From an uncultured cyanobacterium (GTDB lineage: Bacteria > Cyanobacteriota > Cyanobacteriia > Cyanobacteriales > CAWCAG01), in the NCBI GenBank assembly GCA_963803805.1, contig CAWDOD010000002.1, positions 192,001-256,000 of the forward strand: a stretch of DNA of 64,000 nucleotides, read 5' to 3'. Below are positions 1 through 64,000 of the stretch, piece by piece. Numbering within the stretch: the stretch's first letter is position 1; every line of letters starts with the position of its first letter. The translations under genes and the position numbers were made by a program. Under the pieces are notes generated by a model. The model was not told where the DNA came from. It saw nothing but the letters and a program-made list of their open reading frames with translations, and made no database searches.

Positions 1-96
1 AATACTTCTTTAGATGAAATGCACGAAATCGCTGAAGCAGCGAGAAGAAAGAAGGCAATGGAACCAACCAAGTGGGTGATTCCTGACGAAATTTAG
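1..96 (+). CDS. 3' end of a CDS entering the window (product not identified)
   Basis: Open frame NTSLDEMHEIAEAARRKKAMEPTKWVIPDEI ending at TAG 94-96, followed by a hairpin. Confidence 0.6.
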   Translation, partial: NTSLDEMHEIAEAARRKKAMEPTKWVIPDEI

Positions 97-100
97 GTTA

Positions 101-131
101 GGAAGGGATACAAAGTTTTTGTATCCCTTCC
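101..131. terminator. Probable bidirectional intrinsic terminator
   Basis: Perfect 11-bp inverted repeat GGAAGGGATAC/GTATCCCTTCC between two convergent genes. Confidence 0.7.
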
Positions 132-149
132 CATAGTTAAACAATGCTT

Positions 150-704
150 TTAGAAAGCGTAACCAGCTCCTAATTGTATACTTACAGCAGAAGCAGGGCT
201 ATTTTGATAAGCATCAATACCTAACTTGGTATCGCCGTAAATCATTAAATGAGAACCAATTTGAGTTTCTGCACCAACAGCGAGTACAGGGGCATCATCA
301 TTACCAAGGGGAGTAGGTTGTCCGTTTTGCTCTACGAAAGAGTAACCTGCACCAAAATAAACATTAGTATTTTTCATGACAGGTACATCTACAGAAACCA
401 TTGGCATAATCGCTGAGGTTTCATCGCTAGCTAAAACTGCACCTCTAACAGAAACGGGTGTATTAGGGATAGCATAGCGCCCTTGTACTTGATAACCTAA
501 TGTTGCTGCATCTCCTGTTTGTCCACCGTTGGTAATGCCAGCGGCCGCACCGCCACCAATGTAGTTTGCATCGGTCCCTTTCTCGTTAACTGTTTGAGCA
601 AAAGCGTTTCCAGAAGTTAAGAAAATAGGAGCAACAACTAAAGCAGATAAGGTAGAAAGGGCGAGTTTAGATTTGATTGTACGTTCCATAGTTAATCTTG
701 CCAA
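150..704 (-). CDS. Small outer-membrane beta-barrel protein
   Basis: Signal peptide (..AFA/QT), alternating beta-strand pattern, C-terminal LGAGYAF barrel signal. Confidence 0.7.
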   Translation of the reverse strand: MARLTMERTIKSKLALSTLSALVVAPIFLTSGNAFAQTVNEKGTDANYIGGGAAAGITNGGQTGDAATLGYQVQGRYAIPNTPVSVRGAVLASDETSAIMPMVSVDVPVMKNTNVYFGAGYSFVEQNGQPTPLGNDDAPVLAVGAETQIGSHLMIYGDTKLGIDAYQNSPASAVSIQLGAGYAF

Positions 705-999
705 TTTATGAAGTGTATTTGTGTGGTGTTGTTTATTTAGTCGTTTGCTATTAAGAAAAGGTTCCGAGATTTTAAAAAGTTTTTTTACTATTTTTTCAAA
801 GGGTTGCTATTACTTGATTTAGCTGATAACCTATATTCAACAAGGCTTAAAGAGAATTTAGAGTCTTAATTTGGTTCAACTAATAAAAGAAAAATACTAT
901 TAGTATAACATCAAAAAAATGTTTTATTGTAGTAAGTGGACTCTTTATAAACTGGCACTATAAAGTTATCTTTGGTAGAAAGTAGAGAGTAAGAAAACA

Positions 1000-1209
1000 A
1001 GCTTAAAAATTCTACTCCCTCTTTAAGTACAGGTTCCAATCCTGGCAGAAGACTTTCCTGATGCTCTGACAGATTTTAAGCTTGACCTGATACTTTTATA
1101 CTAACTTCTTTCGCTTCTATCAAAGACAGTTTGAATACATTCCTCAACATACGGATTCGTGCAGCAAAATCAAGTCCATCTACAGATGCAATACGATAAA
1201 ATTTTTTTT
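1000..1209 (-). pseudogene. Remnant of a small helical (possibly immunity-like) gene, 5' end lost at the ISL3 end
   Basis: Manual translation FYRIASVDGLDFAARIRMLRNVFKLSLIEAKEVSIKVSGQA*NLSEHQESLLPGLEPVLKE; one in-frame stop; begins at the IS boundary. Confidence 0.4.
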
Positions 1210-2335
1210 GGTTCTACCGAACTTAAGATGTAAGATTAGCAATTGAAATGCCAAGTTAGAAAGATTCTGTGGCAAAAGTTGTCGAAGTTTCTAAACCCAT
1301 AAGCTCTCCTTTTAATCAACTTCAACTTGTTATTAATTCCTTCTACTACTCCTTGGGTTGTACCCCTATCAAAGTAGGCGATAATCTCTCCTATCCAACG
1401 CCTTATTGTCCCACAGCTTTTCGGGAAATACGAGTAAGCTTGAGCGCACCAATTGGCTATTGCCAATAATCCTTCACTCCAATTCTGGCTCTGTTCAAAT
1501 ATATTTCTAAATTCCTCTTTTAATCTGTGCATTCTTCCTCTATTTGGGATAATACCTCTTCTCCCCAGGCTTCCAGATATTGTGTTACTTCTTCTTGTGT
1601 TCGTTTTTCTACTATTCCTACTATGGTTCTTTTGTCTAAGTCTACTAAGACTACATAATAATTACCTTGCCCTTTGACTACTGCTATTTCATCAATACCT
1701 AATCTCTTTAAGTTCTGCGGCTTTCTTGAGGCTAATTCTGCTCCCATATCTTTGAGCATTGTTTCTATTTCTTGTTCGCTCAATCCGTTTCTTTGAGCAG
1801 TGTTTTTTAGGTCACTATTTAATACTTCTGCTACCACTTTTTTTTGAAATCTCTTTGTGTATGTCCTTTTTTTGGAGACATAATCTAGTTCTTCGTTGAA
1901 CTTCTTACCACATCTAGAGCATCTCATTTGGCGACGATTTATCTTGAGATATACTTGTTGAGTTCCCCAAGGTAAATCTCTTATGGTTAGCTGATTGTTT
2001 TGATGGAGTTTTTCTGTGGTTGCACCACAATTAGTGCAGGTAGCTTGTTTTTCTATTTTCTCTATGTGTAATACTATGCCTATGCCCTCTATGCACTGAT
2101 AATTATTTACCCTAACTCCTTCTAATTGAAGCAAGGAAGTCATGAGGTTTAGTTGAGGATTCGATGGCATTTGTATAAACTAAGTCTAAATACTGGTTTT
2201 ATTCTCATCTTTATTTAATCTTTGAATTCACCACAAAGCAACTCAGGCAGACTGTATAGCAACAAAACTATATATTTTGTATTTCAGTAGTTATCTGCTT
2301 ATCTTTCGTTTTTGCATTGCAAGTTCGGTAGAACC
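1210..2335 (-). mobile_element. ISL3-family element with internal deletion
   Basis: Perfect 15-bp terminal inverted repeats GGTTCTACCGAACTT (1210-1224, 2321-2335); no matching target duplication. Confidence 0.9.
1236..2170 (-). pseudogene. ISL3 transposase, split and internally deleted
   Basis: N-terminal part (CxxC zinc finger, LGIDEIA) 1520-2170 and C-terminal part ([20 protein letters not shown]) 1236-1532 in different frames; the middle of the DDE domain is missing. Confidence 0.85.
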
Positions 2336-2336
2336 A

Positions 2337-2426
2337 AATATCACTAATATCAAATTCAAAAGGCTTTAATTCATAAATAAACTGATAAGATAACTTGCGG
2401 TTGTGATAAGGCATATTTTTCACCAA
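2337..2426 (-). pseudogene. WD40 gene copy 4, truncated by ISL3 after ~30 codons
   Basis: VKNMPYHNRKLSYQFIYELKPFEFDISDI matches the start of the WD40 gene at 3145-4074, then ends at the IS end. Confidence 0.9.
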
Positions 2427-2435
2427 TACTAATAA

Positions 2436-3128
2436 TTAACCAAATTCTGGCAGTTCAATAATATCTCTTGGTTTTTGGGCTAAGTTTTGCTGTTCTGGGG
2501 TTTGACTTGTTTCTGGCATTGGCTCATATCGGAGCCAAGTATCTAAGTCTGAAGGAGAAGTATTGTATTGTTCCGGTCTAACGTTACGAAGTCTGCTGTT
2601 AATGTTGACATTAAAATTCACAAATTCTTGCCGTAGTTCGTTTATGCTATTAACATTGAATCCATTTTGTTTGGCGAATTGCTCAGCTTCACTAGCTTTC
2701 TGCGCCTCATCCATTTCAAAGTATTTACCTTCTTCTTTTTTGATGAGAATTAGCTCATCGAATACCTTTTTCATTTTGTCAATTTCTTCTTGTATATCTG
2801 AAAATGCTGAGTTATATAAATTGAGATGCTCTTCTTTAAGTTTTCCTAATGCAAAATTAACCCTATCCATATATTTAGAACTTTTCCACAGGGCTTTACC
2901 CAAGGTTTTGCCTTCTGTTGCTTGTTCCATAGCAAAGCCTAACTGTTCATTGATAGATACTAGATATTCGTCAACCCCTAAAGGAACACCTAGTCTAAGC
3001 TGCTGAGTTAGTACAACGTGTTCAGCAGCAGGGCCTGTATGGTAAGCTTCGTTGGAGAAGAAGAGGGCTTTGCTTTGTAGTTCATTTAATTGCAAAGTTA
3101 GCTGGTCTATTTCAGCAGATAACTCCTC
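2436..3128 (-). other. Orphan effector C-terminal cassette C3 (no ATG start)
   Basis: Paralogous to 7380-8075; starts at GAGGAGTTATCTGCTGAA (EELSAE) directly after an in-frame TAA; ends IIELPEFG. Confidence 0.85.
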
Positions 3129-3144
3129 TTAGCACAGGAATATA

Positions 3145-4074
3145 TCAAGACAAACTCACACGCCATACCTTAATATTCTTATCACTGTCGTAACTAGCCA
3201 AAAACCTACCATCTCCACTCCAAGCTACTCCGTAAACCCTGCCAGTATGACCTTCTATGGTTCCCAAGAGTTGAGCATTGCTGACATTCCAGAATTTGAT
3301 TAGTTTGTCTTTACTGCAACTGACCAAAGTTTGGCCATCATCACTAAAAGCTATGGATTTGACATTATCACCATGGGCTTGAATAGTTAGTAATTCTCTA
3401 TAGGTTTGCCAGTCCCAAAATATGATGCGCCCGTAATGAAGTCCCGCAGCACAGGTTTTTCCATCTTTGGTGATGGCAACAGTAGCAACACAGTCAGATA
3501 AATCCTTAATACTATGTCGAGGGCGACTACTAGGAATGTCAGAGAATTCTACATAGTTAATGTCGCTAGCGATAATATGTCCATTGGGGCTAATGTCAAG
3601 ACGATAACCCATAGTATTTGTGCCTGAAGAACGCTCTCCTGTGAGGATATTCCAAGTATCTGTCTGAGCGCTTCCTCCACTGATGAGGGTTACATTATCA
3701 GTACAGAAGGCTACTGATGTGTAGTCATGTTCAAACTCTGTGATGTATTTCAAAAAGCGTAGATGTTCACCTGTTTGTAGGTTCCACACGTGCAGGGAAT
3801 ACTTTTTGCAAGCTCCTGCTAGAAATTGACCATTGGGGCTGATTGCTAGAGAGTTTAGTGCGCCTGAACTAAGCCCAACAGGTCGCTTCTTGAGATTTTT
3901 GATTAGTCGTCCTGTTGAGAGTTCAAAAAGCTTAACGACGATTCCTTCGCTACTAGCTAAAATTTGACTGTTAGGAGTAATGGCAATATCACTAATATCA
4001 AATTCAAAAGGCTTCAATTCATAAATAAACTGGTAAGATAACTTGCGGTTGTGATAAGGCATATTTTTTACCAA
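3145..4074 (-). CDS. WD40 repeat protein W3 (putative immunity/cognate binder)
   Basis: GH...WD/WN-type repeats (AHGDNVKSIAFS..IKFWN, GHTGRVYGVAWS..IKVW). Confidence 0.9.
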   Translation of the reverse strand: MVKNMPYHNRKLSYQFIYELKPFEFDISDIAITPNSQILASSEGIVVKLFELSTGRLIKNLKKRPVGLSSGALNSLAISPNGQFLAGACKKYSLHVWNLQTGEHLRFLKYITEFEHDYTSVAFCTDNVTLISGGSAQTDTWNILTGERSSGTNTMGYRLDISPNGHIIASDINYVEFSDIPSSRPRHSIKDLSDCVATVAITKDGKTCAAGLHYGRIIFWDWQTYRELLTIQAHGDNVKSIAFSDDGQTLVSCSKDKLIKFWNVSNAQLLGTIEGHTGRVYGVAWSGDGRFLASYDSDKNIKVWRVSLS

Positions 4075-4083
4075 TACTAATAA

Positions 4084-4779
4084 TTAACCAAATTCTGGCA
4101 GTTCAATAATATCTCTTGGTTTTTGGGCTAAGTTTTGCTGTTCTGGGGTTTGACTTGTTTCTGGCATCGGCTCATATCGGAGCCAAGTGTCTAAGTCTGA
4201 AGGAAAAGTATTATATTCTTCCGGTCTAACGTTACGAAGTCTGCTGTTAATGTTGACATTAAAATTCACAAATTCTTGCCGTAGTTCGTTTATACTATTG
4301 ACACCAAACCTTTTCTCACTGGCTACTAGCAGGGCTGTATCAGCTTTTTGTTGCTCACTCATACCAAAGTAGTCACCTTTTTCTTTCTTGATGAGAACTA
4401 GCTCATTGAACAGCTTTTTCATTTTTTCAATCTCTGCTCGAACATCTGAATCAAATGCTGAGTTAAACAAGTCTGGATATTTTTCTTTAATTTGTTGCAA
4501 GGCAAAGTTGACTCGCTCCATATATTTAGCACTCTTCCAAAGAGCTTTACCCAAGCCTTTACTTTCTGTTGCTTGTTCCATGGCAAAGCCTAGTTGTTCA
4601 TTGATAGATACTAGATATTCGTCAACCCCTAAAGGAACACCTAGTCTAAGCTGCTGAGTTAGTACAACGTGTTCAGCAGCAGGGCCTGTATGGTATGCTT
4701 CGTTGGAGAAGAAGAGGGCTTTGCTTTGTAGTTCATTTAATTGCAAAGTTAGCTGGTCTATTTCAGCAGATAACTCCTC
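4084..4779 (-). other. Orphan effector C-terminal cassette C2 (no ATG start)
   Basis: Same boundaries and conserved ends as C3 and 7380-8075, with a divergent middle. Confidence 0.85.
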
Positions 4780-4795
4780 TTAGCACAGGAATATA

Positions 4796-5710
4796 TCAAG
4801 ACAAACTCACACGCCATACCTTAATATTCTTATCACTGTCGTAACTAGCCAAAAACTTACCATCCCGACTCCAAGCTACTCCGTAAACCCTGCCACTATG
4901 ACCTTCTATGCTTCCCAAGAGTTGACCATTGCTTACATTCCAGAATTTGATTAGTTTGTCTTTACTGCAACTGACTAAAGTTTGGCCATCATCACTAAAA
5001 GCTATAGATTTGACATTACTTGTATGAGCGTTGATAGTAAGTAGTTCTGCATAAGTTTGCCAGTCCCAGAATATGATGCGTCCATCATGAAGTCCCCCAG
5101 CACAGGTCTTACCGTCTTTAGTTATGGCAACCGTGGCAACACAAGACAACAACTTTTCAATACGATGTGGGGGACGACTACGAGGGATATCAGAGAATTC
5201 TACTCGACCAAGATCACCAACGATGATATGACCATTGGGGCTAAGGGCAAGACTGCGACCTAATGTATTTGTGCCAACAGAACGCTCCCCTGTATGAATA
5301 TTCCAAGTATCTGTCTGAGCACTCCCCCCACTGATGAGAGTTACGTTATCAGCACAAAAGGCTACTGATGTGTAGTCATGTTCAAACTCTGTGATGTACT
5401 GTAAACAATCTAGATGCTTTCTACTCTGTAAATCCCATAAATCTATTGAATACTCTCCACAGGCTTGAGCTAGTATTTGACCATTCGGACTGATGGCTAG
5501 AGCATTACATAAACCTTCACCTTGGTTGTCTATTTCTTCAAGAAATCCCCCTGTGTCTAATCTCCAAAGTTTAACAGTTACACTATCTGTAGTAAAAAGA
5601 GTGCGACTATCTGGACTAATAATTATATCCCTGATACTAAATTCAGAATGTCTCAATTCATAAATATACTGGTAGGATAGCTTACGGTTTTGCTCAGACA
5701 TATTTTTCAC
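4796..5710 (-). CDS. WD40 repeat protein W2
   Basis: WD40 repeats; paralogue of W1/W3 with the most divergent N-terminal blades. Confidence 0.9.
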   Translation of the reverse strand: MKNMSEQNRKLSYQYIYELRHSEFSIRDIIISPDSRTLFTTDSVTVKLWRLDTGGFLEEIDNQGEGLCNALAISPNGQILAQACGEYSIDLWDLQSRKHLDCLQYITEFEHDYTSVAFCADNVTLISGGSAQTDTWNIHTGERSVGTNTLGRSLALSPNGHIIVGDLGRVEFSDIPRSRPPHRIEKLLSCVATVAITKDGKTCAGGLHDGRIIFWDWQTYAELLTINAHTSNVKSIAFSDDGQTLVSCSKDKLIKFWNVSNGQLLGSIEGHSGRVYGVAWSRDGKFLASYDSDKNIKVWRVSLS

Positions 5711-5718
5711 TGTGATAG

Positions 5719-6410
5719 TTAACCAAACTCTGGTAATTCAATAATATTTCTTGGTTTTTGGGCTAAGTTTTTTGACTCTGGGATTTGACTTGTTTCTGGA
5801 ACTGGCTCGTACCCAGGCCAAGTATTTAAGCTTGAAGGATCAGTTTCATATTCCTCTGGTCTAGCATTACGAAGTTGGCTGTTGATTTTTACATTGAAAT
5901 CCATAAATTCTTCCCGTAGTTGTTTTATGCTTTCAACATTAAATTCTTGTTCCTTGGCTACTTGCTTAGCCGCATCACCTTTCTGTTGCTCATCCATCCC
6001 ATAGTATTCACCTTTTTCTTTTTTGATAAGAATTAGCTTATCAAACACCTTTTTCATTTTGTCAATTTCTTCTTGTATATCTGAAAATGCTGAGTTATAT
6101 AAATTGGGATGCTCTTCTTTAATTTTTGCCAAAGCAAAATTAACCCTATCCATATATTTAGAACTTTTCCACAGGGCTTTACCCAAGGTTTTGCCTTCTG
6201 TTGCTTGTTCCATAGCAAAGCCTAACTGTTCATTGATAGATACTAGATATTCGTCAACCCCTAAAGGAACACCTAGTCTAAGCTGCTGAGTTAGTACCAC
6301 GTGTTCAGCCGCAGGTCCTGTATGGTATGCTTCGTTGGAGAAGAAGAGGGCTTGCTTTGTAGTTCATTTAATTGCAAAGTTAGCTGGTCTATTTCAGCAG
6401 ATAACTCCTC
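5719..6410 (-). pseudogene. Orphan effector C-terminal cassette C1, 1-nt deletion near 6352
   Basis: GGGCTTGCT here versus GGGCTTTGCT in the other copies; length 692 nt versus 693/696. Confidence 0.8.
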
Positions 6411-6426
6411 TTAGCACAGGAATCTG

Positions 6427-7383
6427 TCAAGATAGACTAATACGCCATACTTTAATGTTCTTATCACTATCGTAACTAGCCAAAAACCTACCATCTCCAC
6501 TCCAAGCTACTCCGTAAACTCTGCCACTATGGCCCTCTATAGTTCCCAAGAGTTGACCGTTACTGACATTCCAGAATTTGATTAGTTTGTCATCGCCAGC
6601 ACTGACAAGAGTTTTACCGTCATTACTAAAGGCGATAGAACCAGTCACACCTGCGTGAGCATTTACGGTGAGTAGTTCCCTGTAAGTTTGCCAGTTCCAA
6701 AATATTATGCGTCCGTCATAAATTCCTCCAGCACAGGTTTTACCATCTTTAGTGATAGCAACAGTGCCTACACAAGCTGATGAACCTTGAAAGCGGTCGA
6801 TTTTAAGACTATGAGGGGAGCGAGTACGAGGAAGATCAGAGAACTCTACTCGGCTAATATCACTAGCGATAATATGCCCATTGGGGCTAATGGTAAGACG
6901 ATAACCCATCGTGTTTGTACCTGAAGAACGCTCTCCTGTGAGGATATTCCAAGTATCTGTCCTAGTTCTAGCTCCACTGATGAGGGTTAGGTTATCAGCA
7001 CAAAAGGCTACTGATGTGTAGTCATGTTCAAACTCTGTGATGTATTTTAAAAAACGCAGATGCTCACCTGTTAGTAGGTTCCACACGTGAAGAGAATATT
7101 TTTTGCAAGCTCCGGCTAAAAATTGACCATTGGGGCTGATTGCCAAAGAATTTAGTAGACCTGAACTAGCTCCCACAGCTCGCTTCTTAAGAGTTTTTGT
7201 TAGTCGTCCTGTTGAGAGTTCAAAAAGCTTTACAACAATTCCCTCACTACTAGCTAGAATATGCCCATTGGGACTAATGGTAATATCACTAATGTCAAAT
7301 TCAAAAGGCTTCAATTCATAAACACACTGGTAGGATAAATTACTGTTGTGATAAGACATATTTTTCACCATGCTAAAAATCAA
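6427..7383 (-). CDS. WD40 repeat protein W1, immediately downstream of the full-length effector
   Basis: WD40 repeats; start overlaps or abuts the stop of 7380-11408 (true start may be ATG 7371 or 7359). Confidence 0.9.
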   Translation of the reverse strand: MIFSMVKNMSYHNSNLSYQCVYELKPFEFDISDITISPNGHILASSEGIVVKLFELSTGRLTKTLKKRAVGASSGLLNSLAISPNGQFLAGACKKYSLHVWNLLTGEHLRFLKYITEFEHDYTSVAFCADNLTLISGARTRTDTWNILTGERSSGTNTMGYRLTISPNGHIIASDISRVEFSDLPRTRSPHSLKIDRFQGSSACVGTVAITKDGKTCAGGIYDGRIIFWNWQTYRELLTVNAHAGVTGSIAFSNDGKTLVSAGDDKLIKFWNVSNGQLLGTIEGHSGRVYGVAWSGDGRFLASYDSDKNIKVWRISLS

Positions 7384-10300
7384 CCAAACTCTGGTAATTC
7401 AATAATATTTCTCGGTTTTTGGGCTAAGTTTTGCTGTTCTGGAGTTTGACTTGTTTCTGGGATTGGTTCATATCTGAGCCAAGTATCCAACTCAGAAGGA
7501 GAAGTATCATACTGCCCTTGTCTAGCGTTACGAAGTTGGCTATTAATTTTCACATTAAAGTCTACAAACCTTTGTCGTAGTTGTTCTATACTACTAACAC
7601 CAAATCCTTGGTTATTAGCTTCTTGTTCAGCAGCATCGCCTTTCTGTTTCTCACTCATTTCAAAGTATTTACCTTTTTCTTTCTTAATGAGGATTAGCTC
7701 ATCAAATAAATCTTTCATTTTCTTAATCTCTGCTTGAGTATCTGAGTCAAATACTGGGTCATATGAGTCTGAATATTTTTCTTTGATTTTTGCTAAGGCA
7801 TTGTTAACCCTGTCCATATATTTAGAACTCTTCCACAGGGCTTTACCCAAGGTTTTACCTTCTGTTGCTTGCTCCATAGCAAAGCCTAATTGTTCATTGA
7901 TAGAGACTAGGTATTCATCTACCTCTAAAGGAACACGTAACTGAAGTTGTTGTCCCAATACCACGTGTTCAGCAGCAGGGCCTGTATGATATGCTTCGTT
8001 GGAGAAAAAGAGGGCTTTGCTTTGTAGTTCATTTAATTGCAGGGTGAGCTGGTCTATTTCAGCAGATAACTCCTCCGGAACCACATCAGCATCATAATTA
8101 CTTCTGCTATCCCTCAATTCCTCTAACCTTTCTCGTATTTCCTGACCTTCAACAAGATACTTCTCGTAGAGTCGATTGTAAGCTTCTAGCTCCGCATCTT
8201 CATTAACTGCTTTGATTTTTGCTGGATCTGTTTCAGGAGCATTGTTACTATCGCGTACCTGAATTTCCCCCGCCTTTCTGGTTTGGTTTAGTTGAACAAT
8301 AGTCTCGTTTAATTTATCTATAGCCCTACCATAAGTCTCATCAACTTTATCCAAACGCGCTTCTGTTACATCCCTCAAATCTGGATTGACATTTTCTAAC
8401 AATTGGTTTTTATACCGTAACCATTCCTCAGCACTCATATTTCTGCGTTGTTTCAGTAGCGCCATAACTTCTTGGTCTGCAAGAATTTGCCTTTGAGCTT
8501 CTGGGCTAACCCTGTTTTTGACCCTCTCTACCTCGACTTCTTGGACTAACCGTTTTCTTACTTCCTCTACTTGCTCACCAATTTCCTCAGCATCAAGCTG
8601 GTTAATATCTTCTGGTAGTTTTTGGTCAATTGCCAATTGTGCTTCGCTATTCTCTGATCTCAAATCATTAATTTCTTTAACCTTTGCCCTTATTTTCTCT
8701 TCCCGAACGGGCAGAAGCTCCTCCATTTCTTCGATTTCTTTAGCTAACTCCCTGTAAGGAGGGCTTCCTTCGGGTATTCCTATTTCAGGCATTTCTGCCA
8801 ATTCTAGTCGTTTCTCTGCTAAGTCTGTCGGTAACTTCAAGTACTCTTCCAACTTCCGTAAAGCTATCACTTCCTTAAGCCGATTACCCATAGCGCTACT
8901 GGGCATATGACCTGTGGTATAAACATTGGTATCAAAGACTGTACCAGACTCCTTACCAAACTCATTGCGGAACTGCCGATTAAATTCAATTACAGCTTCA
9001 ACCTCCACACTCTTAGCTCCAGAGAAAGTTACATCATAGTCAGATGTTGGTTGTTCACTACCCGCAGCAACAGGATCAAATTCTTGGGCAGAAGGTCTGT
9101 TTCTAGCGTTGATAAGACTTACTGCTTGTCCATACATTCTGTCAAAAGTTTTCTTACGGAATCTGGTTAACTGCAACATCAATTTTTCGTTGCGGCCTTC
9201 GGTGTATACCTGTTTTAGAATTGTTTTCCAATCATTGTCAAAGTGATCCATATAGGCTCTTAACTCAACATCAGAGAGCCTTTCCCTGTTTGTAGTAACG
9301 TCTATTCTGTCCCTAAAAAACCCTCGGTCGTTGTCTTTTACGGCTGTGATTAGACGACCTAACGTTTCCTCATTGCGTAAATTGTTAAGTTCAGTTGGTG
9401 TTAGTTCCAGAACTCCATTAATTTCCACAAATTTGCTGTCACTACCAACTTCAAAAGTCTCATCAGGATACTCTTGGCTAAGCCTGGTGATAGTTTGATT
9501 GTCTACTAAGTTTTCTTGGTTAACTGTTGATGCTTCTGAGCCTGGTTGTTGACCTGTTTCAACACCAACTACTGTATCTCCTGTTGCTGATGTGTTTTCT
9601 TGGTTAGCCGTAGATGTTCCTGAATCTGGTACTTCCTGTGATTGATCACCAACTTCTGTATCCTCTGTTAAATCTTGGTTGGTTGTTCCTGAGTCTGGTG
9701 TATTTCCTGATTGATCACCGACTCCTGTATTTCCCTCTATTTCTGGTGTGTTTCCTTGGTTGTCTGTTACTGTTTCTGAGCTTAGTTGTTGATCTGTTTC
9801 AACAACTCCTGCATCCCCTGTTTGTGAGTTTAAATCTCCTTGGTTAGCCGTTGAATCTTGGTTAGCTGTTCCTGAGCCTGGTTGTGCATCTGTTTCAACA
9901 CTAACTCCTGTATTTGCCTCTGTTCCTGGTGTGTTTCCTTGATTGCCTGTTACTGTTCCTGAGCTTGATGAATTAGGGTTAGGGCCTCCGTTCAGTTCTC
10001 TTCTTGCTCCAGCAGCACCCAATGCTAAAAAGCCACCCGTAACCGCCAAACTAGATAGTATTCTCAATATCTGTCCAAATTTTTCATTCCTAGATGACTC
10101 AGAATCAAGAATCTTCTCAATCTGATTACCTGCTTCCACTGTAATTATTACAGTAGCCCCTGCATCAAGAGCCACTGGAGTAATAGTCAGAAACTTCTCG
10201 ATATTTCTAATCCGGAAGTTATCACCTTGGCTTATTGCTCGTATCGCCAAAAGACCATCTAATAAACCGGAAACAATTCCCAAAACATCGATAGTAATGT

Positions 10301-11408
10301 TGGCAGTACTTGGTTCTGTCTTACCTAGTTCATTGGCAATACTTAGACCACTAGCTGCTATATCTGCTGCTGTTGCCAACCCAAATAGACGGGGAGCATA
10401 TCTCTGAGTTGCTGGATTCAACGTAGCTACGATACCTAATACAGCTAGGGTCAAGGCTGCCCAACTCAACTCGCCAGATAATAAACCTAATACAGAGCTG
10501 CCATTGGTTTGCATTGTTCCATGGGCTTCCTCTAATTTCAGTGCGTTTGCCTCGTTCTCTTCAATTGCCCATTGAATCAAGCAAGGAGGATATTCGTTAT
10601 TGAACATGAAATTATAGATGGCAGCTTGTGCATCTTCGCCACCATATTCCATTTTGGAAGCACCTGGAGTTAAGTCTAATAACTTAAAGCGTCCAGAATT
10701 ATCGCTATTCCGACCTATGTAAAGTGAAAGAGGAGTTTTCTTCGTTTCCCCTGTTTCTTCCTCTTGTTCACCAAAGTGAATAGCCTTGATTGGAATGTCT
10801 TCGCCTTCTTTAATTTTCCCGATATTACTGTCAACTTGCTCTATGTGGTTTTGCCACTGTTCAAGGCGTTCACCTTCTTCTTTGTTGAGAACAGCCTGGC
10901 GGTACTGGGTTACGCCAATTAATTCACCGTCGCTATTGTATTCTTCACAAACAATGTGATAAACGTTTTTTTCGGCAATAATCCACCGTGCTTCTTCTCT
11001 TTCACTTTTGAGGTCATAAGCTTCTTTGCCTTCAATTTCTATTTGTTGAAAATCATGGAAGATGGCAACATTAACTGGTGTTTCTGGGAGGACATACCAA
11101 CGTCTGCTCTGAGCATTTTGGTTAGATGTTAGTTTGTAGGTATGATACTCATGGTTAGGAGCAGGTTTAATAACTGCTGGATTAGGGCCACTATTGGTGA
11201 TGTATGTTTCACCAGCTTTTTGCTCTTTAACTCCGTATTTCCCTAGCTCAAGATTTTTCAGTTCTAAGTTGGTTCGGAATGTGATATAGTCTTTTTCTTC
11301 TAGTTCCTCTAAAGCATTACCTGGATTGGGACAGTGTTTTTTCTTCTCTTCTTCAGGGCGTTCTACCAAGGAATGCTCACGCTCTGGCTCTGGCTTTTGC
11401 CCTCTCAA
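7380..11408 (-). CDS. Large putative toxin/effector (hydrophobic helices, low-complexity linker, nucleotidyltransferase-like C-terminal domain); lacks an ATG start
   Basis: 1342-aa ORF; hydrophobic segments LSWAALTLAVLGIVATL and LAVTGGFLALGAAGA; motif GSEQPTSDYDV..FDTNVY; lies in a toxin-immunity context. Confidence 0.65.
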   Translation of the reverse strand: MRGQKPEPEREHSLVERPEEEKKKHCPNPGNALEELEEKDYITFRTNLELKNLELGKYGVKEQKAGETYITNSGPNPAVIKPAPNHEYHTYKLTSNQNAQSRRWYVLPETPVNVAIFHDFQQIEIEGKEAYDLKSEREEARWIIAEKNVYHIVCEEYNSDGELIGVTQYRQAVLNKEEGERLEQWQNHIEQVDSNIGKIKEGEDIPIKAIHFGEQEEETGETKKTPLSLYIGRNSDNSGRFKLLDLTPGASKMEYGGEDAQAAIYNFMFNNEYPPCLIQWAIEENEANALKLEEAHGTMQTNGSSVLGLLSGELSWAALTLAVLGIVATLNPATQRYAPRLFGLATAADIAASGLSIANELGKTEPSTANITIDVLGIVSGLLDGLLAIRAISQGDNFRIRNIEKFLTITPVALDAGATVIITVEAGNQIEKILDSESSRNEKFGQILRILSSLAVTGGFLALGAAGARRELNGGPNPNSSSSGTVTGNQGNTPGTEANTGVSVETDAQPGSGTANQDSTANQGDLNSQTGDAGVVETDQQLSSETVTDNQGNTPEIEGNTGVGDQSGNTPDSGTTNQDLTEDTEVGDQSQEVPDSGTSTANQENTSATGDTVVGVETGQQPGSEASTVNQENLVDNQTITRLSQEYPDETFEVGSDSKFVEINGVLELTPTELNNLRNEETLGRLITAVKDNDRGFFRDRIDVTTNRERLSDVELRAYMDHFDNDWKTILKQVYTEGRNEKLMLQLTRFRKKTFDRMYGQAVSLINARNRPSAQEFDPVAAGSEQPTSDYDVTFSGAKSVEVEAVIEFNRQFRNEFGKESGTVFDTNVYTTGHMPSSAMGNRLKEVIALRKLEEYLKLPTDLAEKRLELAEMPEIGIPEGSPPYRELAKEIEEMEELLPVREEKIRAKVKEINDLRSENSEAQLAIDQKLPEDINQLDAEEIGEQVEEVRKRLVQEVEVERVKNRVSPEAQRQILADQEVMALLKQRRNMSAEEWLRYKNQLLENVNPDLRDVTEARLDKVDETYGRAIDKLNETIVQLNQTRKAGEIQVRDSNNAPETDPAKIKAVNEDAELEAYNRLYEKYLVEGQEIRERLEELRDSRSNYDADVVPEELSAEIDQLTLQLNELQSKALFFSNEAYHTGPAAEHVVLGQQLQLRVPLEVDEYLVSINEQLGFAMEQATEGKTLGKALWKSSKYMDRVNNALAKIKEKYSDSYDPVFDSDTQAEIKKMKDLFDELILIKKEKGKYFEMSEKQKGDAAEQEANNQGFGVSSIEQLRQRFVDFNVKINSQLRNARQGQYDTSPSELDTWLRYEPIPETSQTPEQQNLAQKPRNIIELPEFG
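9510..9965 (-). repeat. Intragenic degenerate peptide repeats (T/N/Q/G/S-rich linker)
   Basis: TVTGNQGNTPGTEANTGV / TVTDNQGNTPEIEGNTGV; VETDAQPGS / VETDQQLSS / VETGQQPGS; GDQS..PDSGT twice. Confidence 0.8.
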
Positions 11409-11461
11409 TCTTTGAGCGAGAACATTTGACTCAGATTCAATGCAATCAATTGGCTTAGTAA

Positions 11462-11899
11462 TTAATTAGCAAATTCGTTTTGGAATTTTGAAAGAGAATT
11501 GTATAAATCCTTCTTAACTGAATCATCAGACGAAAAATTACAGACATAAACGTTGTAGATTCTTTCAACTTCTTTTAAAATCGCCTTAGTTAGTTCTTGT
11601 TGACTAGACTTATTAATGATTTTCTGCGAATTTGTCATGAATGAAAAGTTATTATCTTTGTCTTTAAATAACCAAGGCTCAAACCCACTATCAATCCCCA
11701 ACGGCAATTGTGCTTGAGTTTGATTAGTTGTGATAAATTTCTCAATGCAATATAAAAGTTGACAGAGTGAGACAAATATCATGACCGAGCTTTTTGTAGA
11801 CAAGCTACCATACTCACCACTAAAAGTTATATGACCCTGAGAGTAACCATCTATTGGCTCCTGATCATCTTGTAATACTTTGATTTTTACTGATAGCAC
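11462..11899 (-). CDS. Putative immunity protein for the DUF4157 toxin
   Basis: 145-aa ORF whose GTG start directly abuts the TAA (11900-11902) of the reconstructed toxin. Confidence 0.7.
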   Translation of the reverse strand: MLSVKIKVLQDDQEPIDGYSQGHITFSGEYGSLSTKSSVMIFVSLCQLLYCIEKFITTNQTQAQLPLGIDSGFEPWLFKDKDNNFSFMTNSQKIINKSSQQELTKAILKEVERIYNVYVCNFSSDDSVKKDLYNSLSKFQNEFAN

Positions 11900-12124
11900 T
11901 TATTCACTCCTTACAGGGAAAGCTGTAACTACTCTTCCATTGTTTCCAGTGTCTATTACTACTCTTATTCTGTCACGACGACCATTGACTTTAATTCTCT
12001 TTTCAAATATTTGAAGCGTTTGTTGTGGGTTAGATATCCTCGTACCTTTCTTCACAACTACTTGAATCGCCTCTTCTATCTGAGCGCGAGTTGTACCTGG
12101 AGGAAAAAAATCGGTTGTTGAACC
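11900..12124 (-). pseudogene. Severed 3' end of the DUF4157 toxin gene (nuclease-like tip)
   Basis: Reads TTDFFPPGTTRAQIEEAIQVVVKKG...IRVIVDTGNNGRVVTAFPVRSE* in frame with 13137-15704 once the IS and one target copy are removed. Confidence 0.9.
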
Positions 12125-13136
12125 ACGTGAGTTCGATGAAGTTAAAAAACAGCAGAAGGAAGTTCAGCTAGGCCTTTGGGGTCAAGGTCAAGGGAAGGCT
12201 TTTTGGGCAAGAAAGTATAAGCGATTAGACCAGCTAAGAGATTAACCAAAAAATTCCAAACGCTACGGTGTCTTGAATGCTGAATCTGACAGATATTCTT
12301 GAGCTGGTCATTAACAGTCTCAATCAGAGAACGCTTACGTAGGAGAATCTTATCCTGAAGACGCATTAACTTCGGCTTCATATTTTTCTTGCGGTGTGTA
12401 ATCAGTTGTAGTCTTTGTTCATAGAGTTTCTCAAACAAATCCTGAGAAATATAACCTCGGTCGCCAAATAACTTACCAATCAAGCCATCAGCCATATCTG
12501 GCACAGGGTTACGGTCATCAGTATTACCCTCTGTAAGTTTGAAAGCAAGCAGCTCACCTTTGTCATTAATAATTAGATGTAGCTTGAAGCCATAATGCCA
12601 TCCCATAGCATTTTTGCCCCAACCTACCAAACCTTCAAAAACACGGTGGCTTTTGGAGCGATTCGGGTGGCAGACCTCAATGGGGGTAGAATCAATAAAG
12701 CTGATGCCGGTAATTTCTCCTCGAAGAGTATGTAGAAAACAGCAAAGAAGCATTAAGCTCCACGGCATTAGCTCTACGAATCGAGTGTAACTGACCAAGT
12801 TGGGAAAAGCTTTCTTCCAGTAAGGCAAGACTTGTAGAGTGTAAAATTCTTTAAAAGTGCGAAATCCCGAACCATGAAAGGCAATGACAATGGTCATCAC
12901 TTCGCTTAGGCTTAGGCGGGAGCGACATAGACGCTCTCCACAAGTTGCTGTTAACATTGGCTGTTGTTGCCAATGCCTCTCAAACCTTTGATAAAAGTCA
13001 TCTACCTGACAGAATATTTGGGTGATATCGAGACGAGATACAATATTGGACATAGCATCAGATTCTGATTAAGATTCATTTTCAGCATACCTCTGATGCT
13101 TTTCTTTTCTCTCTTTTTCCTCCGTCGAACTCACGT
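12125..13136 (-). mobile_element. IS982-family element
   Basis: Inverted repeats ACGTGAGTTCGA (12125-12136, 13125-13136); 6-bp target duplication TGAACC (12119-12124, 13137-13142). Confidence 0.95.
12142..13053 (-). CDS. IS982-family transposase
   Basis: FIDSTPI, YGFKLHL, GDRGY, RSLIETVNDQLK motifs; intact 303 aa. Confidence 0.9.
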   Translation of the reverse strand: MSNIVSRLDITQIFCQVDDFYQRFERHWQQQPMLTATCGERLCRSRLSLSEVMTIVIAFHGSGFRTFKEFYTLQVLPYWKKAFPNLVSYTRFVELMPWSLMLLCCFLHTLRGEITGISFIDSTPIEVCHPNRSKSHRVFEGLVGWGKNAMGWHYGFKLHLIINDKGELLAFKLTEGNTDDRNPVPDMADGLIGKLFGDRGYISQDLFEKLYEQRLQLITHRKKNMKPKLMRLQDKILLRKRSLIETVNDQLKNICQIQHSRHRSVWNFLVNLLAGLIAYTFLPKKPSLDLDPKGLAELPSAVF

Positions 13137-15704
13137 TGAACCTGAAATAGTTCCCGTAATATGTCTTCCCTCAATGTGAATCCATCCCCATCTGTTAGTT
13201 CCATCTTCTAATCGGGGTGTTCCTCTCCAAGGGGGAGGAGTACTTCCACTAGTTGCTCCTGTTCCTCCACTAATAGTGAAAACACCGCTAACTAAATCTA
13301 CTAGGTCTTCAGCTAGATTGCCCGTCGCTTCAACAACAACACTTCCTCCATGCACAGAAATTGCTGCGCCACCAGCAATAGCAGGAGCGCCGGCGATACA
13401 ACCTATTCCAGTTATACACAAAGAGCCACCGCCTGTAATTGCACCGCCCCCGGCAATTATCTCCAAAATACCTGTAACAGTAGCACCCAAATCTCCGGCT
13501 GTTCTTCCTGCTTCAAACGGCCCGCTTTTCGGAAGTGATTCCTCTAATACTTCTAAGTCTTCGCTAACTGTAGAAGTTCCCAAAGAAACTACTTCTAGTA
13601 CCCATCGTCCTGATTCTCCATTATTACGCAACCATTGATAGAAAGCTCCTGCAACAAACAAGGCAGGGCCGCGACTGATATTCTTCATTCGAGAAAGTAG
13701 GTCTTCAACACCACTACGCTCTTGTGGAGTTAGAACACTCACTGCATTTAAAGTTTCTTGAACTTGCGGGTTTAGCTGTCCTATTTGACCTTTGATATTC
13801 GCATCTTGGAGCCGATTAGTAATCTCAGGGTAATAACTTACCATTACTGAGTTCCGTAAGGCTCGATAAAACTTTTGCTCAGCTTCAGTTGCAGGATTCC
13901 TGTGATTGGTTACAGCCTCAAAGATATTTAAAGCACGCTCACGAATGTTTGCTTGTGTACCTTTGTTGGGATCACGATCATTTGCTGGAAGATTCTCAAA
14001 ATACTCCTGTAGAATTGGCTGTTGCTCAGGAGTTCCCCCTACCGCTTGTTGAGCATTACTGTCCCAATAAACTAAGACAGCACGACGAATAGAATCTCTG
14101 TCGATAGGCATCCCTTGGGTATGTTGGAACCTCGCAGCAATCTCGTTAACTTTGTTTTCTATGTTACGGATTTTCTCATTGCCTCTTTCGCTTTGGGCAA
14201 TGTCAGTTATGATTCCTGTGAAAAGATCACGGTAGGTAATGTCTTGCTCCAGGTTTAAAGCTACTGGTTGCTCTGAAGGAACAATTGTTTGGTTTAGTGC
14301 ATTTACATCATTGCGGCTATTTCGCCTACGCCTAATCCTTTCTTGAAGTTGAGCCTTACTAACAAGATGGCGCTCTACCAATGTATAAAGAATAGCTTGA
14401 GACAAATCTCCAGCACCGTTTTGCTGAGTAATTCCTCCATATATTTGACTCATTTGTTCCCACAAGGGTGTATTTTCCCATCTTCCTCCATGCTGTTTAG
14501 CATATTCGTTTAAGACGGCATCGAGTTCAGCAATATATTCTGGATTATTGTTGCTAGTAATTTGATCTGATTGCTCAAAATACTCTCTCTGCTGCTCAAA
14601 GTTTTCGGTTGAATCACCACAAATTCCGTGCATTACCTGAACAGTTCTAGTTCCGTCAAGGTTGAGATTTTCACTTGCCTGTATTAATACTCCTCGAGAA
14701 CCTGGAGTGCATCCTGATCCTAATATGACACCGAGTTGTTCTGCTGCGTAGTTTATGCTGCTTTCTGGAGTCTCTGATCGTCCAGGTGGAACTCTAATAA
14801 CTTGTGAATTGGCTTGAGCAATAAGATTCTGACCGCCAGGGTTAGGATTTTCATCAGGAACTAGTTGAACCTTTGTTCTTGTTGGTTCAGATGACTTTAA
14901 CAATGGCTCAGTCAGTTCATTTTCACGGGCATTCTGGGTTTTCTGTACGGTAGTTTCTTCTTCTTTTTTTTCTTCCTTAGCCTGAACCCCCTTATCCCCA
15001 GCCCCACCCTGCTGGACAACATGAGTAAGTTCATGGGCAATCAACTCCTGTCCACTCTCATTGTCAGGATTATATTCACCCTGCTTAAAAAAGATATCCT
15101 GCCCCGTAGCAAACGCCCGTGAATGCAATGAGCGATTCAACTGATTAGCATTACCATCTGTATGTACCTTTACCCTACTAAAATCCGCACCAAATGCCTC
15201 CTCCATTGGCTCTTTGATACTCTCAGCTAACCCCTGCCCACTACCTCTAGAACCCTGAATAGTCTGCTCTATAGCTGGAGTTACCCCTCCTCCACCAACT
15301 CCACCTCTACGCATCACTGTAGGTTTCGCTACTGGTTCAACTTTACTTTGTACTGCTTGCTCAGAAACAGGAGAGTTGATCTGTTCTACTACTTTGGCTG
15401 CTGTAGCATCCGCTTCCTGCTCATATTTATCCCCAACTTCCCCTACTGTTAGTTTTGTTTGTACTTCTGTGGTTTCTTCTTGGCTCTTAGCTTCACTTGC
15501 TTGAGATTGCCGTCTCAGAGCCTCTCTGATCAGAAAATTAGGGATTCCCTGAGAAACAGGTGGATTCTTCCAGCGACTCCCTTTTTTCTTTGACTTGCTA
15601 GACCTTTGAATACCCACATCCGGAGGCTCAAAAGAAGGAGACTTACTAGAGGAAGTAGCAGGGGGTGTCCAATGAGAAGATTTTTGGATGCGGGCTTTAC
15701 TCAT
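13131..15704 (-). pseudogene. DUF4157 (eCIS core domain) polymorphic toxin, interrupted by IS982
   Basis: GDKYEQEAD, MEEAFGADFSRVKVHT, RAFATGQDIFF, LIAHELTHVVQQ motifs; Gly-rich hydrophobic pre-toxin segment; tip begins GWIHIEGRH; the current stop is supplied by the IS end. Confidence 0.9.
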
Positions 15705-15728
15705 GAGTCTCTAATTATTTGATAAATA

Positions 15729-16723
15729 TAGTTATTTTAATTAAGTTTGAGACAATAAGGAGGTAAAATGAAAAGAGTATATTTATAATAGCTCAACATA
15801 ATGCCATACAGTCTAGATTTAAGAAAAAAGGTCATAAAATATATAGAAGATGGTGGAAAGATTAGGGAAGCAGCAAAAGTCTTTAACATTGGAAGAGCGA
15901 CAATATACAGATGGTTAGAGCGTGAGAATCTGGAAGCCACGAAGGTAGAACGCCGTCAAAGAAAACTGGATTGGAAAGCATTAGAACAAGATGTCAAAGA
16001 AAATCCAGATGCTAAACTATCGCAAAGAGCCAAGAAATTTGGGGTAAATCCAAGTGCGATCTTCTATGCTCTCAAAAAAATGAAGATAACTAGGAAAAAA
16101 AAAGAACTTCGTTATCGAGAAAGAAACAGACTTGAAAGAATTAAGTATTTAAGAGCATTAAGAGAATTAATAAAAATCTACGGAAGTGAAAGCCTAGTGT
16201 TTATTGACGAGTCAGGATTTGAGGAGATGCAGTCGGTGCATTATGGATGGTCAAAAAGCGGTGTGACCCCGCGTCGGCGTAAGACGCAAGGGAACGCACA
16301 CCAAGAAAGGCAAAAACTGTATGGAGAAAAACAAGGTAAACGAGGTAAAAGAGAGAATCTAGTAGCTGGTAGAAGAAAAAAGTCAAAAAACTTAATAGCC
16401 CCAATGTTGTTTAGAGGAAGTCTGAATGCAGAAGGATTTGAAGGATGGTTAAGGAAGTATTTATTACCATCATTAACCATAGCGTCGGTACTAATTATGG
16501 ATAATGCACCAATTCATAGGAAAAGAATGATTAGAGAGTTAGTGAAAGAAGCAGGTCATGAAGTATTATTCTTGCCGAAATATTCTCCTGACTTCAATGA
16601 TATTGAGCATGATTTTAGTGCTTTAAAGAGAGGAAGAATGTATGCAGATTCTGGAACATCTGTAGATGAAATTATTCGTAACTATTGTGCAGCTTAATGT
16701 CTCATTGTTATTTAAAATAACTA
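15729..16723 (+). mobile_element. IS630-family element
   Basis: Imperfect ~26-bp inverted repeats TAGTTATTTTAA..TGAGACA flanked by duplicated TA (15727-15728, 16724-16725). Confidence 0.9.
15801..16697 (+). CDS. IS630-family transposase with in-frame palindromic insert
   Basis: MPYSLDLR HTH, FIDESG, MDNAPIH, LPKYSPDFNDIE motifs. Confidence 0.9.
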   Translation: MPYSLDLRKKVIKYIEDGGKIREAAKVFNIGRATIYRWLERENLEATKVERRQRKLDWKALEQDVKENPDAKLSQRAKKFGVNPSAIFYALKKMKITRKKKELRYRERNRLERIKYLRALRELIKIYGSESLVFIDESGFEEMQSVHYGWSKSGVTPRRRKTQGNAHQERQKLYGEKQGKRGKRENLVAGRRKKSKNLIAPMLFRGSLNAEGFEGWLRKYLLPSLTIASVLIMDNAPIHRKRMIRELVKEAGHEVLFLPKYSPDFNDIEHDFSALKRGRMYADSGTSVDEIIRNYCAA

Positions 16724-16970
16724 TACGTCTGGGTTATAGTTTGAGACAATAACTGCTATCTCTCCTTAATTGAGGAGAAGATTCCCTTAACCGGATATAG
16801 GATTAATTTTTAGTGGCGATGATTTTTCTTTTGCTGCTGATTCTACTAGATGGGAATTGATTTAGCAATCTTTTGGCTCTTTTTAGCCAATAATCTGCGT
16901 ATAAGTATTGAAGCAAACTCTATCAAACTGTGTAAGTATATATGGTTAAATCTCCCAGCCAGCAATTTCT

Positions 16971-18991
16971 ATGTCTACCAAGGTTACTGATGCTCAGAGT
17001 CCCCTAAACTCAGATTACTTGATGACTGCTTTGAGTCCTATTTACCAAAGCTTAATTAACTTTACTCAAAGGCAATCAGGAAAAGATGTTGATGAACAAC
17101 CAGTTGATGTGAGTTCTCAACTAGCAGCAATTTCTGCTTCTGCCGCTACTGTTCCCCACTTAGAAAAGCTTTGTACAATTTTTGAGCTTTCTAGTTTTGA
17201 GCGGGATGTTCTTTTACTATGTGTTTGCCGAGCAGTTTTTCCTGATGTCCCTTATTTGTTGAGTTTGGCTCAGCGCCGTGATGAGTTTGATTTTGTCACT
17301 TTTGGTTTAGCTCTACAATTATGGGAAAATACTCACTGGCAAGCAATTCTGCCCCGTTCTCCTCTACGTTACTGGCAGTTGCTGCTGGTTGGGACAAAGC
17401 AAGAAGATGTGACTCTGGCTCCTTTGCGTATTGATGAAGCTATCTTGCATTATCTGATGGAAGAAGATTACTATGACCCCTATTTAGAAGGAGTTATTGA
17501 ACCAATAGCTATTGAGATACCTCATCTCCCTTCTTCCCATGAGGAGATTGTCAAGAGCATCACTAAGGCTTGGTCTAATGTATCTACTTTATCTGGTGAT
17601 GATACTCTCCCAGTTGTACAGTTGTGTGGAGATTCGATTAGCGCTAGCAAAGAGATTGCTCAGGCAGTTTGTGAGGAGCATAATTATCTTCTTTACTCCA
17701 TAGAGAGTGATAGTTTGCCTGTCAGTAATGATGAGTTCTCTTTTTTCCTGCAACGGTGGCACAGACAAGCTCGATTAGTTAATGCTGTTTTGTTGTTGGA
17801 TTGCTCTGGTATTTCTTCTGAAGATAGAATCAGACAAAAGGCAATTTCTCGGTTGCTGAAGAAGGTGAAAACACCTTTGCTTGTTTGTAGCCAGATCAGG
17901 ACAAGTTTAGGTCATGGTGAGGTGGTTATTTTTGATGTACCCTCCTTAAGTCATGGTGAACAGTTAGCTATGTGGCAAGCTAGTTTGGGTGAGGTGAGTT
18001 CTTTGCTTAATGGTACTGTGGAGTCTTTGGTGACTAGTTTTAACCTCAATGGGGCAACCATTCAAAATGCTTGTTCTACAGTTATTAGTCCCACTGAGGC
18101 ACAACAACCAACTCCTTTAGCAGAGCAGTTGTGGTCTTTTTGCCGTAGCCAAGCCCGTCCTCAGTTGGATGATTTGGCTCAACGGATTTCGAGTGAAGCG
18201 CAATGGGATGATTTGATTGTGCCACAGAAGGTGAAGAGGTTGTTACAGGAGTTGCTGACTCAGGTACGACAAAGGGCTACGGTTTATCAGCAGTGGGGTT
18301 TGGCTAAAGGTAGTGGTCGAGGTTTGGGAGTTAGTGCTTTGTTTGCAGGAGAGAGTGGGACAGGGAAGACTTTGGCGGCTGAGGTGTTGGCTAATAAGTT
18401 TGGTTTGGATCTTTACCGTATTGATTTGTCTCAGGTGGTGAGTAAGTATATTGGGGAGACGGAGAAGAATTTGGAACGCATTTTTCGTGCTGCGGAGGGA
18501 GGGGGAGTAGTTTTGCTGTTTGATGAGGCGGATGCTCTTTTTGGTAAACGTACAGATGTTAAAGATAGTCATGACCGTCACGCTAATGTGGAGGTGAGTT
18601 TTCTGTTGCAGAGGATGGAGGCTTACCAGGGTTTAGCGATTTTAACGACAAATTTGAAAGATTCTTTAGACCGGGCTTTTTTACGTCGTTTGCGTTTTAT
18701 TGTTGATTTTCCTTTTCCTGATGTTGAAAGTCGGAGTAAGATTTGGCGCAGGATGTATCCCCCACAGACCCCAACTAGGGTTTGGATTATCAAAGGTTGG
18801 GTCAGTTGGCGATGACGGGGGGCAATATTCGTAATATTGCTTTGAATGCGGCTTTTTTGGCTGCTGAGAGTGAGAGGGTGGTGATGATGAGGCATATTCT
18901 GGCAGCAGCAAGCGCTGAGGCGATGAAGTTAGGGAGAAGTCTGAGCGATCGCGAGACTCATGGTTGGAATTCTTCCCGTTATGATTTTTGA
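16971..18991 (+). pseudogene. Afp15/Pvc15-like AAA+ ATPase, frameshift near 18777-18781
   Basis: Walker A GESGTGKT, Walker B LLFDEAD, VVSKYIGETEKNL, DSHDRHANVE; C-terminus GLDYQRL..GGNIRNIALNAAFLAA continues in another frame. Confidence 0.85.
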
Positions 18992-19047
18992 TTGCCTACT
19001 CTCTTTGAATGAGAAGATATGTACCGAATTAAAAGCAATTCCATCTT

Positions 19048-19989
19048 TCAAGCAAACCGCTCTGTTGCAGCAATTAAAGCACTACGAATACCTGTTTCCG
19101 TCATAGAATGTCCAGCATCGGGAACGACGATAAATTCTGCTTCTGGCCAAGCTTGATGTAACTCCCAAGCACTTACCATGGGGCAGACTACATCATAACG
19201 CCCTTGGACAATAACCCCCGGAATATGGCGGATAGAATTAATATTTTGTAGAAGTTGGTTTTCATCTTTCAGGAAACCACCATTGATAAAATAGTGACAT
19301 TCAATTCTGGCAAAAGCTTCAGCAAAGCGATCTGCACCAAAATTTTTGATTAGTTGGGGAGATGGTAACAACTTACTCGTACTAGCTTCCCATATTGACC
19401 AAGCCCTTGCTGCTTCTTGGCGGATTTGAGGATCTTCACTAGTTAACCTTTGGTAATAAGCAGAGATTAAGTCTTGGCGTTCGGCAACAGGAATGGGTTT
19501 GAGATACTCCTGCCAAGCTTCTGGGAAAATCTGACTTGCTCCTTCTTGATAAAACCACAATAATTCTTTGCGGCGCAACATAAAGATGCCTCGCAGAATT
19601 AAACCTAAACAATTTTCTGGGTAAGTTTGACTGTAAGCCAGAGAAAGAGTGCTACCCCAACTACCCCCAAACACCACCCATTGACTAACTTGCAAATGTT
19701 GGCGAATCTTTTCAATATCCTCAACTAAATCCCAAGTAGTATTTTCTCGTAACTCCGCATGAGGAGTACTTTGACCGCAACCCCGTTGATCAAAAATAAT
19801 GATTCGCCATTTTTGAGGGTTAAAATATTGGCGATAAACGGGTACAATTCCCCCTCCAGGGCCACCATGAAGAAAAATAACTGGCTTACCTTGAGGATTT
19901 CCTGATTCTTCCCAGTGGATGCGATGTAACTCAGAAACCTGTAAGTTTCCTTGGCGATAAGGTTGAATTGGGGGATAAAGTTCTTTCAT
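19048..19989 (-). CDS. pip: Proline iminopeptidase
   Basis: HGGPG, GGSWG, QGRYDVVCP, DAGHS motifs. Confidence 0.95.
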   Translation of the reverse strand: MKELYPPIQPYRQGNLQVSELHRIHWEESGNPQGKPVIFLHGGPGGGIVPVYRQYFNPQKWRIIIFDQRGCGQSTPHAELRENTTWDLVEDIEKIRQHLQVSQWVVFGGSWGSTLSLAYSQTYPENCLGLILRGIFMLRRKELLWFYQEGASQIFPEAWQEYLKPIPVAERQDLISAYYQRLTSEDPQIRQEAARAWSIWEASTSKLLPSPQLIKNFGADRFAEAFARIECHYFINGGFLKDENQLLQNINSIRHIPGVIVQGRYDVVCPMVSAWELHQAWPEAEFIVVPDAGHSMTETGIRSALIAATERFA

Positions 19990-20052
19990 TGGTTTTTGTT
20001 TAACTGCGTAAGTCTGACATTATTGTTATCCTGAAACTATAGTTTCCCGGCT

Positions 20053-21249
20053 TTGACAATGACTGAACAGCCTGCGCGTATATGTATTCTTGGGGGCGGC
20101 TTTGGTGGATTATATACCGCCTTGCGTCTAAGTGAATTACCCTGGGAAAAAGCCCATAAACCCGAAATCACCCTCGTTGATCGTGATGATCGCTTTTTGT
20201 TTTCTCCCCTTTTGTACGAACTGCTTACAGAAGAGTTACAAACTTGGGAAGTTGCTCCCCCTTTTACTGAACTTTTAAGGGATACTGGCATCAGCTTTTG
20301 TCAAGGTAATGTGGTTGGCATTGATCCCGAAGCCCGACAGGTAAGTTTAGAAAGTGGCTTCCAATTGCCCTACGATAAGCTGGTAATTGCCTTGGGGGGT
20401 AAGACTCCTTTGGATATCGTTCCGGGGGCAGCCGATTATGCGATTCCTTTCCGTAGTTTAAGCCACGCCCGTTGCTTACAAGAAAAGTTGCGAACTCTAG
20501 AAAATTCTGATGCTGAGAAGATTCGGATTGCAATTGTGGGGGGAGGTTATAGTGGAGTTGAATTGGCTTGTAAGTTAGCAGATAGGCTCAAAGACAGAGG
20601 TAGGTTGCGTATTGTTGATATTGGTGGAGATATTCTCAATCATTCTACCAAATTCAATCGCCAAGCAGCCAAAGAAGCATTGCAAAAACGCGGCGTTTGG
20701 TTAGATTTAGAAACTAAGGTAGAATCGATCACCTCAGAGACAATTGCTTTAGATTACAAAGGGAAAGTTGATACCATCCCCGTAGATGTAGTTCTCTGGA
20801 CTGTAGGGACGAGAGTTTCTGGGTTTGTTAAGGATTTACCCTTCCCAAAAAATCAGCAAGGTTTACTCGAAGTACAACCCACCTTGCAAGTTAGCGATCG
20901 CCATGATATTTTCGCACTAGGAGATGTTATAGCTTGCCGAGATGCCCAAGGGCAAGAAGTTCCTGCTACCGCACAAGCTGCTTTTCAACAATCAGATTAC
21001 TGTGCCTGGAATATTTGGGCATCTTTAACGCAACGTCCTTTACTTCCTTTCCGTTACAAAAACTTAGGAGAAATGCTGGCATTAGGCAAAGATGAAGCAA
21101 CTCTGACAGGTTTGGGAATTGAATTAGCAGGGACTCCTGCTTACATAGCTAGGCGTTTGATGTATCTTTACCGCCTTCCTACCTCTAAACATCAACTTGC
21201 TGTCGGTTTAAAATGGATTACTCAACCAATAATCGAATTACTTTCGTGA
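20053..21249 (+). CDS. ndbB: Type II NAD(P)H dehydrogenase / demethylphylloquinone reductase
   Basis: RICILGGGFGGLYTALRL, GGGYSGVELA, ATAQAAFQQ. Confidence 0.8.
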   Translation: MTMTEQPARICILGGGFGGLYTALRLSELPWEKAHKPEITLVDRDDRFLFSPLLYELLTEELQTWEVAPPFTELLRDTGISFCQGNVVGIDPEARQVSLESGFQLPYDKLVIALGGKTPLDIVPGAADYAIPFRSLSHARCLQEKLRTLENSDAEKIRIAIVGGGYSGVELACKLADRLKDRGRLRIVDIGGDILNHSTKFNRQAAKEALQKRGVWLDLETKVESITSETIALDYKGKVDTIPVDVVLWTVGTRVSGFVKDLPFPKNQQGLLEVQPTLQVSDRHDIFALGDVIACRDAQGQEVPATAQAAFQQSDYCAWNIWASLTQRPLLPFRYKNLGEMLALGKDEATLTGLGIELAGTPAYIARRLMYLYRLPTSKHQLAVGLKWITQPIIELLS

Positions 21250-21273
21250 CATCCTCTCTATTGGCAAATTGAT

Positions 21274-21912
21274 ATGACACCCAAGGTAATTTTCTTAGAT
21301 GCTGTTGGTACTTTGTTTGGGGTAAAAGGGAGTGTGGGGGAGATTTATCGAGAGATGGCTTTGGAATTTGGTGTCGATGCCCCTGCCCAGAGTTTGAATA
21401 AAGCCTTTTTTCAAAGCTTTAAAGCTTCCCAACCTTTAGAATTTCCTGAAGCGAAGGCTAATGAAATTCCTGAATTAGAGTTCCAATGGTGGCAGGCGAT
21501 CGCCCAAGAAACTTTTACAACTGCCGGAGTTATAGAACAGTTTGGTAACTTCACAGCCTTTTTCGCCGATCTTTATGCCCATTTTGCTACGGCTGAACCT
21601 TGGTATGTTTATCCTGATGTACTCCCTGCCTTAGAGTTATGGCAGCAAAAAGAGATTACTTTGGGCATTATTTCTAATTTCGATTCTCGCCTTTACGGGG
21701 TTTTGAAGGCTTTGGATTTGAATGATTTTTTTACTAGTGTGACTATTTCTTCTCAAGTTGGTGTGGCAAAGCCAAAAGGTGAAATTTTCCAGGCTGCTTT
21801 GGCACAACATAACTGTCAAGCAAAGGAGGTGTTGCATATTGGTGATAGCTTAAAAGAAGATTATTATGGTGCTAAAGCAGCAGGGGTAAGACCATTTTTG
21901 CTGCGGCGGTAG
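21274..21912 (+). CDS. HAD-IA family hydrolase
   Basis: FLDAVGTL, SNFD, KP, HIGDS motifs. Confidence 0.9.
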   Translation: MTPKVIFLDAVGTLFGVKGSVGEIYREMALEFGVDAPAQSLNKAFFQSFKASQPLEFPEAKANEIPELEFQWWQAIAQETFTTAGVIEQFGNFTAFFADLYAHFATAEPWYVYPDVLPALELWQQKEITLGIISNFDSRLYGVLKALDLNDFFTSVTISSQVGVAKPKGEIFQAALAQHNCQAKEVLHIGDSLKEDYYGAKAAGVRPFLLRR

Positions 21913-21963
21913 AGGAAAAGCTTTTTTTGCCGTTGCCTAATTCTCAAATCTTTATTTACCCAA

Positions 21964-23724
21964 CTATTCGCTCAAAATTGGTATTTTATAGAGGGGAACA
22001 GTAAAAGTTACTGTAGAACCTAAACCTTCCCCCATGCTATAGAAATTAACCACTCCTCCCATCGCTTCAATTAGCTTTTGAGAAATAGCTAAACCTAAGC
22101 CTGTACCTCCATAGGTACGAGTGCGGGAACCATCTACCTGACTAAAAGATTGGAAAAGACGCTCTTGCTTATCTAAAGCAACCCCAATTCCTGTATCGGC
22201 TACCCTAACCATAACTAAGCCAGGACATTCTTCACCATTCACTACCATTTTCTTCTTCACCACCTCTGCACTAATAGTTACGCCACCTTCCTGGGTAAAC
22301 TTAATAGCATTACCTACTAAATTAAGCAGAACCTGTTTCAATCGTTGGTAGTTACCATAAAGGATAATCCCATCGGGATCACGGGTAGCCGGAATCTTGT
22401 TAGTGTAGCTGAGGTTTTTATGGTGGGCTTGGGAATTAGTAAAACTATCTACATCGTGAATTAACTCATTAAGAGGCACTGTAGTTAATTCCAACTCCAT
22501 TTTGCCTGCTTCAATTTTGGCAATATCGAGAACGTCATTAATTAAATTAAGTAAATGGAGGGCTGATTTGTGGGCTTCTTCAATAAATTCTTCTTGCTCT
22601 TCTGGAGTATCTGCCATCCCTTCAATGATTAGTTTAAGAAAACCAATGATGCCATTTAAAGGAGTGCGTAATTCGTGGGAAGTGTTGGCAAGAAATTCGC
22701 TTTTGAGACGAGAAGCTTCTTCAGCCTGGTTTCGGGCTTCTTCTAATTCTCCATAAAGGGTAGCATGGGCGATGGCTGTACCTACTTGATCTGCCAATTC
22801 TTTGACTAATTCTATTTCAGCATTATTCCACTGACGGAGGCGATCGCATTGTTGCAGATAAATCACACTGTTGGGTTGGTTACGATAGCTTGTAGTAGCT
22901 ACTAAAATTGATTTTGCCCCCACCCCACAACCATCAAGTTTTTCTGTTAAGTCAAGGCTATCTATAGCTAAGGGAACTCCGCTACTAAGGGCTTTTTGAA
23001 TATAAGGTTCTGCTTTTAATTGAGTCTCTAAACTCAATTGAGATGGAATTTGCCCTTGTAAATATTCTGCTTCAACTTTAAGTTTACTTTTGTTTTTATC
23101 TCTACTAACTTCCTGATAAGAAAGTATTAAACAACGACTAACATTCAGTGCTGCTCCTAATTCGCTCACCGTCTTCTGCCAAATCACTTTAAGTTTGAGG
23201 GTACGGCGTATATTACGAGCTATTTCTTTCAATAGTTCTTGATAAGGATCAGGAGTGGTTAATAAACCTGATTTGTGTAATTCAGGATTACTATTTTGAG
23301 GTAATAAATGCCCTGTTACTAAAACGAACTCGTTGTCACCAGATGCTACTAATACTGGAGTGATAACTAGTTGCCAGGGAAACAACTTATCACCGTACTT
23401 AAAAAAGCAAGAGCATTTTTGGGGAATACCTTTTTCTAAAACGTGCTGAATGATTTTTTGGTAAGCTTTTACATTTACAGGGCAGATGGTTTCTTCTAAA
23501 GAACTACCGACAATTTCCTGGCAGTCAATACCGTACTCTTGAGCTGCTTTCCAGTGAAATGATAAATATTGACCAGATTTGTTTTGCGCGAAAACAATTT
23601 CTGCTCCCAAAGTATTCCAAAAAACCGAGTTTTGATTAGCAGGAAAAGATTCCATATCATTAGACTCTAATTGAGGTAAGGGGAAATCACCGGGAGCAAC
23701 CATGATTCTCAAATTAATCGCCAA
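21964..23724 (-). CDS. PAS/GAF sensor histidine kinase
   Basis: SHELRTPL H-box, N/G1/G2 boxes, GAF domain; start uncertain. Confidence 0.9.
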   Translation of the reverse strand: MAINLRIMVAPGDFPLPQLESNDMESFPANQNSVFWNTLGAEIVFAQNKSGQYLSFHWKAAQEYGIDCQEIVGSSLEETICPVNVKAYQKIIQHVLEKGIPQKCSCFFKYGDKLFPWQLVITPVLVASGDNEFVLVTGHLLPQNSNPELHKSGLLTTPDPYQELLKEIARNIRRTLKLKVIWQKTVSELGAALNVSRCLILSYQEVSRDKNKSKLKVEAEYLQGQIPSQLSLETQLKAEPYIQKALSSGVPLAIDSLDLTEKLDGCGVGAKSILVATTSYRNQPNSVIYLQQCDRLRQWNNAEIELVKELADQVGTAIAHATLYGELEEARNQAEEASRLKSEFLANTSHELRTPLNGIIGFLKLIIEGMADTPEEQEEFIEEAHKSALHLLNLINDVLDIAKIEAGKMELELTTVPLNELIHDVDSFTNSQAHHKNLSYTNKIPATRDPDGIILYGNYQRLKQVLLNLVGNAIKFTQEGGVTISAEVVKKKMVVNGEECPGLVMVRVADTGIGVALDKQERLFQSFSQVDGSRTRTYGGTGLGLAISQKLIEAMGGVVNFYSMGEGLGSTVTFTVPLYKIPILSE

Positions 23725-23782
23725 AATTAAGGCTAGAATTTATTACTTGAAGCTTGGAAATTTGTCAGGAATTAGTTGAAAG

Positions 23783-24085
23783 TCAATCATTCCATTCTCC
23801 TCTTGGGGGAACTGGGGGGTTGCGGGTGAGATTGCGGGCTAAGTCTTCATCTAGTTGCCTTTCTCCTCGAAGCCACTGCTTAATAGCAGTTTCGATTATA
23901 CGGCTAGGATTATTGGTAAGATGCTGAATTTGTTCGAGCAGTTCTGAATCAAGATGTATTGATATTTCTATTTTTTCAGTGGAGCGCCCAGAAGAGACTA
24001 ATTTATTATCGTCCATATTGCTGCTGTGATTTGTTTGAGTATTTATGATTTTACGATCAGAATTTAGGGAAAACCACAAAATCAT
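23783..24085 (-). CDS. Small conserved hypothetical (ribbon-helix-helix-like) protein
   Basis: ISIHLDSELL..IETAIKQWL pattern; start probably at the internal MDDNK. Confidence 0.6.
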   Translation of the reverse strand: MILWFSLNSDRKIINTQTNHSSNMDDNKLVSSGRSTEKIEISIHLDSELLEQIQHLTNNPSRIIETAIKQWLRGERQLDEDLARNLTRNPPVPPRGEWND

Positions 24086-24363
24086 ATCGGTTTTTTATTA
24101 CTTAATTTTTTATTTTGAGATTAGGAGAGAATCTTATAATTGGTAATATCACTTATGATTGGTGATTCAACTTCTTTCATAAATAGTTTGTATAATGGTC
24201 TGTAATCGTTTTTTGCGTCATATACTTAACTGTTAATGCTTAAAATAGAGGTTAAGAAAAAGTGGATAAGAGAAATTTCTTGTAAACAAATCAAGACCTA
24301 CTGACGAAATCAACATTAAAATAAGTTAAGGTTCATAGATTTTCTTTTGCTGCTCAGACAAAT

Positions 24364-26172
24364 ATGACTGATGTTCCCGTTTCTCGCCTTCGTAACTTTT
24401 CTATTATTGCTCATATAGATCATGGCAAGTCCACTTTAGCTGATCGCTTACTCCAAGTCACTGAAACAGTTCAAAAAAGACAGATGAAAGAACAGTTTCT
24501 GGACAATATGGATCTAGAGCGAGAAAGGGGCATTACTATTAAACTACAAGCTGCCCGCATGAATTACGGAGCTGATGATGGGGAAACTTATGTCCTCAAT
24601 CTCATTGATACTCCTGGTCATGTAGACTTTTCTTATGAAGTGTCCCGTTCCTTAGTAGCTTGTGAAGGAGCTTTATTAGTAGTAGATGCTTCTCAAGGGG
24701 TGGAAGCCCAGACTTTAGCTAATGTTTATTTAGCCCTGGAACATGACCTTGAGATTATTCCTGTTTTGAACAAAATTGATCTTCCTGGTGCAGAACCTGA
24801 AAGAATCATCCAAGAAATAGAGGAAGTAATTGGTTTAGATTGTAGCAACGCTATTTTAGCATCTGCAAAGCAGGGATTAGGCATTAAAGAAATCCTAGAA
24901 TCTATTGTTAGCCTGATTCCTTCGCCCCAAGATAACATAGAAAAACCTCTACGGGCCCTGATATTTGATAGTTATTACGATCCCTATCGTGGTGTGATTG
25001 TTTATTTTCGTATCGTCGATGGCAAAGTCAAAAAAGGCGATCGCGTTTTATTGATGGCTTCGGGTAAGGAGTATGAAATCGATGAGTTAGGAGTGCTTTC
25101 ACCAAGCCAAATTCAGGTAGAGGAACTCCACGCTGGGGAAGTAGGTTATTTAGCCGCAGCGATTAAAACCGTAGAAGACGCGCGGGTGGGGGATACCATA
25201 ACTTTAGTCCCTAACCCGGCACAAGAGGCCTTACCGGGTTATACAGAGGCTAAACCGATGGTATTTTGCGGCCTCTTTCCCACAGAATCTGATCAGTATA
25301 AAGATTTGCGAGAAGCTTTAGATAAGCTTAAACTCAACGATGCGGCCCTTTCCTTTGAACCGGAAACCTCTACTGCTATGGGTTTCGGTTTCCGTTGCGG
25401 CTTTTTGGGTTTGCTACATATGGAAATTGTCCAAGAACGTCTAGAAAGGGAATATAATCTCGATCTTATTACCACTGCCCCTTCTGTGATTTATCGCATC
25501 ACCAACACTGATGGGGAAGTATTTGAAGTGGATAATCCCAGTCAGCTACCCGATCCTCAAAAACGAGAGAAAATCGAAGAACCTTATATCCTGGTGGAAA
25601 TGATTACCCCAGAGGAATATGTGGGGGCGTTGATGGAACTCTGTCAAGGGCGTAGGGGTGTTTATAAAGATATGAAATATTTTGCCCAAGGACGTACTAC
25701 CCTAGTTTATGAACTTCCTTTAGCTGAAGTGGTGACAGACTTTTTTGATCAACTTAAATCTCGTTCCCGTGGTTATGCGAGTATGGAATATCGCTTTCTG
25801 GATTATCGGGATAATCCTTTGGTGAAATTAGATATTCTCGTTAATGGCGATCGCGTGGATTCTTTGGCTACTATAGTTCACCGAGACAAAGCTTATTATT
25901 TAGGGCGTTCCTTAACTGAAAAACTTAAAGAGTTAATTCCTCGCCACCAATTTAAGATTCCTCTGCAAGCTGCTATTGGGGGCAAAATTATTGCTAGTGA
26001 ACATATTCCCGCTTTGCGTAAGGATGTTTTGGCTAAATGCTACGGTGGTGATATTTCCCGCAAGAAAAAGTTGTTGCAAAAGCAAGCTAAGGGGAAAAAA
26101 CGGATGAAGTCTATCGGTACAGTTGATGTTCCTCAAGAAGCTTTTATGGCAGTTTTGAAGTTAGATAATTAA
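24364..26172 (+). CDS. lepA: Elongation factor 4
   Basis: [33 protein letters not shown]. Confidence 0.98.
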
Positions 26173-26187
26173 GTCAAGAACTGTTAG

Positions 26188-27360
26188 ATGAACATTGATG
26201 GTATTAAGAGTCTCTACTACATTACCCATATAAAAAACTTACCATCTATACTTGAACGTGGCATTTTATCCCATGGAAAAGTTGATGAGTTAAATGTTTC
26301 TTACACTCCCATTTACGATACTGCAATTGTCAGTCAGCGTAAAGACAAAGTAACTTTAGAACAAAAGAGTTTGTGGGAGTATGCCAACTTATATTTCCAA
26401 CCAAGAAATCCTATGATGTATAGGGTTGTTCATGAAAAGGATAAAAAAGATCTTGCCATTGTTGGTATTAAGCCCAAAATACTGTACAACTCTGGAGTAC
26501 TAATTACTGATGGCAATGCCGCTAGCCAACCAACTAAATTTCTCTCGGTTCATGAAGGGCTAAAAATACTCGCCAAACAATGGAAAATAATTCAAAATGA
26601 TTGGTGGAATGAACATGATGGTTCAAAGCGCAAGATTATGTCTGAGTGCTTAATTCCGGAACAAGTTAGCCCGGAATATGTTCATTCAGTTTTTGTAGCA
26701 GATCATAAAGTGAAAGAAAAAGTTACCTCAATGATAGGTTCAGCAAAAGTTCCTATTGTTGTTGAGTCTCAGATGTTTTTCCAGCCTAGATCCGCTACTC
26801 GTATTGGCAATAATATCTCTTTAATTAATGGAGATATGTTTTTTTCTAATATGCAAACGCTGACCATAAGTGTTAATTTGCAAGGGATAATGGGAAAGGG
26901 GCTAGCCTCTAGAGCAAAGTATCAATTTCCTGATGTATATGTCAATTATCAAGACGCTTGCCAAAAAAAGTATCTTACCGCAACAAAGCCTTATCTATAC
27001 AAAAGGGAAGCATCTTTAGATGAGGAATTAGCTGATTTAACTCTGCCTTTAAAAACTCCTAATGCTGTGAAATGGTTTTTGCTATTTGCTACTAAAAGGA
27101 AGTGGCGCGAAAATTCTCGTCGAGATGATATTGAAGCTGGTTTAAATTGGATTAGAAGTAATTATCAAGAAGTAGGAATAAAATCTTTAGCGATGCCTGC
27201 TTTAGGTTGCGGTTTAGGCAACTTAAATTGGGCTGATATTGGCCCATTGATGTGTCGTTACTTACATAATATTGAGATTCCCGTGGCTATTTATCTCCCC
27301 CAAGAACAAAAAATTGCTCCTGAATACCAAACAGAAAATTATTTGTTACAACGAAATTAG
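26188..27360 (+). CDS. DarT (DUF4433) DNA ADP-ribosyltransferase fused to a DarG-like macrodomain
   Basis: N-half YYITHIKNLPSIL..YANLYFQPRNPMMY..TDGNAAS..SECLIP; C-half GDMF..VNLQGIMGKGLA..FATK..W..SLAMPALGCGLGNLNW. Confidence 0.85.
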   Translation: MNIDGIKSLYYITHIKNLPSILERGILSHGKVDELNVSYTPIYDTAIVSQRKDKVTLEQKSLWEYANLYFQPRNPMMYRVVHEKDKKDLAIVGIKPKILYNSGVLITDGNAASQPTKFLSVHEGLKILAKQWKIIQNDWWNEHDGSKRKIMSECLIPEQVSPEYVHSVFVADHKVKEKVTSMIGSAKVPIVVESQMFFQPRSATRIGNNISLINGDMFFSNMQTLTISVNLQGIMGKGLASRAKYQFPDVYVNYQDACQKKYLTATKPYLYKREASLDEELADLTLPLKTPNAVKWFLLFATKRKWRENSRRDDIEAGLNWIRSNYQEVGIKSLAMPALGCGLGNLNWADIGPLMCRYLHNIEIPVAIYLPQEQKIAPEYQTENYLLQRN

Positions 27361-27848
27361 GTTTCCTGGGTAAGCCTGATAATTAATTCAGAATGCTGGG
27401 GAAATTTCTGCAATAACTCTTCCCGACTCACAATATTGAGTTGTTCCCATTCAAAAGCTGGCGCACAAATATTACTTCCAAAAGCAAAAGAAACTCCATC
27501 AGGTATTTCAGCAGCTTGAAGGCATCCTTTAGGAATAGTAATAACTGGACGTTCACCTAATTTTAAATCAGTTCCCAAGTGAAAACTATGGTGTTCTCCA
27601 TTAGATTCTAGGGTATGTAAAATCAGTTTTCCCTGATGAATTGCCCAAATTTCTTCGCTATTTAATACTTTATGAAAGGAAGAAATGGCTCCAGGTAAAA
27701 ATAACCAATGACCAGAAGTACGAAACTGATCGCGATGGGTTTCAACGAACTTTGGACCTTCAGGATGATCGTACCAATCGTAAGATTCGAGTATAGCTTT
27801 TATCATTTGGGAGCAGGGAATTAAGGAGAAGTTAAGGACAATTAGCAA
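27357..27848 (-). CDS. Cupin (DUF985-like) protein
   Basis: HPEG, SSFHKV..EIW..H.G, APAF motifs. Confidence 0.8.
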   Translation of the reverse strand: MLIVLNFSLIPCSQMIKAILESYDWYDHPEGPKFVETHRDQFRTSGHWLFLPGAISSFHKVLNSEEIWAIHQGKLILHTLESNGEHHSFHLGTDLKLGERPVITIPKGCLQAAEIPDGVSFAFGSNICAPAFEWEQLNIVSREELLQKFPQHSELIIRLTQET

Positions 27849-27880
27849 CTAGCAATTAGCCATTAGCCATTAGCAACTAG
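27841..27880. repeat. Short tandem heptamer repeats (STRR-like)
   Basis: ATTAGCA/ACTAGCA/ATTAGCC units; a similar run occurs at ~43763-43786. Confidence 0.6.
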
Positions 27881-29767
27881 CCGATTCCTAGTTTCTAAAT
27901 AAACTAATAAAGCATTAATATCAGCAGGATTAACCCCTCCAATTCTAGAAGCTTGCCCTACGGTTAAAGGTCTAACTTTAGTAAGTTTTTCTCTCGCTTC
28001 CATAGATAAAGTTTCTATGGTCATATAATCTAAATTATCAGCTAATTTACGATTACTATGGCGGTTCACTTGTTCGATTTGGTTTTCTTGACGTTTGATA
28101 TAACCGGAATATTTAATATCAATTTCTGCTCCTTCTTTTTCTGCTTGATTTAATTCAGGGTTTCCTAAACCATAACTTGCTAAATTGTCATAATGGAAAC
28201 CGGGACGACGCAATAAATCAGCTAAGGTAATTGAACCTTTGATTTTTTGTTGAGTATCAGTTGCGATCGCCACACCAACTTGATCTCTTTCTTTGACCCT
28301 GGTACTGTGCAACCGTTCCTTTTCCGCGACAATGTTAGCTTGCTTGCGTTGAAACATTTGCCAACGACGATTGTCAATTAAACCAATCTCTCTACCCATA
28401 GGGGTTAAGCGCTGATCAGCATTATCTGAACGCAACAGCAAGCGATATTCAGATCTACTAGTTAACATTCGGTAAGGTTCCCGCAAATCCTTAGTACAAA
28501 GATCATCAATCAACGTGCCGATGTAGCTTTGTTCACGGGGGAAGACAATCATTTCTTCTCCTTTAGCAAAGCGCGTTGCATTAATCCCCGCAACTAGACC
28601 TTGGGCCGCAGCTTCCTCATAGCCCGTTGTGCCATTGATTTGTCCGGCAGCAAACAACCCCTCAATTTTTTTGGTCATTAAGGTAGGATAACATTGGGTT
28701 GCAGGTAAGTAATCGTATTCCACTGCATAGGCAGGGCGCAGCATGGCACATTGTTCTAAACCAGGGAGAGTATGCAACATCTCTAGTTGTAATTTTTCTG
28801 GCAAACCTGTAGAGAAACCTTGAATATAAAGTTCAGGGATATCTCTACCTTCTGGTTCAATAAAAATTTGGTGACTTTCTTTATCTGCAAAGCGAACAAT
28901 TTTATCTTCAATGCTAGGACAGTAACGGGGTCCTTTAGAGTCGATGAAACCGCCGTAAATTGGGGAAAGGTGTAAGTTGTCCCGAATTAATTTATGGGTG
29001 TCGCCAGTAGTACGAGTTAAGTAACAAGGCATCTGTTCCCTTGCTACCCAAACTTGAGGATCAAAACTAAACCAACGCACCTCTGCATCACCCGGTTGCA
29101 GTTCCATTTTACTATAATCAGCAGAACGTTTATCAACCCGTGCAGGAGTCCCTGTTTTCAATCTCCCGGTTTCAAAACCTAGCTGGTTAAGGGTATCAGT
29201 TAAACCTACTGCGGCAAACTCTCCCGCCCTTCCTGCTGCCATTGATTTACCGCCAATCCAAATTTTACCCCCTAAAAAAGTTCCGGTGGTGAGGACGACG
29301 GCTTTGGTTTGGAAACAAGTACCGAAATAAGTCTCAATACCTATAACCTCATCGTTTTTTCCTAAAATGAGGTCTGTTACCATAGCTTCTCGGATAGTTA
29401 AATTGGCTTGGTTTTCAATAATCTCCTTCATTATTGCTGCATATTCCCGTTTATCGGTTTGCGCCCGCAATGCCCTAACCGCAGGTCCCCGTGAGGAGTT
29501 GAGGACGCGCTTTTGTAAATAGGTACGATCAGCCATTTTGCCAATTTCTCCCCCCAAGGCATCTACTTCATGGGTTAATTGGGACTTAGCTGGACCACCA
29601 ACGGCAGGGTTGCAAGGTTGCCAAGCAATTTTATCTAAGTTCAAGGTTAGCATCATTGTGCGGCAACCAAGACGGGCTGAGGCTAAGGCAGCTTCGCAAC
29701 CGGAATGCCCTGCGCCGACGATAATGACATCAAAGGAGTCTTGGAATTCTATTGAGGAAGTTGTCAT
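27863..29767 (-). CDS. mnmG: tRNA uridine-34 modification enzyme
   Basis: [52 protein letters not shown]. Confidence 0.98.
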
Positions 29768-29869
29768 AGGTTAAGTAAAAGAGTATTTATGTGTGAAGAT
29801 ATGAGTTTAAAAAAGAAAATCCTAGAGACTATATTTTATATCTACAGATATTTAAAATTCGTTCAAAAC

Positions 29870-29906
29870 AAATCTTGTCAAGTTCTTGACGTTTTCTATT
29901 TATATT
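29870..29906 (+). promoter_or_regulatory. Putative OmpR-family binding box plus -10
   Basis: AAATCTTGTCAAGTTCTTGAC, 10 nt, TATATT; same arrangement at 33858-33894. Confidence 0.55.
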
Positions 29907-29928
29907 AAGGCCGCCAACTATATATTGG

Positions 29929-30831
29929 ATGGAGACAAGCCTATTGAAACGTCGTAAATTATTAATCCTTACTTCTATGGGCGGACTAGGATTAGCTTTG
30001 GCATCTCATAAGTATTTAACGCCTCAATATCCTCTCACTTTAAAAAGCTGCCCCGACATAGCTTCAGAAAAATCTTTACCCCTATTGCGTTTTGCTGCTC
30101 TCGGTGACGTAGGGACAGGAGATGAGAAGCAATATAAAGTAGCTAAAATTATGAGTTGTTACTTCAAGCTTAATCCCTTTTCTCTGGTTCTCTTGGCAGG
30201 AGATAATATTTATAGAAATGGTGAAATAAAAAAAATTGCTGCCACCTTTGAAAGACCTTACCATGAGCTTTTACAGCAAAACGTAAACTTTTATGCTGTC
30301 CTTGGCAATCACGATATTCGTAGCAACAACGGCATTCCTCAAATTCGTTACCCTGGGTTCAATATGCAGGGACGTTACTATAGTTTTACTCGTGGCCCAG
30401 TACAGTTTTTTGCCCTTAATAGTAACCCAGAAGCAGGTTGGTCAAAGCAGTTGGTCTGGTTAGAAGAAAAATTAGCCGAGTCTCAACAGCCCTGGAAAGT
30501 AGTATTTGGACACCATCAAATGTATTCTTCGGGTAAATATGGAGTTAATCAAGAATTAATCGAGCGCCTAACACCTTTGTTTTCTCGCTATGGTGTTCAG
30601 CTTTATATTAACGGCCATGAACACCATTATGAAAGGACTCAACCCATTAAAGGTACAACCTATTTAACCTGTGGTGCTGGTGCTAAACTACGTCCAGTCG
30701 GTGAGTCAGATTGGACAGCCTATGCTGTTTCTAGATTAAGCTTTGCAGGAATTGAAGTTTATTCAGATCGTTTAGAAATTTGTGGCATAGGTACTGACGG
30801 ACAAGTATTTGATCGGGGAGTTATTTCCTAG
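29929..30831 (+). CDS. Metallophosphoesterase, probably exported
   Basis: GDVG, GDNIY, GNHD, GHH, GHEH motifs; N-terminal KRRKLL plus hydrophobic stretch. Confidence 0.9.
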   Translation: METSLLKRRKLLILTSMGGLGLALASHKYLTPQYPLTLKSCPDIASEKSLPLLRFAALGDVGTGDEKQYKVAKIMSCYFKLNPFSLVLLAGDNIYRNGEIKKIAATFERPYHELLQQNVNFYAVLGNHDIRSNNGIPQIRYPGFNMQGRYYSFTRGPVQFFALNSNPEAGWSKQLVWLEEKLAESQQPWKVVFGHHQMYSSGKYGVNQELIERLTPLFSRYGVQLYINGHEHHYERTQPIKGTTYLTCGAGAKLRPVGESDWTAYAVSRLSFAGIEVYSDRLEICGIGTDGQVFDRGVIS

Positions 30832-30846
30832 TTACAAGAGAATGCC

Positions 30847-31527
30847 ATGAGGATTTTATTAGTAGAAGATGATGATCGCATTGCTAGGCCCCTAGCAGAA
30901 GGTTTAAGAAATGAACATCACGTAGTCGAAATAGCTGGGGATGGTATTGAAGGTTGGGAATTTGCTCAAGGGGCTGAATATGACCTAATTCTCTTGGATT
31001 TGATGCTACCAAAATTAGATGGCATTGAACTGTGTAAGCGATTGCGAAAGGCGAAATCCCAGGCCTTAATTTTGATGCTCACGGCTAGAGATACTATTGA
31101 TGATAAGGTAATTGGGCTAGATGCTGGGGCAGATGACTATTTGGTAAAACCATTCAAACTCAAAGAATTAGCAGCAAGAATCAGGGCTTTATCCCGTAGA
31201 AGTCATGAACTCAAACCGCAAATTATTAGTTACCAGGAATTACAACTCAATCCCAGTACGGGGGAAGTAACCTATGAAGGTAATTTGCTTTTGCTAACCC
31301 CCAAAGAATATTTAATTTTAGAATACTTTTTACGCCATCCCAAACAAATTTTAACCCGTTCAGCTATTCTTGATAAGCTCTGGGAGTTTGACAAATCTTC
31401 GGGAGAAGGAACTATTAAAACCCATATTACCAACCTGCGCTCAAAGCTAAAAGCAGTAGGAAGTAAAGGCAATTTGATTGAAACTGTTTATGGCATTGGT
31501 TATCGTTTGGGGTCATTAGAAAATTAG
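30847..31527 (+). CDS. OmpR-family response regulator
   Basis: ILLVEDD, LDLMLP, GADDYLVKPF, IETVYGIGY. Confidence 0.95.
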   Translation: MRILLVEDDDRIARPLAEGLRNEHHVVEIAGDGIEGWEFAQGAEYDLILLDLMLPKLDGIELCKRLRKAKSQALILMLTARDTIDDKVIGLDAGADDYLVKPFKLKELAARIRALSRRSHELKPQIISYQELQLNPSTGEVTYEGNLLLLTPKEYLILEYFLRHPKQILTRSAILDKLWEFDKSSGEGTIKTHITNLRSKLKAVGSKGNLIETVYGIGYRLGSLEN

Positions 31528-31539
31528 CGGTTTGCTGTT

Positions 31540-32796
31540 GTGTTTGAAAAAATTCGCTATCGTTTATTTCTCTCCAACCTACTAGTCTTGGCTTTAGTGT
31601 TGACAGGTTTTGCTTTTGTCGTGCGCTTGGTTTTCATTCGCAACCTCAAACAGCAGCAAACTGAGCAATTAATAGCTTTAGCCCAAGCAGCAGCCGCAAG
31701 CACTGAATTTGATAGGGGATATTTAGAATCGGAAGCAAAATTTTCTTCACAACAACTAAAAGATCGCCAGCAAGCTTTTCAATGGTTTGATTCCCAAGGT
31801 AAGTTGATTGAACAACAGGGCGATCGCCTCTACATTCCTACTTTACCCCTTGAAGACGAGCAAACTGTGCAAACTCAAACCGACAAAATTAGGCTTCAGG
31901 TAGTAACTTTACCCATCATTGGCAGGGCTACTAAGCGGTCAATTGGCTATATCCGCGTCAGTCAGTCCCTAGAAGAAATTGATGAAACTATCTCTCGACT
32001 GGATGTGGGCTTAGCTGTAGGTGCGCTTGTTGCTATCGTCCTGAGTAGTTTGGGTAGCAGTTGGCTTAACCATCAAGCAATGCAGCCCATTGAAGAAAGC
32101 TTTGAACGTCTCAAACAGTTTACTGCTGATGCTTCCCACGAACTACGAAGTCCCCTAATGGCAATTAGCACTAATGCAGAAGTAGCTTTGACTTATGCAG
32201 AAGGAATGCGAGCTAGCGATGGTGAAAAATTCCAGGCGATCGCCTCGGCAATCGACCAAATGTCAAGGCTTACAGAAGATTTATTGCTTTTAACCCGAAC
32301 CGACAGAGTTAGGGACTTTGAGTTTGAAAAAATCAATCTTACTGCTTTGCTAACAGCCTTAGTTAACTTGTACAAACCCCAAGCACAAGCTAAACAAATT
32401 GAACTTAAAACTAAAGTTGAAAATGATTTATGGTTAATGGGGGATGAAGCTAAATTAACACGGGCCTTTACTAATTTAATTCAAAATGCCATTCAATACA
32501 CTTCTGATGGTGGAGAAGTCCAAGTTATTGGCGATCGCATCGAGGGAGAAATTAAGGTAACAATAGCAGATACGGGGATCGGCATACCGAGAGAACATCT
32601 CAATCTGGTTTTTGAGCGATTGTGGCGGGCAGACGGATCTCGCTCTTATTATGAGGGGGGGTCAGGTTTGGGTTTGGCAATTACCCAAGGGATTATTCGC
32701 AACCATCGGGGAACAATTACTGTTACTAGCCAGCTAAATGTTGGCAGTTGTTTTGTTGTGTGTTTACCTGCTAGTGCAATCAATCTAAATTCTTAA
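31540..32796 (+). CDS. Membrane sensor histidine kinase
   Basis: Two TM segments, ASHELRSPL, G boxes. Confidence 0.95.
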   Translation: MFEKIRYRLFLSNLLVLALVLTGFAFVVRLVFIRNLKQQQTEQLIALAQAAAASTEFDRGYLESEAKFSSQQLKDRQQAFQWFDSQGKLIEQQGDRLYIPTLPLEDEQTVQTQTDKIRLQVVTLPIIGRATKRSIGYIRVSQSLEEIDETISRLDVGLAVGALVAIVLSSLGSSWLNHQAMQPIEESFERLKQFTADASHELRSPLMAISTNAEVALTYAEGMRASDGEKFQAIASAIDQMSRLTEDLLLLTRTDRVRDFEFEKINLTALLTALVNLYKPQAQAKQIELKTKVENDLWLMGDEAKLTRAFTNLIQNAIQYTSDGGEVQVIGDRIEGEIKVTIADTGIGIPREHLNLVFERLWRADGSRSYYEGGSGLGLAITQGIIRNHRGTITVTSQLNVGSCFVVCLPASAINLNS

Positions 32797-33672
32797 ATAG
32801 GAAAAATAACGCTACAGATAAATTATTTTTGTATTGCTTTTTTTGTTGCTCCTTGTTTTAGTTTAGCTGTGGGTAGTTTTAGTCTTTACTGGGGGACTAG
32901 CCCCCCAGACCCGCATCTCAGGGAAACAAGTGTTTCCCTACAACCCTTCCTAACCGCTTCGCTCTTCGTTGGTTGTGTTTGGCTGGCTAATTTGGGGTTG
33001 GTCTATCGTCGGAATTAGACAGTAGTGGTAGGGCGCATTTAGATTTAGGCTCGTTGTTTAAATTGATATGTAGCAAATATTTAGGTGTTTTATATTATAT
33101 GAAATAGTAAAAATAACGCTACAAATGAATTATTTTTGTATCGCTTTTTTTGTTGCTCCTTGTTTTAGTTTAGCTGTGGGTAGTTTTAGTTTTATTGGGG
33201 GATTAACCCCCCAAACCCGCATCTCAGGGAAACAAGTGTTTCCCTACAACCCTTCCTAACCGCTTCGCTCTTCGTTGATTGTGTTTGGCTGGCTAATTTG
33301 GGGTTGCTCTATTGTCGGAATTAGACAGTAGTGGTAGGGCGCATTTAGATTTAGGCTCGTTGTTTAAATTGATATGTAGCAAATATTTAGGTGTTTTATA
33401 TTATATGAAATAGTAAAAATAACGCTACAAATGAATTATTTTTGTATCGCTTTTTTTGTTGCTCCTTGTTTTAGTTTAGCTGTGGGTAGTTTTAGTTTTA
33501 TTGGGGGATTAACCCCCCAAACCCGCATCTCAGGGAAACAAGTGTTTCCCTACAACCCTTCCTAACCGCTTCGCTCTTCGTTGATTGTGTTTGGCTGGCT
33601 AATTTGGGGTTGCTCTATTGTCGGAGATAGACCTCGTGGTAGGACGCATTTGGACTTGGGATCGTTATTTAA
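32795..33672. repeat. ~306-bp tandem repeat, ~2.9 copies, with internal palindromes
   Basis: Units start at 32795, 33102, 33408; each has GGGGG-n4/5-CCCCC and AGGGAAAC-AAGT-GTTTCCCT. Confidence 0.95.
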
Positions 33673-33809
33673 AAGGTGACTTTAGCTACATAGATTTGCA
33701 AAAAATTTATCCTTTTTTTAATGGGGCTGGATTATTATTTCTAGCTGTAACAGGTATCTCAATATGGTGGAAGATGCGACGTGTTTCTAGAGATAATTCA
33801 AGAAATTGA
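33672..33809 (+). pseudogene. 3' remnant of a small PepSY-TM-like membrane protein gene
   Basis: KGDFSYIDLQKIYPFFNGAGLLFLAVTGISIWW fused to repeat-derived sequence upstream. Confidence 0.5.
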
Positions 33810-33857
33810 TATTAATATTTTTAGTTGAGCGATTGCTTTTGCTATCAAAGTTGCTCA

Positions 33858-33894
33858 AAATCTTGCTAAGTTCTTGACATTTATTTTCTAAAGT
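33858..33894 (+). promoter_or_regulatory. Second copy of putative OmpR-family box plus -10
   Basis: AAATCTTGCTAAGTTCTTGAC, 10 nt, TAAAGT. Confidence 0.55.
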
Positions 33895-33928
33895 TAAAGT
33901 ATCAAAAGTTATAAAGATTTTAACTGTC

Positions 33929-34273
33929 ATGAAAAGCTCTCTTCTTAAAAAAATCTTGTCTGCTGTCTCTATTTCAGCCACCCTCTCTTTATTTAGTGGT
34001 TTGCCTGTTTTAGCCCAGGTGAAAGATACAACTACACTTAATCGTTCCATCACACCTTTTTCTTTAGTATCTCAGGCTCAAGAAGGACGCTTGCAAAGGC
34101 AAGGAATTCCTGGTTATGGAGCTTTAGCCACTAAATATATGCTGCACCAAGTAACTGCTGAAAGTTTAGTTCAAGCAGGAATTGATGCTCATTTGATTCC
34201 TACTCAAACTCTACAAAATCAAGGCTATATAAATGCTGTTAATTCTCAGCTTCAGCAGAGAATAAATGATTAA
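33929..34273 (+). CDS. Small secreted hypothetical protein
   Basis: Signal peptide ending VLA/Q; TPFSLV..A..G.L..QGIPGY pattern. Confidence 0.75.
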   Translation: MKSSLLKKILSAVSISATLSLFSGLPVLAQVKDTTTLNRSITPFSLVSQAQEGRLQRQGIPGYGALATKYMLHQVTAESLVQAGIDAHLIPTQTLQNQGYINAVNSQLQQRIND

Positions 34274-34316
34274 GAAATTTAATTTATAATCCTTCATTTA
34301 GCAAGTAGGAAAAATA

Positions 34317-35054
34317 GTGAATAAACTGCCACAAATCACCGCTTTCTTCTGGATCATGAAAATATGTGCAACTACTCTAGGAGAAACCGCAGGGGATCTT
34401 TTATCAATGACTCTAAACGTGGGCTATGCAGTTAGTTCAATTATCTTGATTGGAGTGTTTTTAACAACTCTGGCTACTCAATTAGTTTCAAAAAGTTATA
34501 ACCCTTTACTTTACTGGACTGTCATTCTTTCAACTAGTACTGCCGGTACAACAATGTCAGATTATATGAATCGCAGTTTAGGATTTGGCTATGCTAAAGG
34601 ATCGATAATTTTAGTTACTATTCTTTTCGTAATTTTATTGTTCTGGCAATTGACTATTGGCTCTTTATCAGTCACTGATATTAAAACCTTTAAAGTTGAG
34701 TTGCTTTATTGGAGTGCCATTCTCTTTTCCAATACTCTAGGTACTTCCTTGGGAGATTTTTTAGCTGATAGTTCTGGACTTGGATTTGCAGGGGGAGCTA
34801 TCCTAATTGCTAGTTTACTTGCTCTAGTTTTAGCTGCCCATTATTATACCAAAATTTCCGCAATTATCTTGTTTTGGATTGCCTTTGTTTTAACCCGCCC
34901 CCTTGGGGCAACAATGGGAGATTTTTTGACCAAAACATCTGATAAAGGTGGTCTTGGTTATGGTACAATTGGCTCATCTATAGTTCTTGTATCAATACTT
35001 GGAGTTTGTATTGTATTCACAACTCTAAAGCACAGAAGAAGAGAAATACTTTAG
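34317..35054 (+). CDS. DUF347/COG4705-type membrane protein
   Basis: Four repeats of the TTLGETAGD / TAGTTMSD / TLGTSLGD / PLGATMGD motif. Confidence 0.85.
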   Translation: MNKLPQITAFFWIMKICATTLGETAGDLLSMTLNVGYAVSSIILIGVFLTTLATQLVSKSYNPLLYWTVILSTSTAGTTMSDYMNRSLGFGYAKGSIILVTILFVILLFWQLTIGSLSVTDIKTFKVELLYWSAILFSNTLGTSLGDFLADSSGLGFAGGAILIASLLALVLAAHYYTKISAIILFWIAFVLTRPLGATMGDFLTKTSDKGGLGYGTIGSSIVLVSILGVCIVFTTLKHRRREIL

Positions 35055-35064
35055 TTTGTTTGGT

Positions 35065-36909
35065 TTATTTTTCTGGGCTTAGCACAAAGTTTTGACTGCT
35101 TTTTTGTATTTTTAAAGGCTTTTTGTTCTGGGCCAGTTTGAGAGGTGGTCTTTGTTCTTTACACCATTTTAATGCTTCCTCTAAATCGAGAAAATCTTTA
35201 GTCAAATTCTCATTGCTATCCCAAGCTTCTCCTTTAATTAAAAACTCTTTAATTGTTGATTCTAAATTAGTAAAAATCAGCTCAATCTGATGATTTTTCG
35301 CAAGTTTGAAAATCTTAGTGAAACTAAGGACAGCAGAAGAATCAAGGCTATTAACTGCACTAAAATCAAAAATAATAAAATTCACCTTGTGTACTTCATT
35401 GGTTGCTAATCTTTGACGAACTTTGTTAAGCAAGTTGTTGGCTGTACCGAAGAAGATTGCTCCTTGGAGTTGGAGAATATAAATTTGTTCTTCTTGTTCT
35501 CTGGTTAGTTGGTTTAGCTTAATATAATCTTGACCAGAATATTCTTGCTTGACAACCTCGATTTTACTATAATTAAGAGCAAACAAAAATACAGCTAATG
35601 AAAAGCCAACTAATACCCCTTCTAAAAAGCCCACAGTGTTGATAATTACGACAATAACCAAAATAATTAAATATTCAGCTAAGGGAAACTTAAACCAAGT
35701 TTGATAGAGCCATTTAATAGATAAATCTAAACCAAGATAAAACAATAAGCTGCCAATAATTGGTTTAGGAAAAACAGCTAAAAAAGAAGAGCCAAGCAAT
35801 AAGACGGCGGCGCAAGGAATAGTTTTGAAAACTCCAGCTAAGCGATTATTTGCTCCCATTTGGTGAACTAAGATGGTACTAGGTAAAGCTTGGTTGCCTA
35901 CCATACCACTTCCTAAACCCGCAGCGATGTTAGCTAAGCCAACAGCTTGCAACTCTTGGTTAAGATCAACTTCTTTATCTACTGCTAATTCAATGCCACT
36001 ATTAGTTAACACTAAAGAGATTAAGCTAATTAACATTACTGTCGCAATGGTGGCTGCTTGATTGGCAATGATTGAGAAATCAACTTGCTGCAAAGTCTTC
36101 CAGGTTAAGGGTTGCCATAATCCACCTTCAGGAAATGGCCCCAATAACCAACCTGCTGCCCTTGCTTCAGGAAGAGATGTGTTTGTAACTAAGAGAATAA
36201 GGTAAAAAATTCCTGTTGCCGTTACCATTATCCCTGGCATGATGAGGAAATGCTGATAGTATTTAAAAGCAACGAGCAAAACCAGCCCCAGAATTAAGCC
36301 AGAAAGCCACTGCCCAACCATATCTCCTTGCAATAAGCAAGGTATATTGCTGAGGGTAAGATGTTCCCCGGTTAGCACCTGAATTGCCCCCCGAATCAAT
36401 AAAAATCCTGTTCCCGCCATAAAACCTCCCACTACAGGATAGGGGATGAATTGGGTGGCTTTGCCGAGATGCAGTTTACCTAATATGAACAAAAAGATTC
36501 CTGTCACCAGGGAACTAATAGCAATAGCAGCAACTACAGTTACTAGAATTTCCTCCCTCGTCCCTGTGAGCATATTTTCTGCGATCGCTGCTGCTAAGAT
36601 AGCTAAAATAGCTGTAGGTGCAGCTAAAGGAGTGGCAATCATACCAGGAAGAGAACTTAGCAAAGCTACGACAATGCTAATAGCGGCTGTACTAAATACA
36701 GCAATACCGACTCCGATAGTGAGATGATCAGAAAGACTGCCAGAGAAAATCAAGGCGGCATAGGAGATTGCCCTGATTACGCCAATTACCCCTGTAAGTA
36801 CACCCGCTATTACGCTAGGGATTAGTTTATTGGGATGCAACTCGGCAATTAGGGTAGATTTTGGCTGGTGTTTCTGTTCTTCGCTCAGTACCGCTTCTAA
36901 TTGTGTCAT
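35065..36909 (-). CDS. SulP/SLC26 anion transporter with STAS domain
   Basis: IPYPVVGGFMAGTG, LQGAIFFGTA, LDSSAV. Confidence 0.9.
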   Translation of the reverse strand: MTQLEAVLSEEQKHQPKSTLIAELHPNKLIPSVIAGVLTGVIGVIRAISYAALIFSGSLSDHLTIGVGIAVFSTAAISIVVALLSSLPGMIATPLAAPTAILAILAAAIAENMLTGTREEILVTVVAAIAISSLVTGIFLFILGKLHLGKATQFIPYPVVGGFMAGTGFLLIRGAIQVLTGEHLTLSNIPCLLQGDMVGQWLSGLILGLVLLVAFKYYQHFLIMPGIMVTATGIFYLILLVTNTSLPEARAAGWLLGPFPEGGLWQPLTWKTLQQVDFSIIANQAATIATVMLISLISLVLTNSGIELAVDKEVDLNQELQAVGLANIAAGLGSGMVGNQALPSTILVHQMGANNRLAGVFKTIPCAAVLLLGSSFLAVFPKPIIGSLLFYLGLDLSIKWLYQTWFKFPLAEYLIILVIVVIINTVGFLEGVLVGFSLAVFLFALNYSKIEVVKQEYSGQDYIKLNQLTREQEEQIYILQLQGAIFFGTANNLLNKVRQRLATNEVHKVNFIIFDFSAVNSLDSSAVLSFTKIFKLAKNHQIELIFTNLESTIKEFLIKGEAWDSNENLTKDFLDLEEALKWCKEQRPPLKLAQNKKPLKIQKSSQNFVLSPEK

Positions 36910-37062
36910 AGGTTTTTGAGCAGGGTTTTCCTTTTTTCAAAAGTTTATGTTGTTACTAAATCTCGAATGAGTAAAATTACTTTTAGCTCAATTATATTAA
37001 CTTAGAATTTGTCATTAATTGTCAAGAGGTGGCTAGAAATGAATTTTATTAATCCTGAACAA

Positions 37063-37284
37063 GTGCCAGAAATAAATAAAGCTTTTTAGATGGCTAACTT
37101 AGTAGATTTGAATCGCTAAGAAATAAAAAAACTGCATAAGCCAGGATTACTTATTAATGCTAAAAAAGGAGTGATTAGTTTAGGCAAATAAGAAATAGCT
37201 CGTCAATTATTAGATGTTATTAATAATAGTACCATTGCTAAAACTACAGGTTTAACTATTGAAGAAGTAAAAAAAATGCGTTAA
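37063..37284 (+). pseudogene. Degenerate C-terminal remnant of an Rpn-family (PD-(D/E)XK) nuclease/putative transposase
   Basis: VPEINKAF*MAN..*..*EIARQLLDVINNSTIAKTTGLTIEEVKKMR*; three internal stops in one frame. Confidence 0.6.
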
Positions 37285-37353
37285 ATTCTTTTGGTGAGTG
37301 TAATTTTGTATCTTGAGGTCAAAGTTAATACTTAATTCGTAGATAATAAGATA

Positions 37354-38160
37354 ATGAAAAACCAGATTACTGTATTTATTATAGTCTTTAGCTCTTGTAT
37401 TGCTTGGAGTATCTTTGGTAATTCTGTTTCTGCTTGGATTTACTTGAGTCTAACCCAAATTAATATTCCAGTTCCGATTATACAACTTGCTTTGCTGGTA
37501 TTGCCTCTGATTCTGCTACTTGAGGTTGTTCTAAAATTCATCTTATGGCAAACACTACCTCCTTTAAAGTTTATTCCTACTCAAGCTGAGTCGTGGGAGA
37601 ATATTAACCAAGAGGAATTAACTCGTTATACCTCCGAACTAGAAAACCTGGGTTTTTTCCAGTTAACTGATTATACCTTTCCATCTAGTCAGAATGTAGC
37701 AAGATTGTTTGCCCATCCTCAAGCATTTTGCTTTGCAGAAATTGGCATACCGAGAAATCAACCCGTGTTCTGTAGTATTTCTTGCCATCTCGAAAATAAC
37801 TGGGTATTAGCCGTAACAGATATATCTTCTCAAACTATTGTATGGGCTGTATGGTACGCATTTTTCCGACAACCTCATTGTCTAGTAAAACAATTTGAGG
37901 ATAATTCAATTAATGTACTTTTTCAAGCCATATTAGACTGGCGTAAACAGGTATCAAGAGACTTGGATTTAAAAGTTATGCAAGATGTTACAGTTGAGAC
38001 TTACTTTGAAAGAGAAAATAGAAATAGAAAAGAACAAAGACATTCTCTACTTTTTAAAAGTATTACTTGGGCATTATTAGAAGTGTTGTGGTTTTCTCGT
38101 AATCCTCAATCTGAGTGGTTGGGAAATTACTCTAAGTTTAAACAAAACAGTAAAGCCTAA
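37354..38160 (+). CDS. Hypothetical membrane-anchored protein
   Basis: 268-aa ORF with N-terminal TM segments. Confidence 0.7.
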   Translation: MKNQITVFIIVFSSCIAWSIFGNSVSAWIYLSLTQINIPVPIIQLALLVLPLILLLEVVLKFILWQTLPPLKFIPTQAESWENINQEELTRYTSELENLGFFQLTDYTFPSSQNVARLFAHPQAFCFAEIGIPRNQPVFCSISCHLENNWVLAVTDISSQTIVWAVWYAFFRQPHCLVKQFEDNSINVLFQAILDWRKQVSRDLDLKVMQDVTVETYFERENRNRKEQRHSLLFKSITWALLEVLWFSRNPQSEWLGNYSKFKQNSKA

Positions 38161-38197
38161 CTCTTATCATTTATCGTTTAACTAATTACCGATGATA

Positions 38198-40435
38198 TCA
38201 ACTCATCACCCTCAATTGTTCTTGCCGACGATTGAGACTATCACACAACAAACGAACAATATATTCTTGCAAATTAGTTGCTAACTCTGGTGCTTCTTGC
38301 TTCATGGTTTCAAAAGCACTTTCAGATAAATAGTAAAGCTTGCTGGGAGTATCAGTTATCACATAAGTTGAAAGGGGAACTTTGCCATAAAATCGCATTT
38401 CTCCTAACAAGCTTCCTGCGGTTAAAGTTTGCAACCTTTTAGTTTTTTCTGTCCTTAATTCCAGTAAAACGCTAACTTGGCCAGTTTCAAGGAAATATAA
38501 ACCTTGATCTGCTTTTTCTGGACGGAAGATATAATGCTTAGCGGCAACTTCTTGAGGTTCTAAATAGTTAACAAATTGATTAACTTGTTCTGGTTGCAAA
38601 AATAACTTGATTAATTGTTCTGATAATCGATTAGGAAACTTGGTGATGATATTTTCTTGCTTAATTAATTGGTTTTCACACCACTCCAAACCGCGATCTA
38701 TATCAGAGAAGATCAGACATTGTGAACTATCTAGTTCTAAACCTTGACCTTTAATAAGTTTGCTTTTAAAATCATCGTTGAGATTGGTAAACAGTAAAGT
38801 TAGCTCATTTTTACGAGCTATTTTCCAGATTTTGTTAAAACTCAAAACCGCAGAAGCATCTAAACCGGTAACTTGATGAAAATCAATAATCACAAAACTC
38901 AAAGGTGCTTCAGACTCTACCCGATTTCGCACTCTAGTTAAAAGGTAATTAGCAGTACCAAAAAAGAGATACCCTTGTAATTCTAGAATGAAAGTTTGTT
39001 CTCCTTTTGTTGCTAGTAATTTTCTTTGTTCTGGGATGCGGTCTACATTACTTTTGGTTGAATTTCCTGAGAGAACTTTTTTGGCAACATCAATCTGGCT
39101 ATAGTCGTACATAAATAGAACGACAGAGATAACAAAGCCAAGGAAAACTCCTTCTAAAAAACCGACTGTGTTGATAACTATTAAGGTAATAATAACTGTT
39201 AGATAATCAAGCCAAGATAACTTAAACCAGCCTTCATAAACCCATTGAATTAGTAAAGAAATTCCGAGATAAAGTAACAAACTACCCAGGACAGGTTTAG
39301 GAAAAAAAGATAAAAAAGAAGAACCTAACATCAAAACTGCAAGACAAGGAATTGCTGTCACAATTCCTGTTAAACGGCTATTACCACCAATTTTATTAAC
39401 TAATAAAGTACTGGGTAAAGCTTGGTTTCCGACCATGCCACTACCAAATCCTGCTGCTAAGTTGGCTAAACCTACAGCTTTTAATTCCTTGTCTAACTTC
39501 AAATCCTTTCCTACTACCAACTCTATGCCACTATTACTCAGCATCAAAGAAAGGAGACTAATTACCATTAAAGTTGCGATCGCACCACTTTGGGAAGCAA
39601 TAACAGACCAATCAACCTCACCTAAAGTATTCCAAGTTAGGGGTTGCCACAAACCCCCTTCAGGAAAAGGCCCCAACAACCAACCATTATCCCTCGCAAC
39701 GTCTATATTAGTGGAGGTTGCCCATAAAGTTAAGTAAAATAATACCACTGAAGCCAGTAGAGTTCCTGGCATCACCGAAAAGTGTTGATAGCGACGAGAA
39801 ATGAGCAATAAAATGAGGGCAAAACTTAAACCAGAAAGCCAGTGAAATAAAATTTCTGGTTGCCAAATCAAGGTAAAATGCTCCCAGGTTAAAGGTTCAT
39901 CAGTCATAACCTGAAAAGCCCCTCGAACTAATAACCAACCAGTTCCTGCCATAAACCCACCCACTACCGGATAAGGAATAAAACGAATTTTTTTCCCTAA
40001 CTTAAAGTTGCCCAACAACCACAAAAAGCCTCCTGTTAAGACTGAAGCAAGGGCGATGGCAGTTAAGACAGTAGCAAGTACTGCTGAACTAGAGGCATCA
40101 GTCATTTGGGTGGCTATGGCAGCGGTGAACATAGCGATTATGGCACTGGGGGCAGCTAAAGGTGTGGCGATCGCCCCAGGAAGCCCGCTAGTTAAGGCGA
40201 AAACACTACTAACTATGGCAGTACTCAAAACCGCCATTCCCACCCCAGTGGAAAGATGAACCCCAAGGGAACCAGAAAAAATTAAGGCAGCATAGGAAAT
40301 AGAACGAATTACCCCGATTAAACCTGTTACCAAACCAGCCGTTACAGTGGGTATAAGTTTGTCCGGCTGAAATTCTCCTACTAAGTTTGAAAGCCTTGGT
40401 TCAAAATCAGTTTCGATTGTTCCTTGTTGAGTCAT
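38198..40435 (-). CDS. SulP transporter with STAS and cNMP-binding domains
   Basis: SulP motifs; C-terminal LYFLETGQVSV..LLGEM cyclic-nucleotide-binding fold. Confidence 0.9.
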   Translation of the reverse strand: MTQQGTIETDFEPRLSNLVGEFQPDKLIPTVTAGLVTGLIGVIRSISYAALIFSGSLGVHLSTGVGMAVLSTAIVSSVFALTSGLPGAIATPLAAPSAIIAMFTAAIATQMTDASSSAVLATVLTAIALASVLTGGFLWLLGNFKLGKKIRFIPYPVVGGFMAGTGWLLVRGAFQVMTDEPLTWEHFTLIWQPEILFHWLSGLSFALILLLISRRYQHFSVMPGTLLASVVLFYLTLWATSTNIDVARDNGWLLGPFPEGGLWQPLTWNTLGEVDWSVIASQSGAIATLMVISLLSLMLSNSGIELVVGKDLKLDKELKAVGLANLAAGFGSGMVGNQALPSTLLVNKIGGNSRLTGIVTAIPCLAVLMLGSSFLSFFPKPVLGSLLLYLGISLLIQWVYEGWFKLSWLDYLTVIITLIVINTVGFLEGVFLGFVISVVLFMYDYSQIDVAKKVLSGNSTKSNVDRIPEQRKLLATKGEQTFILELQGYLFFGTANYLLTRVRNRVESEAPLSFVIIDFHQVTGLDASAVLSFNKIWKIARKNELTLLFTNLNDDFKSKLIKGQGLELDSSQCLIFSDIDRGLEWCENQLIKQENIITKFPNRLSEQLIKLFLQPEQVNQFVNYLEPQEVAAKHYIFRPEKADQGLYFLETGQVSVLLELRTEKTKRLQTLTAGSLLGEMRFYGKVPLSTYVITDTPSKLYYLSESAFETMKQEAPELATNLQEYIVRLLCDSLNRRQEQLRVMS

Positions 40436-40496
40436 ACAAAGTCCGGTTGAAGAACATAAAGAAAAATGCTACAAGACTAACAATTAGCTATGAGAA

Positions 40497-41411
40497 TTAA
40501 AACAAACTCAATTGCTGAGGATAACTAACTTGCTTCCAAGGCAAAGGGGGAACAGCGATACCTTCCCTTTCCAGCAGTTTCTGGAATTCCTTGGCTGTAC
40601 GGGGAGAATAATCTTCTATGGGGCAGTGAACAAAAAAATACACTTCGATCCCCCTCTCTAGACAATTTTGTACCAGAGTTACCCACTCCCTTAAAAAAGA
40701 CTGGTTAAACTCAGCTTGAGGATGGCTAATAAAGCGAATGATACTAAAGTTTGCTGTAAATTCAGGTAACAAAGGTAACTTTGGTTTGCGTCGTTGAGAA
40801 TTTAGTTGCGGATCATCGGGGCAATTATAGATGGGGCGACTATCTAAAAGGACACGGCCAATTATTAATTGCGACAGAAGAGTATTTAATTTACTGTGGT
40901 TGGGTTCTTTGAACCAATCTGGGTGGCGTACTTCAACGGCTAAGGGATGTCTATCTTGCGGCCAAGCTTGAAGAAAAAGTTGTAAATCTTCCCAAGAATC
41001 AGGACTATAACTGGGGGGGAGTTGAGCGAAAATAGGCCCTAAGCGATTCCCTAAATTTTCCATAGTGGTAAGAAATTCTCCAGCAGCATCTACTTGCGTT
41101 TGCAAAGAACCACTGTGGGTAATAGTTTTAGGTAACTTAGGGCAAAACTTAAAACCGGGGGGAGTTTGCTGTCCCCAACGACTTACTGTTTTAGCTTCAG
41201 GGACAGCATAAAAAGTGGTATTTCCTTCTACGGCAGTTAGGCGTTGACTATAAAGAGAAAGGAAATCTTGGGTTTTAGTTTTTGGTGGAAAAAAGTCTCC
41301 TACCCAACCTTTATAAGACCAAACTGCACAACCTAAATAGAAATTATTCATCAAGTTATAGAATTTCTTTTTATTCACCCATTGCCTATCAAGCCACAAC
41401 TGTCTCCTCAC
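40497..41411 (-). CDS. DUF72 protein
   Basis: GCAVWSYKGW, VEGNTTFY, QLPP, VEVRH; start probably MNNFY. Confidence 0.9.
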   Translation of the reverse strand: MRRQLWLDRQWVNKKKFYNLMNNFYLGCAVWSYKGWVGDFFPPKTKTQDFLSLYSQRLTAVEGNTTFYAVPEAKTVSRWGQQTPPGFKFCPKLPKTITHSGSLQTQVDAAGEFLTTMENLGNRLGPIFAQLPPSYSPDSWEDLQLFLQAWPQDRHPLAVEVRHPDWFKEPNHSKLNTLLSQLIIGRVLLDSRPIYNCPDDPQLNSQRRKPKLPLLPEFTANFSIIRFISHPQAEFNQSFLREWVTLVQNCLERGIEVYFFVHCPIEDYSPRTAKEFQKLLEREGIAVPPLPWKQVSYPQQLSLF

Positions 41412-41928
41412 CAGTCATAGTTGTTGTTTCTGCTTTGTTATTTGCCATATTGCCAATTTCTCGATCAATAAAAAAGATTCCTTGTCCTTCTGTACCAATT
41501 AAATTAATCTTGTCGAGAATGCTTTTAAACAAAAACTCTTCTTGATGTTGTTCTGCCACATACCATTGTAAAAATTGCAGGGTTGCATAATCTGGTTCGG
41601 TATTAGCTAAATGTACCAAATCATTAATCTTACTTGTCACAAGCTGTTCATGTTCGTAAATTTTTTCAAACATTTGGGTTAATGATTCAAACTTAGCTGG
41701 CGGGGCTTGCATTCCACCGATTGTTGCTAAAGCACCTGTTTCTTGGAGATAATTAAATAAACGCCTCATGTGCATCATTTCTTCATCAGCGTGTTGACTA
41801 AGAAAAGCGGCACAACCTTCTAAAGACTGGTACGAACACCAAGAACTCATTTGCAAATAGAGATGGGAAGAATATATCTCTAAGTTGATTTGATGATTGA
41901 GGGACTCAATTGTTTTGGTAGATAGCAT
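41389..41928 (-). CDS. ftnA: Non-heme ferritin
   Basis: QINLEIYSSHLY, EEMMH, FLQWYVAEQHQEE. Confidence 0.9.
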   Translation of the reverse strand: MLSTKTIESLNHQINLEIYSSHLYLQMSSWCSYQSLEGCAAFLSQHADEEMMHMRRLFNYLQETGALATIGGMQAPPAKFESLTQMFEKIYEHEQLVTSKINDLVHLANTEPDYATLQFLQWYVAEQHQEEFLFKSILDKINLIGTEGQGIFFIDREIGNMANNKAETTTMTGEETVVA

Positions 41929-42017
41929 AATTTATCTTTGTAATAAAATTGGCTGGAGATGGTAGAACGAAGCGGTTACAACTAACTTTTACCCGTTAAT
42001 TGAAAATTAACAATATA

Positions 42018-43493
42018 CTATGGATGACGAATATATTTATAAACATCCAAGTAGTTTTCTCCTGGCTTATTCCAAGAATAATCGTAGCCCATACCTTGCT
42101 TAACCAAGGTTACAAATTCATCAGGAAATTCTGACCATAAATCCATAGCCCTTCCTAATGCTGATTCTAGGGCATTGTCATCACTTTGATAGAATACATA
42201 GCCATTACGTTCTTTGGGGGGTTTAGTTTCGTCATAATCTTGATCAAACACAGTATTAACTAAACCTCCTACCCCCCTAACAACAGGTACAGTACCGTAG
42301 CGTAAAGAAATTACTTGGGTTAGCCCACAAGGTTCATAATTACTAGGTACAACGATCATATCTGCCCCAGCATAAATGAGGTGTGCCAATTCTTCATTAA
42401 AACCTAATTCTAAATGGCAGTCTGGATTATCATTTAAAAATTCTTTTTCGTGCTGGAACCAACCATTAATCTCTTTATCTGTTGCTGAACCTAAAAGAAC
42501 AAATTGTCCGCCCCGATGTAGAGTGTAATAAAGGGCATGATGAACTAAATGTACTCCTTTTTGCTGATCTAAACGACCAATAAAAGCAACTAATGGTTTA
42601 TCTTCTTGGCGTAATAATAACCGTTCTCGCAGGGCTTTTTTATTCCAAACTTTATCTTCCAAACTTTCTTGAGAATAGTGATGGGGTAAATGAGGATCAA
42701 TTTCTGGATTCCACATCTGATTATCAATCCCATTGAGAATGCCGCTAAACTTGTTTTGGTGTATTGCCAAGGTATCCCCTAAACCGCAACCTATATCCGT
42801 AAAACGTGCTTCCCAAGCGTGGTGAGGAGAAACAGTATTAACGTAGTTGGAGTAGACAATACCTCCTTTCATTAAGTTAATCGCAAAGGGATTAGAATTA
42901 TCTTGGAGGCGATCGCGGTTAAAGTAATAAGCTTCGTTATTCAACCCTGTTGCTTTGAGAATTTCCCCTCCAGAAACCCCTTGATGTTTAAAGTTATGAA
43001 TGGTGTAGCAAACCCTTTGCTTTTCCATACCGTGATACTGATAAATTTCATACAACATCACTGGTACTAAGCCCGTTTGCCAGTCGTGGCAATGGATGAT
43101 ATCGGGACGCTTGTTACTTTTCAGTAAGAACTCTAAAGCCGCTTTACTAAAGAAGGCAAAGCGCATCTGATCGTCCCATTCACCGTAATAAACACCCCGG
43201 TTAAAGAAATTATCCTGAGAATGAGGTTCAATGAAAAAGCATAACCTGCCATGCACCCAACCACAGTAAACAGAACAGTGTATTTCCCCATCGTACCAAG
43301 GAACCCAAAGGTCATTATAAGCATCATGCAAGCCCCAGATATGGTCGTAACGCATACAATCGTACTTAGGCAAAATAAGTTCAACGGTATTGCCACGAAT
43401 TTCTAATTCTCTACTAAGTCCGTAAACCACATCACCTAAGCCGCCAGCTTTAATAACGGGCGCACACTCTGAGGCTATTTGCACAATGTACAT
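42018..43493 (-). CDS. glgA: Glycogen synthase
   Basis: KAGGLGDV, HCHDWQ, PSNYEPCGLTQ. Confidence 0.97.
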   Translation of the reverse strand: MYIVQIASECAPVIKAGGLGDVVYGLSRELEIRGNTVELILPKYDCMRYDHIWGLHDAYNDLWVPWYDGEIHCSVYCGWVHGRLCFFIEPHSQDNFFNRGVYYGEWDDQMRFAFFSKAALEFLLKSNKRPDIIHCHDWQTGLVPVMLYEIYQYHGMEKQRVCYTIHNFKHQGVSGGEILKATGLNNEAYYFNRDRLQDNSNPFAINLMKGGIVYSNYVNTVSPHHAWEARFTDIGCGLGDTLAIHQNKFSGILNGIDNQMWNPEIDPHLPHHYSQESLEDKVWNKKALRERLLLRQEDKPLVAFIGRLDQQKGVHLVHHALYYTLHRGGQFVLLGSATDKEINGWFQHEKEFLNDNPDCHLELGFNEELAHLIYAGADMIVVPSNYEPCGLTQVISLRYGTVPVVRGVGGLVNTVFDQDYDETKPPKERNGYVFYQSDDNALESALGRAMDLWSEFPDEFVTLVKQGMGYDYSWNKPGENYLDVYKYIRHP

Positions 43494-43789
43494 AAAATTG
43501 AATTCCCTGAGCTTAATAAAACTTCATTTTTATCTTTTCATAAGATAGAACGAAGGTTCTTTGTCCTGCAAGTGTAGAGTTCCCCTATTTCTTAAGTATG
43601 AGAACTGACATTAGAGTACTCCAATTAATGAAGTATCTAAGATTCTTTGGTTTTTGGCTATTACCTATTAGCATTGATTTCATTTTTTATGATTGGAGAT
43701 GTTCAATTCTAGATAAAAATTGATAGCTTTTCTCTCTCTGCTGAAATACACCTCAACTAGTCATTAGCCATTAGCAACTAGCAATTATC

Positions 43790-45178
43790 CTATTCATTCA
43801 TATTACGATATGTAGCCACTGAAGAAGGAGAAATACGATTAAGATAGCGAAAAATCCAATACTTTAAAACTGTATCTAAAATAACCGGAAAAGTGGCGAT
43901 GAATAAGAAGTTGAAGTCCCTACTTTCCGGTATACCAAAATGTCGAGCAATACCTTCTAGGATAACCTCCCAACCATGGGGAGAGTGGAAACCTACAAAC
44001 ATATCGGTAAATAAGATAATCAGAAAAGCTTTGGCAGAATCACTTAAACCGTAGATAATTTCATCTAAAAAAGATTTTAAAATAGCAATTTCTCTTTTGC
44101 TAATTAAAATAATCCAAGCAAAAGCAATCAAGGAAAAAATATCACCAAAGACATTACCAACTACATCTGTACCCTGATGGCGATATTCTTCAGCAATCTC
44201 CTGGGCTTTTTCTTTGATTTTTTCTTCTATTTGTTGAGAAGATATCTCTGGGGCTAAGCCAATTAAACTTTTAAAATGTAGTTTTTCTTCATAGCGATGC
44301 AATTCTGTAAAAGCTTCTTCCTCCATATCCTCATTAACAAAAACAACCTCACTATTTTCAGGAAAAAATTTGGTTTTGATCAGAGGACTCAAAATGAAAG
44401 TTTTAGCAACTTGATGAGTTAATAAAGGAACAATAATCAAAAGCAGTAAAAACTTAACAGAAATTGCTGTTTTGTCGCGAGAACGGCGAAACTTCTTAAT
44501 AACTTCCTCTTCTGTCTCCCTCGATTGGGGATTTATTTCTCGCCTAATACGTTTAAGGGTACGCAATATTGATCTCGGTAGTACTCCAGTTTTGTCAGTA
44601 ACAGTTTCTAAATTCGTGTCTTCTTCGTTAACAAATTTTTTAGACTGTTCTGGTAAAGAGAGTTGAGTATTCTGAGGTTTAACTAAACTCTTGTTTTGAG
44701 ATTTACCAGGTATGCTCTCTGTGATTTTAGCATCATTGGTTTGATTCTTAACTTGAACTAAAGAAAGAGACTTTTTCTGAGAAATTCTTTGTTTTTCATA
44801 CTTAGAAATAACCTCATCAATAAACTTAAGTTTATCAATAAAAACGGCTGCTTTTTCGCGAACTTCTTCATCATAATCGTCATGATAGTCAGTCAAATTA
44901 TCGTTGTAAATATCCCCCATATTGATAAATGAGCTACTAGTCTTGAACTCAGCCAACCTAACTTTAGCAAGTTTGAGGTTTTTTCTAACTTCTGCATTAC
45001 AGTAAGAGGTAACTCTGTGGCCATATTGAGAAGAATCAGTCGGTATTCTCTGCCCATCAAAATATTCATCTTCAAGGGCTTTAATAGTCAAAGCAGCACG
45101 ATAAGCCTGCTCTAAAGCCCGGTCGGGAGTACCCGAAAACCAACGTTTGGCTGTACGAAAGATAGCTTTGAGTTCCAT
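43790..45178 (-). CDS. pxcA: Proton extrusion protein (CemA family)
   Basis: TPDRALEQAY, FVGFHSPHGWE, FPVILDT..KYWIF. Confidence 0.95.
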   Translation of the reverse strand: MELKAIFRTAKRWFSGTPDRALEQAYRAALTIKALEDEYFDGQRIPTDSSQYGHRVTSYCNAEVRKNLKLAKVRLAEFKTSSSFINMGDIYNDNLTDYHDDYDEEVREKAAVFIDKLKFIDEVISKYEKQRISQKKSLSLVQVKNQTNDAKITESIPGKSQNKSLVKPQNTQLSLPEQSKKFVNEEDTNLETVTDKTGVLPRSILRTLKRIRREINPQSRETEEEVIKKFRRSRDKTAISVKFLLLLIIVPLLTHQVAKTFILSPLIKTKFFPENSEVVFVNEDMEEEAFTELHRYEEKLHFKSLIGLAPEISSQQIEEKIKEKAQEIAEEYRHQGTDVVGNVFGDIFSLIAFAWIILISKREIAILKSFLDEIIYGLSDSAKAFLIILFTDMFVGFHSPHGWEVILEGIARHFGIPESRDFNFLFIATFPVILDTVLKYWIFRYLNRISPSSVATYRNMNE

Positions 45179-45297
45179 AGAAACGCTATAGAGGGGGATG
45201 AAGAGAAAAGTACAGATTGTATCTAACCTGACAAAATGCCTAGAATTAGATAAGTGAAAGTGTACGGGGTATATTATCAGATTAGCCTATAGTAAAA

Positions 45298-47418
45298 ATG
45301 CCAAGGCAATTGAGAAAATGGATCGTCGGACCAACTCGTAGTGGTAAAACTACCCAGCTAGTTAAAGAATTTAGGCAATGGGTAATAGAAAAACTAAAGA
45401 AAAGACAGTTTCTAGGACAATTGAGTCCGGCTGTCCTGGTTTTCGCTGCTAATGACGATAATCGAAGAGAGTTAGCGGATCAATTAGCGATCGCAATTCA
45501 AGGTAGCTATCCAGTAATTTCTAAAACTCCTTTAGGATTTATTTCTGATGAGGTGATGCTTTTTTGGCCATTGCTTTTTGAGTTGCTTGATCTTAAAGCA
45601 CAATTTCCTCTCCGTTTACGACCAGAAACAGAACAGGAATTAGCAACTCAGTTATGGCGCAAGTCTTGGCAACAGGAGGAGTGGCAACTATCTGGTGTTA
45701 TGGAATCTCGTTTAGTGCGACAAACCTTAGACTTATTGCAATTAGCAGGGGCAAATGGCACAGAAACAGAAGGTATTCCTCATATTCTCGCATTAGGATT
45801 GCCGGAACAAGAGTGGGAAAACTCTATAATTGCCATAGGTAGAAAAGATGTACCCCTGTGGCAACATATGACAACCTTACTCCTAAAGTGGCGACAATGG
45901 TGCTTAAACCGGGGTTTACTCAGCTACGGCATCATTTACGAACTATATTGGCGTTACTTACTACCTAACCCCACCTATCAACAACATTTAACTAGTCGCT
46001 ACCAAGGCATTTTTGCTGATGATGTAGATGATTACCCGGCGATCGCCGGGGATTTATTACAGTTTTTATTAGATCAGGGTGCTACAGGAGTTTTCACCTA
46101 TAACCCCCAAGGAGGAATTAGGTTAGGACTAAATGCTGATCCCCAATATTTGGGTAACTTAGCTACCTATTGCCACATAGAAGATTTAACTACTGCGCCC
46201 TTACAGGGGCTAGGACGAAATTGGCACGAAACCATAGTGCAAATGGTCAAAGGGGAACTTTTCATCCCCCGCTTACCCCCTACAGTACAATCAATTCAGA
46301 CCACATCCCGTGCTGCTTTATTAAGGGAAACAGCTAATCGGATTATCCAAGAAGTACAACAAGGAAAAGTAAAAGCCTCAGAAATTGCTGTGATTGCCCC
46401 TGGTTTAGATGAAATCGCCCGCTATAGCTTAATAGAAATGCTAACCAGTCAAGGTATCGCTGTCGAACCCCTCAACGAACAGCGCCCCTTAATTAGCTTT
46501 CCCCTAATTAGGGCTTTGCTTACCTTATTGACACTCATTTATCCTCATTTAGGACGATTAGTAGACAAAGACGCTATCGGAGAAATGTTGGTGATTTTAA
46601 GTAGGAAACAGCAAGGAGAAGGGCAATTAATTGCAGCCATCGACCCAGTTAGGGCTGGTTTATTAGCAGATCATTGCTATAGTCCTAATCCAGAACAACC
46701 CTGTCTTTTAGGGATAGAATCATTTCCCCGTTGGGATCGTTTAGGGCATCAAGCTAGCCAAGCTTATGAAAATATAGTGCAGTGGCTAGAAGGTAAAAAA
46801 TCATCTCCAGACCAACCCCTACCAAGGGTTGTTGATATCCTTGAGCAAGCCAGCAAACACTTTTTACAAAATGCCCCTAACTTACCCTACAATCAGCTAG
46901 CAGCCTTAAAAGAACTAATGGAGACTGCCCAACATTATTGGCAGGTGGAGGGTCGCTTAAGAGCTAATGAAACTAGGGATAAATCTTATACTGCTGGAAT
47001 CGCCCAATTTATTCAACTACTGAGGCGAGGGACTATTACAGCTAATGCCTATCCCCTAGGACCATTAAAAGCATTGAAGCAAGAAGCCATTACCCTAGCT
47101 ACTATCTTTCAATACCGTTCTAGTCGCCGTTCTCACCGTTGGCACTTTTGGCTAGATGCGAGTTCCAGTCTTTGGTCTAAAGGAGGTGCGGCTAATTTAT
47201 TCGCTTCCCATCTTTTTCTACGCAACTGGGAAAAACGCCCCTTAACACCCCAAGAAAATGCTCAATTGGAGGAGGAACGTCTGATCAACATTTTAAAAGA
47301 TTTATTAGGGAGAGTTGATGAGCGTATTATCCTCTGCCATAGTGATTTAGCCGTTAATGGCAAAGAGCAAAATGGCCCCTTATTAGGATTGGTTCATGCT
47401 TCAGTGACAATTACATAG
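45298..47418 (+). CDS. Conserved cyanobacterial helicase-like P-loop protein
   Basis: GPTRSGKT Walker A; degenerate Walker B ADDVDD; IAVIAP. Confidence 0.7.
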   Translation: MPRQLRKWIVGPTRSGKTTQLVKEFRQWVIEKLKKRQFLGQLSPAVLVFAANDDNRRELADQLAIAIQGSYPVISKTPLGFISDEVMLFWPLLFELLDLKAQFPLRLRPETEQELATQLWRKSWQQEEWQLSGVMESRLVRQTLDLLQLAGANGTETEGIPHILALGLPEQEWENSIIAIGRKDVPLWQHMTTLLLKWRQWCLNRGLLSYGIIYELYWRYLLPNPTYQQHLTSRYQGIFADDVDDYPAIAGDLLQFLLDQGATGVFTYNPQGGIRLGLNADPQYLGNLATYCHIEDLTTAPLQGLGRNWHETIVQMVKGELFIPRLPPTVQSIQTTSRAALLRETANRIIQEVQQGKVKASEIAVIAPGLDEIARYSLIEMLTSQGIAVEPLNEQRPLISFPLIRALLTLLTLIYPHLGRLVDKDAIGEMLVILSRKQQGEGQLIAAIDPVRAGLLADHCYSPNPEQPCLLGIESFPRWDRLGHQASQAYENIVQWLEGKKSSPDQPLPRVVDILEQASKHFLQNAPNLPYNQLAALKELMETAQHYWQVEGRLRANETRDKSYTAGIAQFIQLLRRGTITANAYPLGPLKALKQEAITLATIFQYRSSRRSHRWHFWLDASSSLWSKGGAANLFASHLFLRNWEKRPLTPQENAQLEEERLINILKDLLGRVDERIILCHSDLAVNGKEQNGPLLGLVHASVTIT

Positions 47419-47700
47419 AGTAGTCATACCAAATCCTGCCCTTGTTGCATGACTTATCTATTAGGGTGGGGAGCAGGGAGAAGGGTTTGAGAACTTTACT
47501 CCCTGATTTTATAGAGGTACTTTATGAACCGGATTTGGTGTTATCTGTCAGTCTGTCAATTTAAAATTGACAGGGTTTGGGGCATTAAAACTTTTATTCC
47601 GTTGCTCTTGTTTACAGGCCTCAGTCATTTTATTTGCAACCTACTACACCTTAATTTAGATAAATTTAATTAGTATTCACATATTCTAGGTGCAAACAAC

Positions 47701-50195
47701 TTGAATGTTCTTTATGCTGCTGAATTACTAAGAATAAAAGCAAATTCAAAGCTAAATCCAAAAGTTAAATCCACATTAGGGCAATTCTTCACCCCTCAGC
47801 CCATAAGTTTATATATGGCTTCTCTATTTAATAAAATTGAGGGCCATATCTCGCTGCTAGATCCTGGATGCGGCTCAGGCTCACTAACTGCCGCTTTTAT
47901 CGATGAGTGTTTGAGAAGAAAAAAAGTAAAGTCTATAAATATCGATGCTTTCGATATAGATTCAGTCATTCAACCTTTTATCAATGAAACACTGTTGCTA
48001 TGTGGTGAAAAGTCTGAAAAACAGAGTGTCTCAATTAAAGCAAATTTCATCTTAGATGACTTTATTTTCAATAAGACGAAAAAGAAAAATTTAGGGTTAT
48101 TCACGAGTCAAAGTGGCTATAGTCACATAATAATGAATCCGCCCTACAAAAAAATAGCCACTAAAAGCGCACATAGAAAAGCTTTGAAAAGTGTTGGTAT
48201 AGAAACAGTAAACCTTTATACCGGGTTTGTTGCACTTGCTATACAGCAACTCAATAAGGGGGGGGAATTAGTCGCGATTATCCCTAGATCTTTTTGTAAC
48301 GGTGTTTATTATCAACCATTTCGTGAATTTCTGCTTGGTAAAACAGCCGTTAGACAAATACATATTTTTGATTCGCGTTCTCAAGCTTTTGCTGATAGTG
48401 GTGTACTTCAAGAAAATATCATCATTCATTTAATTAAGGGAGCAAAACAGCAGGAAGTCATAATTACATCCAGCCCTGATGCCGACTTTGAAATTGATGA
48501 ATCAACCCAAAGCATAACAGTAACCGATCAAACAACTCGCACAGTTGCGTTTACAGAAATAGTCAAATCAAATGACAAACGAAAATTTATCCATATCGCA
48601 GCTAACGACATAGATCAGGTAGTAATCGACAGATTATCTTGTTTCAGTTCAACATTGAATGATATCAACCTTCAAGTCAGTACAGGTTCAGTAGTAGACT
48701 TCAGACTTAAAGAAGATTTACGACCGAAGATTGAAAGTGGTGCTGTCCCCTTAATATATTCATCTCATTTGAATGGAGGGGTAAATTGCCCAAAGATTTC
48801 AAAAAGCCCAATGCGATCTCAGTGTCTAGTAAATCGAGAAGTTGGCTTTGGAAAAATTCAGGCAATTTTGTGATTGTTAAACGGTTTAGTAGTAAGGAAG
48901 AGAAACGTAGAATTGTTGCTGCATATTATGATGGCTCTTTACCTAGTGAATTAATTGGTTTTGATAATAAGCTAAATGTTTTTCATAATTCTAAACAAGG
49001 TTTTGGTAAAGATGTTGCTCTTGGTCTTTATGTTTATTTAAACAGTACCTTACTAGATAAATATTATCGATTGTTTGGTGGACATACCCAGGTAAATGCT
49101 ACTGACTTGAAAGCTATTTGTTACCCTGATCTTGAATTATTAAGGTTGATGGGAAAGTTAGCCCACAGTGCAGAGTTATCACAAAAACAAATTGACGAAA
49201 TATTAGAAGAGCAACTGGCAAAAATGGTAGGCAATAACGATAACCCTCTGGCTGTTCAGGAAAAGATTGACCAAGCATTAGAGATATTAGCTTTATTGGG
49301 AATGCCCAAAGCGCAACAGAATGAGCGATCGGCACTTACATTGTTGTCTTTAATCGATTTAAAACCAGATGGTTCATGGACTGATCTAAAAAGACCAATG
49401 ATTGGTGTAACTCCGATCATGAATTGGTGTGAAGAATTTTATGGCAAAAAATATGCGCCAAATACCCGTGAAACCTTCAGACGACAAACACTTCATCAGT
49501 TTATTGATGGTGGGCTTTGTCTTTATAACCCAGATCGACCAGACCGCCCTGTGAACAGCCCCAAAGCTTGTTATCAAATTACTACTGAACTTTTTGATGT
49601 TTTGGTTAAATACGGTACTGATGAATGGAAAACAGCTTCTTCAGATTGGTTAGAACATAGAGAAACTTTGATAACTCTATACGCCAAAGAACGAGAAATG
49701 GAGATGATTCCTTTGACTTTGGATGATGGTACGGAGATTAAACTCAGTCCAGGGAATCATAGTCAGTTAATACGAGATATTGTGATGGAATTTGGCCCTC
49801 GTTTTGCCCCTGGTTCGGAAGTAATTTATCTGGGTGATACGGGAGCTAAGGAAGATTTTTTCAGAAAAGAAAGGTTGGCTGAATTAGGCGTTACAGTAAA
49901 TCGCAAAGGGAAGTTGCCAGATGTGATTCTTTACTGGTTAAAGAGAGATTGGTTGTTGTTGATTGAATCTGTTACCAGTCACGGTGCGGTAGATAGTAAA
50001 CGTCATAGTGAACTAGCTACACTTTTTGCTAAAGCAACCCCTGGTTTAATCTATGTGACGGCTTTTCCAGATCGCAAAACTATGGCTAAATATTTAGCAG
50101 ATATTTCTTGGGAAACGGAAGTTTGGACTGCCGATGCTCCAACACATATGATTCATTTTAACGGCGATCGTTTCCTCAATCCTCATGAAAAATAG
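47701..50195 (+). pseudogene. Fused adenine methyltransferase + BsuBI/PstI-family endonuclease, frameshift near 48787-48791
   Basis: LGQFFTP, LDPGCGSG, MNPPY in ORF1; ORF2 carries the methyltransferase C-terminus (GHTQVNATDL) running into endonuclease motifs QQNERSAL, YAPNTRETFRRQTLHQF, GKLPDV, ESVTSHG. Confidence 0.8.
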
Positions 50196-50253
50196 CGCAA
50201 AATTAATCATCAAAACTGAATATATTTTGTTTCTCCATACCGAATCTACTCAA

Positions 50254-51702
50254 CTAAAACTCTTCTGACTCTTGCATATTATTCAGTTCGACTTTCTTGG
50301 GTATGCGAATACCAATAGTTTTTTTGATTGTGTACCATACTAGCCAACTAAAACAAACTGTAAACATACCAACTGAACCGATACCAATCAACTGTACTAA
50401 TAACTGCTTCACTCCATCAAGATTACCACCCATCAACAATCCTGCCATAGGCCCTTCACCTTGGGCATAGAGATTACCAGAACCCTGACTAAAAAGACCA
50501 ACAGCTATAGTTCCCCAAATACCACAAACTAAGTGTACAGGTACAGCCCCTACCGGATCATCAATTTTGATTCTGTCTAAAAATTCTGTAGCAAAAACAA
50601 TTAAAGTTCCTGCCACTAAACCAATTACTGCTGCTGAGCCAGTACTGACAAAAGCACAGGAGGCTGTAATACCAACCAATCCTCCCAAAATACCATTGGT
50701 AATCATAGATAGATCCGGTTGGGAAAAATACCACCAAGAAGCGATCGCAGCAGCAATTCCCCCTGCGGCGGCAGACATATTTGTGACAACAATAATATGA
50801 ACGATTACTTCAGGGTTAGCAGCCATAGTTGAACCAGGATTGAAGCCAAACCAACCTAACCACAGAATCAAACAACCCAAGGTAGATATACTCACATCAG
50901 TCCCTAGTAGAGGTTCTGTAGTGCCATCAGGATGATACTTACCTAAGCGAGGCCCTAGTAAAATTGCCCCGACGAGGGCGGCCCAACCACCTACGGAATG
51001 AACAATTGTAGAACCAGCAAAATCCCAAAAAGCCAAAATTGTCTCTCCAGTTTGCTGATCTTCAAATAAATGAGACAGCCAGCCATCTCCCCAAACCCAA
51101 TGACCGGTGATGGGATAAGCAAGGGCCACCAGTAATAAGCTAAATAACACAAAAGCAAAAAATTTTATCCGTTCAGCAACAGCCCCAGAAACGATAGTGG
51201 CAGCAGTTCCAGCAAATACTAACTGGAAAAAGAATTTCGCCTTAAGAGGGACTCCTGTCCAACTCAAAGAGGTAAAAACCCCTTGGTAGTTATCTCCCAT
51301 AGCGGGACTATTATCTACGCCAGTAAGGAAAAATCCTTGGGTTCCTAAAAAGAAATTGCCATCACTGAACATTAAGCCAAAACCAAAAGCCCAAAACGAA
51401 GCTGTTGCCAAACAGAAAACAATCAGGTTTTTTCCTAAGATATTTACCGCACTTCTTTTACGGCAAAGTCCTGTTTCTAGCATGGCAAAGCCTGCATTCA
51501 TAAAGAATACTAAGCAGGCAGTAAAAATGACCCAGACTGTATCTAAGGCAACTTTTAAAGACTCCAAGCTTAAGGTATCTAAATCTTGTTGAGCTAACCC
51601 TACAGAAGTCCACGTTAGCAGAATCACTATAGTTAGAGGTAAGCAAGCTGACCATTTTAGTCGCCAGCTTTTTTTCCGCTTGAACCTTCTTAGCTTCGTC
51701 AT
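50254..51702 (-). CDS. amt: Ammonium transporter
   Basis: DFAGSTIVHSVGG, WLGWFGFNPGS, IDDPVGAVPVH. Confidence 0.95.
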   Translation of the reverse strand: MTKLRRFKRKKSWRLKWSACLPLTIVILLTWTSVGLAQQDLDTLSLESLKVALDTVWVIFTACLVFFMNAGFAMLETGLCRKRSAVNILGKNLIVFCLATASFWAFGFGLMFSDGNFFLGTQGFFLTGVDNSPAMGDNYQGVFTSLSWTGVPLKAKFFFQLVFAGTAATIVSGAVAERIKFFAFVLFSLLLVALAYPITGHWVWGDGWLSHLFEDQQTGETILAFWDFAGSTIVHSVGGWAALVGAILLGPRLGKYHPDGTTEPLLGTDVSISTLGCLILWLGWFGFNPGSTMAANPEVIVHIIVVTNMSAAAGGIAAAIASWWYFSQPDLSMITNGILGGLVGITASCAFVSTGSAAVIGLVAGTLIVFATEFLDRIKIDDPVGAVPVHLVCGIWGTIAVGLFSQGSGNLYAQGEGPMAGLLMGGNLDGVKQLLVQLIGIGSVGMFTVCFSWLVWYTIKKTIGIRIPKKVELNNMQESEEF

Positions 51703-51866
51703 AGATATTGAGTTGAGCTTAAGTAAAAACCATACTAAGAATAGTTCAACAAAGTTGATTCAACAATAGCTATGGGAAATTGGCTATTATTTGTTATTTG
51801 CTAAATAATTAGGCCATCACCCAATCTTCTTTTGCTGATTAGTGTCCTTAACGAATCCTAAATTTC

Positions 51867-53465
51867 TTAGAGAGAAACTTTAACCGGAGTACGATTTTGC
51901 TTAAAGTCTACTTCTAAGGGCTTAATCAAAGACTTACCAGTCATTTCTTGGGGTTGAGGTAACTGCAAAATCTCTAAAATAGTTGGGGCAAGATCTGCTA
52001 AACAACCATCGGGGCGCATCTCCACTTCTGTACCATAGCCAGGGATTTTCCTTGCTTCTCCTTCAACGATGATCAAGGGTACAGGATTAGTGGTATGAGC
52101 CGTCCAAGGATTGCCTTGTTCATCCCACATATACTCGGAGTTACCGTGATCAGCAGTAATCAGAGTAGTGCCACTAACTTTATTCACACTTGCTAAAAGC
52201 TGACCTAAACATTTGTCTACTGCTTCGATAGCTTCTACGGTTTCCTTCATTTTTCCTGTGTGACCAACCATGTCTGGGTTAGCGTAGTTAATAACTACTA
52301 AAGAGTAAATACCCTTTTCAATGGCTGTACAAGCAACTTCTGTTACTGCGGCGGCGGACATAGCTGGGGCGCGGTCATAGGTGGCAACCATCGGGCTAGA
52401 AATTAGCTGCCGTTCTTCTCCTGGGAAGGGTTCTTCCAAACCACCATTAAAGAAATAGGTTACGTGGGGATACTTTTCTGTCTCTGCTGTCCGAAACTGT
52501 TTCAAATCATGGTTAGCAATCACTTCCCCTAGTATATTGCTCAAGTTTTGAGGTTCAAAGGCTACAGCAACAGGCAAAGTGGGATCATATTGCGTAAAGG
52601 TAAGAAAGTGCAAAGGTTCAATTAATTCTCGCTCAAAGCCATCAAATTTTGGGCTGACAAAAGCGCTAGTTAATTGTCTAGCTCTGTCTGGACGGAAATT
52701 AAAGAAAATGACTCCATCTCCTGGTTCAATTGCTCCTGGGGCTAATCTGGTGGCAGGAATAAACTCGTCAGTAATGTCTTCTTGATAAAAAGATTTTAAA
52801 ACATCAACCCCAGACCGACCATCTACGGGGCCATCATGAACCATAACATCATAGGCCTGTTTAACCCGCTCCCAACGTCGGTCGCGGTCCATAGCATAGT
52901 AACGACCGCAGATGGTGGTAATACGCCCGACCCCCTGGTTTTGGATAGCTTCTTCTAGCTTTTCTAAAGCAGATACCCCTGCAGTAGGTCTAGTATCACG
53001 ACCATCTGTAAAGGCATGGATACAAACATCTGTAATCCCTTGGGACTTAGCTAAGTCAAGTAAGCCATCAAGATGTTGCAGATGGGAATGTACACCCCCT
53101 TCAGAACAAAGACCCATTAAATGTAATTTGCCCCCGGAAGATTTTACTTTTTCGCAGATTTGCAATAAAGCAGAATTAAGTAAAATAGAGCGATTTTCTA
53201 CTGCATCGCTGATGCGTACCAATTCTTGAGGAACAACTCTTCCTGCACCTATATTAAGATGACCTACTTCTGAGTTTCCCATTTGACCATCGGGCAGTCC
53301 CACGGCTTTACCAGAAGTGTTGATGAGAGTTCTTGGGTAGGTTTCCCAAAGACTATTCATTACTGGTATTGTGGCATTAGCAACTGCGTTGCCATCTGTT
53401 TCCCGGCGATAACCCCAGCCATCTAAAATGACTAAGACTACGGGAGATACCGTTGTCTGAATCAT
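51867..53465 (-). CDS. gpmI: BPG-independent phosphoglycerate mutase
   Basis: ILDGWG, MGNSEVGH, AETEKYPH, DMVGH, TADHGN. Confidence 0.98.
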   Translation of the reverse strand: MIQTTVSPVVLVILDGWGYRRETDGNAVANATIPVMNSLWETYPRTLINTSGKAVGLPDGQMGNSEVGHLNIGAGRVVPQELVRISDAVENRSILLNSALLQICEKVKSSGGKLHLMGLCSEGGVHSHLQHLDGLLDLAKSQGITDVCIHAFTDGRDTRPTAGVSALEKLEEAIQNQGVGRITTICGRYYAMDRDRRWERVKQAYDVMVHDGPVDGRSGVDVLKSFYQEDITDEFIPATRLAPGAIEPGDGVIFFNFRPDRARQLTSAFVSPKFDGFERELIEPLHFLTFTQYDPTLPVAVAFEPQNLSNILGEVIANHDLKQFRTAETEKYPHVTYFFNGGLEEPFPGEERQLISSPMVATYDRAPAMSAAAVTEVACTAIEKGIYSLVVINYANPDMVGHTGKMKETVEAIEAVDKCLGQLLASVNKVSGTTLITADHGNSEYMWDEQGNPWTAHTTNPVPLIIVEGEARKIPGYGTEVEMRPDGCLADLAPTILEILQLPQPQEMTGKSLIKPLEVDFKQNRTPVKVSL

Positions 53466-53691
53466 AATTATTTCCTCTATAAGTTAAATTTCTTCAACGC
53501 AATGATGATAACACTGAGACTTGTCTTGCTTATGTAGTTTCTGCTTAGAAAGCGTTTGCTTTGTGCATTGTACATACTTACGGTCGTTGAGGATTGGCAC
53601 GGAAGAATTGCAAACTACTCACATTAGGTTTGTGTTTTCTCTTAAATAATATAGCAATCTGATTTGATTGGGAAGTAGGGGCTTGAATTAC

Positions 53692-55278
53692 TTAAATTAT
53701 TGGTAAGCTAACTGTGACTGTCGTACCTTGATTTTTTCCTGGGCTGTCTATGTTGATACTGCCTCCCATCAAAGTTATTAACTTATGAGCTACAGATAAT
53801 CCTACTCCATTTCCTCCATAACTACGGGTTGTTGAACCATCAGCCATCACAAAAGGCTCAAATATCTTACTCAAATTTTGCGGTTCAATGCCAATACCAG
53901 TATCTTGGATAGTTGCTAAGGCCATGGACTTTTCACCAAAATCCGTATTATTTTGGACTTGAATTTTCGTATCAACGGTAATACTGCCAGTGGTAGTAAA
54001 TTTAATAGCATTATCAAGAATACTAAAAAAGACTTGCTTTAGTTTCCTAAAGTCCGCTTTTACTAAAAGAGATTCTGAAGGCTTATTAACTTTGAACTGG
54101 AGATTTTTTTTGTGCATTCGAGGCTGTTTTAAAGATATAGCTTCTTGCAAACAATCGTACAAATCTATTTCTTGTAAATCTAAAGAAAGTTGTCCCGCTT
54201 CGAGAACAGATAAATCTAAAACATCATCAATTAAACTAATTAAATGTAAGGCAGAATTATTAGCTTCTTGGATTAGTTCTTGTTGTTCTTCTTCATCGTC
54301 GTACAAATCATCTTTGAGGATTTGTAAGCAACCAGTAATACCGTTGAGGGGGGTACGTAGTTCGTGGGAAATATTTTTTAAAAACTCATCCTTTAGCTGA
54401 TTCATTTCCCGCAAGGCAATATTTTTAGCCTTTAATTGCTGAGTGAAATCGACTCTTTCAGCTTCTATCTGTTTGCGTTCAGTAATATCTTGAAAAGCAA
54501 TGATAGCATGACTAATATTGCCTACCGAATCTAGTATTGGTGTTCCCCATACTTCTAGAGGAATAACCTTGCCGTCACGATGGACTTCCATATTATCAAC
54601 ACTACAGCTTTCTCCCTTCAAAGCTCGCAGACTAGGGCTTTGCCATTGAGGATAAGCTAAATTAGTTCCGGCTAAGTAAATTGAGGTACTAATATTTTCT
54701 GTACTTGTTTGATTGTGACAAAAAATTTGGCAATCGCCAAATAAATCTTCCGCTCTTTGGTTAGAATAAGAAGTATTGCCATCTCCTTCTAGAACTACAA
54801 CTCCTACAGGAATAGCATCTAAAAAAGCTACCATTCTCCTGAGACTTTCTCTTTCTGCTTGAGTTTTTAGTTCTTGCATTGCCCAATGGGTTTCTAGTAA
54901 GCGTTGTACTCGCTTACGTAAAACTTGCCATTGTATGGGTTTAGGAATAAAATCTATAGCCCCAACTTCAAAAGCTTTTTGTACAGATTCACGATCATCA
55001 AGGGCTGTTACCATTAAAATAGGAGGACAATCCTTGCCGTAAAGGCCATGTAGTTTGGCACAACAGGTAAAACCGTCCATTCCTGGCATCAACCCATCCA
55101 GCAAAACCATGTCTGGCTTTGCTGTGGGAAAAATTTCTAGACAGGCTTCTCCACTATCAGCTTCAAAGACAGTATAGTCCTCCTGTTCCAAGGACTTACG
55201 AGATAGCTGTCTGGTCATTCGATTATCGTCTACTATCAAAATAACCGCAGATTTTTGCAAAAGGTTTAAACCTGTCAT
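53692..55278 (-). CDS. Hybrid histidine kinase (REC-PAS-HisKA-HATPase)
   Basis: N-terminal receiver ILIVDD..LDGLMP, SHELRTPL, G boxes. Confidence 0.9.
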   Translation of the reverse strand: MTGLNLLQKSAVILIVDDNRMTRQLSRKSLEQEDYTVFEADSGEACLEIFPTAKPDMVLLDGLMPGMDGFTCCAKLHGLYGKDCPPILMVTALDDRESVQKAFEVGAIDFIPKPIQWQVLRKRVQRLLETHWAMQELKTQAERESLRRMVAFLDAIPVGVVVLEGDGNTSYSNQRAEDLFGDCQIFCHNQTSTENISTSIYLAGTNLAYPQWQSPSLRALKGESCSVDNMEVHRDGKVIPLEVWGTPILDSVGNISHAIIAFQDITERKQIEAERVDFTQQLKAKNIALREMNQLKDEFLKNISHELRTPLNGITGCLQILKDDLYDDEEEQQELIQEANNSALHLISLIDDVLDLSVLEAGQLSLDLQEIDLYDCLQEAISLKQPRMHKKNLQFKVNKPSESLLVKADFRKLKQVFFSILDNAIKFTTTGSITVDTKIQVQNNTDFGEKSMALATIQDTGIGIEPQNLSKIFEPFVMADGSTTRSYGGNGVGLSVAHKLITLMGGSINIDSPGKNQGTTVTVSLPII

Positions 55279-56075
55279 ATTTTTTCTATGGAAAATATTG
55301 ACTCCAGGAATTTAGTCATGACTACTTCAGCTTTATTTAATAGACATTTCCGAAAACCAAAAATAAAATCAATTCTCATATTGAAATCATTGATTATTCC
55401 TGCTATTCCCTGTTCCCCGTTCCCGATTCCTTCTTTTCCGGAGATGTCTAAATAAAGCAATTACTGACGTTGAATATTTTAGTAATAATCCATTAAATTA
55501 TTGGACATTTTTGTTCATTGAATAATGACTAATCAAATTAATCCCTATTGTATGTCAATAATTAATGAAGATAATGACTGAAGTAAACATAATCGTTAGC
55601 TACTTGAGGTTACTAAAAAAATTCTGTTAATGTATTTATAGCTACAGCTTAAGTAGCTATTTTTTGTTCTTTGTTTGTTATATTTAGTAGAATGTTTGTA
55701 ATATACCATGAATAAATCTAACCTTACTATACGGTATTCCTTTCATAAAGAAATATATATAAATAAAGCAGGACAAACAATGATAAGACAAAGGTAAAGA
55801 GACAATTTTGAGAGCTTGCTGTCTCTCAATTTCAGTATTCCCAAAAAATAAAGCTTATTAATTAAAGCTACCTAATTTTAATCATTTGAGGTTTAGTTAG
55901 CTTCCAAGCGAAGCTACCTAATTACTAGGCAAGATATTTTTTAGTAAAGAATTAATATAGTTTTGCCAAAGTTCTGTAAAGCCAAAATATAAATCTTGAC
56001 AGATACAATCTAGCCACAGTCAAGATTTGCTTGTGGCTAGATTGAAAGTATTGCGTAACCTAGAAAATAAACAAT

Positions 56076-56288
56076 TTAAGCTTCGTCGTAAGCCTCAATA
56101 TCTAGCAAATGGAGATAAGGTTTGGCTAATTCAGTACGTTGAAAAGCAATAGCCCGCAGAAGATGCCAATCTGACAAAGCTTCAAAAGGACTAGAATATT
56201 CGTCCTTTTCTAAACGCTTAGCCAATTGTGCCACCTCATCTGATGTCAAAGCAGAAATTTTCTGTTTGGAAATACTTAGTGTCGTCAT
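56076..56288 (-). CDS. Small conserved cyanobacterial protein (DUF2555-like)
   Basis: LAKRLEKDEY..DWHLLRAIAF pattern. Confidence 0.7.
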   Translation of the reverse strand: MTTLSISKQKISALTSDEVAQLAKRLEKDEYSSPFEALSDWHLLRAIAFQRTELAKPYLHLLDIEAYDEA

Positions 56289-56421
56289 AACCTTACTTCC
56301 CCAAGATACTCAAAGTACCAAATATAGTTTAACTCTCCCAGGGACATTTATTCTTTAATTTATTTATCTGCTCCATCTCGGATAAAATTGAGCATGATAT
56401 GCAAGCAATATATACATTCAG

Positions 56422-57384
56422 ATGCGAATATTAGCTCTTGTTCCCGGCGGAATTGGCGACCAAATTCTGTTCTTCCCAACTCTTGCTGACCTCAAGCAGC
56501 ACTATGAAGATGCCACCATTGATGTCATGGTGGAACCTCGCGCTAAAAGTGCTTACCGAGTTTGTCAATCTGTCCATGAAGTAATCACCTTTAATTTTTC
56601 AGATCGCAATGGTATGGCAGACTACCTCAACCTGTTAGGAGTTGTACGCGATCGCGAGTACGATATTGCTATTTCTGTTGTTGATAATTGGACTGTGGGG
56701 TTACTACTTTGGCTCAATGGTATTCCCCTTCGAGTTGGCTACATTGGTTCGAGTTCTTGGTTTTTAACCAGTGCTGTACCTCTAAAAACAGAACAGTATA
56801 CTGCTTATAAGTACCATGATCTTCTTCAAGGTTTAGGTATTCACTCCCCTTGTCCTCAACCGCAAGTCAATGTCCCTAAACAGGATATTGCTTGGGCTGA
56901 AGAAGAACAAAAATCTTTAGGCATTGGTGAAAGTGGCTACATTCTAATCCACGGTGGGGCGAGTAAAATTTCTTTAGTTGAGGGAATTAATAAAATCTAT
57001 CCTGTTGGCAAATGGCAGCAAGTTATCGAGGATATTCAAACAAAACAGCCTGAGTTACCAATTGTTCTTTTACAAGGGCCAGATGACCAAGAATGGGTAG
57101 GAATGATGAAACAAGCTTGTCCAAACCTCAAGGTAATCGCGCCAGGGGATATTGGCAAGCTAGCAGCAACCATTGCTGGGGCTAATTTGATGTTGTGTAC
57201 CGATAGCGCCCCTTTGTATCTATCCCTAGCTGTAGAAACCTATACTATTGCTTTATTTGGTCCTACAGAAGCTAAAAAGCGCCTTCCTCCTGATAGAAAA
57301 AATTGTGTGGGCATTCAATCTCCTACTAAGGCGATCGCGGATATCGAACCCCAACAAGTTCTCGAACAAATGTGGCGCGGTTGA
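56422..57384 (+). CDS. Glycosyltransferase family 9
   Basis: GGIGDQILFFP, TDSAP, ALFGPT. Confidence 0.9.
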   Translation: MRILALVPGGIGDQILFFPTLADLKQHYEDATIDVMVEPRAKSAYRVCQSVHEVITFNFSDRNGMADYLNLLGVVRDREYDIAISVVDNWTVGLLLWLNGIPLRVGYIGSSSWFLTSAVPLKTEQYTAYKYHDLLQGLGIHSPCPQPQVNVPKQDIAWAEEEQKSLGIGESGYILIHGGASKISLVEGINKIYPVGKWQQVIEDIQTKQPELPIVLLQGPDDQEWVGMMKQACPNLKVIAPGDIGKLAATIAGANLMLCTDSAPLYLSLAVETYTIALFGPTEAKKRLPPDRKNCVGIQSPTKAIADIEPQQVLEQMWRG

Positions 57385-57520
57385 AAGAGAGTTTTTGTCT
57401 GTGATGAGGGTGATGAGGCCTTCAATAAATTTGAGGGCTTCATAATTAGCAATGGAGAATTATTAAAATATCAATACCGATAAATGCCTTGCCCTCATCA
57501 GAGTCTGAAATGTTTAATGT

Positions 57521-58246
57521 TTATTCCTTTTCCTCTACTACAACCACAGTAATATTATCGGAACCACCTTCTTTTTTCGCTTCTTCAACTAAATCTTTAA
57601 CTATCTGTTCAGAAGAGAAATTAGTAACTAAATAAGAACCAATAACTTTATCTGATAACTCTTCAGTCAATCCATCACTACACATCAATAAGCGATCGCC
57701 GGGTTTAACTTCTAGGGTTTGAATTTCAATATGTTGTAAATCTTTACGACCTAAACATTGGGAGAGAACGTGTCTCCAAGGGTGTATTCTCGCCTGTTCA
57801 AGGTTTAAATCTCCTGCTTTCATAGCCCTTGATACCCAGGTATGATCCTCTGTAATTTGTTCTAATTCCGAGCCTCGCAGCCGATAGAGGCGGGAGTCTC
57901 CTACATGGGCGCACCACGATTCTCCTTGACGGAAAATCATCACTACTGCTGTGGTTCCCATATCACCCCTTTCTGGGTTGCTTTGTTGATCTTCAACAAT
58001 AGCTAAATTAGCTTTTTCCAAAGCTTCATTTAATAGTTCACTTGAGGCTCTAGGAGAGTCCCAATAATCTTCCAAGTCTTTTTTTACTACTTCTGTGGCA
58101 ATATGACTAGCCTCTTGACCACCAGCATGACCTCCCATTCCGTCAGCGACAATAAAAAAGCGCCCCTCTGGATCTATGTAGTAATCATCCTGATTGACAG
58201 AGCGTACTAGTCCCGGATCGCTTAGACCCGCGAAGCGTCGTTTCAT
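57521..58246 (-). CDS. pphA: PP2C-type Ser/Thr phosphatase
   Basis: NQD, VADGMGGH, HVGDSR, CSDGL, DNIT. Confidence 0.85.
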   Translation of the reverse strand: MKRRFAGLSDPGLVRSVNQDDYYIDPEGRFFIVADGMGGHAGGQEASHIATEVVKKDLEDYWDSPRASSELLNEALEKANLAIVEDQQSNPERGDMGTTAVVMIFRQGESWCAHVGDSRLYRLRGSELEQITEDHTWVSRAMKAGDLNLEQARIHPWRHVLSQCLGRKDLQHIEIQTLEVKPGDRLLMCSDGLTEELSDKVIGSYLVTNFSSEQIVKDLVEEAKKEGGSDNITVVVVEEKE

Positions 58247-58295
58247 ATGCTTGTTGCTTGAAATACAAATTTACAAATTTACTAACTGAGGGCTA

Positions 58296-60051
58296 TCAGT
58301 ATCTATCAAGGCGGTCAATTCGTCTTAATAGACGGAATAAGGCGAATCCAGCAGCGATCGCTGCTAAAACAACGATAACAGCAAACCCTACTTTGCCATT
58401 AACTAGAAGGATAGTAGCCGACAAAGTAAAGGCACTAACTAATAAAGTATAGTTGGTTCCTAGCTGAATAGCACTGATTTTCCTGAAAACTCGGTCTGAT
58501 TCTGTGGATCTAACTCTTACTCTAATGTCTCCCCTTTCTAGTTTGTCAAGGGTATCTTCAATACGTCGTGGCAAACTTAATGCTGTTGTACTGACTTTAG
58601 CTGCTTGCCGGCCAATTTCATTAAAGATGCTGTTGTCAAAATTACCGTCTTCATTACTCATAAGTCGCATTGCAAAGGGTTGGGCAACCTCCATAAAGTT
58701 AAACTCAGGATCTAATCCCTTACCTACACCTTCTAAGGTAGAAAAGGCACGCATAACAAAGGTAAAGGTAGCGGGAAAACGAAAAGGTTGGTCGTAGGCA
58801 ATTTCGTAAAGATCATCGCTGATAGCGCTTACAGACTGTTCTTCAAAAGGTTGGTCCATAAAGTTGTCTAGCATATACTGAATAGAGCGTCGTACTGCTC
58901 CCATGTCCCCTGTCGGGGTCAAAGCGCCAAGTTCTATCAGGGAATTCACCACTCTATCGGAGTTTTTTTCTGCAATCCCGTATAGGGTTTGCATTAATTT
59001 TTCCCGAATATTTGCCTTAATCTGCCCCATCATACCGAAGTCATAAAAAATTAGGGAGCCTTCTGGACTGACAGCTAGGTTACCTGGGTGGGGATCAGCA
59101 TGGAAAAATCCATCGTTGAGTAGTTGTTGGAGGTAAGCTTTCTGCCCCTAATCTAGCTAGAACTTTCCTGTCTAAACCTGCTGCTTCAATCGCTTCGTAG
59201 TGACTAATTTTAATGCCGGGCAGATACTCTAAAGTGAGAACCCTTAAAGATGTGTAGCGCCAATATACACGAGGTACTTTGACCCAATTTTGAGTTCTGA
59301 AGTTGCGACGAAAAGTGTCGGCATTACTTCCTTCATTAAGATAGTCGGTTTCTTGCCAAAGGATTCGACAGCACTCATCGTAAATACCTAGCCAATCTCG
59401 ACCTTTTCCCCAACGCGGATGATTTTGGAAATAAATAGAAATTCTTTTCAGGATGGCGAGATCAATGGTAAAAAGTTGTTTCAATCCCGGCCGTTGGATT
59501 TTGACAACTACTTCTTCTCCACTATAGAGTTTGGCTTTATGAACCTGACCTAAACTAGCTGCTGCTAGGGGGACAGGATCGAAACCAGCAAATAGTTTAG
59601 TGACAGGTTTACCTAAGTCTTTTTCGACAATTTCCACCGCCTGTTGATAGTCAAAAGCAGGAACCTGATCTTGTAGTTTACTTAATTGTTCTACATATTC
59701 AGAAGGAAATAAGTCAGCGCGGGTGGAAAATAATTGACCTACTTTGATAAAAGTTGGCCCTAACTCTAATAAACTTTCGCGAATCCAAGCAGCTTGCTTT
59801 TTACGCCTTGCTAGGCGCTTCTCTTCTGTATATCCTCCTAAATAACTCCACTTTTTGCCATCACGCCAAAATTGAGATAAAAGCCGCAGCACAAAAGTCC
59901 AAATGTCTAGCCTTCGTCGAGTGCGAGAGTAGTTCTCTCGATTCCATTTATAGGTATTTTTTTCCTTCTCTAAGGAAGGTAAATCCTCTGAATCAAGAGA
60001 GTTGGAGGAATATTGAATAGAAGTTGTGGAGTCTTGAGGAAAAGCAGACAC
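58296..60051 (-). pseudogene. ABC1/UbiB atypical kinase, apparent +1 frameshift at 59139-59141
   Basis: LGPTFIKVGQ, AAASLGQVH, VKIQRP; removing one base restores [30 protein letters not shown] into 58296-59033. Confidence 0.85.
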
Positions 60052-60120
60052 TCGATTTCCTAAAATCTAAATAATTTTTGCTCAAAAAATTGTTTTTTTA
60101 TGGTTCAGTTACAGTAACTG

Positions 60121-60447
60121 TTAAATCGACTCAGTGGTGACGTAAAGTTTTAGCTCTGTACGCATCCGAGCAATTTCTGCTCTGAGTTCGTCGATAGTTT
60201 GTTGCAAGTCAGCAGGAGGAGAGTTAATGGAGACAGAGGTATTGCCCGGTGTGGTGTTTACTTCTCCTTGTGCTTGTTCAGCCTTCGCCATCACCTTGGC
60301 TGTAAATTGTCGCAGATTTTCCCTTTGTTCGGCATCAAATTTACCTAGTTCGCTCAAAGCATTAGTGAAAGTATCTTCTAACTGTTCTCCTAAAACTTCA
60401 GCGAAAGCCCTACCCAGAAAAAAGGCATGAATGACAGGATTACTCAT
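60121..60447 (-). CDS. Conserved cyanobacterial hypothetical protein
   Basis: [23 protein letters not shown] pattern, upstream of the ABC1 kinase. Confidence 0.75.
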
Positions 60448-60548
60448 GAAAATAATTTATTTTATGTTTCGTTACAAATTATATCTTGCTTCCTCAGTTA
60501 CTGGGGTTTAGTGAAGTTATCGGTTTTGGCTGGTTGATCCCAATAATC

Positions 60549-60577
60549 TTGACAAGAAAAGAAAATTTGCTTACAAT
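60549..60577 (+). promoter_or_regulatory. Sigma70-type promoter of the tRNA
   Basis: TTGACA (60549-60554), 17 nt, TACAAT (60572-60577). Confidence 0.8.
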
Positions 60578-60590
60578 AACAAAGCGTTAT

Positions 60591-60662
60591 GCGGGTATAG
60601 CTCAGTGGTAGAGCGTCACCTTGCCAAGGTGAATGTCGCGCGTTCGAATCGCGTTACCCGCT
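60591..60662 (+). tRNA. trnG: tRNA-Gly (GCC)
   Basis: Acceptor stem GCGGGTA/TACCCGC, anticodon GCC at 60623-60625, GTTCGAATC T-loop; CCA not encoded. Confidence 0.97.
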
Positions 60663-60845
60663 TTTAGAAACATGAAAGAGCTAATTTTACTAAAAAAATA
60701 GTTAACAAATCTCTACTCAGAACTGAAGCAATTAACAGGTATTGAATCTTGTACAGTTTTGAAAAAGTCGGGAGTAGGGACTGGGGAGTAGAAGAAAACT
60801 TTCTTTGTCTTGAGATTAAAAGCTCGCCAAGGAAATGAGCAAAGC

Positions 60846-62426
60846 CTAAAGTTGTTCTGCTACTTGCAAAATTTCCTTGATTTCTTCTCGCCAACTCAAA
60901 ACTTTATCTTTCAAATTTTTACTTGCCGTAATTTTATGTTCTAACTCACTAATTCTTGGTTGCAGAGAATCAGTAAATTGCTTTAAACTTGCCACTAGCT
61001 CTTTTTGCAAACCTTGTCGTAATTCTTCGGTATAATTTTTCTCTAATTCAAATATATTTTCTTCTAATTGTTGTTTTGCTTTTTCCCTTTGCTGTGGTAC
61101 TGCGTTGAGGCTAAATAAAGTTAGCATCAACGCTAAAATAAGAGCAGATAAATCAAAAAGGGCCGCAGTTGCTACTACGTGTCCCCCTATGCCTGTGGCA
61201 GCAGCAGCAGTACCAAAAGTAAGAAAGTTATTAAAACCTTTTTGAGAGGCAATTTTCAGCTTTTCAGAAATTTCGCTAACATCAAGCTTTTGGGTTTCTA
61301 AGGTGGGAACAGAAAAAGAATCTTCAGAGATGCTCGCAGCAAGCTGTAAGTCTTCTTTAGCTTCCCGAATAATACGTTCTCGATACTTAAGCAAAGTAGC
61401 TGCTGCTTCTTTGACAATATCATCCATAGTTTGCTCTAGCTGCACTTCTTTGATTGCCTTAGCAATTTTTTGTTCTAGTAAATCATCTTCCCTGGTTAGG
61501 CGCTGTTTAATTAAAGTTAAAAAAGCCAAACTACTATCAATAATTTGGTTCAATTGCTGAATGAGGCGACTAAAAACATCGCCTACTTTCTCTTCAAAAA
61601 CTCCAAAGATCAAATCATACTGCTCAATGCGTTCCTCAATACGTCTTAGGGTTTGATCAAAAACTTTCTTTTCTGCTATTATTTTCTCTCGTGCTTCTTG
61701 GTTTTTTCGCTCCAATTGTTCTAGATAAACTAATAAAGAACGTTGTGGCCCTTGGAGTTTCAATTTAACTTTTTCTGTATCAACTAAAAGTTCTAACAAA
61801 TAGTCTCGCAACTTATCAACACCATCGCCTGTTCGGGCCGAAACTGCAAAAATAGGTGGGACTTGAGAAAATACTACTTGTAAGCCTTCTTGAACATAGA
61901 AAATAACTTGCTCTATTTCTTGAGAATCAGCTAAATCAACTTTGTTAATAGCAACAATAGCTTGGCGTACCCAAGTATTATTAACTAAACGAAGAAAATC
62001 TTGCTCTGATTTTGTTAAAGGTCTTTCTATAGAAGTAACAAATAAAATAATATCTGCTCTTTGCAAATAGTTTTCTGTCTGCTCTTGATGTTCTTCAACA
62101 ATTGAATTAGTTCCCGGACTATCAATAAATACTAATCCATCAAAGCCTTCTGGGTAGTACGCTTCTAGAGAACTTGTGGTAGGTAAAATACCTACTGCTG
62201 CCAGCTTTTCTTCTCCTAACTTATTGAGGAGACTCGATTTACCAGAGTTGAATTCTCCGCAAACAAAAATAGAAAAAGGATTCTCTAACTGTTCTTGAAG
62301 AGCGGTGAAATTTGGTTCAGAATGAGAAAATAACTCTCTTGCCTCGGTAAATAGTTCTCTGACTCCGGCAATAGTTTTTAGGCTGCGTTCAAAAAGAGGT
62401 TTATGTTCTTCTAAAGGGCTATTCAT
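60846..62426 (-). CDS. Dynamin-like GTPase
   Basis: GEFNSGKS, PTT, DSPG, NKVD motifs, helical stalk and hydrophobic paddle. Confidence 0.85.
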   Translation of the reverse strand: MNSPLEEHKPLFERSLKTIAGVRELFTEARELFSHSEPNFTALQEQLENPFSIFVCGEFNSGKSSLLNKLGEEKLAAVGILPTTSSLEAYYPEGFDGLVFIDSPGTNSIVEEHQEQTENYLQRADIILFVTSIERPLTKSEQDFLRLVNNTWVRQAIVAINKVDLADSQEIEQVIFYVQEGLQVVFSQVPPIFAVSARTGDGVDKLRDYLLELLVDTEKVKLKLQGPQRSLLVYLEQLERKNQEAREKIIAEKKVFDQTLRRIEERIEQYDLIFGVFEEKVGDVFSRLIQQLNQIIDSSLAFLTLIKQRLTREDDLLEQKIAKAIKEVQLEQTMDDIVKEAAATLLKYRERIIREAKEDLQLAASISEDSFSVPTLETQKLDVSEISEKLKIASQKGFNNFLTFGTAAAATGIGGHVVATAALFDLSALILALMLTLFSLNAVPQQREKAKQQLEENIFELEKNYTEELRQGLQKELVASLKQFTDSLQPRISELEHKITASKNLKDKVLSWREEIKEILQVAEQL

Positions 62427-62739
62427 GTTGAACCAGACTTTTGTAAGCTACTTATATTAGGGCAGAGAATTCGCTTCAAGCTACAGGTAATAGGTAAGAA
62501 CATTTATCTATATAATTTTGTGAAAGTACTTTTTGGACACAAAGATTATGCTTCGATTGAGATTAACTTAATGAATATTCTGCTCTCATGTCAACTTGAT
62601 TAGGAATTAGTTATTAGTTGAGGCAAATACATCTTAAGACTGATAAATTAACTAGACATTTGCTATTTCTGATCAAAATTTGACTATTTAACAAAATTAT
62701 CCGGAGCGAAAATAATACTCGAAAAACAGGTCACTCCCA

Positions 62740-63969
62740 CTAAGTATTGATAACGGCTTCGACTGCTGCTTCTAGGGCGATCGCAATATGAGTCCAGTGA
62801 GTTCCCCCTTGACAAAAAGCAATATATGGTTTCCGTAAAGGCCCATCTGCTGAAAACTCAGAAGTACTACCATCAATGAAAGTTCCCCCCGCCATTACTA
62901 GCTGACTCTCATACCCTGGCATTTTCCCTGGGACTGGTTCTACATAGGAATCCACCGGAGAGTGCTGTTGAATCGCCTTGCAAAAGGCAATTAGCTTCTG
63001 GGGAGAACCTAGCTCAATAGCTTGAATAATATCTCGACGTGGTGCAAGAGGAGAAGGATTAACCGGGTAACCTAAACTATCAAAAACAGAAGCCAGCAAA
63101 TGGGTTCCTTTAATGGCCTCTGCCACCATTTGAGGAGCTAGGAATAGACCTTGAAAAAGCAAACGATTTTGCCCAAAAGTTGCTCCCCCATAACTACCTA
63201 TTCCCGGTGCAGTTAAACGACAACAAGCTGCTTCTACTAAATCAGCCTTTCCGGCTACATACCCTCCCGCATTGACAATTGTACCACCAGGATTTTTGAT
63301 TAGAGAACCCGCTATCAAATCTGCACCAATTTGAGTTGGTTCTCGACTTTCTATAAACTCTCCGTAGCAATTATCTACAAAACAAACTGTATCAGGATTT
63401 TGTCGTTTAATCACTTGAATAATCTTTTCAATGTCATCAAGAGATAAACTTGGTCGCCAAGAGTAGCCACAAGAGCGTTGAATCAAGGCTAGACGCGTCT
63501 TTGACGTAACTGAATTGGTCAGTAATTGCCAACTAATTTCTCCTTTTTCTGTCAAAGGCAATTGGCGATAGTGAATGTTAAAATCACTTAGTGACCCTCT
63601 ATTTTGACCTCTTAAACCAATAACTTCTTCTAAAGTGTCATAGGGAGGGCCAGCCACAGCTAACATTTCGTCTTCTGGACGAAGAACACCAAACAAAGCA
63701 CAAGCAATGGCATGGGTTCCTGAAACAAACTGTACTCGTACTGCGGCGGCTTCAGCACCCATAATCTCGGCAAACACCCGGTCTAAAGCTTGCCTTCCTA
63801 AATCATCGTGTCCATAACCGCTAACACTAGCAAAATGTTGCACTCCCACGCGATGGTGACGAAAAGCAACTAAAACTTTATGGAGGTTTCCCTTGACCTG
63901 AGTGTCAATCTTAGCAAAAATCGGAAATAGTGTTTCTTGCGCTTTTTCAATCAGCTTTAAGCTGTTCAT
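62740..63969 (-). CDS. PLP-dependent methionine gamma-lyase / aluminium-resistance family protein
   Basis: GYGHDDLGR, FVSGTHAI, VDNCYGEF, GSLIKNPGG. Confidence 0.9.
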   Translation of the reverse strand: MNSLKLIEKAQETLFPIFAKIDTQVKGNLHKVLVAFRHHRVGVQHFASVSGYGHDDLGRQALDRVFAEIMGAEAAAVRVQFVSGTHAIACALFGVLRPEDEMLAVAGPPYDTLEEVIGLRGQNRGSLSDFNIHYRQLPLTEKGEISWQLLTNSVTSKTRLALIQRSCGYSWRPSLSLDDIEKIIQVIKRQNPDTVCFVDNCYGEFIESREPTQIGADLIAGSLIKNPGGTIVNAGGYVAGKADLVEAACCRLTAPGIGSYGGATFGQNRLLFQGLFLAPQMVAEAIKGTHLLASVFDSLGYPVNPSPLAPRRDIIQAIELGSPQKLIAFCKAIQQHSPVDSYVEPVPGKMPGYESQLVMAGGTFIDGSTSEFSADGPLRKPYIAFCQGGTHWTHIAIALEAAVEAVINT

Positions 63970-64000
63970 CTGTTAGTTGATAGTAAAACCTTAGTGTTAA

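Follow-up and report, generated by a model that had tools for sequence, protein, structure and literature searches.

In the window (the whole stretch of DNA analysed, 64,000 nucleotides), a gene on the plus strand encoding a WHD+AAA ATPase, open from 16971 to 18815, faces a run of co-oriented genes on the minus strand: a DUF4157 gene, a 145-aa ORF, a 1342-aa ORF, a WD40 gene and then repeated units of a "tip" and a WD40 gene (Table 1). ORF and domain scans agree with the preliminary description of this divergent arrangement, in which, however, three insertion sequences, a frameshift and the truncation of the last unit had been overlooked. Of the three further tip/WD40 units that it listed, all three orphan tips are present, but the fourth WD40 gene is only a 5' remnant cut by an ISL3 element, and there are three complete WD40 genes in all. 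As had been stated, the window holds no sheath, tube or baseplate genes (no match to these families among 19 ORFs in 1-24 kb and 27 ORFs of at least 150 aa in 24-64 kb).

Table 1. Features of the island, numbered from the first nucleotide of the window.
Feature	Position	Strand	Basis or remark
Degenerate ISL3 element with its transposase in two parts (1236-1532, 1520-2170)	1205..2330 (borders approximate)	-	domain scan
Fourth WD40 gene, 5' remnant, 89 nt	2337..2425	-	repeat family D6, 76-97% identity to other WD40 starts
Orphan tip 4, 219 aa	2436..3134 (homology 2436-3101)	-	repeat analysis
WD40 gene c, 309 aa	3145..4074	-	domain scan
Orphan tip 3, 220 aa	4084..4785 (homology 4084-4752)	-	repeat analysis
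WD40 gene b, 304 aa	4796..5710	-	domain scan; 67-73% identical to a and c
Orphan tip 2, longest ORF 193 aa, in-frame stops at 5' end	5719..6417 (homology 5719-6384)	-	repeat analysis
WD40 beta-propeller gene a, 318 aa, candidate immunity/partner	6427..7383	-	WD40 E 9.4e-33
1342-aa effector	7380..11408	-	ORF; homologues; AF2 model
145-aa ORF, candidate EndoU immunity gene	11462..11899	-	position only, directly after toxin stop codon
Split EndoU domain, 3' remainder	11903..12124	-	PF14436 EndoU_bacteria positions 66-128 of 129
1013-bp IS, DDE_Tnp_1_3 transposase 12142-13053	12125..13137	-	cuts EndoU domain of DUF4157 gene
DUF4157 polymorphic toxin gene, 5' part	13138..15704 (ORF 13131-15704, 857 aa)	-	PF13699 E 1.3e-30
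IS630-family element	15726..16725	+	HTH_Tnp_IS630 and DDE_3 domains
eCIS-type ATPase (WHD + AAA+)	16971..18991	+	Pfam AAA E 5.8e-26, WHD E 2.3e-14

The 1013-bp IS ends in inverted repeats, is flanked by a direct repeat and is found 13 more times in the genome, 11 of these copies having 99.5% identity or more; an IS-free junction was found on a metagenome contig that joins 12116 to 13135 with an 8-nt overlap. The IS630-family element lies between the divergent ATPase and DUF4157 genes, 22 bp upstream of the DUF4157 ATG, and has three other genome copies at 99.9% identity or more. The degenerate ISL3 element, with only partial matches elsewhere in the genome (85-96%), terminates the tip/WD40 array. 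The ATPase ORF is cut short by a -1 frame break near 18779; beyond it, a different frame matches the C-terminal lid of a paralogue up to 18991 (the end coordinate given in the preliminary description). In one metagenome contig, an additional A follows 18778. With one IS in the toxin domain, a second separating the DUF4157 gene from its promoter region and a frameshifted ATPase gene, the island is decaying in this assembly; since neither the ATPase gene nor the DUF4157 gene is intact, this copy may be inactive.

The 857-aa ORF, which extends two codons into the 1013-bp IS, encodes a charged N-terminal region, an eCIS_core domain (aa 159-235, with HELTH) and a long linker that leads into an EndoU-like RNase domain, of which it contains the first half. 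Beyond the IS, the stretch 11903-12139 (79 aa, the first residues in the IS end) matches PF14436 at E 4.8e-4 and 20.9 bits, which is below the cut-off of 25.3, as expected because only half a domain is present. Judged by its domains, the gene is a predicted DUF4157–EndoU RNase toxin interrupted by the IS. The 145-aa ORF, which matched no Pfam or NCBIfam family, is likely the immunity gene of this toxin. The trunk (aa about 38-663) is orthologous (82% at the nucleotide level) to a gene in a genome of the same genus (G027), where the trunk is followed by a module of the 650-aa type and a WD40 gene in place of EndoU and the 145-aa gene; the earlier idea of whole-toxin replacement is thereby supported. 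In the available text of PMC8213781, DUF4157 is described as a marker of the eCIS core and of eCIS toxins.

Injection apparatus and candidate loader ATPases in the genome

Genes for sheath, tube, cap, baseplate, spike and PAAR proteins are present in the genome, distributed over three loci away from the island. The contig of the island also has the sheath gene, three tube genes and Pvc16_N, about 83 kb away; gp25, Baseplate_J and Tail_P2_I are on a second contig, and a third locus holds a VgrG-like spike together with PAAR. The proposal that the apparatus is encoded elsewhere therefore holds, and the view that the locus supplies eCIS-type cargo, but no structural parts, to that distant apparatus is supported. 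Among the 61 genomes of the order that were searched, all 22 with Pvc16_N have the ATPase and all 22 have DUF4157, whereas the 39 genomes without Pvc16_N gave weak partial ATPase matches in two cases and weak DUF4157 matches in five.

The island ATPase is 65-66% identical to an intact 664-aa paralogue (65% up to aa 603). This paralogue matches the pADAP ATPase (50.9% identity over aa 393-614, E 1e-60), located between CIS tape-measure and DUF4255 genes, and also, with 40.7% identity over its full length, an ATPase encoded within a complete eCIS cluster and followed there by two DUF4157 genes. The matches are thus to eCIS ATPases and not to other AAA families, in line with the first assignment, and sequence similarity places the island ATPase in the Afp15-type eCIS family. 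The genome contains four paralogous copies of the ATPase gene, each adjoining its own cargo set, and a fragment, versus one cap gene. According to the available text of a preprint on Algoriphagus (bioRxiv 10.64898/2026.05.27.728243), Alg15 is needed for loading cargo into the tube and the loading signal is an N-terminal disordered region; the island ATPase would be a candidate for the same role.

We regard it as fairly probable that the locus forms a satellite island for the cargo of a contractile injection system, of the extracellular or thylakoid type, that has its structural genes at the three other loci. In this reading the island centres on the divergent pair of an Afp15/Alg15-type AAA+ ATPase and a DUF4157 polymorphic toxin. 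In the latter, a conserved trunk made up of the N-terminal region, DUF4157 and the linker is joined to a C-terminal toxin part that can be exchanged, and the immunity gene comes next. The trunk of this strain bears the EndoU-type RNase with the 145-aa immunity candidate and that of the congener the other module with WD40, this module being placed, in this strain, downstream in the separate 1342-aa gene.

With the DUF4157-bearing eCIS-associated toxins (EATs; Cgo1/Cgo2 of Algoriphagus, Alr3311/Alr3312 of Anabaena) the island shares the order of N-terminal region, DUF4157 (HExxH), long linker and C-terminal toxin, and with the Afp15/Pvc15/Alg15 AAA+ ATPases a WHD+AAA ATPase of the family that is encoded in afp and in further eCIS clusters; the genome also has the apparatus genes. 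It differs from EAT systems in the distance of cargo and ATPase from any structural gene (about 83 kb or more), in the four ATPase paralogues (plus fragment), in the splitting of the structural genes over three loci and in its disruption by IS elements. DUF4157 proteins encoded away from the CIS cluster are also described for the haloarchaeon Halogeometricum borinquense in the available text of PMC11566945, where distal DUF4157 proteins are secreted in a sheath-dependent manner and toxic ones are neutralised by a downstream gene; that text mentions neither a dedicated paralogue of the ATPase nor any orphan modules, WD40 partners or AAR2-like partners.

The 1342-aa effector and its C-terminal module

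The 1342-aa protein, for which no match was found in Pfam or NCBIfam, consists of a charged N-terminus (not alignable to the cargo N-terminal regions of the same genome, 18% identity), a conserved hydrophobic helical region (about aa 300-470), low-complexity repeats (475-640) and a module (691-1342). This 650-aa module belongs to no Pfam family and has 554 relatives; searches of Pfam, NCBIfam and PDB found no entry related to it at the sequence level. Its AF2 model (pLDDT 91.3, pTM 0.90) shows a nucleotidyltransferase-like core and a helical C-terminal tip; invariant residues are G783, S784, S789, D790, D792, D826, N828 and Y830. As in the Pol-beta superfamily, GS...DxD...D lies on a helix-strand-strand-helix-strand core, and members of that superfamily make up 31 of the best 50 structural rows; fold matches for the core are weak, with a best Z of 5.7 and a best Foldseek E of 0.18. 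A HEPN chain (5yep_B; Z 7.6, rmsd 2.9, 109 residues) is similar to the helical bundle at the C-terminus, and no Rx4-6H motif was seen in the tip. The module is best compared with toxins and enzymes of that superfamily that have a helical substrate-binding domain (GlnE, DrrA/SidM, MntA-HepT, MenT/AbiEii). Unlike these, it has a helical insert of about 300 residues between core and tip. It is probably a nucleotidyltransferase-fold enzyme, with a predicted catalytic GS/DxD/D core packed against the helical tip, and would be enzymatically active; this putative toxin module had no earlier name.

Among 23 homologues obtained by word search, seven bear PF13699, and in six others (P0004-P0009) a peptidoglycan-binding domain (PG_binding_1) replaces DUF4157, fusions that may point to a different export route. 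Module-DUF4157 fusions occur at Nostoc and Rivularia loci (L029-L032).

The tip/WD40 array and its interpretation

In the array, a unit of about 1.65 kb occurs four times with 77-82% nucleotide identity, far above chance. The three orphan tips are start-less 3' fragments, 74-84% identical; orphan tip 3 matches the main gene from codon E1112 on, starting 17 nt past the stop of the preceding WD40 gene and with a TAA in frame just before. Tips (dN/dS 0.19-0.43) and WD40 genes (0.17-0.27) show a deficit of non-synonymous changes (p 5e-3 to 3e-13) and are under purifying selection, and the array duplication is old, with dS about 0.3-0.8 (full range 0.29-0.85). Between the main tip and the orphans dS is 0.69-0.77, and exchange with the main gene has therefore not been recent. 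Divergence of tips and of WD40 genes showed no obvious co-variation, though three pairs are too few for a judgement. We rejected the tips as alternative toxins, as they all repeat the C-terminal subdomain of a single enzyme module. The proposed fine replacement of tips and WD40 genes also found no backing: the tips are variants of one domain, no recombinant form or switching was seen, and metagenome contigs, which drop rare variants, gave no joint between tips.

In the favoured reading, an old tandem duplication that started at codon 1112 and ended shortly behind the WD40 stop would have left three start-less tip+WD40 units, each WD40 propeller would bind and neutralise the module copy that it follows, and intact WD40 copies could immunise against variant toxins from neighbours. 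CDI (cdiA-CT/cdiI) and Rhs loci likewise have start-less 3' fragments, each with a partner gene, arrayed downstream of the full gene, with a conserved 5' stretch usable as a recombination arm and a C-terminal toxin swapped on a conserved trunk between related strains. Since the tips retain a conserved 5' arm (85 codons), they could swap into the main gene by homologous recombination, and cassette switching would be conceivable by analogy with these systems. In contrast to the unrelated toxins of CDI/Rhs, however, the orphans here are variants of a single subdomain, the tip is half of one enzyme fold and not a self-contained toxin, and delivery would be by eCIS, not by T5SS or T6SS.

Alternatively, although we consider this rather unlikely, the 1342-aa ORF and the three tips might be leftovers pushed downstream when the EndoU+immunity cassette replaced the C-terminus of a DUF4157 giant, none of them being delivered now and only the WD40 genes working, as immunity against neighbours' toxins. 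The TTG start of the ORF right after that cassette would fit, yet the 4-kb frame is fully open. The protein aligns only to the last two thirds of giants that are 1700-1950 aa long and have DUF4157 or PG_binding at the N-terminus, and in G027 the same trunk is fused to a similar module; an 81%-identical homologue from another source (P0002, 1384 aa), however, also lacks DUF4157 and aligns from residue 59, and two loci (L034, L035) hold ATPase-adjacent module genes without it. The tips lack a start codon and are closely preceded by an in-frame stop, but they remain under purifying selection.

The partner genes suggest, by their position and distribution, an immunity function. WD40 gene a overlaps or abuts the effector stop codon, and at 14 close loci the gene after the module is WD40 in eight and AAR2-like in five. 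That these proteins are instead chaperones or adaptors for folding or loading, or co-delivered eukaryote-like factors, with the units a plain segmental duplication without specificity function, appears unlikely. In favour of that reading, they are protein-interaction scaffolds typical of eukaryotes and, at about 300 aa, larger than most immunity proteins. The available text of Geller et al. (PMC8213781) notes many eCIS toxins without immunity genes. The location 0-25 nt downstream of the stop speaks against the chaperone or adaptor reading, and replacement by an unrelated fold in sister clades together with extra copies in arrays without toxins (L035) is the pattern of immunity genes, with a precedent in homologous CDI toxins paired with unrelated immunity folds (available text of PMC6851490). 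An array of about eight WD40 genes occurs in PCC 7105.

It is very unlikely that the array is a separate polymorphic toxin or surface protein with another export route, near the ATPase/DUF4157 pair by chance or IS activity: the 1342-aa protein lacks DUF4157, PG_binding_1-fused, annexin-linked and GT4-conflict-linked relatives are known and the island is rich in IS elements, but the module-DUF4157 fusion recurs in several genera, and on the same-genus orthologous trunk, and in L034, L035 and G027 the module gene has an ATPase gene of this family no more than 2.6 kb away.

Gene content of the island and the apparatus loci

The genes of the island were taken from an ORF listing and a Pfam scan, and are collected in the table below together with the structural genes of the injection apparatus. 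Four terms are used for their parts: the module is the C-terminal ~650-aa part (residues 691-1342) of the 1342-aa protein, the tip is its helical C-terminal subdomain (three start-less copies of which are called orphans), the trunk is the N-terminal region, DUF4157 domain and linker of the DUF4157 toxin, and the partner is the gene downstream of a module. The gene run of the preliminary description (ATPase, DUF4157 toxin and successive tip/WD40 units) was recovered, with the addition of three mobile elements which it had overlooked.

Features of the island and of the apparatus loci (window coordinates, unless a contig of the same genome, C2 or C4, is named)
Feature	Position	Strand	Basis or remark
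OMP beta-barrel gene	150-704	-	ORF listing and Pfam scan
Split ISL3 transposase	1236-2170	-	ORF listing and Pfam scan
Tip ORFs (193-220 aa)	2436-3095, 4084-4746, 5719-6300		Without family; each then a WD40 gene
WD40 genes (304-318 aa)	3145-4074, 4796-5710, 6427-7383		Pfam
1342-aa ORF	7380-11408	-	Neither Pfam nor NCBIfam match
145-aa ORF	11462-11899	-	ORF listing
1013-bp IS	12125-13137		Borders set by BLAST against the genome; 13 other copies, 11 at an identity of at least 99.5%
DDE_Tnp_1_3 transposase	12142-13053	-	Pfam
857-aa eCIS_core (DUF4157) protein	13131-15704	-	Pfam
IS630-family element	15726-16725		BLAST; 3 other genomic copies at an identity of at least 99.9%; 22 bp upstream of the DUF4157-gene start codon
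IS630 transposase	15801-16697	+	Pfam
WHD+AAA ATPase	16971-18815	+	Pfam
Tube genes, gp19-type (three)	C2:292,217-293,772		
Sheath	C2:293,889-295,604		
Pvc16_N cap	C2:297,001-298,299		
gp25, Baseplate_J, Tail_P2_I	C4:343.7-347.6 kb		
GPD/base_V spike (604 aa) and PAAR protein	C4:523.3-525.4 kb		Beside a fragment of an eCIS-type ATPase

The ISL3 element has only partial and diverged relatives elsewhere in the genome (BLAST), and the last two codons of the 857-aa ORF fall inside the 1013-bp IS. In NCBIfam, the ATPase gave generic AAA matches, and the other island proteins had no match. The remainder of the window encodes ordinary genes, and none of the sheath, tube and baseplate families was found by the Pfam scan of ORFs in the 64-kb window.

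That the apparatus is encoded elsewhere, as the preliminary description had proposed, was confirmed by family searches of the 5.3-Mb genome, in which the window spans C2:192001-256000, and Pfam scans of the matches; these placed sheath, tube, cap, baseplate, spike and PAAR genes at three other loci. At the first of these, a response regulator with a GerE/LuxR output domain (C2:296,130-296,894; positions 130-894 of the extracted locus L012) separates the sheath operon from the divergent Pvc16_N gene, which fits the GerE-type regulators that one study reports beside eCIS operons (PMC8213781). Of 61 genomes sampled from the order, 22 encode Pvc16_N, and each of these also has the ATPase (22/22, at E 1e-40 or better) and DUF4157 (22/22); in the 39 genomes without Pvc16_N, the ATPase matches numbered 2, both weak and partial, and the DUF4157 matches 5, all weak (no statistic is attached to these counts, because related genomes are not independent).

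ATPase paralogues and DUF4157 trunks

The AAA+ identity of the ATPase is clear from the family match (PF00004, E 5.8e-26) and from the Walker A (GESGTGKT) and Walker B (LLFDEAD) motifs read in its translation. It shares 65% identity with a 664-aa paralogue through residue 603, after which the frame is broken, and the homology to the final ~60 residues runs in another frame to position 18991. The break may be an assembly error. Metagenome contigs were taken from a DNA run containing 80% of the sampled words of the locus. One of them has an additional A behind position 18778 (depth 20.4 of 26.7), its higher depth suggesting a related strain rather than the same strain, and another bridges the 1013-bp IS, joining 12116 to 13135 with an 8-nt overlap (depth 4.1), so that IS-free and in-frame forms of the island occur in nature.

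For the assignment to a family, the intact 66%-identical paralogue was translated and searched against a plasmid collection. It matched the AAA ATPase of pADAP (Serratia entomophila) with 50.9% identity over aa 393-614 (E 1e-60), the gene of which is placed between those of a "contractile injection system tape measure protein" and a DUF4255 protein, i.e., in the Afp15 position. An ATPase on a plasmid of Mycobacterium sp. JS623 matched across 99% of the length of the paralogue (40.7% identity) and belongs to a complete cluster with the gene order sheath, tube, DUF4255, ATPase, two DUF4157 genes, gpV, gp25 and J. With these two matches, and with the family present in every Pvc16_N genome of the order sample, the earlier proposal of an eCIS-type ATPase holds.

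Three further ATPase paralogues are encoded in the genome (C3:166,969, C3:202,946 and C9:22,537, on two other contigs). The first, 66% identical to the ATPase of the window, is divergent from a DUF4157-Ntox16 toxin gene and a DUF6714 gene, and the second adjoins three small DUF4157 genes. The latter belongs to a second cargo island (L024, C3:197-204 kb), in which the ATPase paralogue is N-terminally shorter (422-aa ORF), each of the DUF4157 genes is followed by a small ORF of ~136-139 aa, and one of the DUF4157 proteins has a serum-amyloid-A-like C-terminal end (PF00277, E 4.7e-25). Extra ATPase copies are common in this order, as ATPase matches outnumber cap matches in several genomes (e.g., 4 versus 1 in both G041 and G060).

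The 857-aa protein carries PF13699 (DUF4157/eCIS_core) at aa 159-235 (E 1.3e-30) with the HExxH motif present as HELTH, and is one of nine DUF4157 matches in the genome. Beyond the 1013-bp IS, on the same strand, 79 residues match positions 66-128 of the 129 positions of EndoU_bacteria (E 4.8e-4), the score falling short of the cut-off, as half of the domain is missing from this piece; a stop codon closes this piece, and the 145-aa ORF starts directly after it. A single gene, split by the IS and comprising both the 857-aa and the 1342-aa ORFs, was considered and rejected, since the piece behind the IS completes EndoU, stops, and is followed by the separate 145-aa ORF. Judged from its domains, the gene is a putative DUF4157-linker-EndoU RNase accompanied by a candidate immunity gene, with the IS inside the toxin domain.

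The comparison with G027, a genome of the same genus, bears on how such toxins diversify. Its ATPase gene has 88% DNA identity to that of the window, and the adjoining divergent gene is 82% identical in nucleotides to the DUF4157 gene of the window up to about aa 663; past this point it encodes a module (31% identity to the window copy) and is followed by WD40, versus EndoU and the 145-aa ORF in the window. The G027 protein has 1623 aa with eCIS_core at 135-211, the WD40 ORF behind it encodes 171 aa, and the genes flanking the two islands are unlike. The fusion of trunk and module in G027 places the module squarely among DUF4157 cargo, and is the strongest evidence for this link. At the level of gene sequences, the comparison shows that a putative C-terminal toxin and its partner have been exchanged on a conserved trunk; it provides direct comparative evidence that DUF4157 trunks swap C-terminal toxins between congeners, and the whole-toxin replacement suspected in the preliminary description is thereby upheld. 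Within the genome of the window, the trunk shares, over its first 240 aa, 67% identity with the trunk adjoining the 66%-identical ATPase paralogue and 44-47% with the other DUF4157 proteins, which fits a duplication of ATPase and trunk as one unit.

The module and its repeated tips

A word-based search with residues 640-1342 retrieved 23 proteins, of which 7 carry PF13699 and 6 carry PG_binding_1; one homologue of 1384 aa (81% identity overall) has neither. The 1342-aa protein aligns to the C-terminal two thirds of giant homologues, with 51% identity over residues 701-1342 and a weakly conserved stretch with five hydrophobic segments at about 170-472. With residues 691-1342 as the query, an exhaustive HMMER search yielded 554 representatives with E-values up to 0.001, 238 of them up to 1e-10. 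When 28 of the 554 were scanned with Pfam, 23 had no family at all and none had a family on the module; in the other 5, eCIS_core (2), PG_binding, Annexin or GT4-conflict domains were located outside it. A profile search of PDB sequences with the module gave no match below E 0.05, and no further module was found in the genome of the window.

Eleven loci of reference genomes encode module relatives, of which eight were kept (three Planctomycetes loci, set aside, match residues 720-831 only). In Nostoc (L029-L031), DUF4157-module fusions of ~1900 aa are present, and in Rivularia (L032) a DUF4157 giant is followed by a module ORF. In L034, an eCIS-type ATPase (E 4.7e-169) is divergent from a 696-aa module gene and WD40; in Baaleninema PCC 7105 (L035), 2.6 kb separate the ATPase from a module gene of 1136 aa with ~eight WD40 genes behind it; and in L028 a module gene of 1887 aa is accompanied by two WD40 genes and an orphan tip of 152 aa. 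Among 61 metagenome loci, 4 are close relatives (L044-L047).

Preceding the module, aa 475-640 of the 1342-aa protein (window 9500-9970, minus strand) are encoded by imperfect DNA repeats of 69-96 nt (families D8 and D9) specifying a low-complexity linker rich in Thr, Gly, Asn and Gln. In one metagenome contig, 251 other letters replace 278 nt within this region, and the length of the linker thus differs between strains.

In an alignment of 56 sequences, G783, S784, S789, D790, D792, D826, N828 and Y830 are invariant, and E1138, Y1140, Q1154, E1172, K1196, Y1197 and R1200 nearly so. The AlphaFold2 model of the module is a single compact, mostly helical unit (pLDDT 91.3, pTM 0.90), with strands at 88-91, 101-106 and 137-140 only (module numbering) that bear the GS, the DxD and the third Asp. 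Pol-beta-like nucleotidyltransferases have the signature hG[GS] followed by DxD and a third acidic residue on the next strand; G783 and S784, D790 and D792, and D826 on strands 1-3 of the model correspond to it. With the whole model, Foldseek gave no match in the PDB at E 0.001 or better, and the VIA-align matches were mostly helical bundles. The core (705-845), folded alone (pLDDT 90.5), had as its best structural match, a weak one, yeast poly(A) polymerase (Z 5.7, rmsd 3.6 over 106 residues); 31 of the 50 structural matches listed are nucleotidyltransferases of the Pol-beta superfamily (including PAP, TUTases, GlnE, DncV, OAS, small alarmone synthetases, DrrA and MNT proteins), and the first Foldseek match is the adenylyltransferase domain of GlnE (E 0.18). 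With moderate confidence, we regard the module as a predicted enzyme of nucleotidyltransferase fold, the active site of which would be completed by the C-terminal helical subdomain.

The tip (model residues 470-605) resembles the HEPN chain 5yep_B (Z 7.6, rmsd 2.9, 109 of 133 residues), with values in a range common for helical bundles. The catalytic motif of HEPN domains is Rx4-6H, and on reading the four tips it was not found (no H follows the conserved R1200 at a spacing of 4-6 residues). The alternative that the tips are self-contained toxin domains was rejected, as the tip carries near-invariant residues of the fold of the core and forms one compact model with it.

Each repeat unit extends from codon E1112 of the main gene through 17 nt beyond the WD40 stop. 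Every orphan tip has an in-frame TAA just before it and no ATG or GTG at its head, and in tip 2 the 5' end is further interrupted by internal stops. The copies are 74-84% identical in the tips, 67-82% in the WD40 proteins and 77-82% (DNA) over whole units; their dS (0.29-0.77 for tips, 0.60-0.85 for WD40 genes) indicates that they are old, and their dN/dS (0.19-0.43 and 0.17-0.27, respectively) that they are constrained, with a significant non-synonymous deficit in all six tip pairs (Fisher p 5e-3 to 3e-13, on approximate site counts). Variation is focused on tip residues 85-175 and WD40 residues 1-110. Similarity is mosaic (between tips 3 and 4, dS rises from 0.11 at the 3' end to 0.45 in mid-region; of the three WD40 copies of the window, a and c are alike at their N-termini, b and c at their C-termini), which shows that the copies have exchanged sequence in the past. 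The first 85 codons are the most conserved part of the tip (dN 0.04-0.11) and would offer a possible arm for recombination. Joints between main gene and orphan or between two tips were not seen in the contigs of two metagenome runs, contigs being unable to reveal rare forms.

The possibility that the orphans are a set of different toxin types was discarded, for all four tips are homologous throughout. The substitution pattern argues that the orphans are maintained variants of one subdomain. By analogy with the orphan modules of CDI/Rhs loci, a switching function would be plausible for the orphans of the island.

Partner genes and relation to known systems

Partners were counted over 14 close loci (the window, L028-L035, L044-L047 and G027). 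The partner is WD40 in 8 loci (in L045 as the second gene downstream), AAR2-like (PF20981 and PF05282) in 5 (L029-L031, L033 with two copies, and L046) and YbjN-like in one (L032). The bacterial AAR2-like proteins have 267-310 aa, and their matches cover the two halves of AAR2, a spliceosome-assembly factor of eukaryotes; in the Nostoc-type loci their genes lie directly downstream of the module. In a FastTree phylogeny of the modules, L046, L032 and L029-L031 form one clade (support 0.986), with the AAR2-partnered L033 outside, and the WD40-partnered modules fall into two or three clades, the deep supports being only 0.68-0.82. WD40 genes of the window start 0-25 nt past the tip stop codon. 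In Baaleninema simplex PCC 7105 (L035:11417-18433), the ~eight WD40 paralogues follow the single module gene with seemingly no tips between them, and an ISL3 transposase, intact in this case, is located upstream. The close downstream position, the presence of an unrelated fold in its place in sister clades, and the arrays of extra copies together resemble the signature of immunity genes, and make the WD40 and AAR2-like proteins candidates for this role; homologous CDI toxins with unrelated immunity folds are documented in passages of PMC6851490.

Several elements of the island have precedents. DUF4157, accompanied by long linkers and C-terminal toxins, is an established marker of eCIS cores and toxins (PMC8213781; PMC11297309), another study mentions two putative DUF4157 effectors of the CIS of Anabaena (PMC8894136), and a preprint states that cargo loading requires the AAA+ ATPase, the loading signal being a disordered N-terminus (bioRxiv 10.64898/2026.05.27.728243). 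In a haloarchaeon, distal DUF4157 toxin/immunity pairs are served by a CIS (PMC11566945). Given these distal pairs and the established roles of DUF4157 and ATPase, the concept of a satellite cargo locus is already known. With eCIS-associated DUF4157 toxins (EATs), the putative toxin gene of the window shares DUF4157 with HExxH, a C-terminal toxin domain with a downstream ORF, and structural genes in the same genome. With polymorphic toxin loci of the CDI/Rhs type, the island shares a conserved trunk with exchangeable C-terminal toxin and immunity (as seen in the G027 comparison), whereas orphans there are distinct toxin types and here homologous variants of one tip. What appears to be new are the ATPase paralogues (putative loaders) paired with trunks, the nucleotidyltransferase-like module, the WD40 or AAR2-like partners and the orphan tip/WD40 array; no description of these four features was found in the main texts of open-access papers.

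Taken together, these features could be accommodated by a model in which cyanobacteria of this order possess one apparatus served by several interchangeable "ammunition islands". Every island would come with a loader ATPase suited to the N-terminal trunk of the cargo of that island, and the trunk could be re-armed through the swap of C-terminal toxin and immunity cassettes. One such cassette would be a new nucleotidyltransferase-type effector with a specificity-determining helical tip, and tip and WD40 (or AAR2-like) immunity protein would be stored as a small library of recombinable variants. As a whole, this model is tentative and we consider it rather unlikely to hold in all its steps. If true, it would be without described precedent among eCISs on two counts, an immunity family of propeller or AAR2 type and a system of orphan cassettes. 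The rules by which eCISs select and load cargo are still being worked out, and the engineering of eCISs for delivery is under way; several paralogues per apparatus, with one pair of ATPases 66% and one pair of trunks 67% identical, make the specificity between loader and cargo testable. The module itself is a large protein unit with 554 relatives, a confident fold and a predicted, likely nucleotidyltransferase active site, matched by no Pfam or NCBIfam model and no solved-structure sequence. If the WD40 and tip variants set specificity, the array would be a compact model of toxin-immunity co-diversification.

Two other loci were noted in the window. The first 200 residues of a 390-aa protein (26188-27360, plus strand) contain a DarT domain (ssDNA thymidine ADP-ribosyltransferase, E 4.3e-50); the C-terminal half of this protein, to which the applied threshold assigned no family, may be an antitoxin-like part fused to it. 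At 47701-50195 (plus strand), overlapping genes for an Eco57I/N6_Mtase methylase and a BsuBI/PstI-type restriction endonuclease constitute a type II restriction-modification pair.

Follow-up and report, generated by a model that had tools for sequence, protein, structure and literature searches.

The 64,000-nt window analysed here, a stretch of a contig from an uncultured cyanobacterium, carries on its minus strand a row of displaced toxin tips, each followed by a WD40 gene. We consider it probable, with reasonable but not high confidence, that the locus is of the nested polymorphic-toxin type and falls in the DUF4157/eCIS_core class, with the WD40 protein acting as immunity protein. The arrangement is of a known kind; the unusual element is the WD40 partner protein.

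A tandem array of tips and WD40 genes

A minus-strand unit of ~1.65 kb, made up of the 231 terminal codons of a 1342-aa open reading frame (body B) and a WD40 gene, occurs four times in tandem. As a sequence-only reading had reported, the cassette recurs three times beyond the original, and a 27-nt anchor matches exactly at 8075, 6410, 4779 and 3128. A repeat search returned four-copy direct-repeat families spaced 1631-1664 nt from start to start at 75-100% identity, so the tandem repeat is genuine and far exceeds chance. The copy joined to the long ORF, CT0 (7380..8075), is followed by W0 (6427..7359; 310 aa, type A N-terminal blades, Pfam WD40 E 9.4e-33). Then come CT1 (5719..6410) with W1 (4796..5701; 301 aa, type B N-terminal blades, E 6.6e-34), CT2 (4084..4779) with W2 (3145..4062; 305 aa, E 1.3e-33), and CT3 (2436..3128) with the W3 stump (2337..2414), 26 codons from the start of a fourth WD40 gene that encode the same protein as W2 there. 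An ISL3-family element with a broken transposase (1207..2338; Pfam Zn_ribbon_ISL3, HTH_Tnp_ISL3 and DDE_Tnp_ISL3 in two ORFs; 27-nt inverted repeats 1207-1233 and 2312-2338) cuts the fourth WD40 gene and terminates the array, and the DNA past it holds no WD40 sequence.

All three orphan cassettes lie behind an in-frame TAA and none starts with ATG, in agreement with their earlier description as start-less. CT2 and CT3 are intact; in CT1 the loss of 1 nt near 6353, 57 nt from the cassette start, shifts the frame. The ATG common to all WD40 copies lies ~20 nt past the CT stop, and the ~10 bp first proposed is obtained only if an upstream TTG/GTG is the start. The supposed near-identity of the cassette ends holds among the orphans (95-99% over the first 150 nt) but not against the expressed-looking copy CT0, to which their 5' ends are 80-95% identical with dS ~0.6; the 5' end has thus been kept as protein, not as DNA. 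All four cassettes open with the same 29 nt, and identity is 83-99% at the 3' ends and at the W ends. As had been claimed for the tips, the cassettes represent variants of a single module. The three orphan junctions are the same, TAA then GAGGAG, which speaks against our preferred reading, since unequal crossing-over that amplified a single unit fits this better than three separate displacements.

Purifying selection and mosaicism

Among CT pairs dN/dS was 0.17-0.36 at dS 0.26-0.72, and among W pairs 0.17-0.28; the cassettes are under purifying selection. The site-wise check suggested earlier gave no 30-codon window with pN/pS >1 and more than 5 changes, leaving diversifying selection unsupported, and this counts against our reading. 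So does a comparison limited to three complete CT/W pairs: the N-terminal blades of W0 and W2 are nearly alike (dN 0.07), and 39% of the variable-region residues differ between CT0 and CT2. The W genes are mosaic. W1 differs from W0 over codons 1-110 (dN 0.375, dS 1.3), and W2 joins a type A N-terminal part to a W1-like C-terminal third. The tip CT3 is likewise chimeric, resembling CT1 over unit positions 1-350 and CT2 over 500-790; sliding identity between units 1 and 3 was 94-100% and then 75-84%, and between units 2 and 3 it was 74-89% and then 95-99%.

The WD40 proteins are free-standing and ~305 aa long, and the best 25 Pfam rows for each contain only WD40/beta-propeller families, with no NACHT or HET domain among them. 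The likeness to fungal HET-E that had been drawn fails on this architecture. Within the genome, W0-like genes occur in this array only; the next-best matches to W0 are partial, at 37-47% identity, and lie within large WD40 proteins.

Body B, its toxin module and toxin A

Body B (7380..11408, minus strand, TTG start) combines a hydrophobic helix region with a repetitive G/T/N/Q linker and, at its C-terminus, a toxin module of ~700 aa. Profile scans gave zero Pfam or NCBIfam matches for body B, and we found no ATG, clear ribosome-binding site or known trafficking domain, which again tells against our reading. The closest long relative, P0036 (2015 aa), is 81% identical to body B over residues 688-2015, and its tip is 92% identical to CT0. 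The homology ends at 11411, with none upstream, and the 687 additional N-terminal residues of P0036 carry DUF4157 and two PG_binding_1 repeats. Judged against P0036, body B is 5'-truncated and is not the full-length gene it had been taken for; lacking those residues, it leaves no evident complete gene in the genome for tip swapping. Of the proposed library of orphan C-termini and partners, the polymorphic-toxin anatomy and the partner for each cassette stand, and the complete recipient gene does not.

The AF2 model of the C-terminal 702 aa (pLDDT 83, pTM 0.82) places the first helix of CT0 (model residues 472-494) against a helix, 431-463, that itself lies outside the cassette. Alignments and model agree on a conserved disordered tail ending ELPEFG (pLDDT ~30). 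An aligned motif, G783 S784 ... D790 x D792 ... D826 (8931..9062, minus strand), is invariant in 20 of 20 homologues and in 23 of 23 in a second alignment, and we take GS..DxD..D to be a nucleotidyltransferase-like motif. About 20 of the best 50 VIA rows for the core model were Pol-beta-type nucleotidyltransferases, all at Z <=5.5, and Foldseek returned only weak matches (E >=0.6), a point against our reading. The module may be nucleotidyltransferase-like, a Pol-beta-like core being joined to an extensive helical portion.

The module has no Pfam match, and belongs to an unannotated family whose cluster representatives number 554 at E <=1e-3, 237 at E <=1e-10 and 31 at E <=1e-30. We found 23 homologues of body B; of the 12 scanned, six had eCIS_core, two PG_binding_1 and four no Pfam family. 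Among 25 scanned cluster representatives five had eCIS_core. Effectors of relatives begin with DUF4157, continue into a very long linker or body and end in a toxin module of ~700 aa, and the available text of PMC8213781 gives the same layout of N-terminal DUF4157, long linker and C-terminal toxin. The genome holds nine eCIS_core matches, and a contractile-injection sheath gene with three tube genes lies on the same contig ~36 kb past the end of the window. In other assemblies, short CT-only ORFs (P0029, P0030, P0052, P0087 and P0129) start just ahead of QSKALFF.

Upstream of body B lies toxin A (13131..15704, minus strand), an ORF of 857 aa whose N-terminal part holds a DUF4157/eCIS_core domain (residues 159-235, Pfam eCIS_core E 1.3e-30). 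Its residues 1-245 are 87% identical (213/245) to the N-terminus of P0036, and the next 100 residues 30%. An IS (12125..13136; transposase 12142-13053, Pfam DDE_Tnp_1_3 E 1.3e-72; 28-nt inverted repeats 12125-12152 and 13109-13136) interrupts the gene at its 3' end, and the stop codon sits within an inverted repeat of the IS. Beyond the IS an open frame (11903..12124, minus strand) is the EndoU-like remainder of the C-terminal toxin domain; its match to EndoU_bacteria (E 8.2e-4, profile positions 69-128 of 129) falls under the curated cut-off because half the domain remains. Straight after it the ORF listing has a 145-aa frame (11462..11899, minus strand) with no Pfam or NCBIfam family, which by position alone is the putative immunity gene of toxin A.

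The partner gene in related loci

A WD40 gene lies directly 3' of the toxin in nine of 28 related loci (L007, L016, L022, L023, L026, L027, L032, L033 and L048), and the pairing is kept in relatives at identities as low as 27-30%. The partner is often multiplied, to ~7 copies in L023 and at least two in L016 and L027. AAR2-like genes take its place in five of the 28 loci, with a tandem pair in L021, and YbjN-domain genes in two. The order in L016 is CT, Wa, a 15-aa CT remnant, Wb, CT remnants of 49 and ~150 aa, and a ~45-codon W stump, from which we read L016 as a decayed array of the same kind as the window's. Such remnants were found in one of 13 related loci, each searched with its own tip, and this scarcity weighs against our reading. 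A single contig of run X2 leads from a W 3' end through 15 nt and the last CT codons into a W start. By alignment, the N-terminal type of W1 recurs in L016-Wb and in the WD40 protein of L026; as both N-terminal types are common to L016 and L026, the W variants predate this array. We infer that the WD40 protein is the toxin's immunity partner. The available part of PMC3482391 describes toxin-immunity cassettes as well as rows of immunity genes that have been displaced, and WD40 is absent from the portion of its 2012 catalogue of immunity families that was available, in line with the earlier remark that it is not known as a standard immunity family.

In the mechanism we propose, the unit would be a toxin tip (helices and disordered tail, the last 231 codons) with its WD40 gene. 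The cytoplasmic propeller would neutralise the toxin, possibly by recognising and binding its variable last helices or tail. Homologous recombination in the conserved cassette-start block (..LQSKALFFxNEAYHT..) would import or shuffle new units and push older ones downstream, their tips start-less and decaying; the displaced WD40 genes stay intact, probably still guarding against neighbours' matching variants. One level up, an EndoU-type body with a small immunity gene may have replaced the body behind a shared DUF4157 N-terminus, leaving the 1342-aa ORF as a 5'-truncated displaced cassette itself.

Alternative explanations

If the array were an active swap library, as the sequence-only reading held, CT1-3 with their matching WD40 genes would fuse onto a working effector gene and alter its specificity as a kin-discrimination code. 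The homology blocks flanking the variable part (29 nt identical in all four copies, 3' and W ends 83-99%) suit this, as do the recombinant CT3, the open frames in two of three orphans and their purifying selection, and one crossover between direct repeats would join the long ORF to a downstream tip. Yet the N-terminus that carries DUF4157 and PG-binding domains in the nearest long relative is missing from the long ORF, and CT1 is frameshifted. No long protein with a CT2-like tip occurred in a collection of 5.8 billion clusters, where the best long-protein matches to CT2 were the window's own ORF (78%) and P0002 (75%). None of the run contigs examined joined the main gene to CT1-3, which is weak evidence because the contigs are fragmentary. 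We regard active swapping as unlikely.

A smaller chance still attaches to a WD40 protein that is an effector accessory, a loading chaperone, adaptor or activator, with the tandem copies as by-products of duplication. Propellers are general scaffolds, the ELPEFG tail could be a docking peptide, and many DUF4157 toxins have no recognisable immunity genes in the available text of PMC8213781. Against it stand the arrays of two to ~7 paralogous W genes behind a single toxin gene, the unrelated AAR2-like and YbjN-like families in sister clades, and the W genes that L016 keeps though its tips decayed; such paralogue arrays, family replacement and retention are immunity-gene patterns in the available part of PMC3482391 and unexpected for a loading adaptor. 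Least probable, and in our estimate very unlikely, is a neutral origin, in which unequal crossing-over duplicated the 3' end of a gene together with its neighbour in tandem and the functionless copies now decay. It would account for the common junction at all three unit boundaries, the CT1 frameshift, the two IS insertions and the truncated W3. Decay, however, predicts drift of dN/dS to 1 and stops, whereas dN/dS is 0.17-0.36 at dS 0.26-0.72 and three W genes are intact; both W N-terminal types are also found in L016 and L026.

Comparison with known systems

Orphan CdiA-CT/CdiI and Rhs-CT/RhsI modules are C-terminal toxin pieces without a start, arrayed past the main gene and each paired with a partner of its own. 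The window resembles them in its start-less tips with downstream partner genes, its decayed distal modules and a conserved 5' cassette block that could act as a recombination handle. It differs in that the long ORF has no TPS/FHA, VENN, RHS/YD or PAAR (0 Pfam families), the cassette covers no more than the final third of a ~700-aa toxin module and begins mid helical hairpin, the tips are all alleles of one family, and the partner is a WD40 propeller. Nuclease colicins, like the system proposed here, have a single toxin chemistry, and their many specificities depend on a variable surface together with the immunity allele that matches it. Their immunity proteins are small, four-helix and encoded in plasmid-borne pairs, and we know of neither tandem orphan arrays nor WD40 among them.

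The general logic of toxin-immunity cassettes is set out in the available text of PMC3482391. The DUF4157 (PVC-metallopeptidase/eCIS_core) toxins of extracellular contractile injection systems, as far as PMC8213781 and PMC3482391 were available, share the layout of the window's relatives, and a further point in common is the genome's nine eCIS_core matches and sheath/tube cluster. Unlike them, the window's long ORF has lost its DUF4157 part and its toxin module has no Pfam family; its downstream partner is conserved, whereas many in the accessible text of PMC8213781 are without a recognisable immunity gene. PMC3391265 describes Tsi1 of Pseudomonas aeruginosa, an immunity protein, as a partial beta-propeller, all-beta and propeller-like as the WD40 proteins are, but Tsi1, a periplasmic fragment of three sheets, has no WD40 repeats, and its toxin Tse1 is a T6SS-delivered peptidoglycan amidase. 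Polyimmunity loci, in the part of PMC3482391 available, line up immunity-type genes in one orientation, as L023 does with its ~7 WD40 genes; by that definition they are never broken by toxin cassettes, whereas the window alternates tip and WD40 gene.

Results

A repeat search of the window returned direct-repeat families in four copies, spaced 1631-1664 nt apart at 75-100% identity, and a 27-nt anchor opens every copy on the minus strand (8075, 6410, 4779 and 3128). The copy at 8075, CT0, consists of the last 231 codons of the 1342-aa ORF (7380-11408, minus strand), referred to below as the long ORF. The other three, CT1 to CT3, each come after an in-frame TAA and begin without an ATG, in keeping with the start-less orphan cassettes described in a sequence-only reading of this DNA. 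That reading also had a WD40 gene following each copy within about 10 nt; Pfam bore out the genes, while the distance from the CT stop proved to be about 20 nt. WD40 repeats were matched across the whole of W0 (6427-7359), W1 (4796-5701) and W2 (3145-4062), all on the minus strand, with E-values of 9e-33 to 7e-34 and additional propeller-family matches, and no signal peptide was seen by eye in the W proteins. The repeat structure as first described was confirmed and can be extended: the fourth WD40 gene, W3, is a 26-codon stump (2337-2414, minus strand) cut by an ISL3 element (inverted repeats 1207-1233 and 2312-2338), past which the DNA is unrelated to the array, and CT1 has lost 1 nt at a point 57 nt from the cassette start and is thereby frameshifted. 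Between 2200 and 12200, 16 promoter-like sites were found against 22.8 expected and three terminator-like sites against 7.7 expected, with none of the latter on the minus strand.

We compared the copies with one another to ask how they had diverged. Pairwise dN/dS was 0.17-0.36 among the CT copies (dS 0.26-0.72), 0.26-0.46 in their variable middle (codons 96-195) and 0.17-0.28 among the W copies, and these low values indicate that the copies diverged as translated sequence. The variable segments span CT codons 91-195 and, in W, codons 16-75 and 151-240. Diversifying selection was not borne out, since no 30-codon window combined pN/pS > 1 with more than 5 changes; maxima of ~0.7-0.8 lay at codons 121-165 of CT and codons 31-75 of W. 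The copies are mosaic. CT3 matches CT1 at 94-100% over unit positions 1-350 and CT2 at 95-99% over unit positions 500-790, and W1 and W2 are 87-97% identical over their last 250 nt and 51-66% over their first 250 nt. The W N-termini fall into type A (W0, W2, W3 and Wa of L016, a locus in a cyanobacterial MAG) and type B (W1, Wb of L016 and the WD40 gene of a further locus, L026). As both types are found in other genomes, the W variants predate the array. A tail motif, W-P versus W-L/S, was considered as a marker tracking the N-terminal type and rejected, because the third unit of L016 joins a W-S tail to a type-B-like stump. Across the variable region, the four tips of the window share 61-71% identity with one another, and CT0 is 89% identical to P0002, the closest homologue of the long ORF. 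All three orphan junctions are identical, which points to amplification of a single orphan unit through unequal crossing-over, followed by diversification through exchange.

The long ORF, which had been taken as full-length, falls 687 N-terminal residues short of P0036, a 2015-aa protein named at its source as a DUF4157 protein of a Spirulinaceae MAG that belongs to the 90%-identity cluster of P0002. Residues 688-2015 of P0036 are 81% identical to the long ORF, and the homology ends at window position 11411, at the TTG of the long ORF. P0036 carries an eCIS_core domain (E 1.9e-30) and two PG_binding_1 repeats in Pfam. P0002 itself (1384 aa) shares 99.8% identity with P0036 from residue 641 onwards, its first 9 residues being different, so a short form with a different 5' junction occurs elsewhere. 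Upstream of the long ORF lies toxin A (13131-15704, minus strand, 857 aa), with a DUF4157 N-terminus and an EndoU-like C-terminus, the second polymorphic toxin here (region 11462-15704). Its N-terminus is 87% identical (213/245) to residues 1-245 of P0036, and identity is 30% beyond. It is split by an IS (12125-13136; inverted repeats 12125-12152 and 13109-13136), and past the IS its frame aligns with the latter half of EndoU_bacteria (E 8e-4). The 145-aa ORF that follows belongs to no known family and is probably the immunity gene of toxin A. On the simplest reading, an EndoU-type body accompanied by an immunity gene of its own would have replaced the body behind the common DUF4157 N-terminus, and the nucleotidyltransferase-like body would have been pushed downstream with the loss of its first 687 residues. 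At least three mobile elements flank and pierce the locus. A 298-aa ORF beside toxin A (15801-16697, plus strand) resembles, by eye, an IS630/Tc1-type transposase.

The long ORF matched no Pfam family at E <= 0.01 and no NCBIfam family. Its last ~700 residues recur C-terminally in large cyanobacterial proteins at 31-54% identity. Pfam scans of 12 homologues found eCIS_core in six, PG_binding_1 in two and no known domain in four, with other domains in none; among 25 cluster representatives the corresponding numbers were five, one and 18, with one other (Annexin). When 1.84 billion cluster representatives were scanned in full, 554 matched at E <= 1e-3; of stricter thresholds, E <= 1e-10 left 237 and E <= 1e-30 left 31. 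Against genome contigs, a single-protein query returned no relatives and a profile query returned 10 loci. Distant matches occurred in five of a class sample of 401 genomes besides the own genome, and one of 40 relatives searched, a same-genus genome, had a match. In the linker of the long ORF (9510-9966), imperfect 76-77-nt direct repeats of 62-86% identity encode a G/T/N/Q-rich low-complexity stretch, and in one contig of sequencing run X1 278 nt of this linker are replaced by 251 other letters, so linker length differs among strains.

An AF2 model of the 702-aa module (residues 641-1342; pLDDT 83, pTM 0.82) is mostly helical with a small sheet, its last 35 residues disordered. Foldseek returned nothing for it at E <= 0.001, and a wide search with the fold-search tool VIA matched only a helical hairpin (433-498, Z <= 8.5). 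The cassette starts at model residue 472, in the second helix of this hairpin, leaving the first helix (431-463) outside, and many positions that are invariant in the family, N497, E498, A499 and Y500 among them, fall within the first 95 residues of the cassette. Because its start splits the hairpin and these invariant positions lie within it, the cassette is, as modelled, the last third of one conserved module and no separate domain.

Nucleotidyltransferases of the Pol-beta type share a catalytic pattern, hG[GS]...[DE]x[DE]...[DE], on a small mixed sheet. In the module, G143, S144, D150, D152 and D186 (model numbering), which we take to be this pattern, are invariant in all 20 aligned sequences and lie on or beside model strands 137-142, 151-157 and 187-190. 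With the core model as query, the top Foldseek matches were MntA and DrrA, both weak (E 0.6-0.7), and about 20 of the 50 best VIA matches were nucleotidyltransferases, also weak (Z 4.1-5.5): cGAS-like enzymes, RelA/SpoT, poly(A) polymerase, TUTases, DncV, OAS, GlnE and DrrA. ESM Atlas leads on the question of a Pol-beta-type fold scored 0.82. Since the fold searches agree weakly with the motif, nucleotidyltransferase activity of the module is predicted as probable. Searched against PDB sequences, the toxin module had no sequence match; a profile of alignment A1 gave a single result there, a TATA-box-binding protein (E 0.017), which we rejected as spurious.

We examined the gene directly 3' of the toxin in 28 related loci. 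At least two pairs of these, L009/L025 and L024/L036, look like duplicates of one sequence, and several contigs are not long enough for a call. The gene encodes a WD40 protein in nine of the 28 (L007, L016, L022, L023, L026, L027, L032, L033 and L048), an AAR2-like protein (PF20981 and PF05282) in five and a YbjN-domain protein in two (L020 and L030). Toxins partnered by WD40 range down to 27-30% identity with the window's toxin, and the partner is multiplied about seven-fold in L023 and at least two-fold in L016 and in L027; in the own genome, W0-like genes are confined to this array. The AAR2-like genes, in a sister clade of the toxin family, lie at L017:11372-12211, L018:11417-12241, L019:11414-12217 and L028:4049-4891, with two in tandem in L021 (3247-4146 and 4180-5112), and match Pfam AAR2_1st (E 1e-8 to 3e-18) as well as AAR2. 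AAR2 is a eukaryotic spliceosome assembly factor. Because the adjacency is kept, unrelated families substitute in sister clades and the partner forms arrays, we infer that the WD40 partner is a putative immunity protein. Conserved adjacency, partner swaps and arrays are patterns described for immunity genes in PMC3482391, in the first 300,000 of whose 357,715 characters, supplements aside, 'WD40' does not occur. Right after the WD40 gene behind a divergent toxin homologue in a same-genus genome, a calpain-type cysteine protease fragment was seen (L048:8465-9094, Peptidase_C2 E 2e-12).

A comparable arrangement was found at 51-63% identity in L016, which reads CT, Wa, the last 15 CT codons, Wb, CT remnants of 49 and ~150 codons, and a W stump of ~45 codons, after which the array is cut off. 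L016 alone among 13 loci searched with their own tip had CT remnants. In run X2, one contig passes from a W 3' end through 15 nt and the last CT codons into a W start. Short CT-only ORFs from other assemblies start just before the invariant QSKALFF block (P0029, P0030, P0052, P0087 and P0129) or deeper within the cassette (P0074 and P0080); we take these ORFs as leads.

Discussion

We lean towards reading the locus as a nested polymorphic-toxin locus, in which displacement and partial decay have affected tip-plus-WD40 units and, at the next level, an entire toxin body, the intact WD40 genes probably being retained putative immunity genes. The sequence-only reading had instead seen a library whose tips are actively swapped onto a working gene. 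We regard this as unlikely: no complete recipient gene is present here, and no fusion was observed. Among Logan contigs, which are short and fragmentary over the array and of which none spans it, none connects the long ORF with CT1-3, and among database proteins no long one was found to carry a CT2-like tip.

With cassettes displaced on two levels, one nested in the other (the entire body, and the final third of the toxin module), the locus is instructive about the way in which polymorphic toxins diversify in specificity. The same reading's remark that WD40 is not known as a standard toxin-immunity family stands, as no WD40 or AAR2 immunity protein was found in the literature searched, supplements aside, and no work was found naming both AAR2 and 'polymorphic toxin'; the toxin family is new, and so, by that search, is its WD40 (and AAR2-like) partner. 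We suggest tentatively that free-standing WD40 propellers, together with AAR2-like proteins in the sister clade, could form an undescribed immunity class for a large nucleotidyltransferase-like toxin family that lacks annotation and uses DUF4157/contractile-injection routes for its delivery. Specificity would then reside in an exchangeable sub-domain, made up of the last helices with the tail, and not in a whole toxin domain. If so, shuffled tip-plus-WD40 units would rewrite the recognition code and leave toxin chemistry unchanged. One large unannotated family with a conserved downstream partner that switches by clade (WD40, AAR2-like, YbjN-like) offers directly testable toxin/antidote pairs, and WD40 and AAR2, two scaffolds better known from eukaryotes, may here have a bacterial role. 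DUF4157 toxins are numerous, and PMC8213781 calls their absent immunity genes an intriguing mystery; the pairs seen here would bear on how the producers protect themselves.

The long ORF lacks the N-terminal DUF4157 domain (HExxH) of the DUF4157/eCIS_core toxins, which is present in P0036, toxin A and six of the 12 and five of the 25 family members scanned. A contractile injection system, a candidate delivery machinery for the long ORF's toxin, is encoded in the genome: a sheath gene (Phage_sheath_1, E 8.7e-12) and, in a row with it, three tube genes (Phage_T4_gp19, E 3e-29 to 2e-13) lie at 292232-294608 of the same contig, ~36 kb past the window's end. This cluster and the genome's nine eCIS_core matches fit the contractile-injection route that parts of PMC8213781 propose for DUF4157 toxins. 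Outside the window, G000:C3:198728-201858 and G000:C8:141480-145979 each hold three eCIS_core matches ~1.4-2.6 kb apart, in open frames of 68-595 aa, and could be additional arrays made up of DUF4157 genes or cassettes.

At the level of the family, the constant N-terminus and variable C-terminal toxins of a polymorphic toxin system (sensu Zhang et al. 2012) are present, the long ORF itself being without a trafficking domain. The C-terminal module is found behind eCIS_core, PG_binding_1, Annexin or no known domain, and the common 245-aa DUF4157 N-terminus bears two bodies, that of P0036 and that of toxin A. Such systems also keep start-less cassettes with an adjoining immunity-type gene downstream of the main gene, as do the three CT-plus-WD40 units here. 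HET-E-type receptors are fungal NLRs that unite a HET effector, a NACHT NTPase and hypervariable WD40 repeats in one protein; the proposed analogy with them does not hold, as W0-W2 are free-standing proteins of 301-310 aa for which the best 25 of 39-45 Pfam matches each are all WD40/beta-propeller. CDI systems (CdiB/CdiA/CdiI) feature a TPS secretion domain, filamentous haemagglutinin repeats and a VENN pre-toxin motif, whereas the long ORF has no Pfam family and P0036 has eCIS_core and PG_binding only. Rhs/YD-repeat toxins are marked by RHS/YD repeats and a PxxxxDPxGL boundary, and no RHS_repeat match occurred in the long ORF or the 12 scanned homologues. The array resembles the orphan modules of CDI and Rhs loci in its working, yet is a member of neither family.
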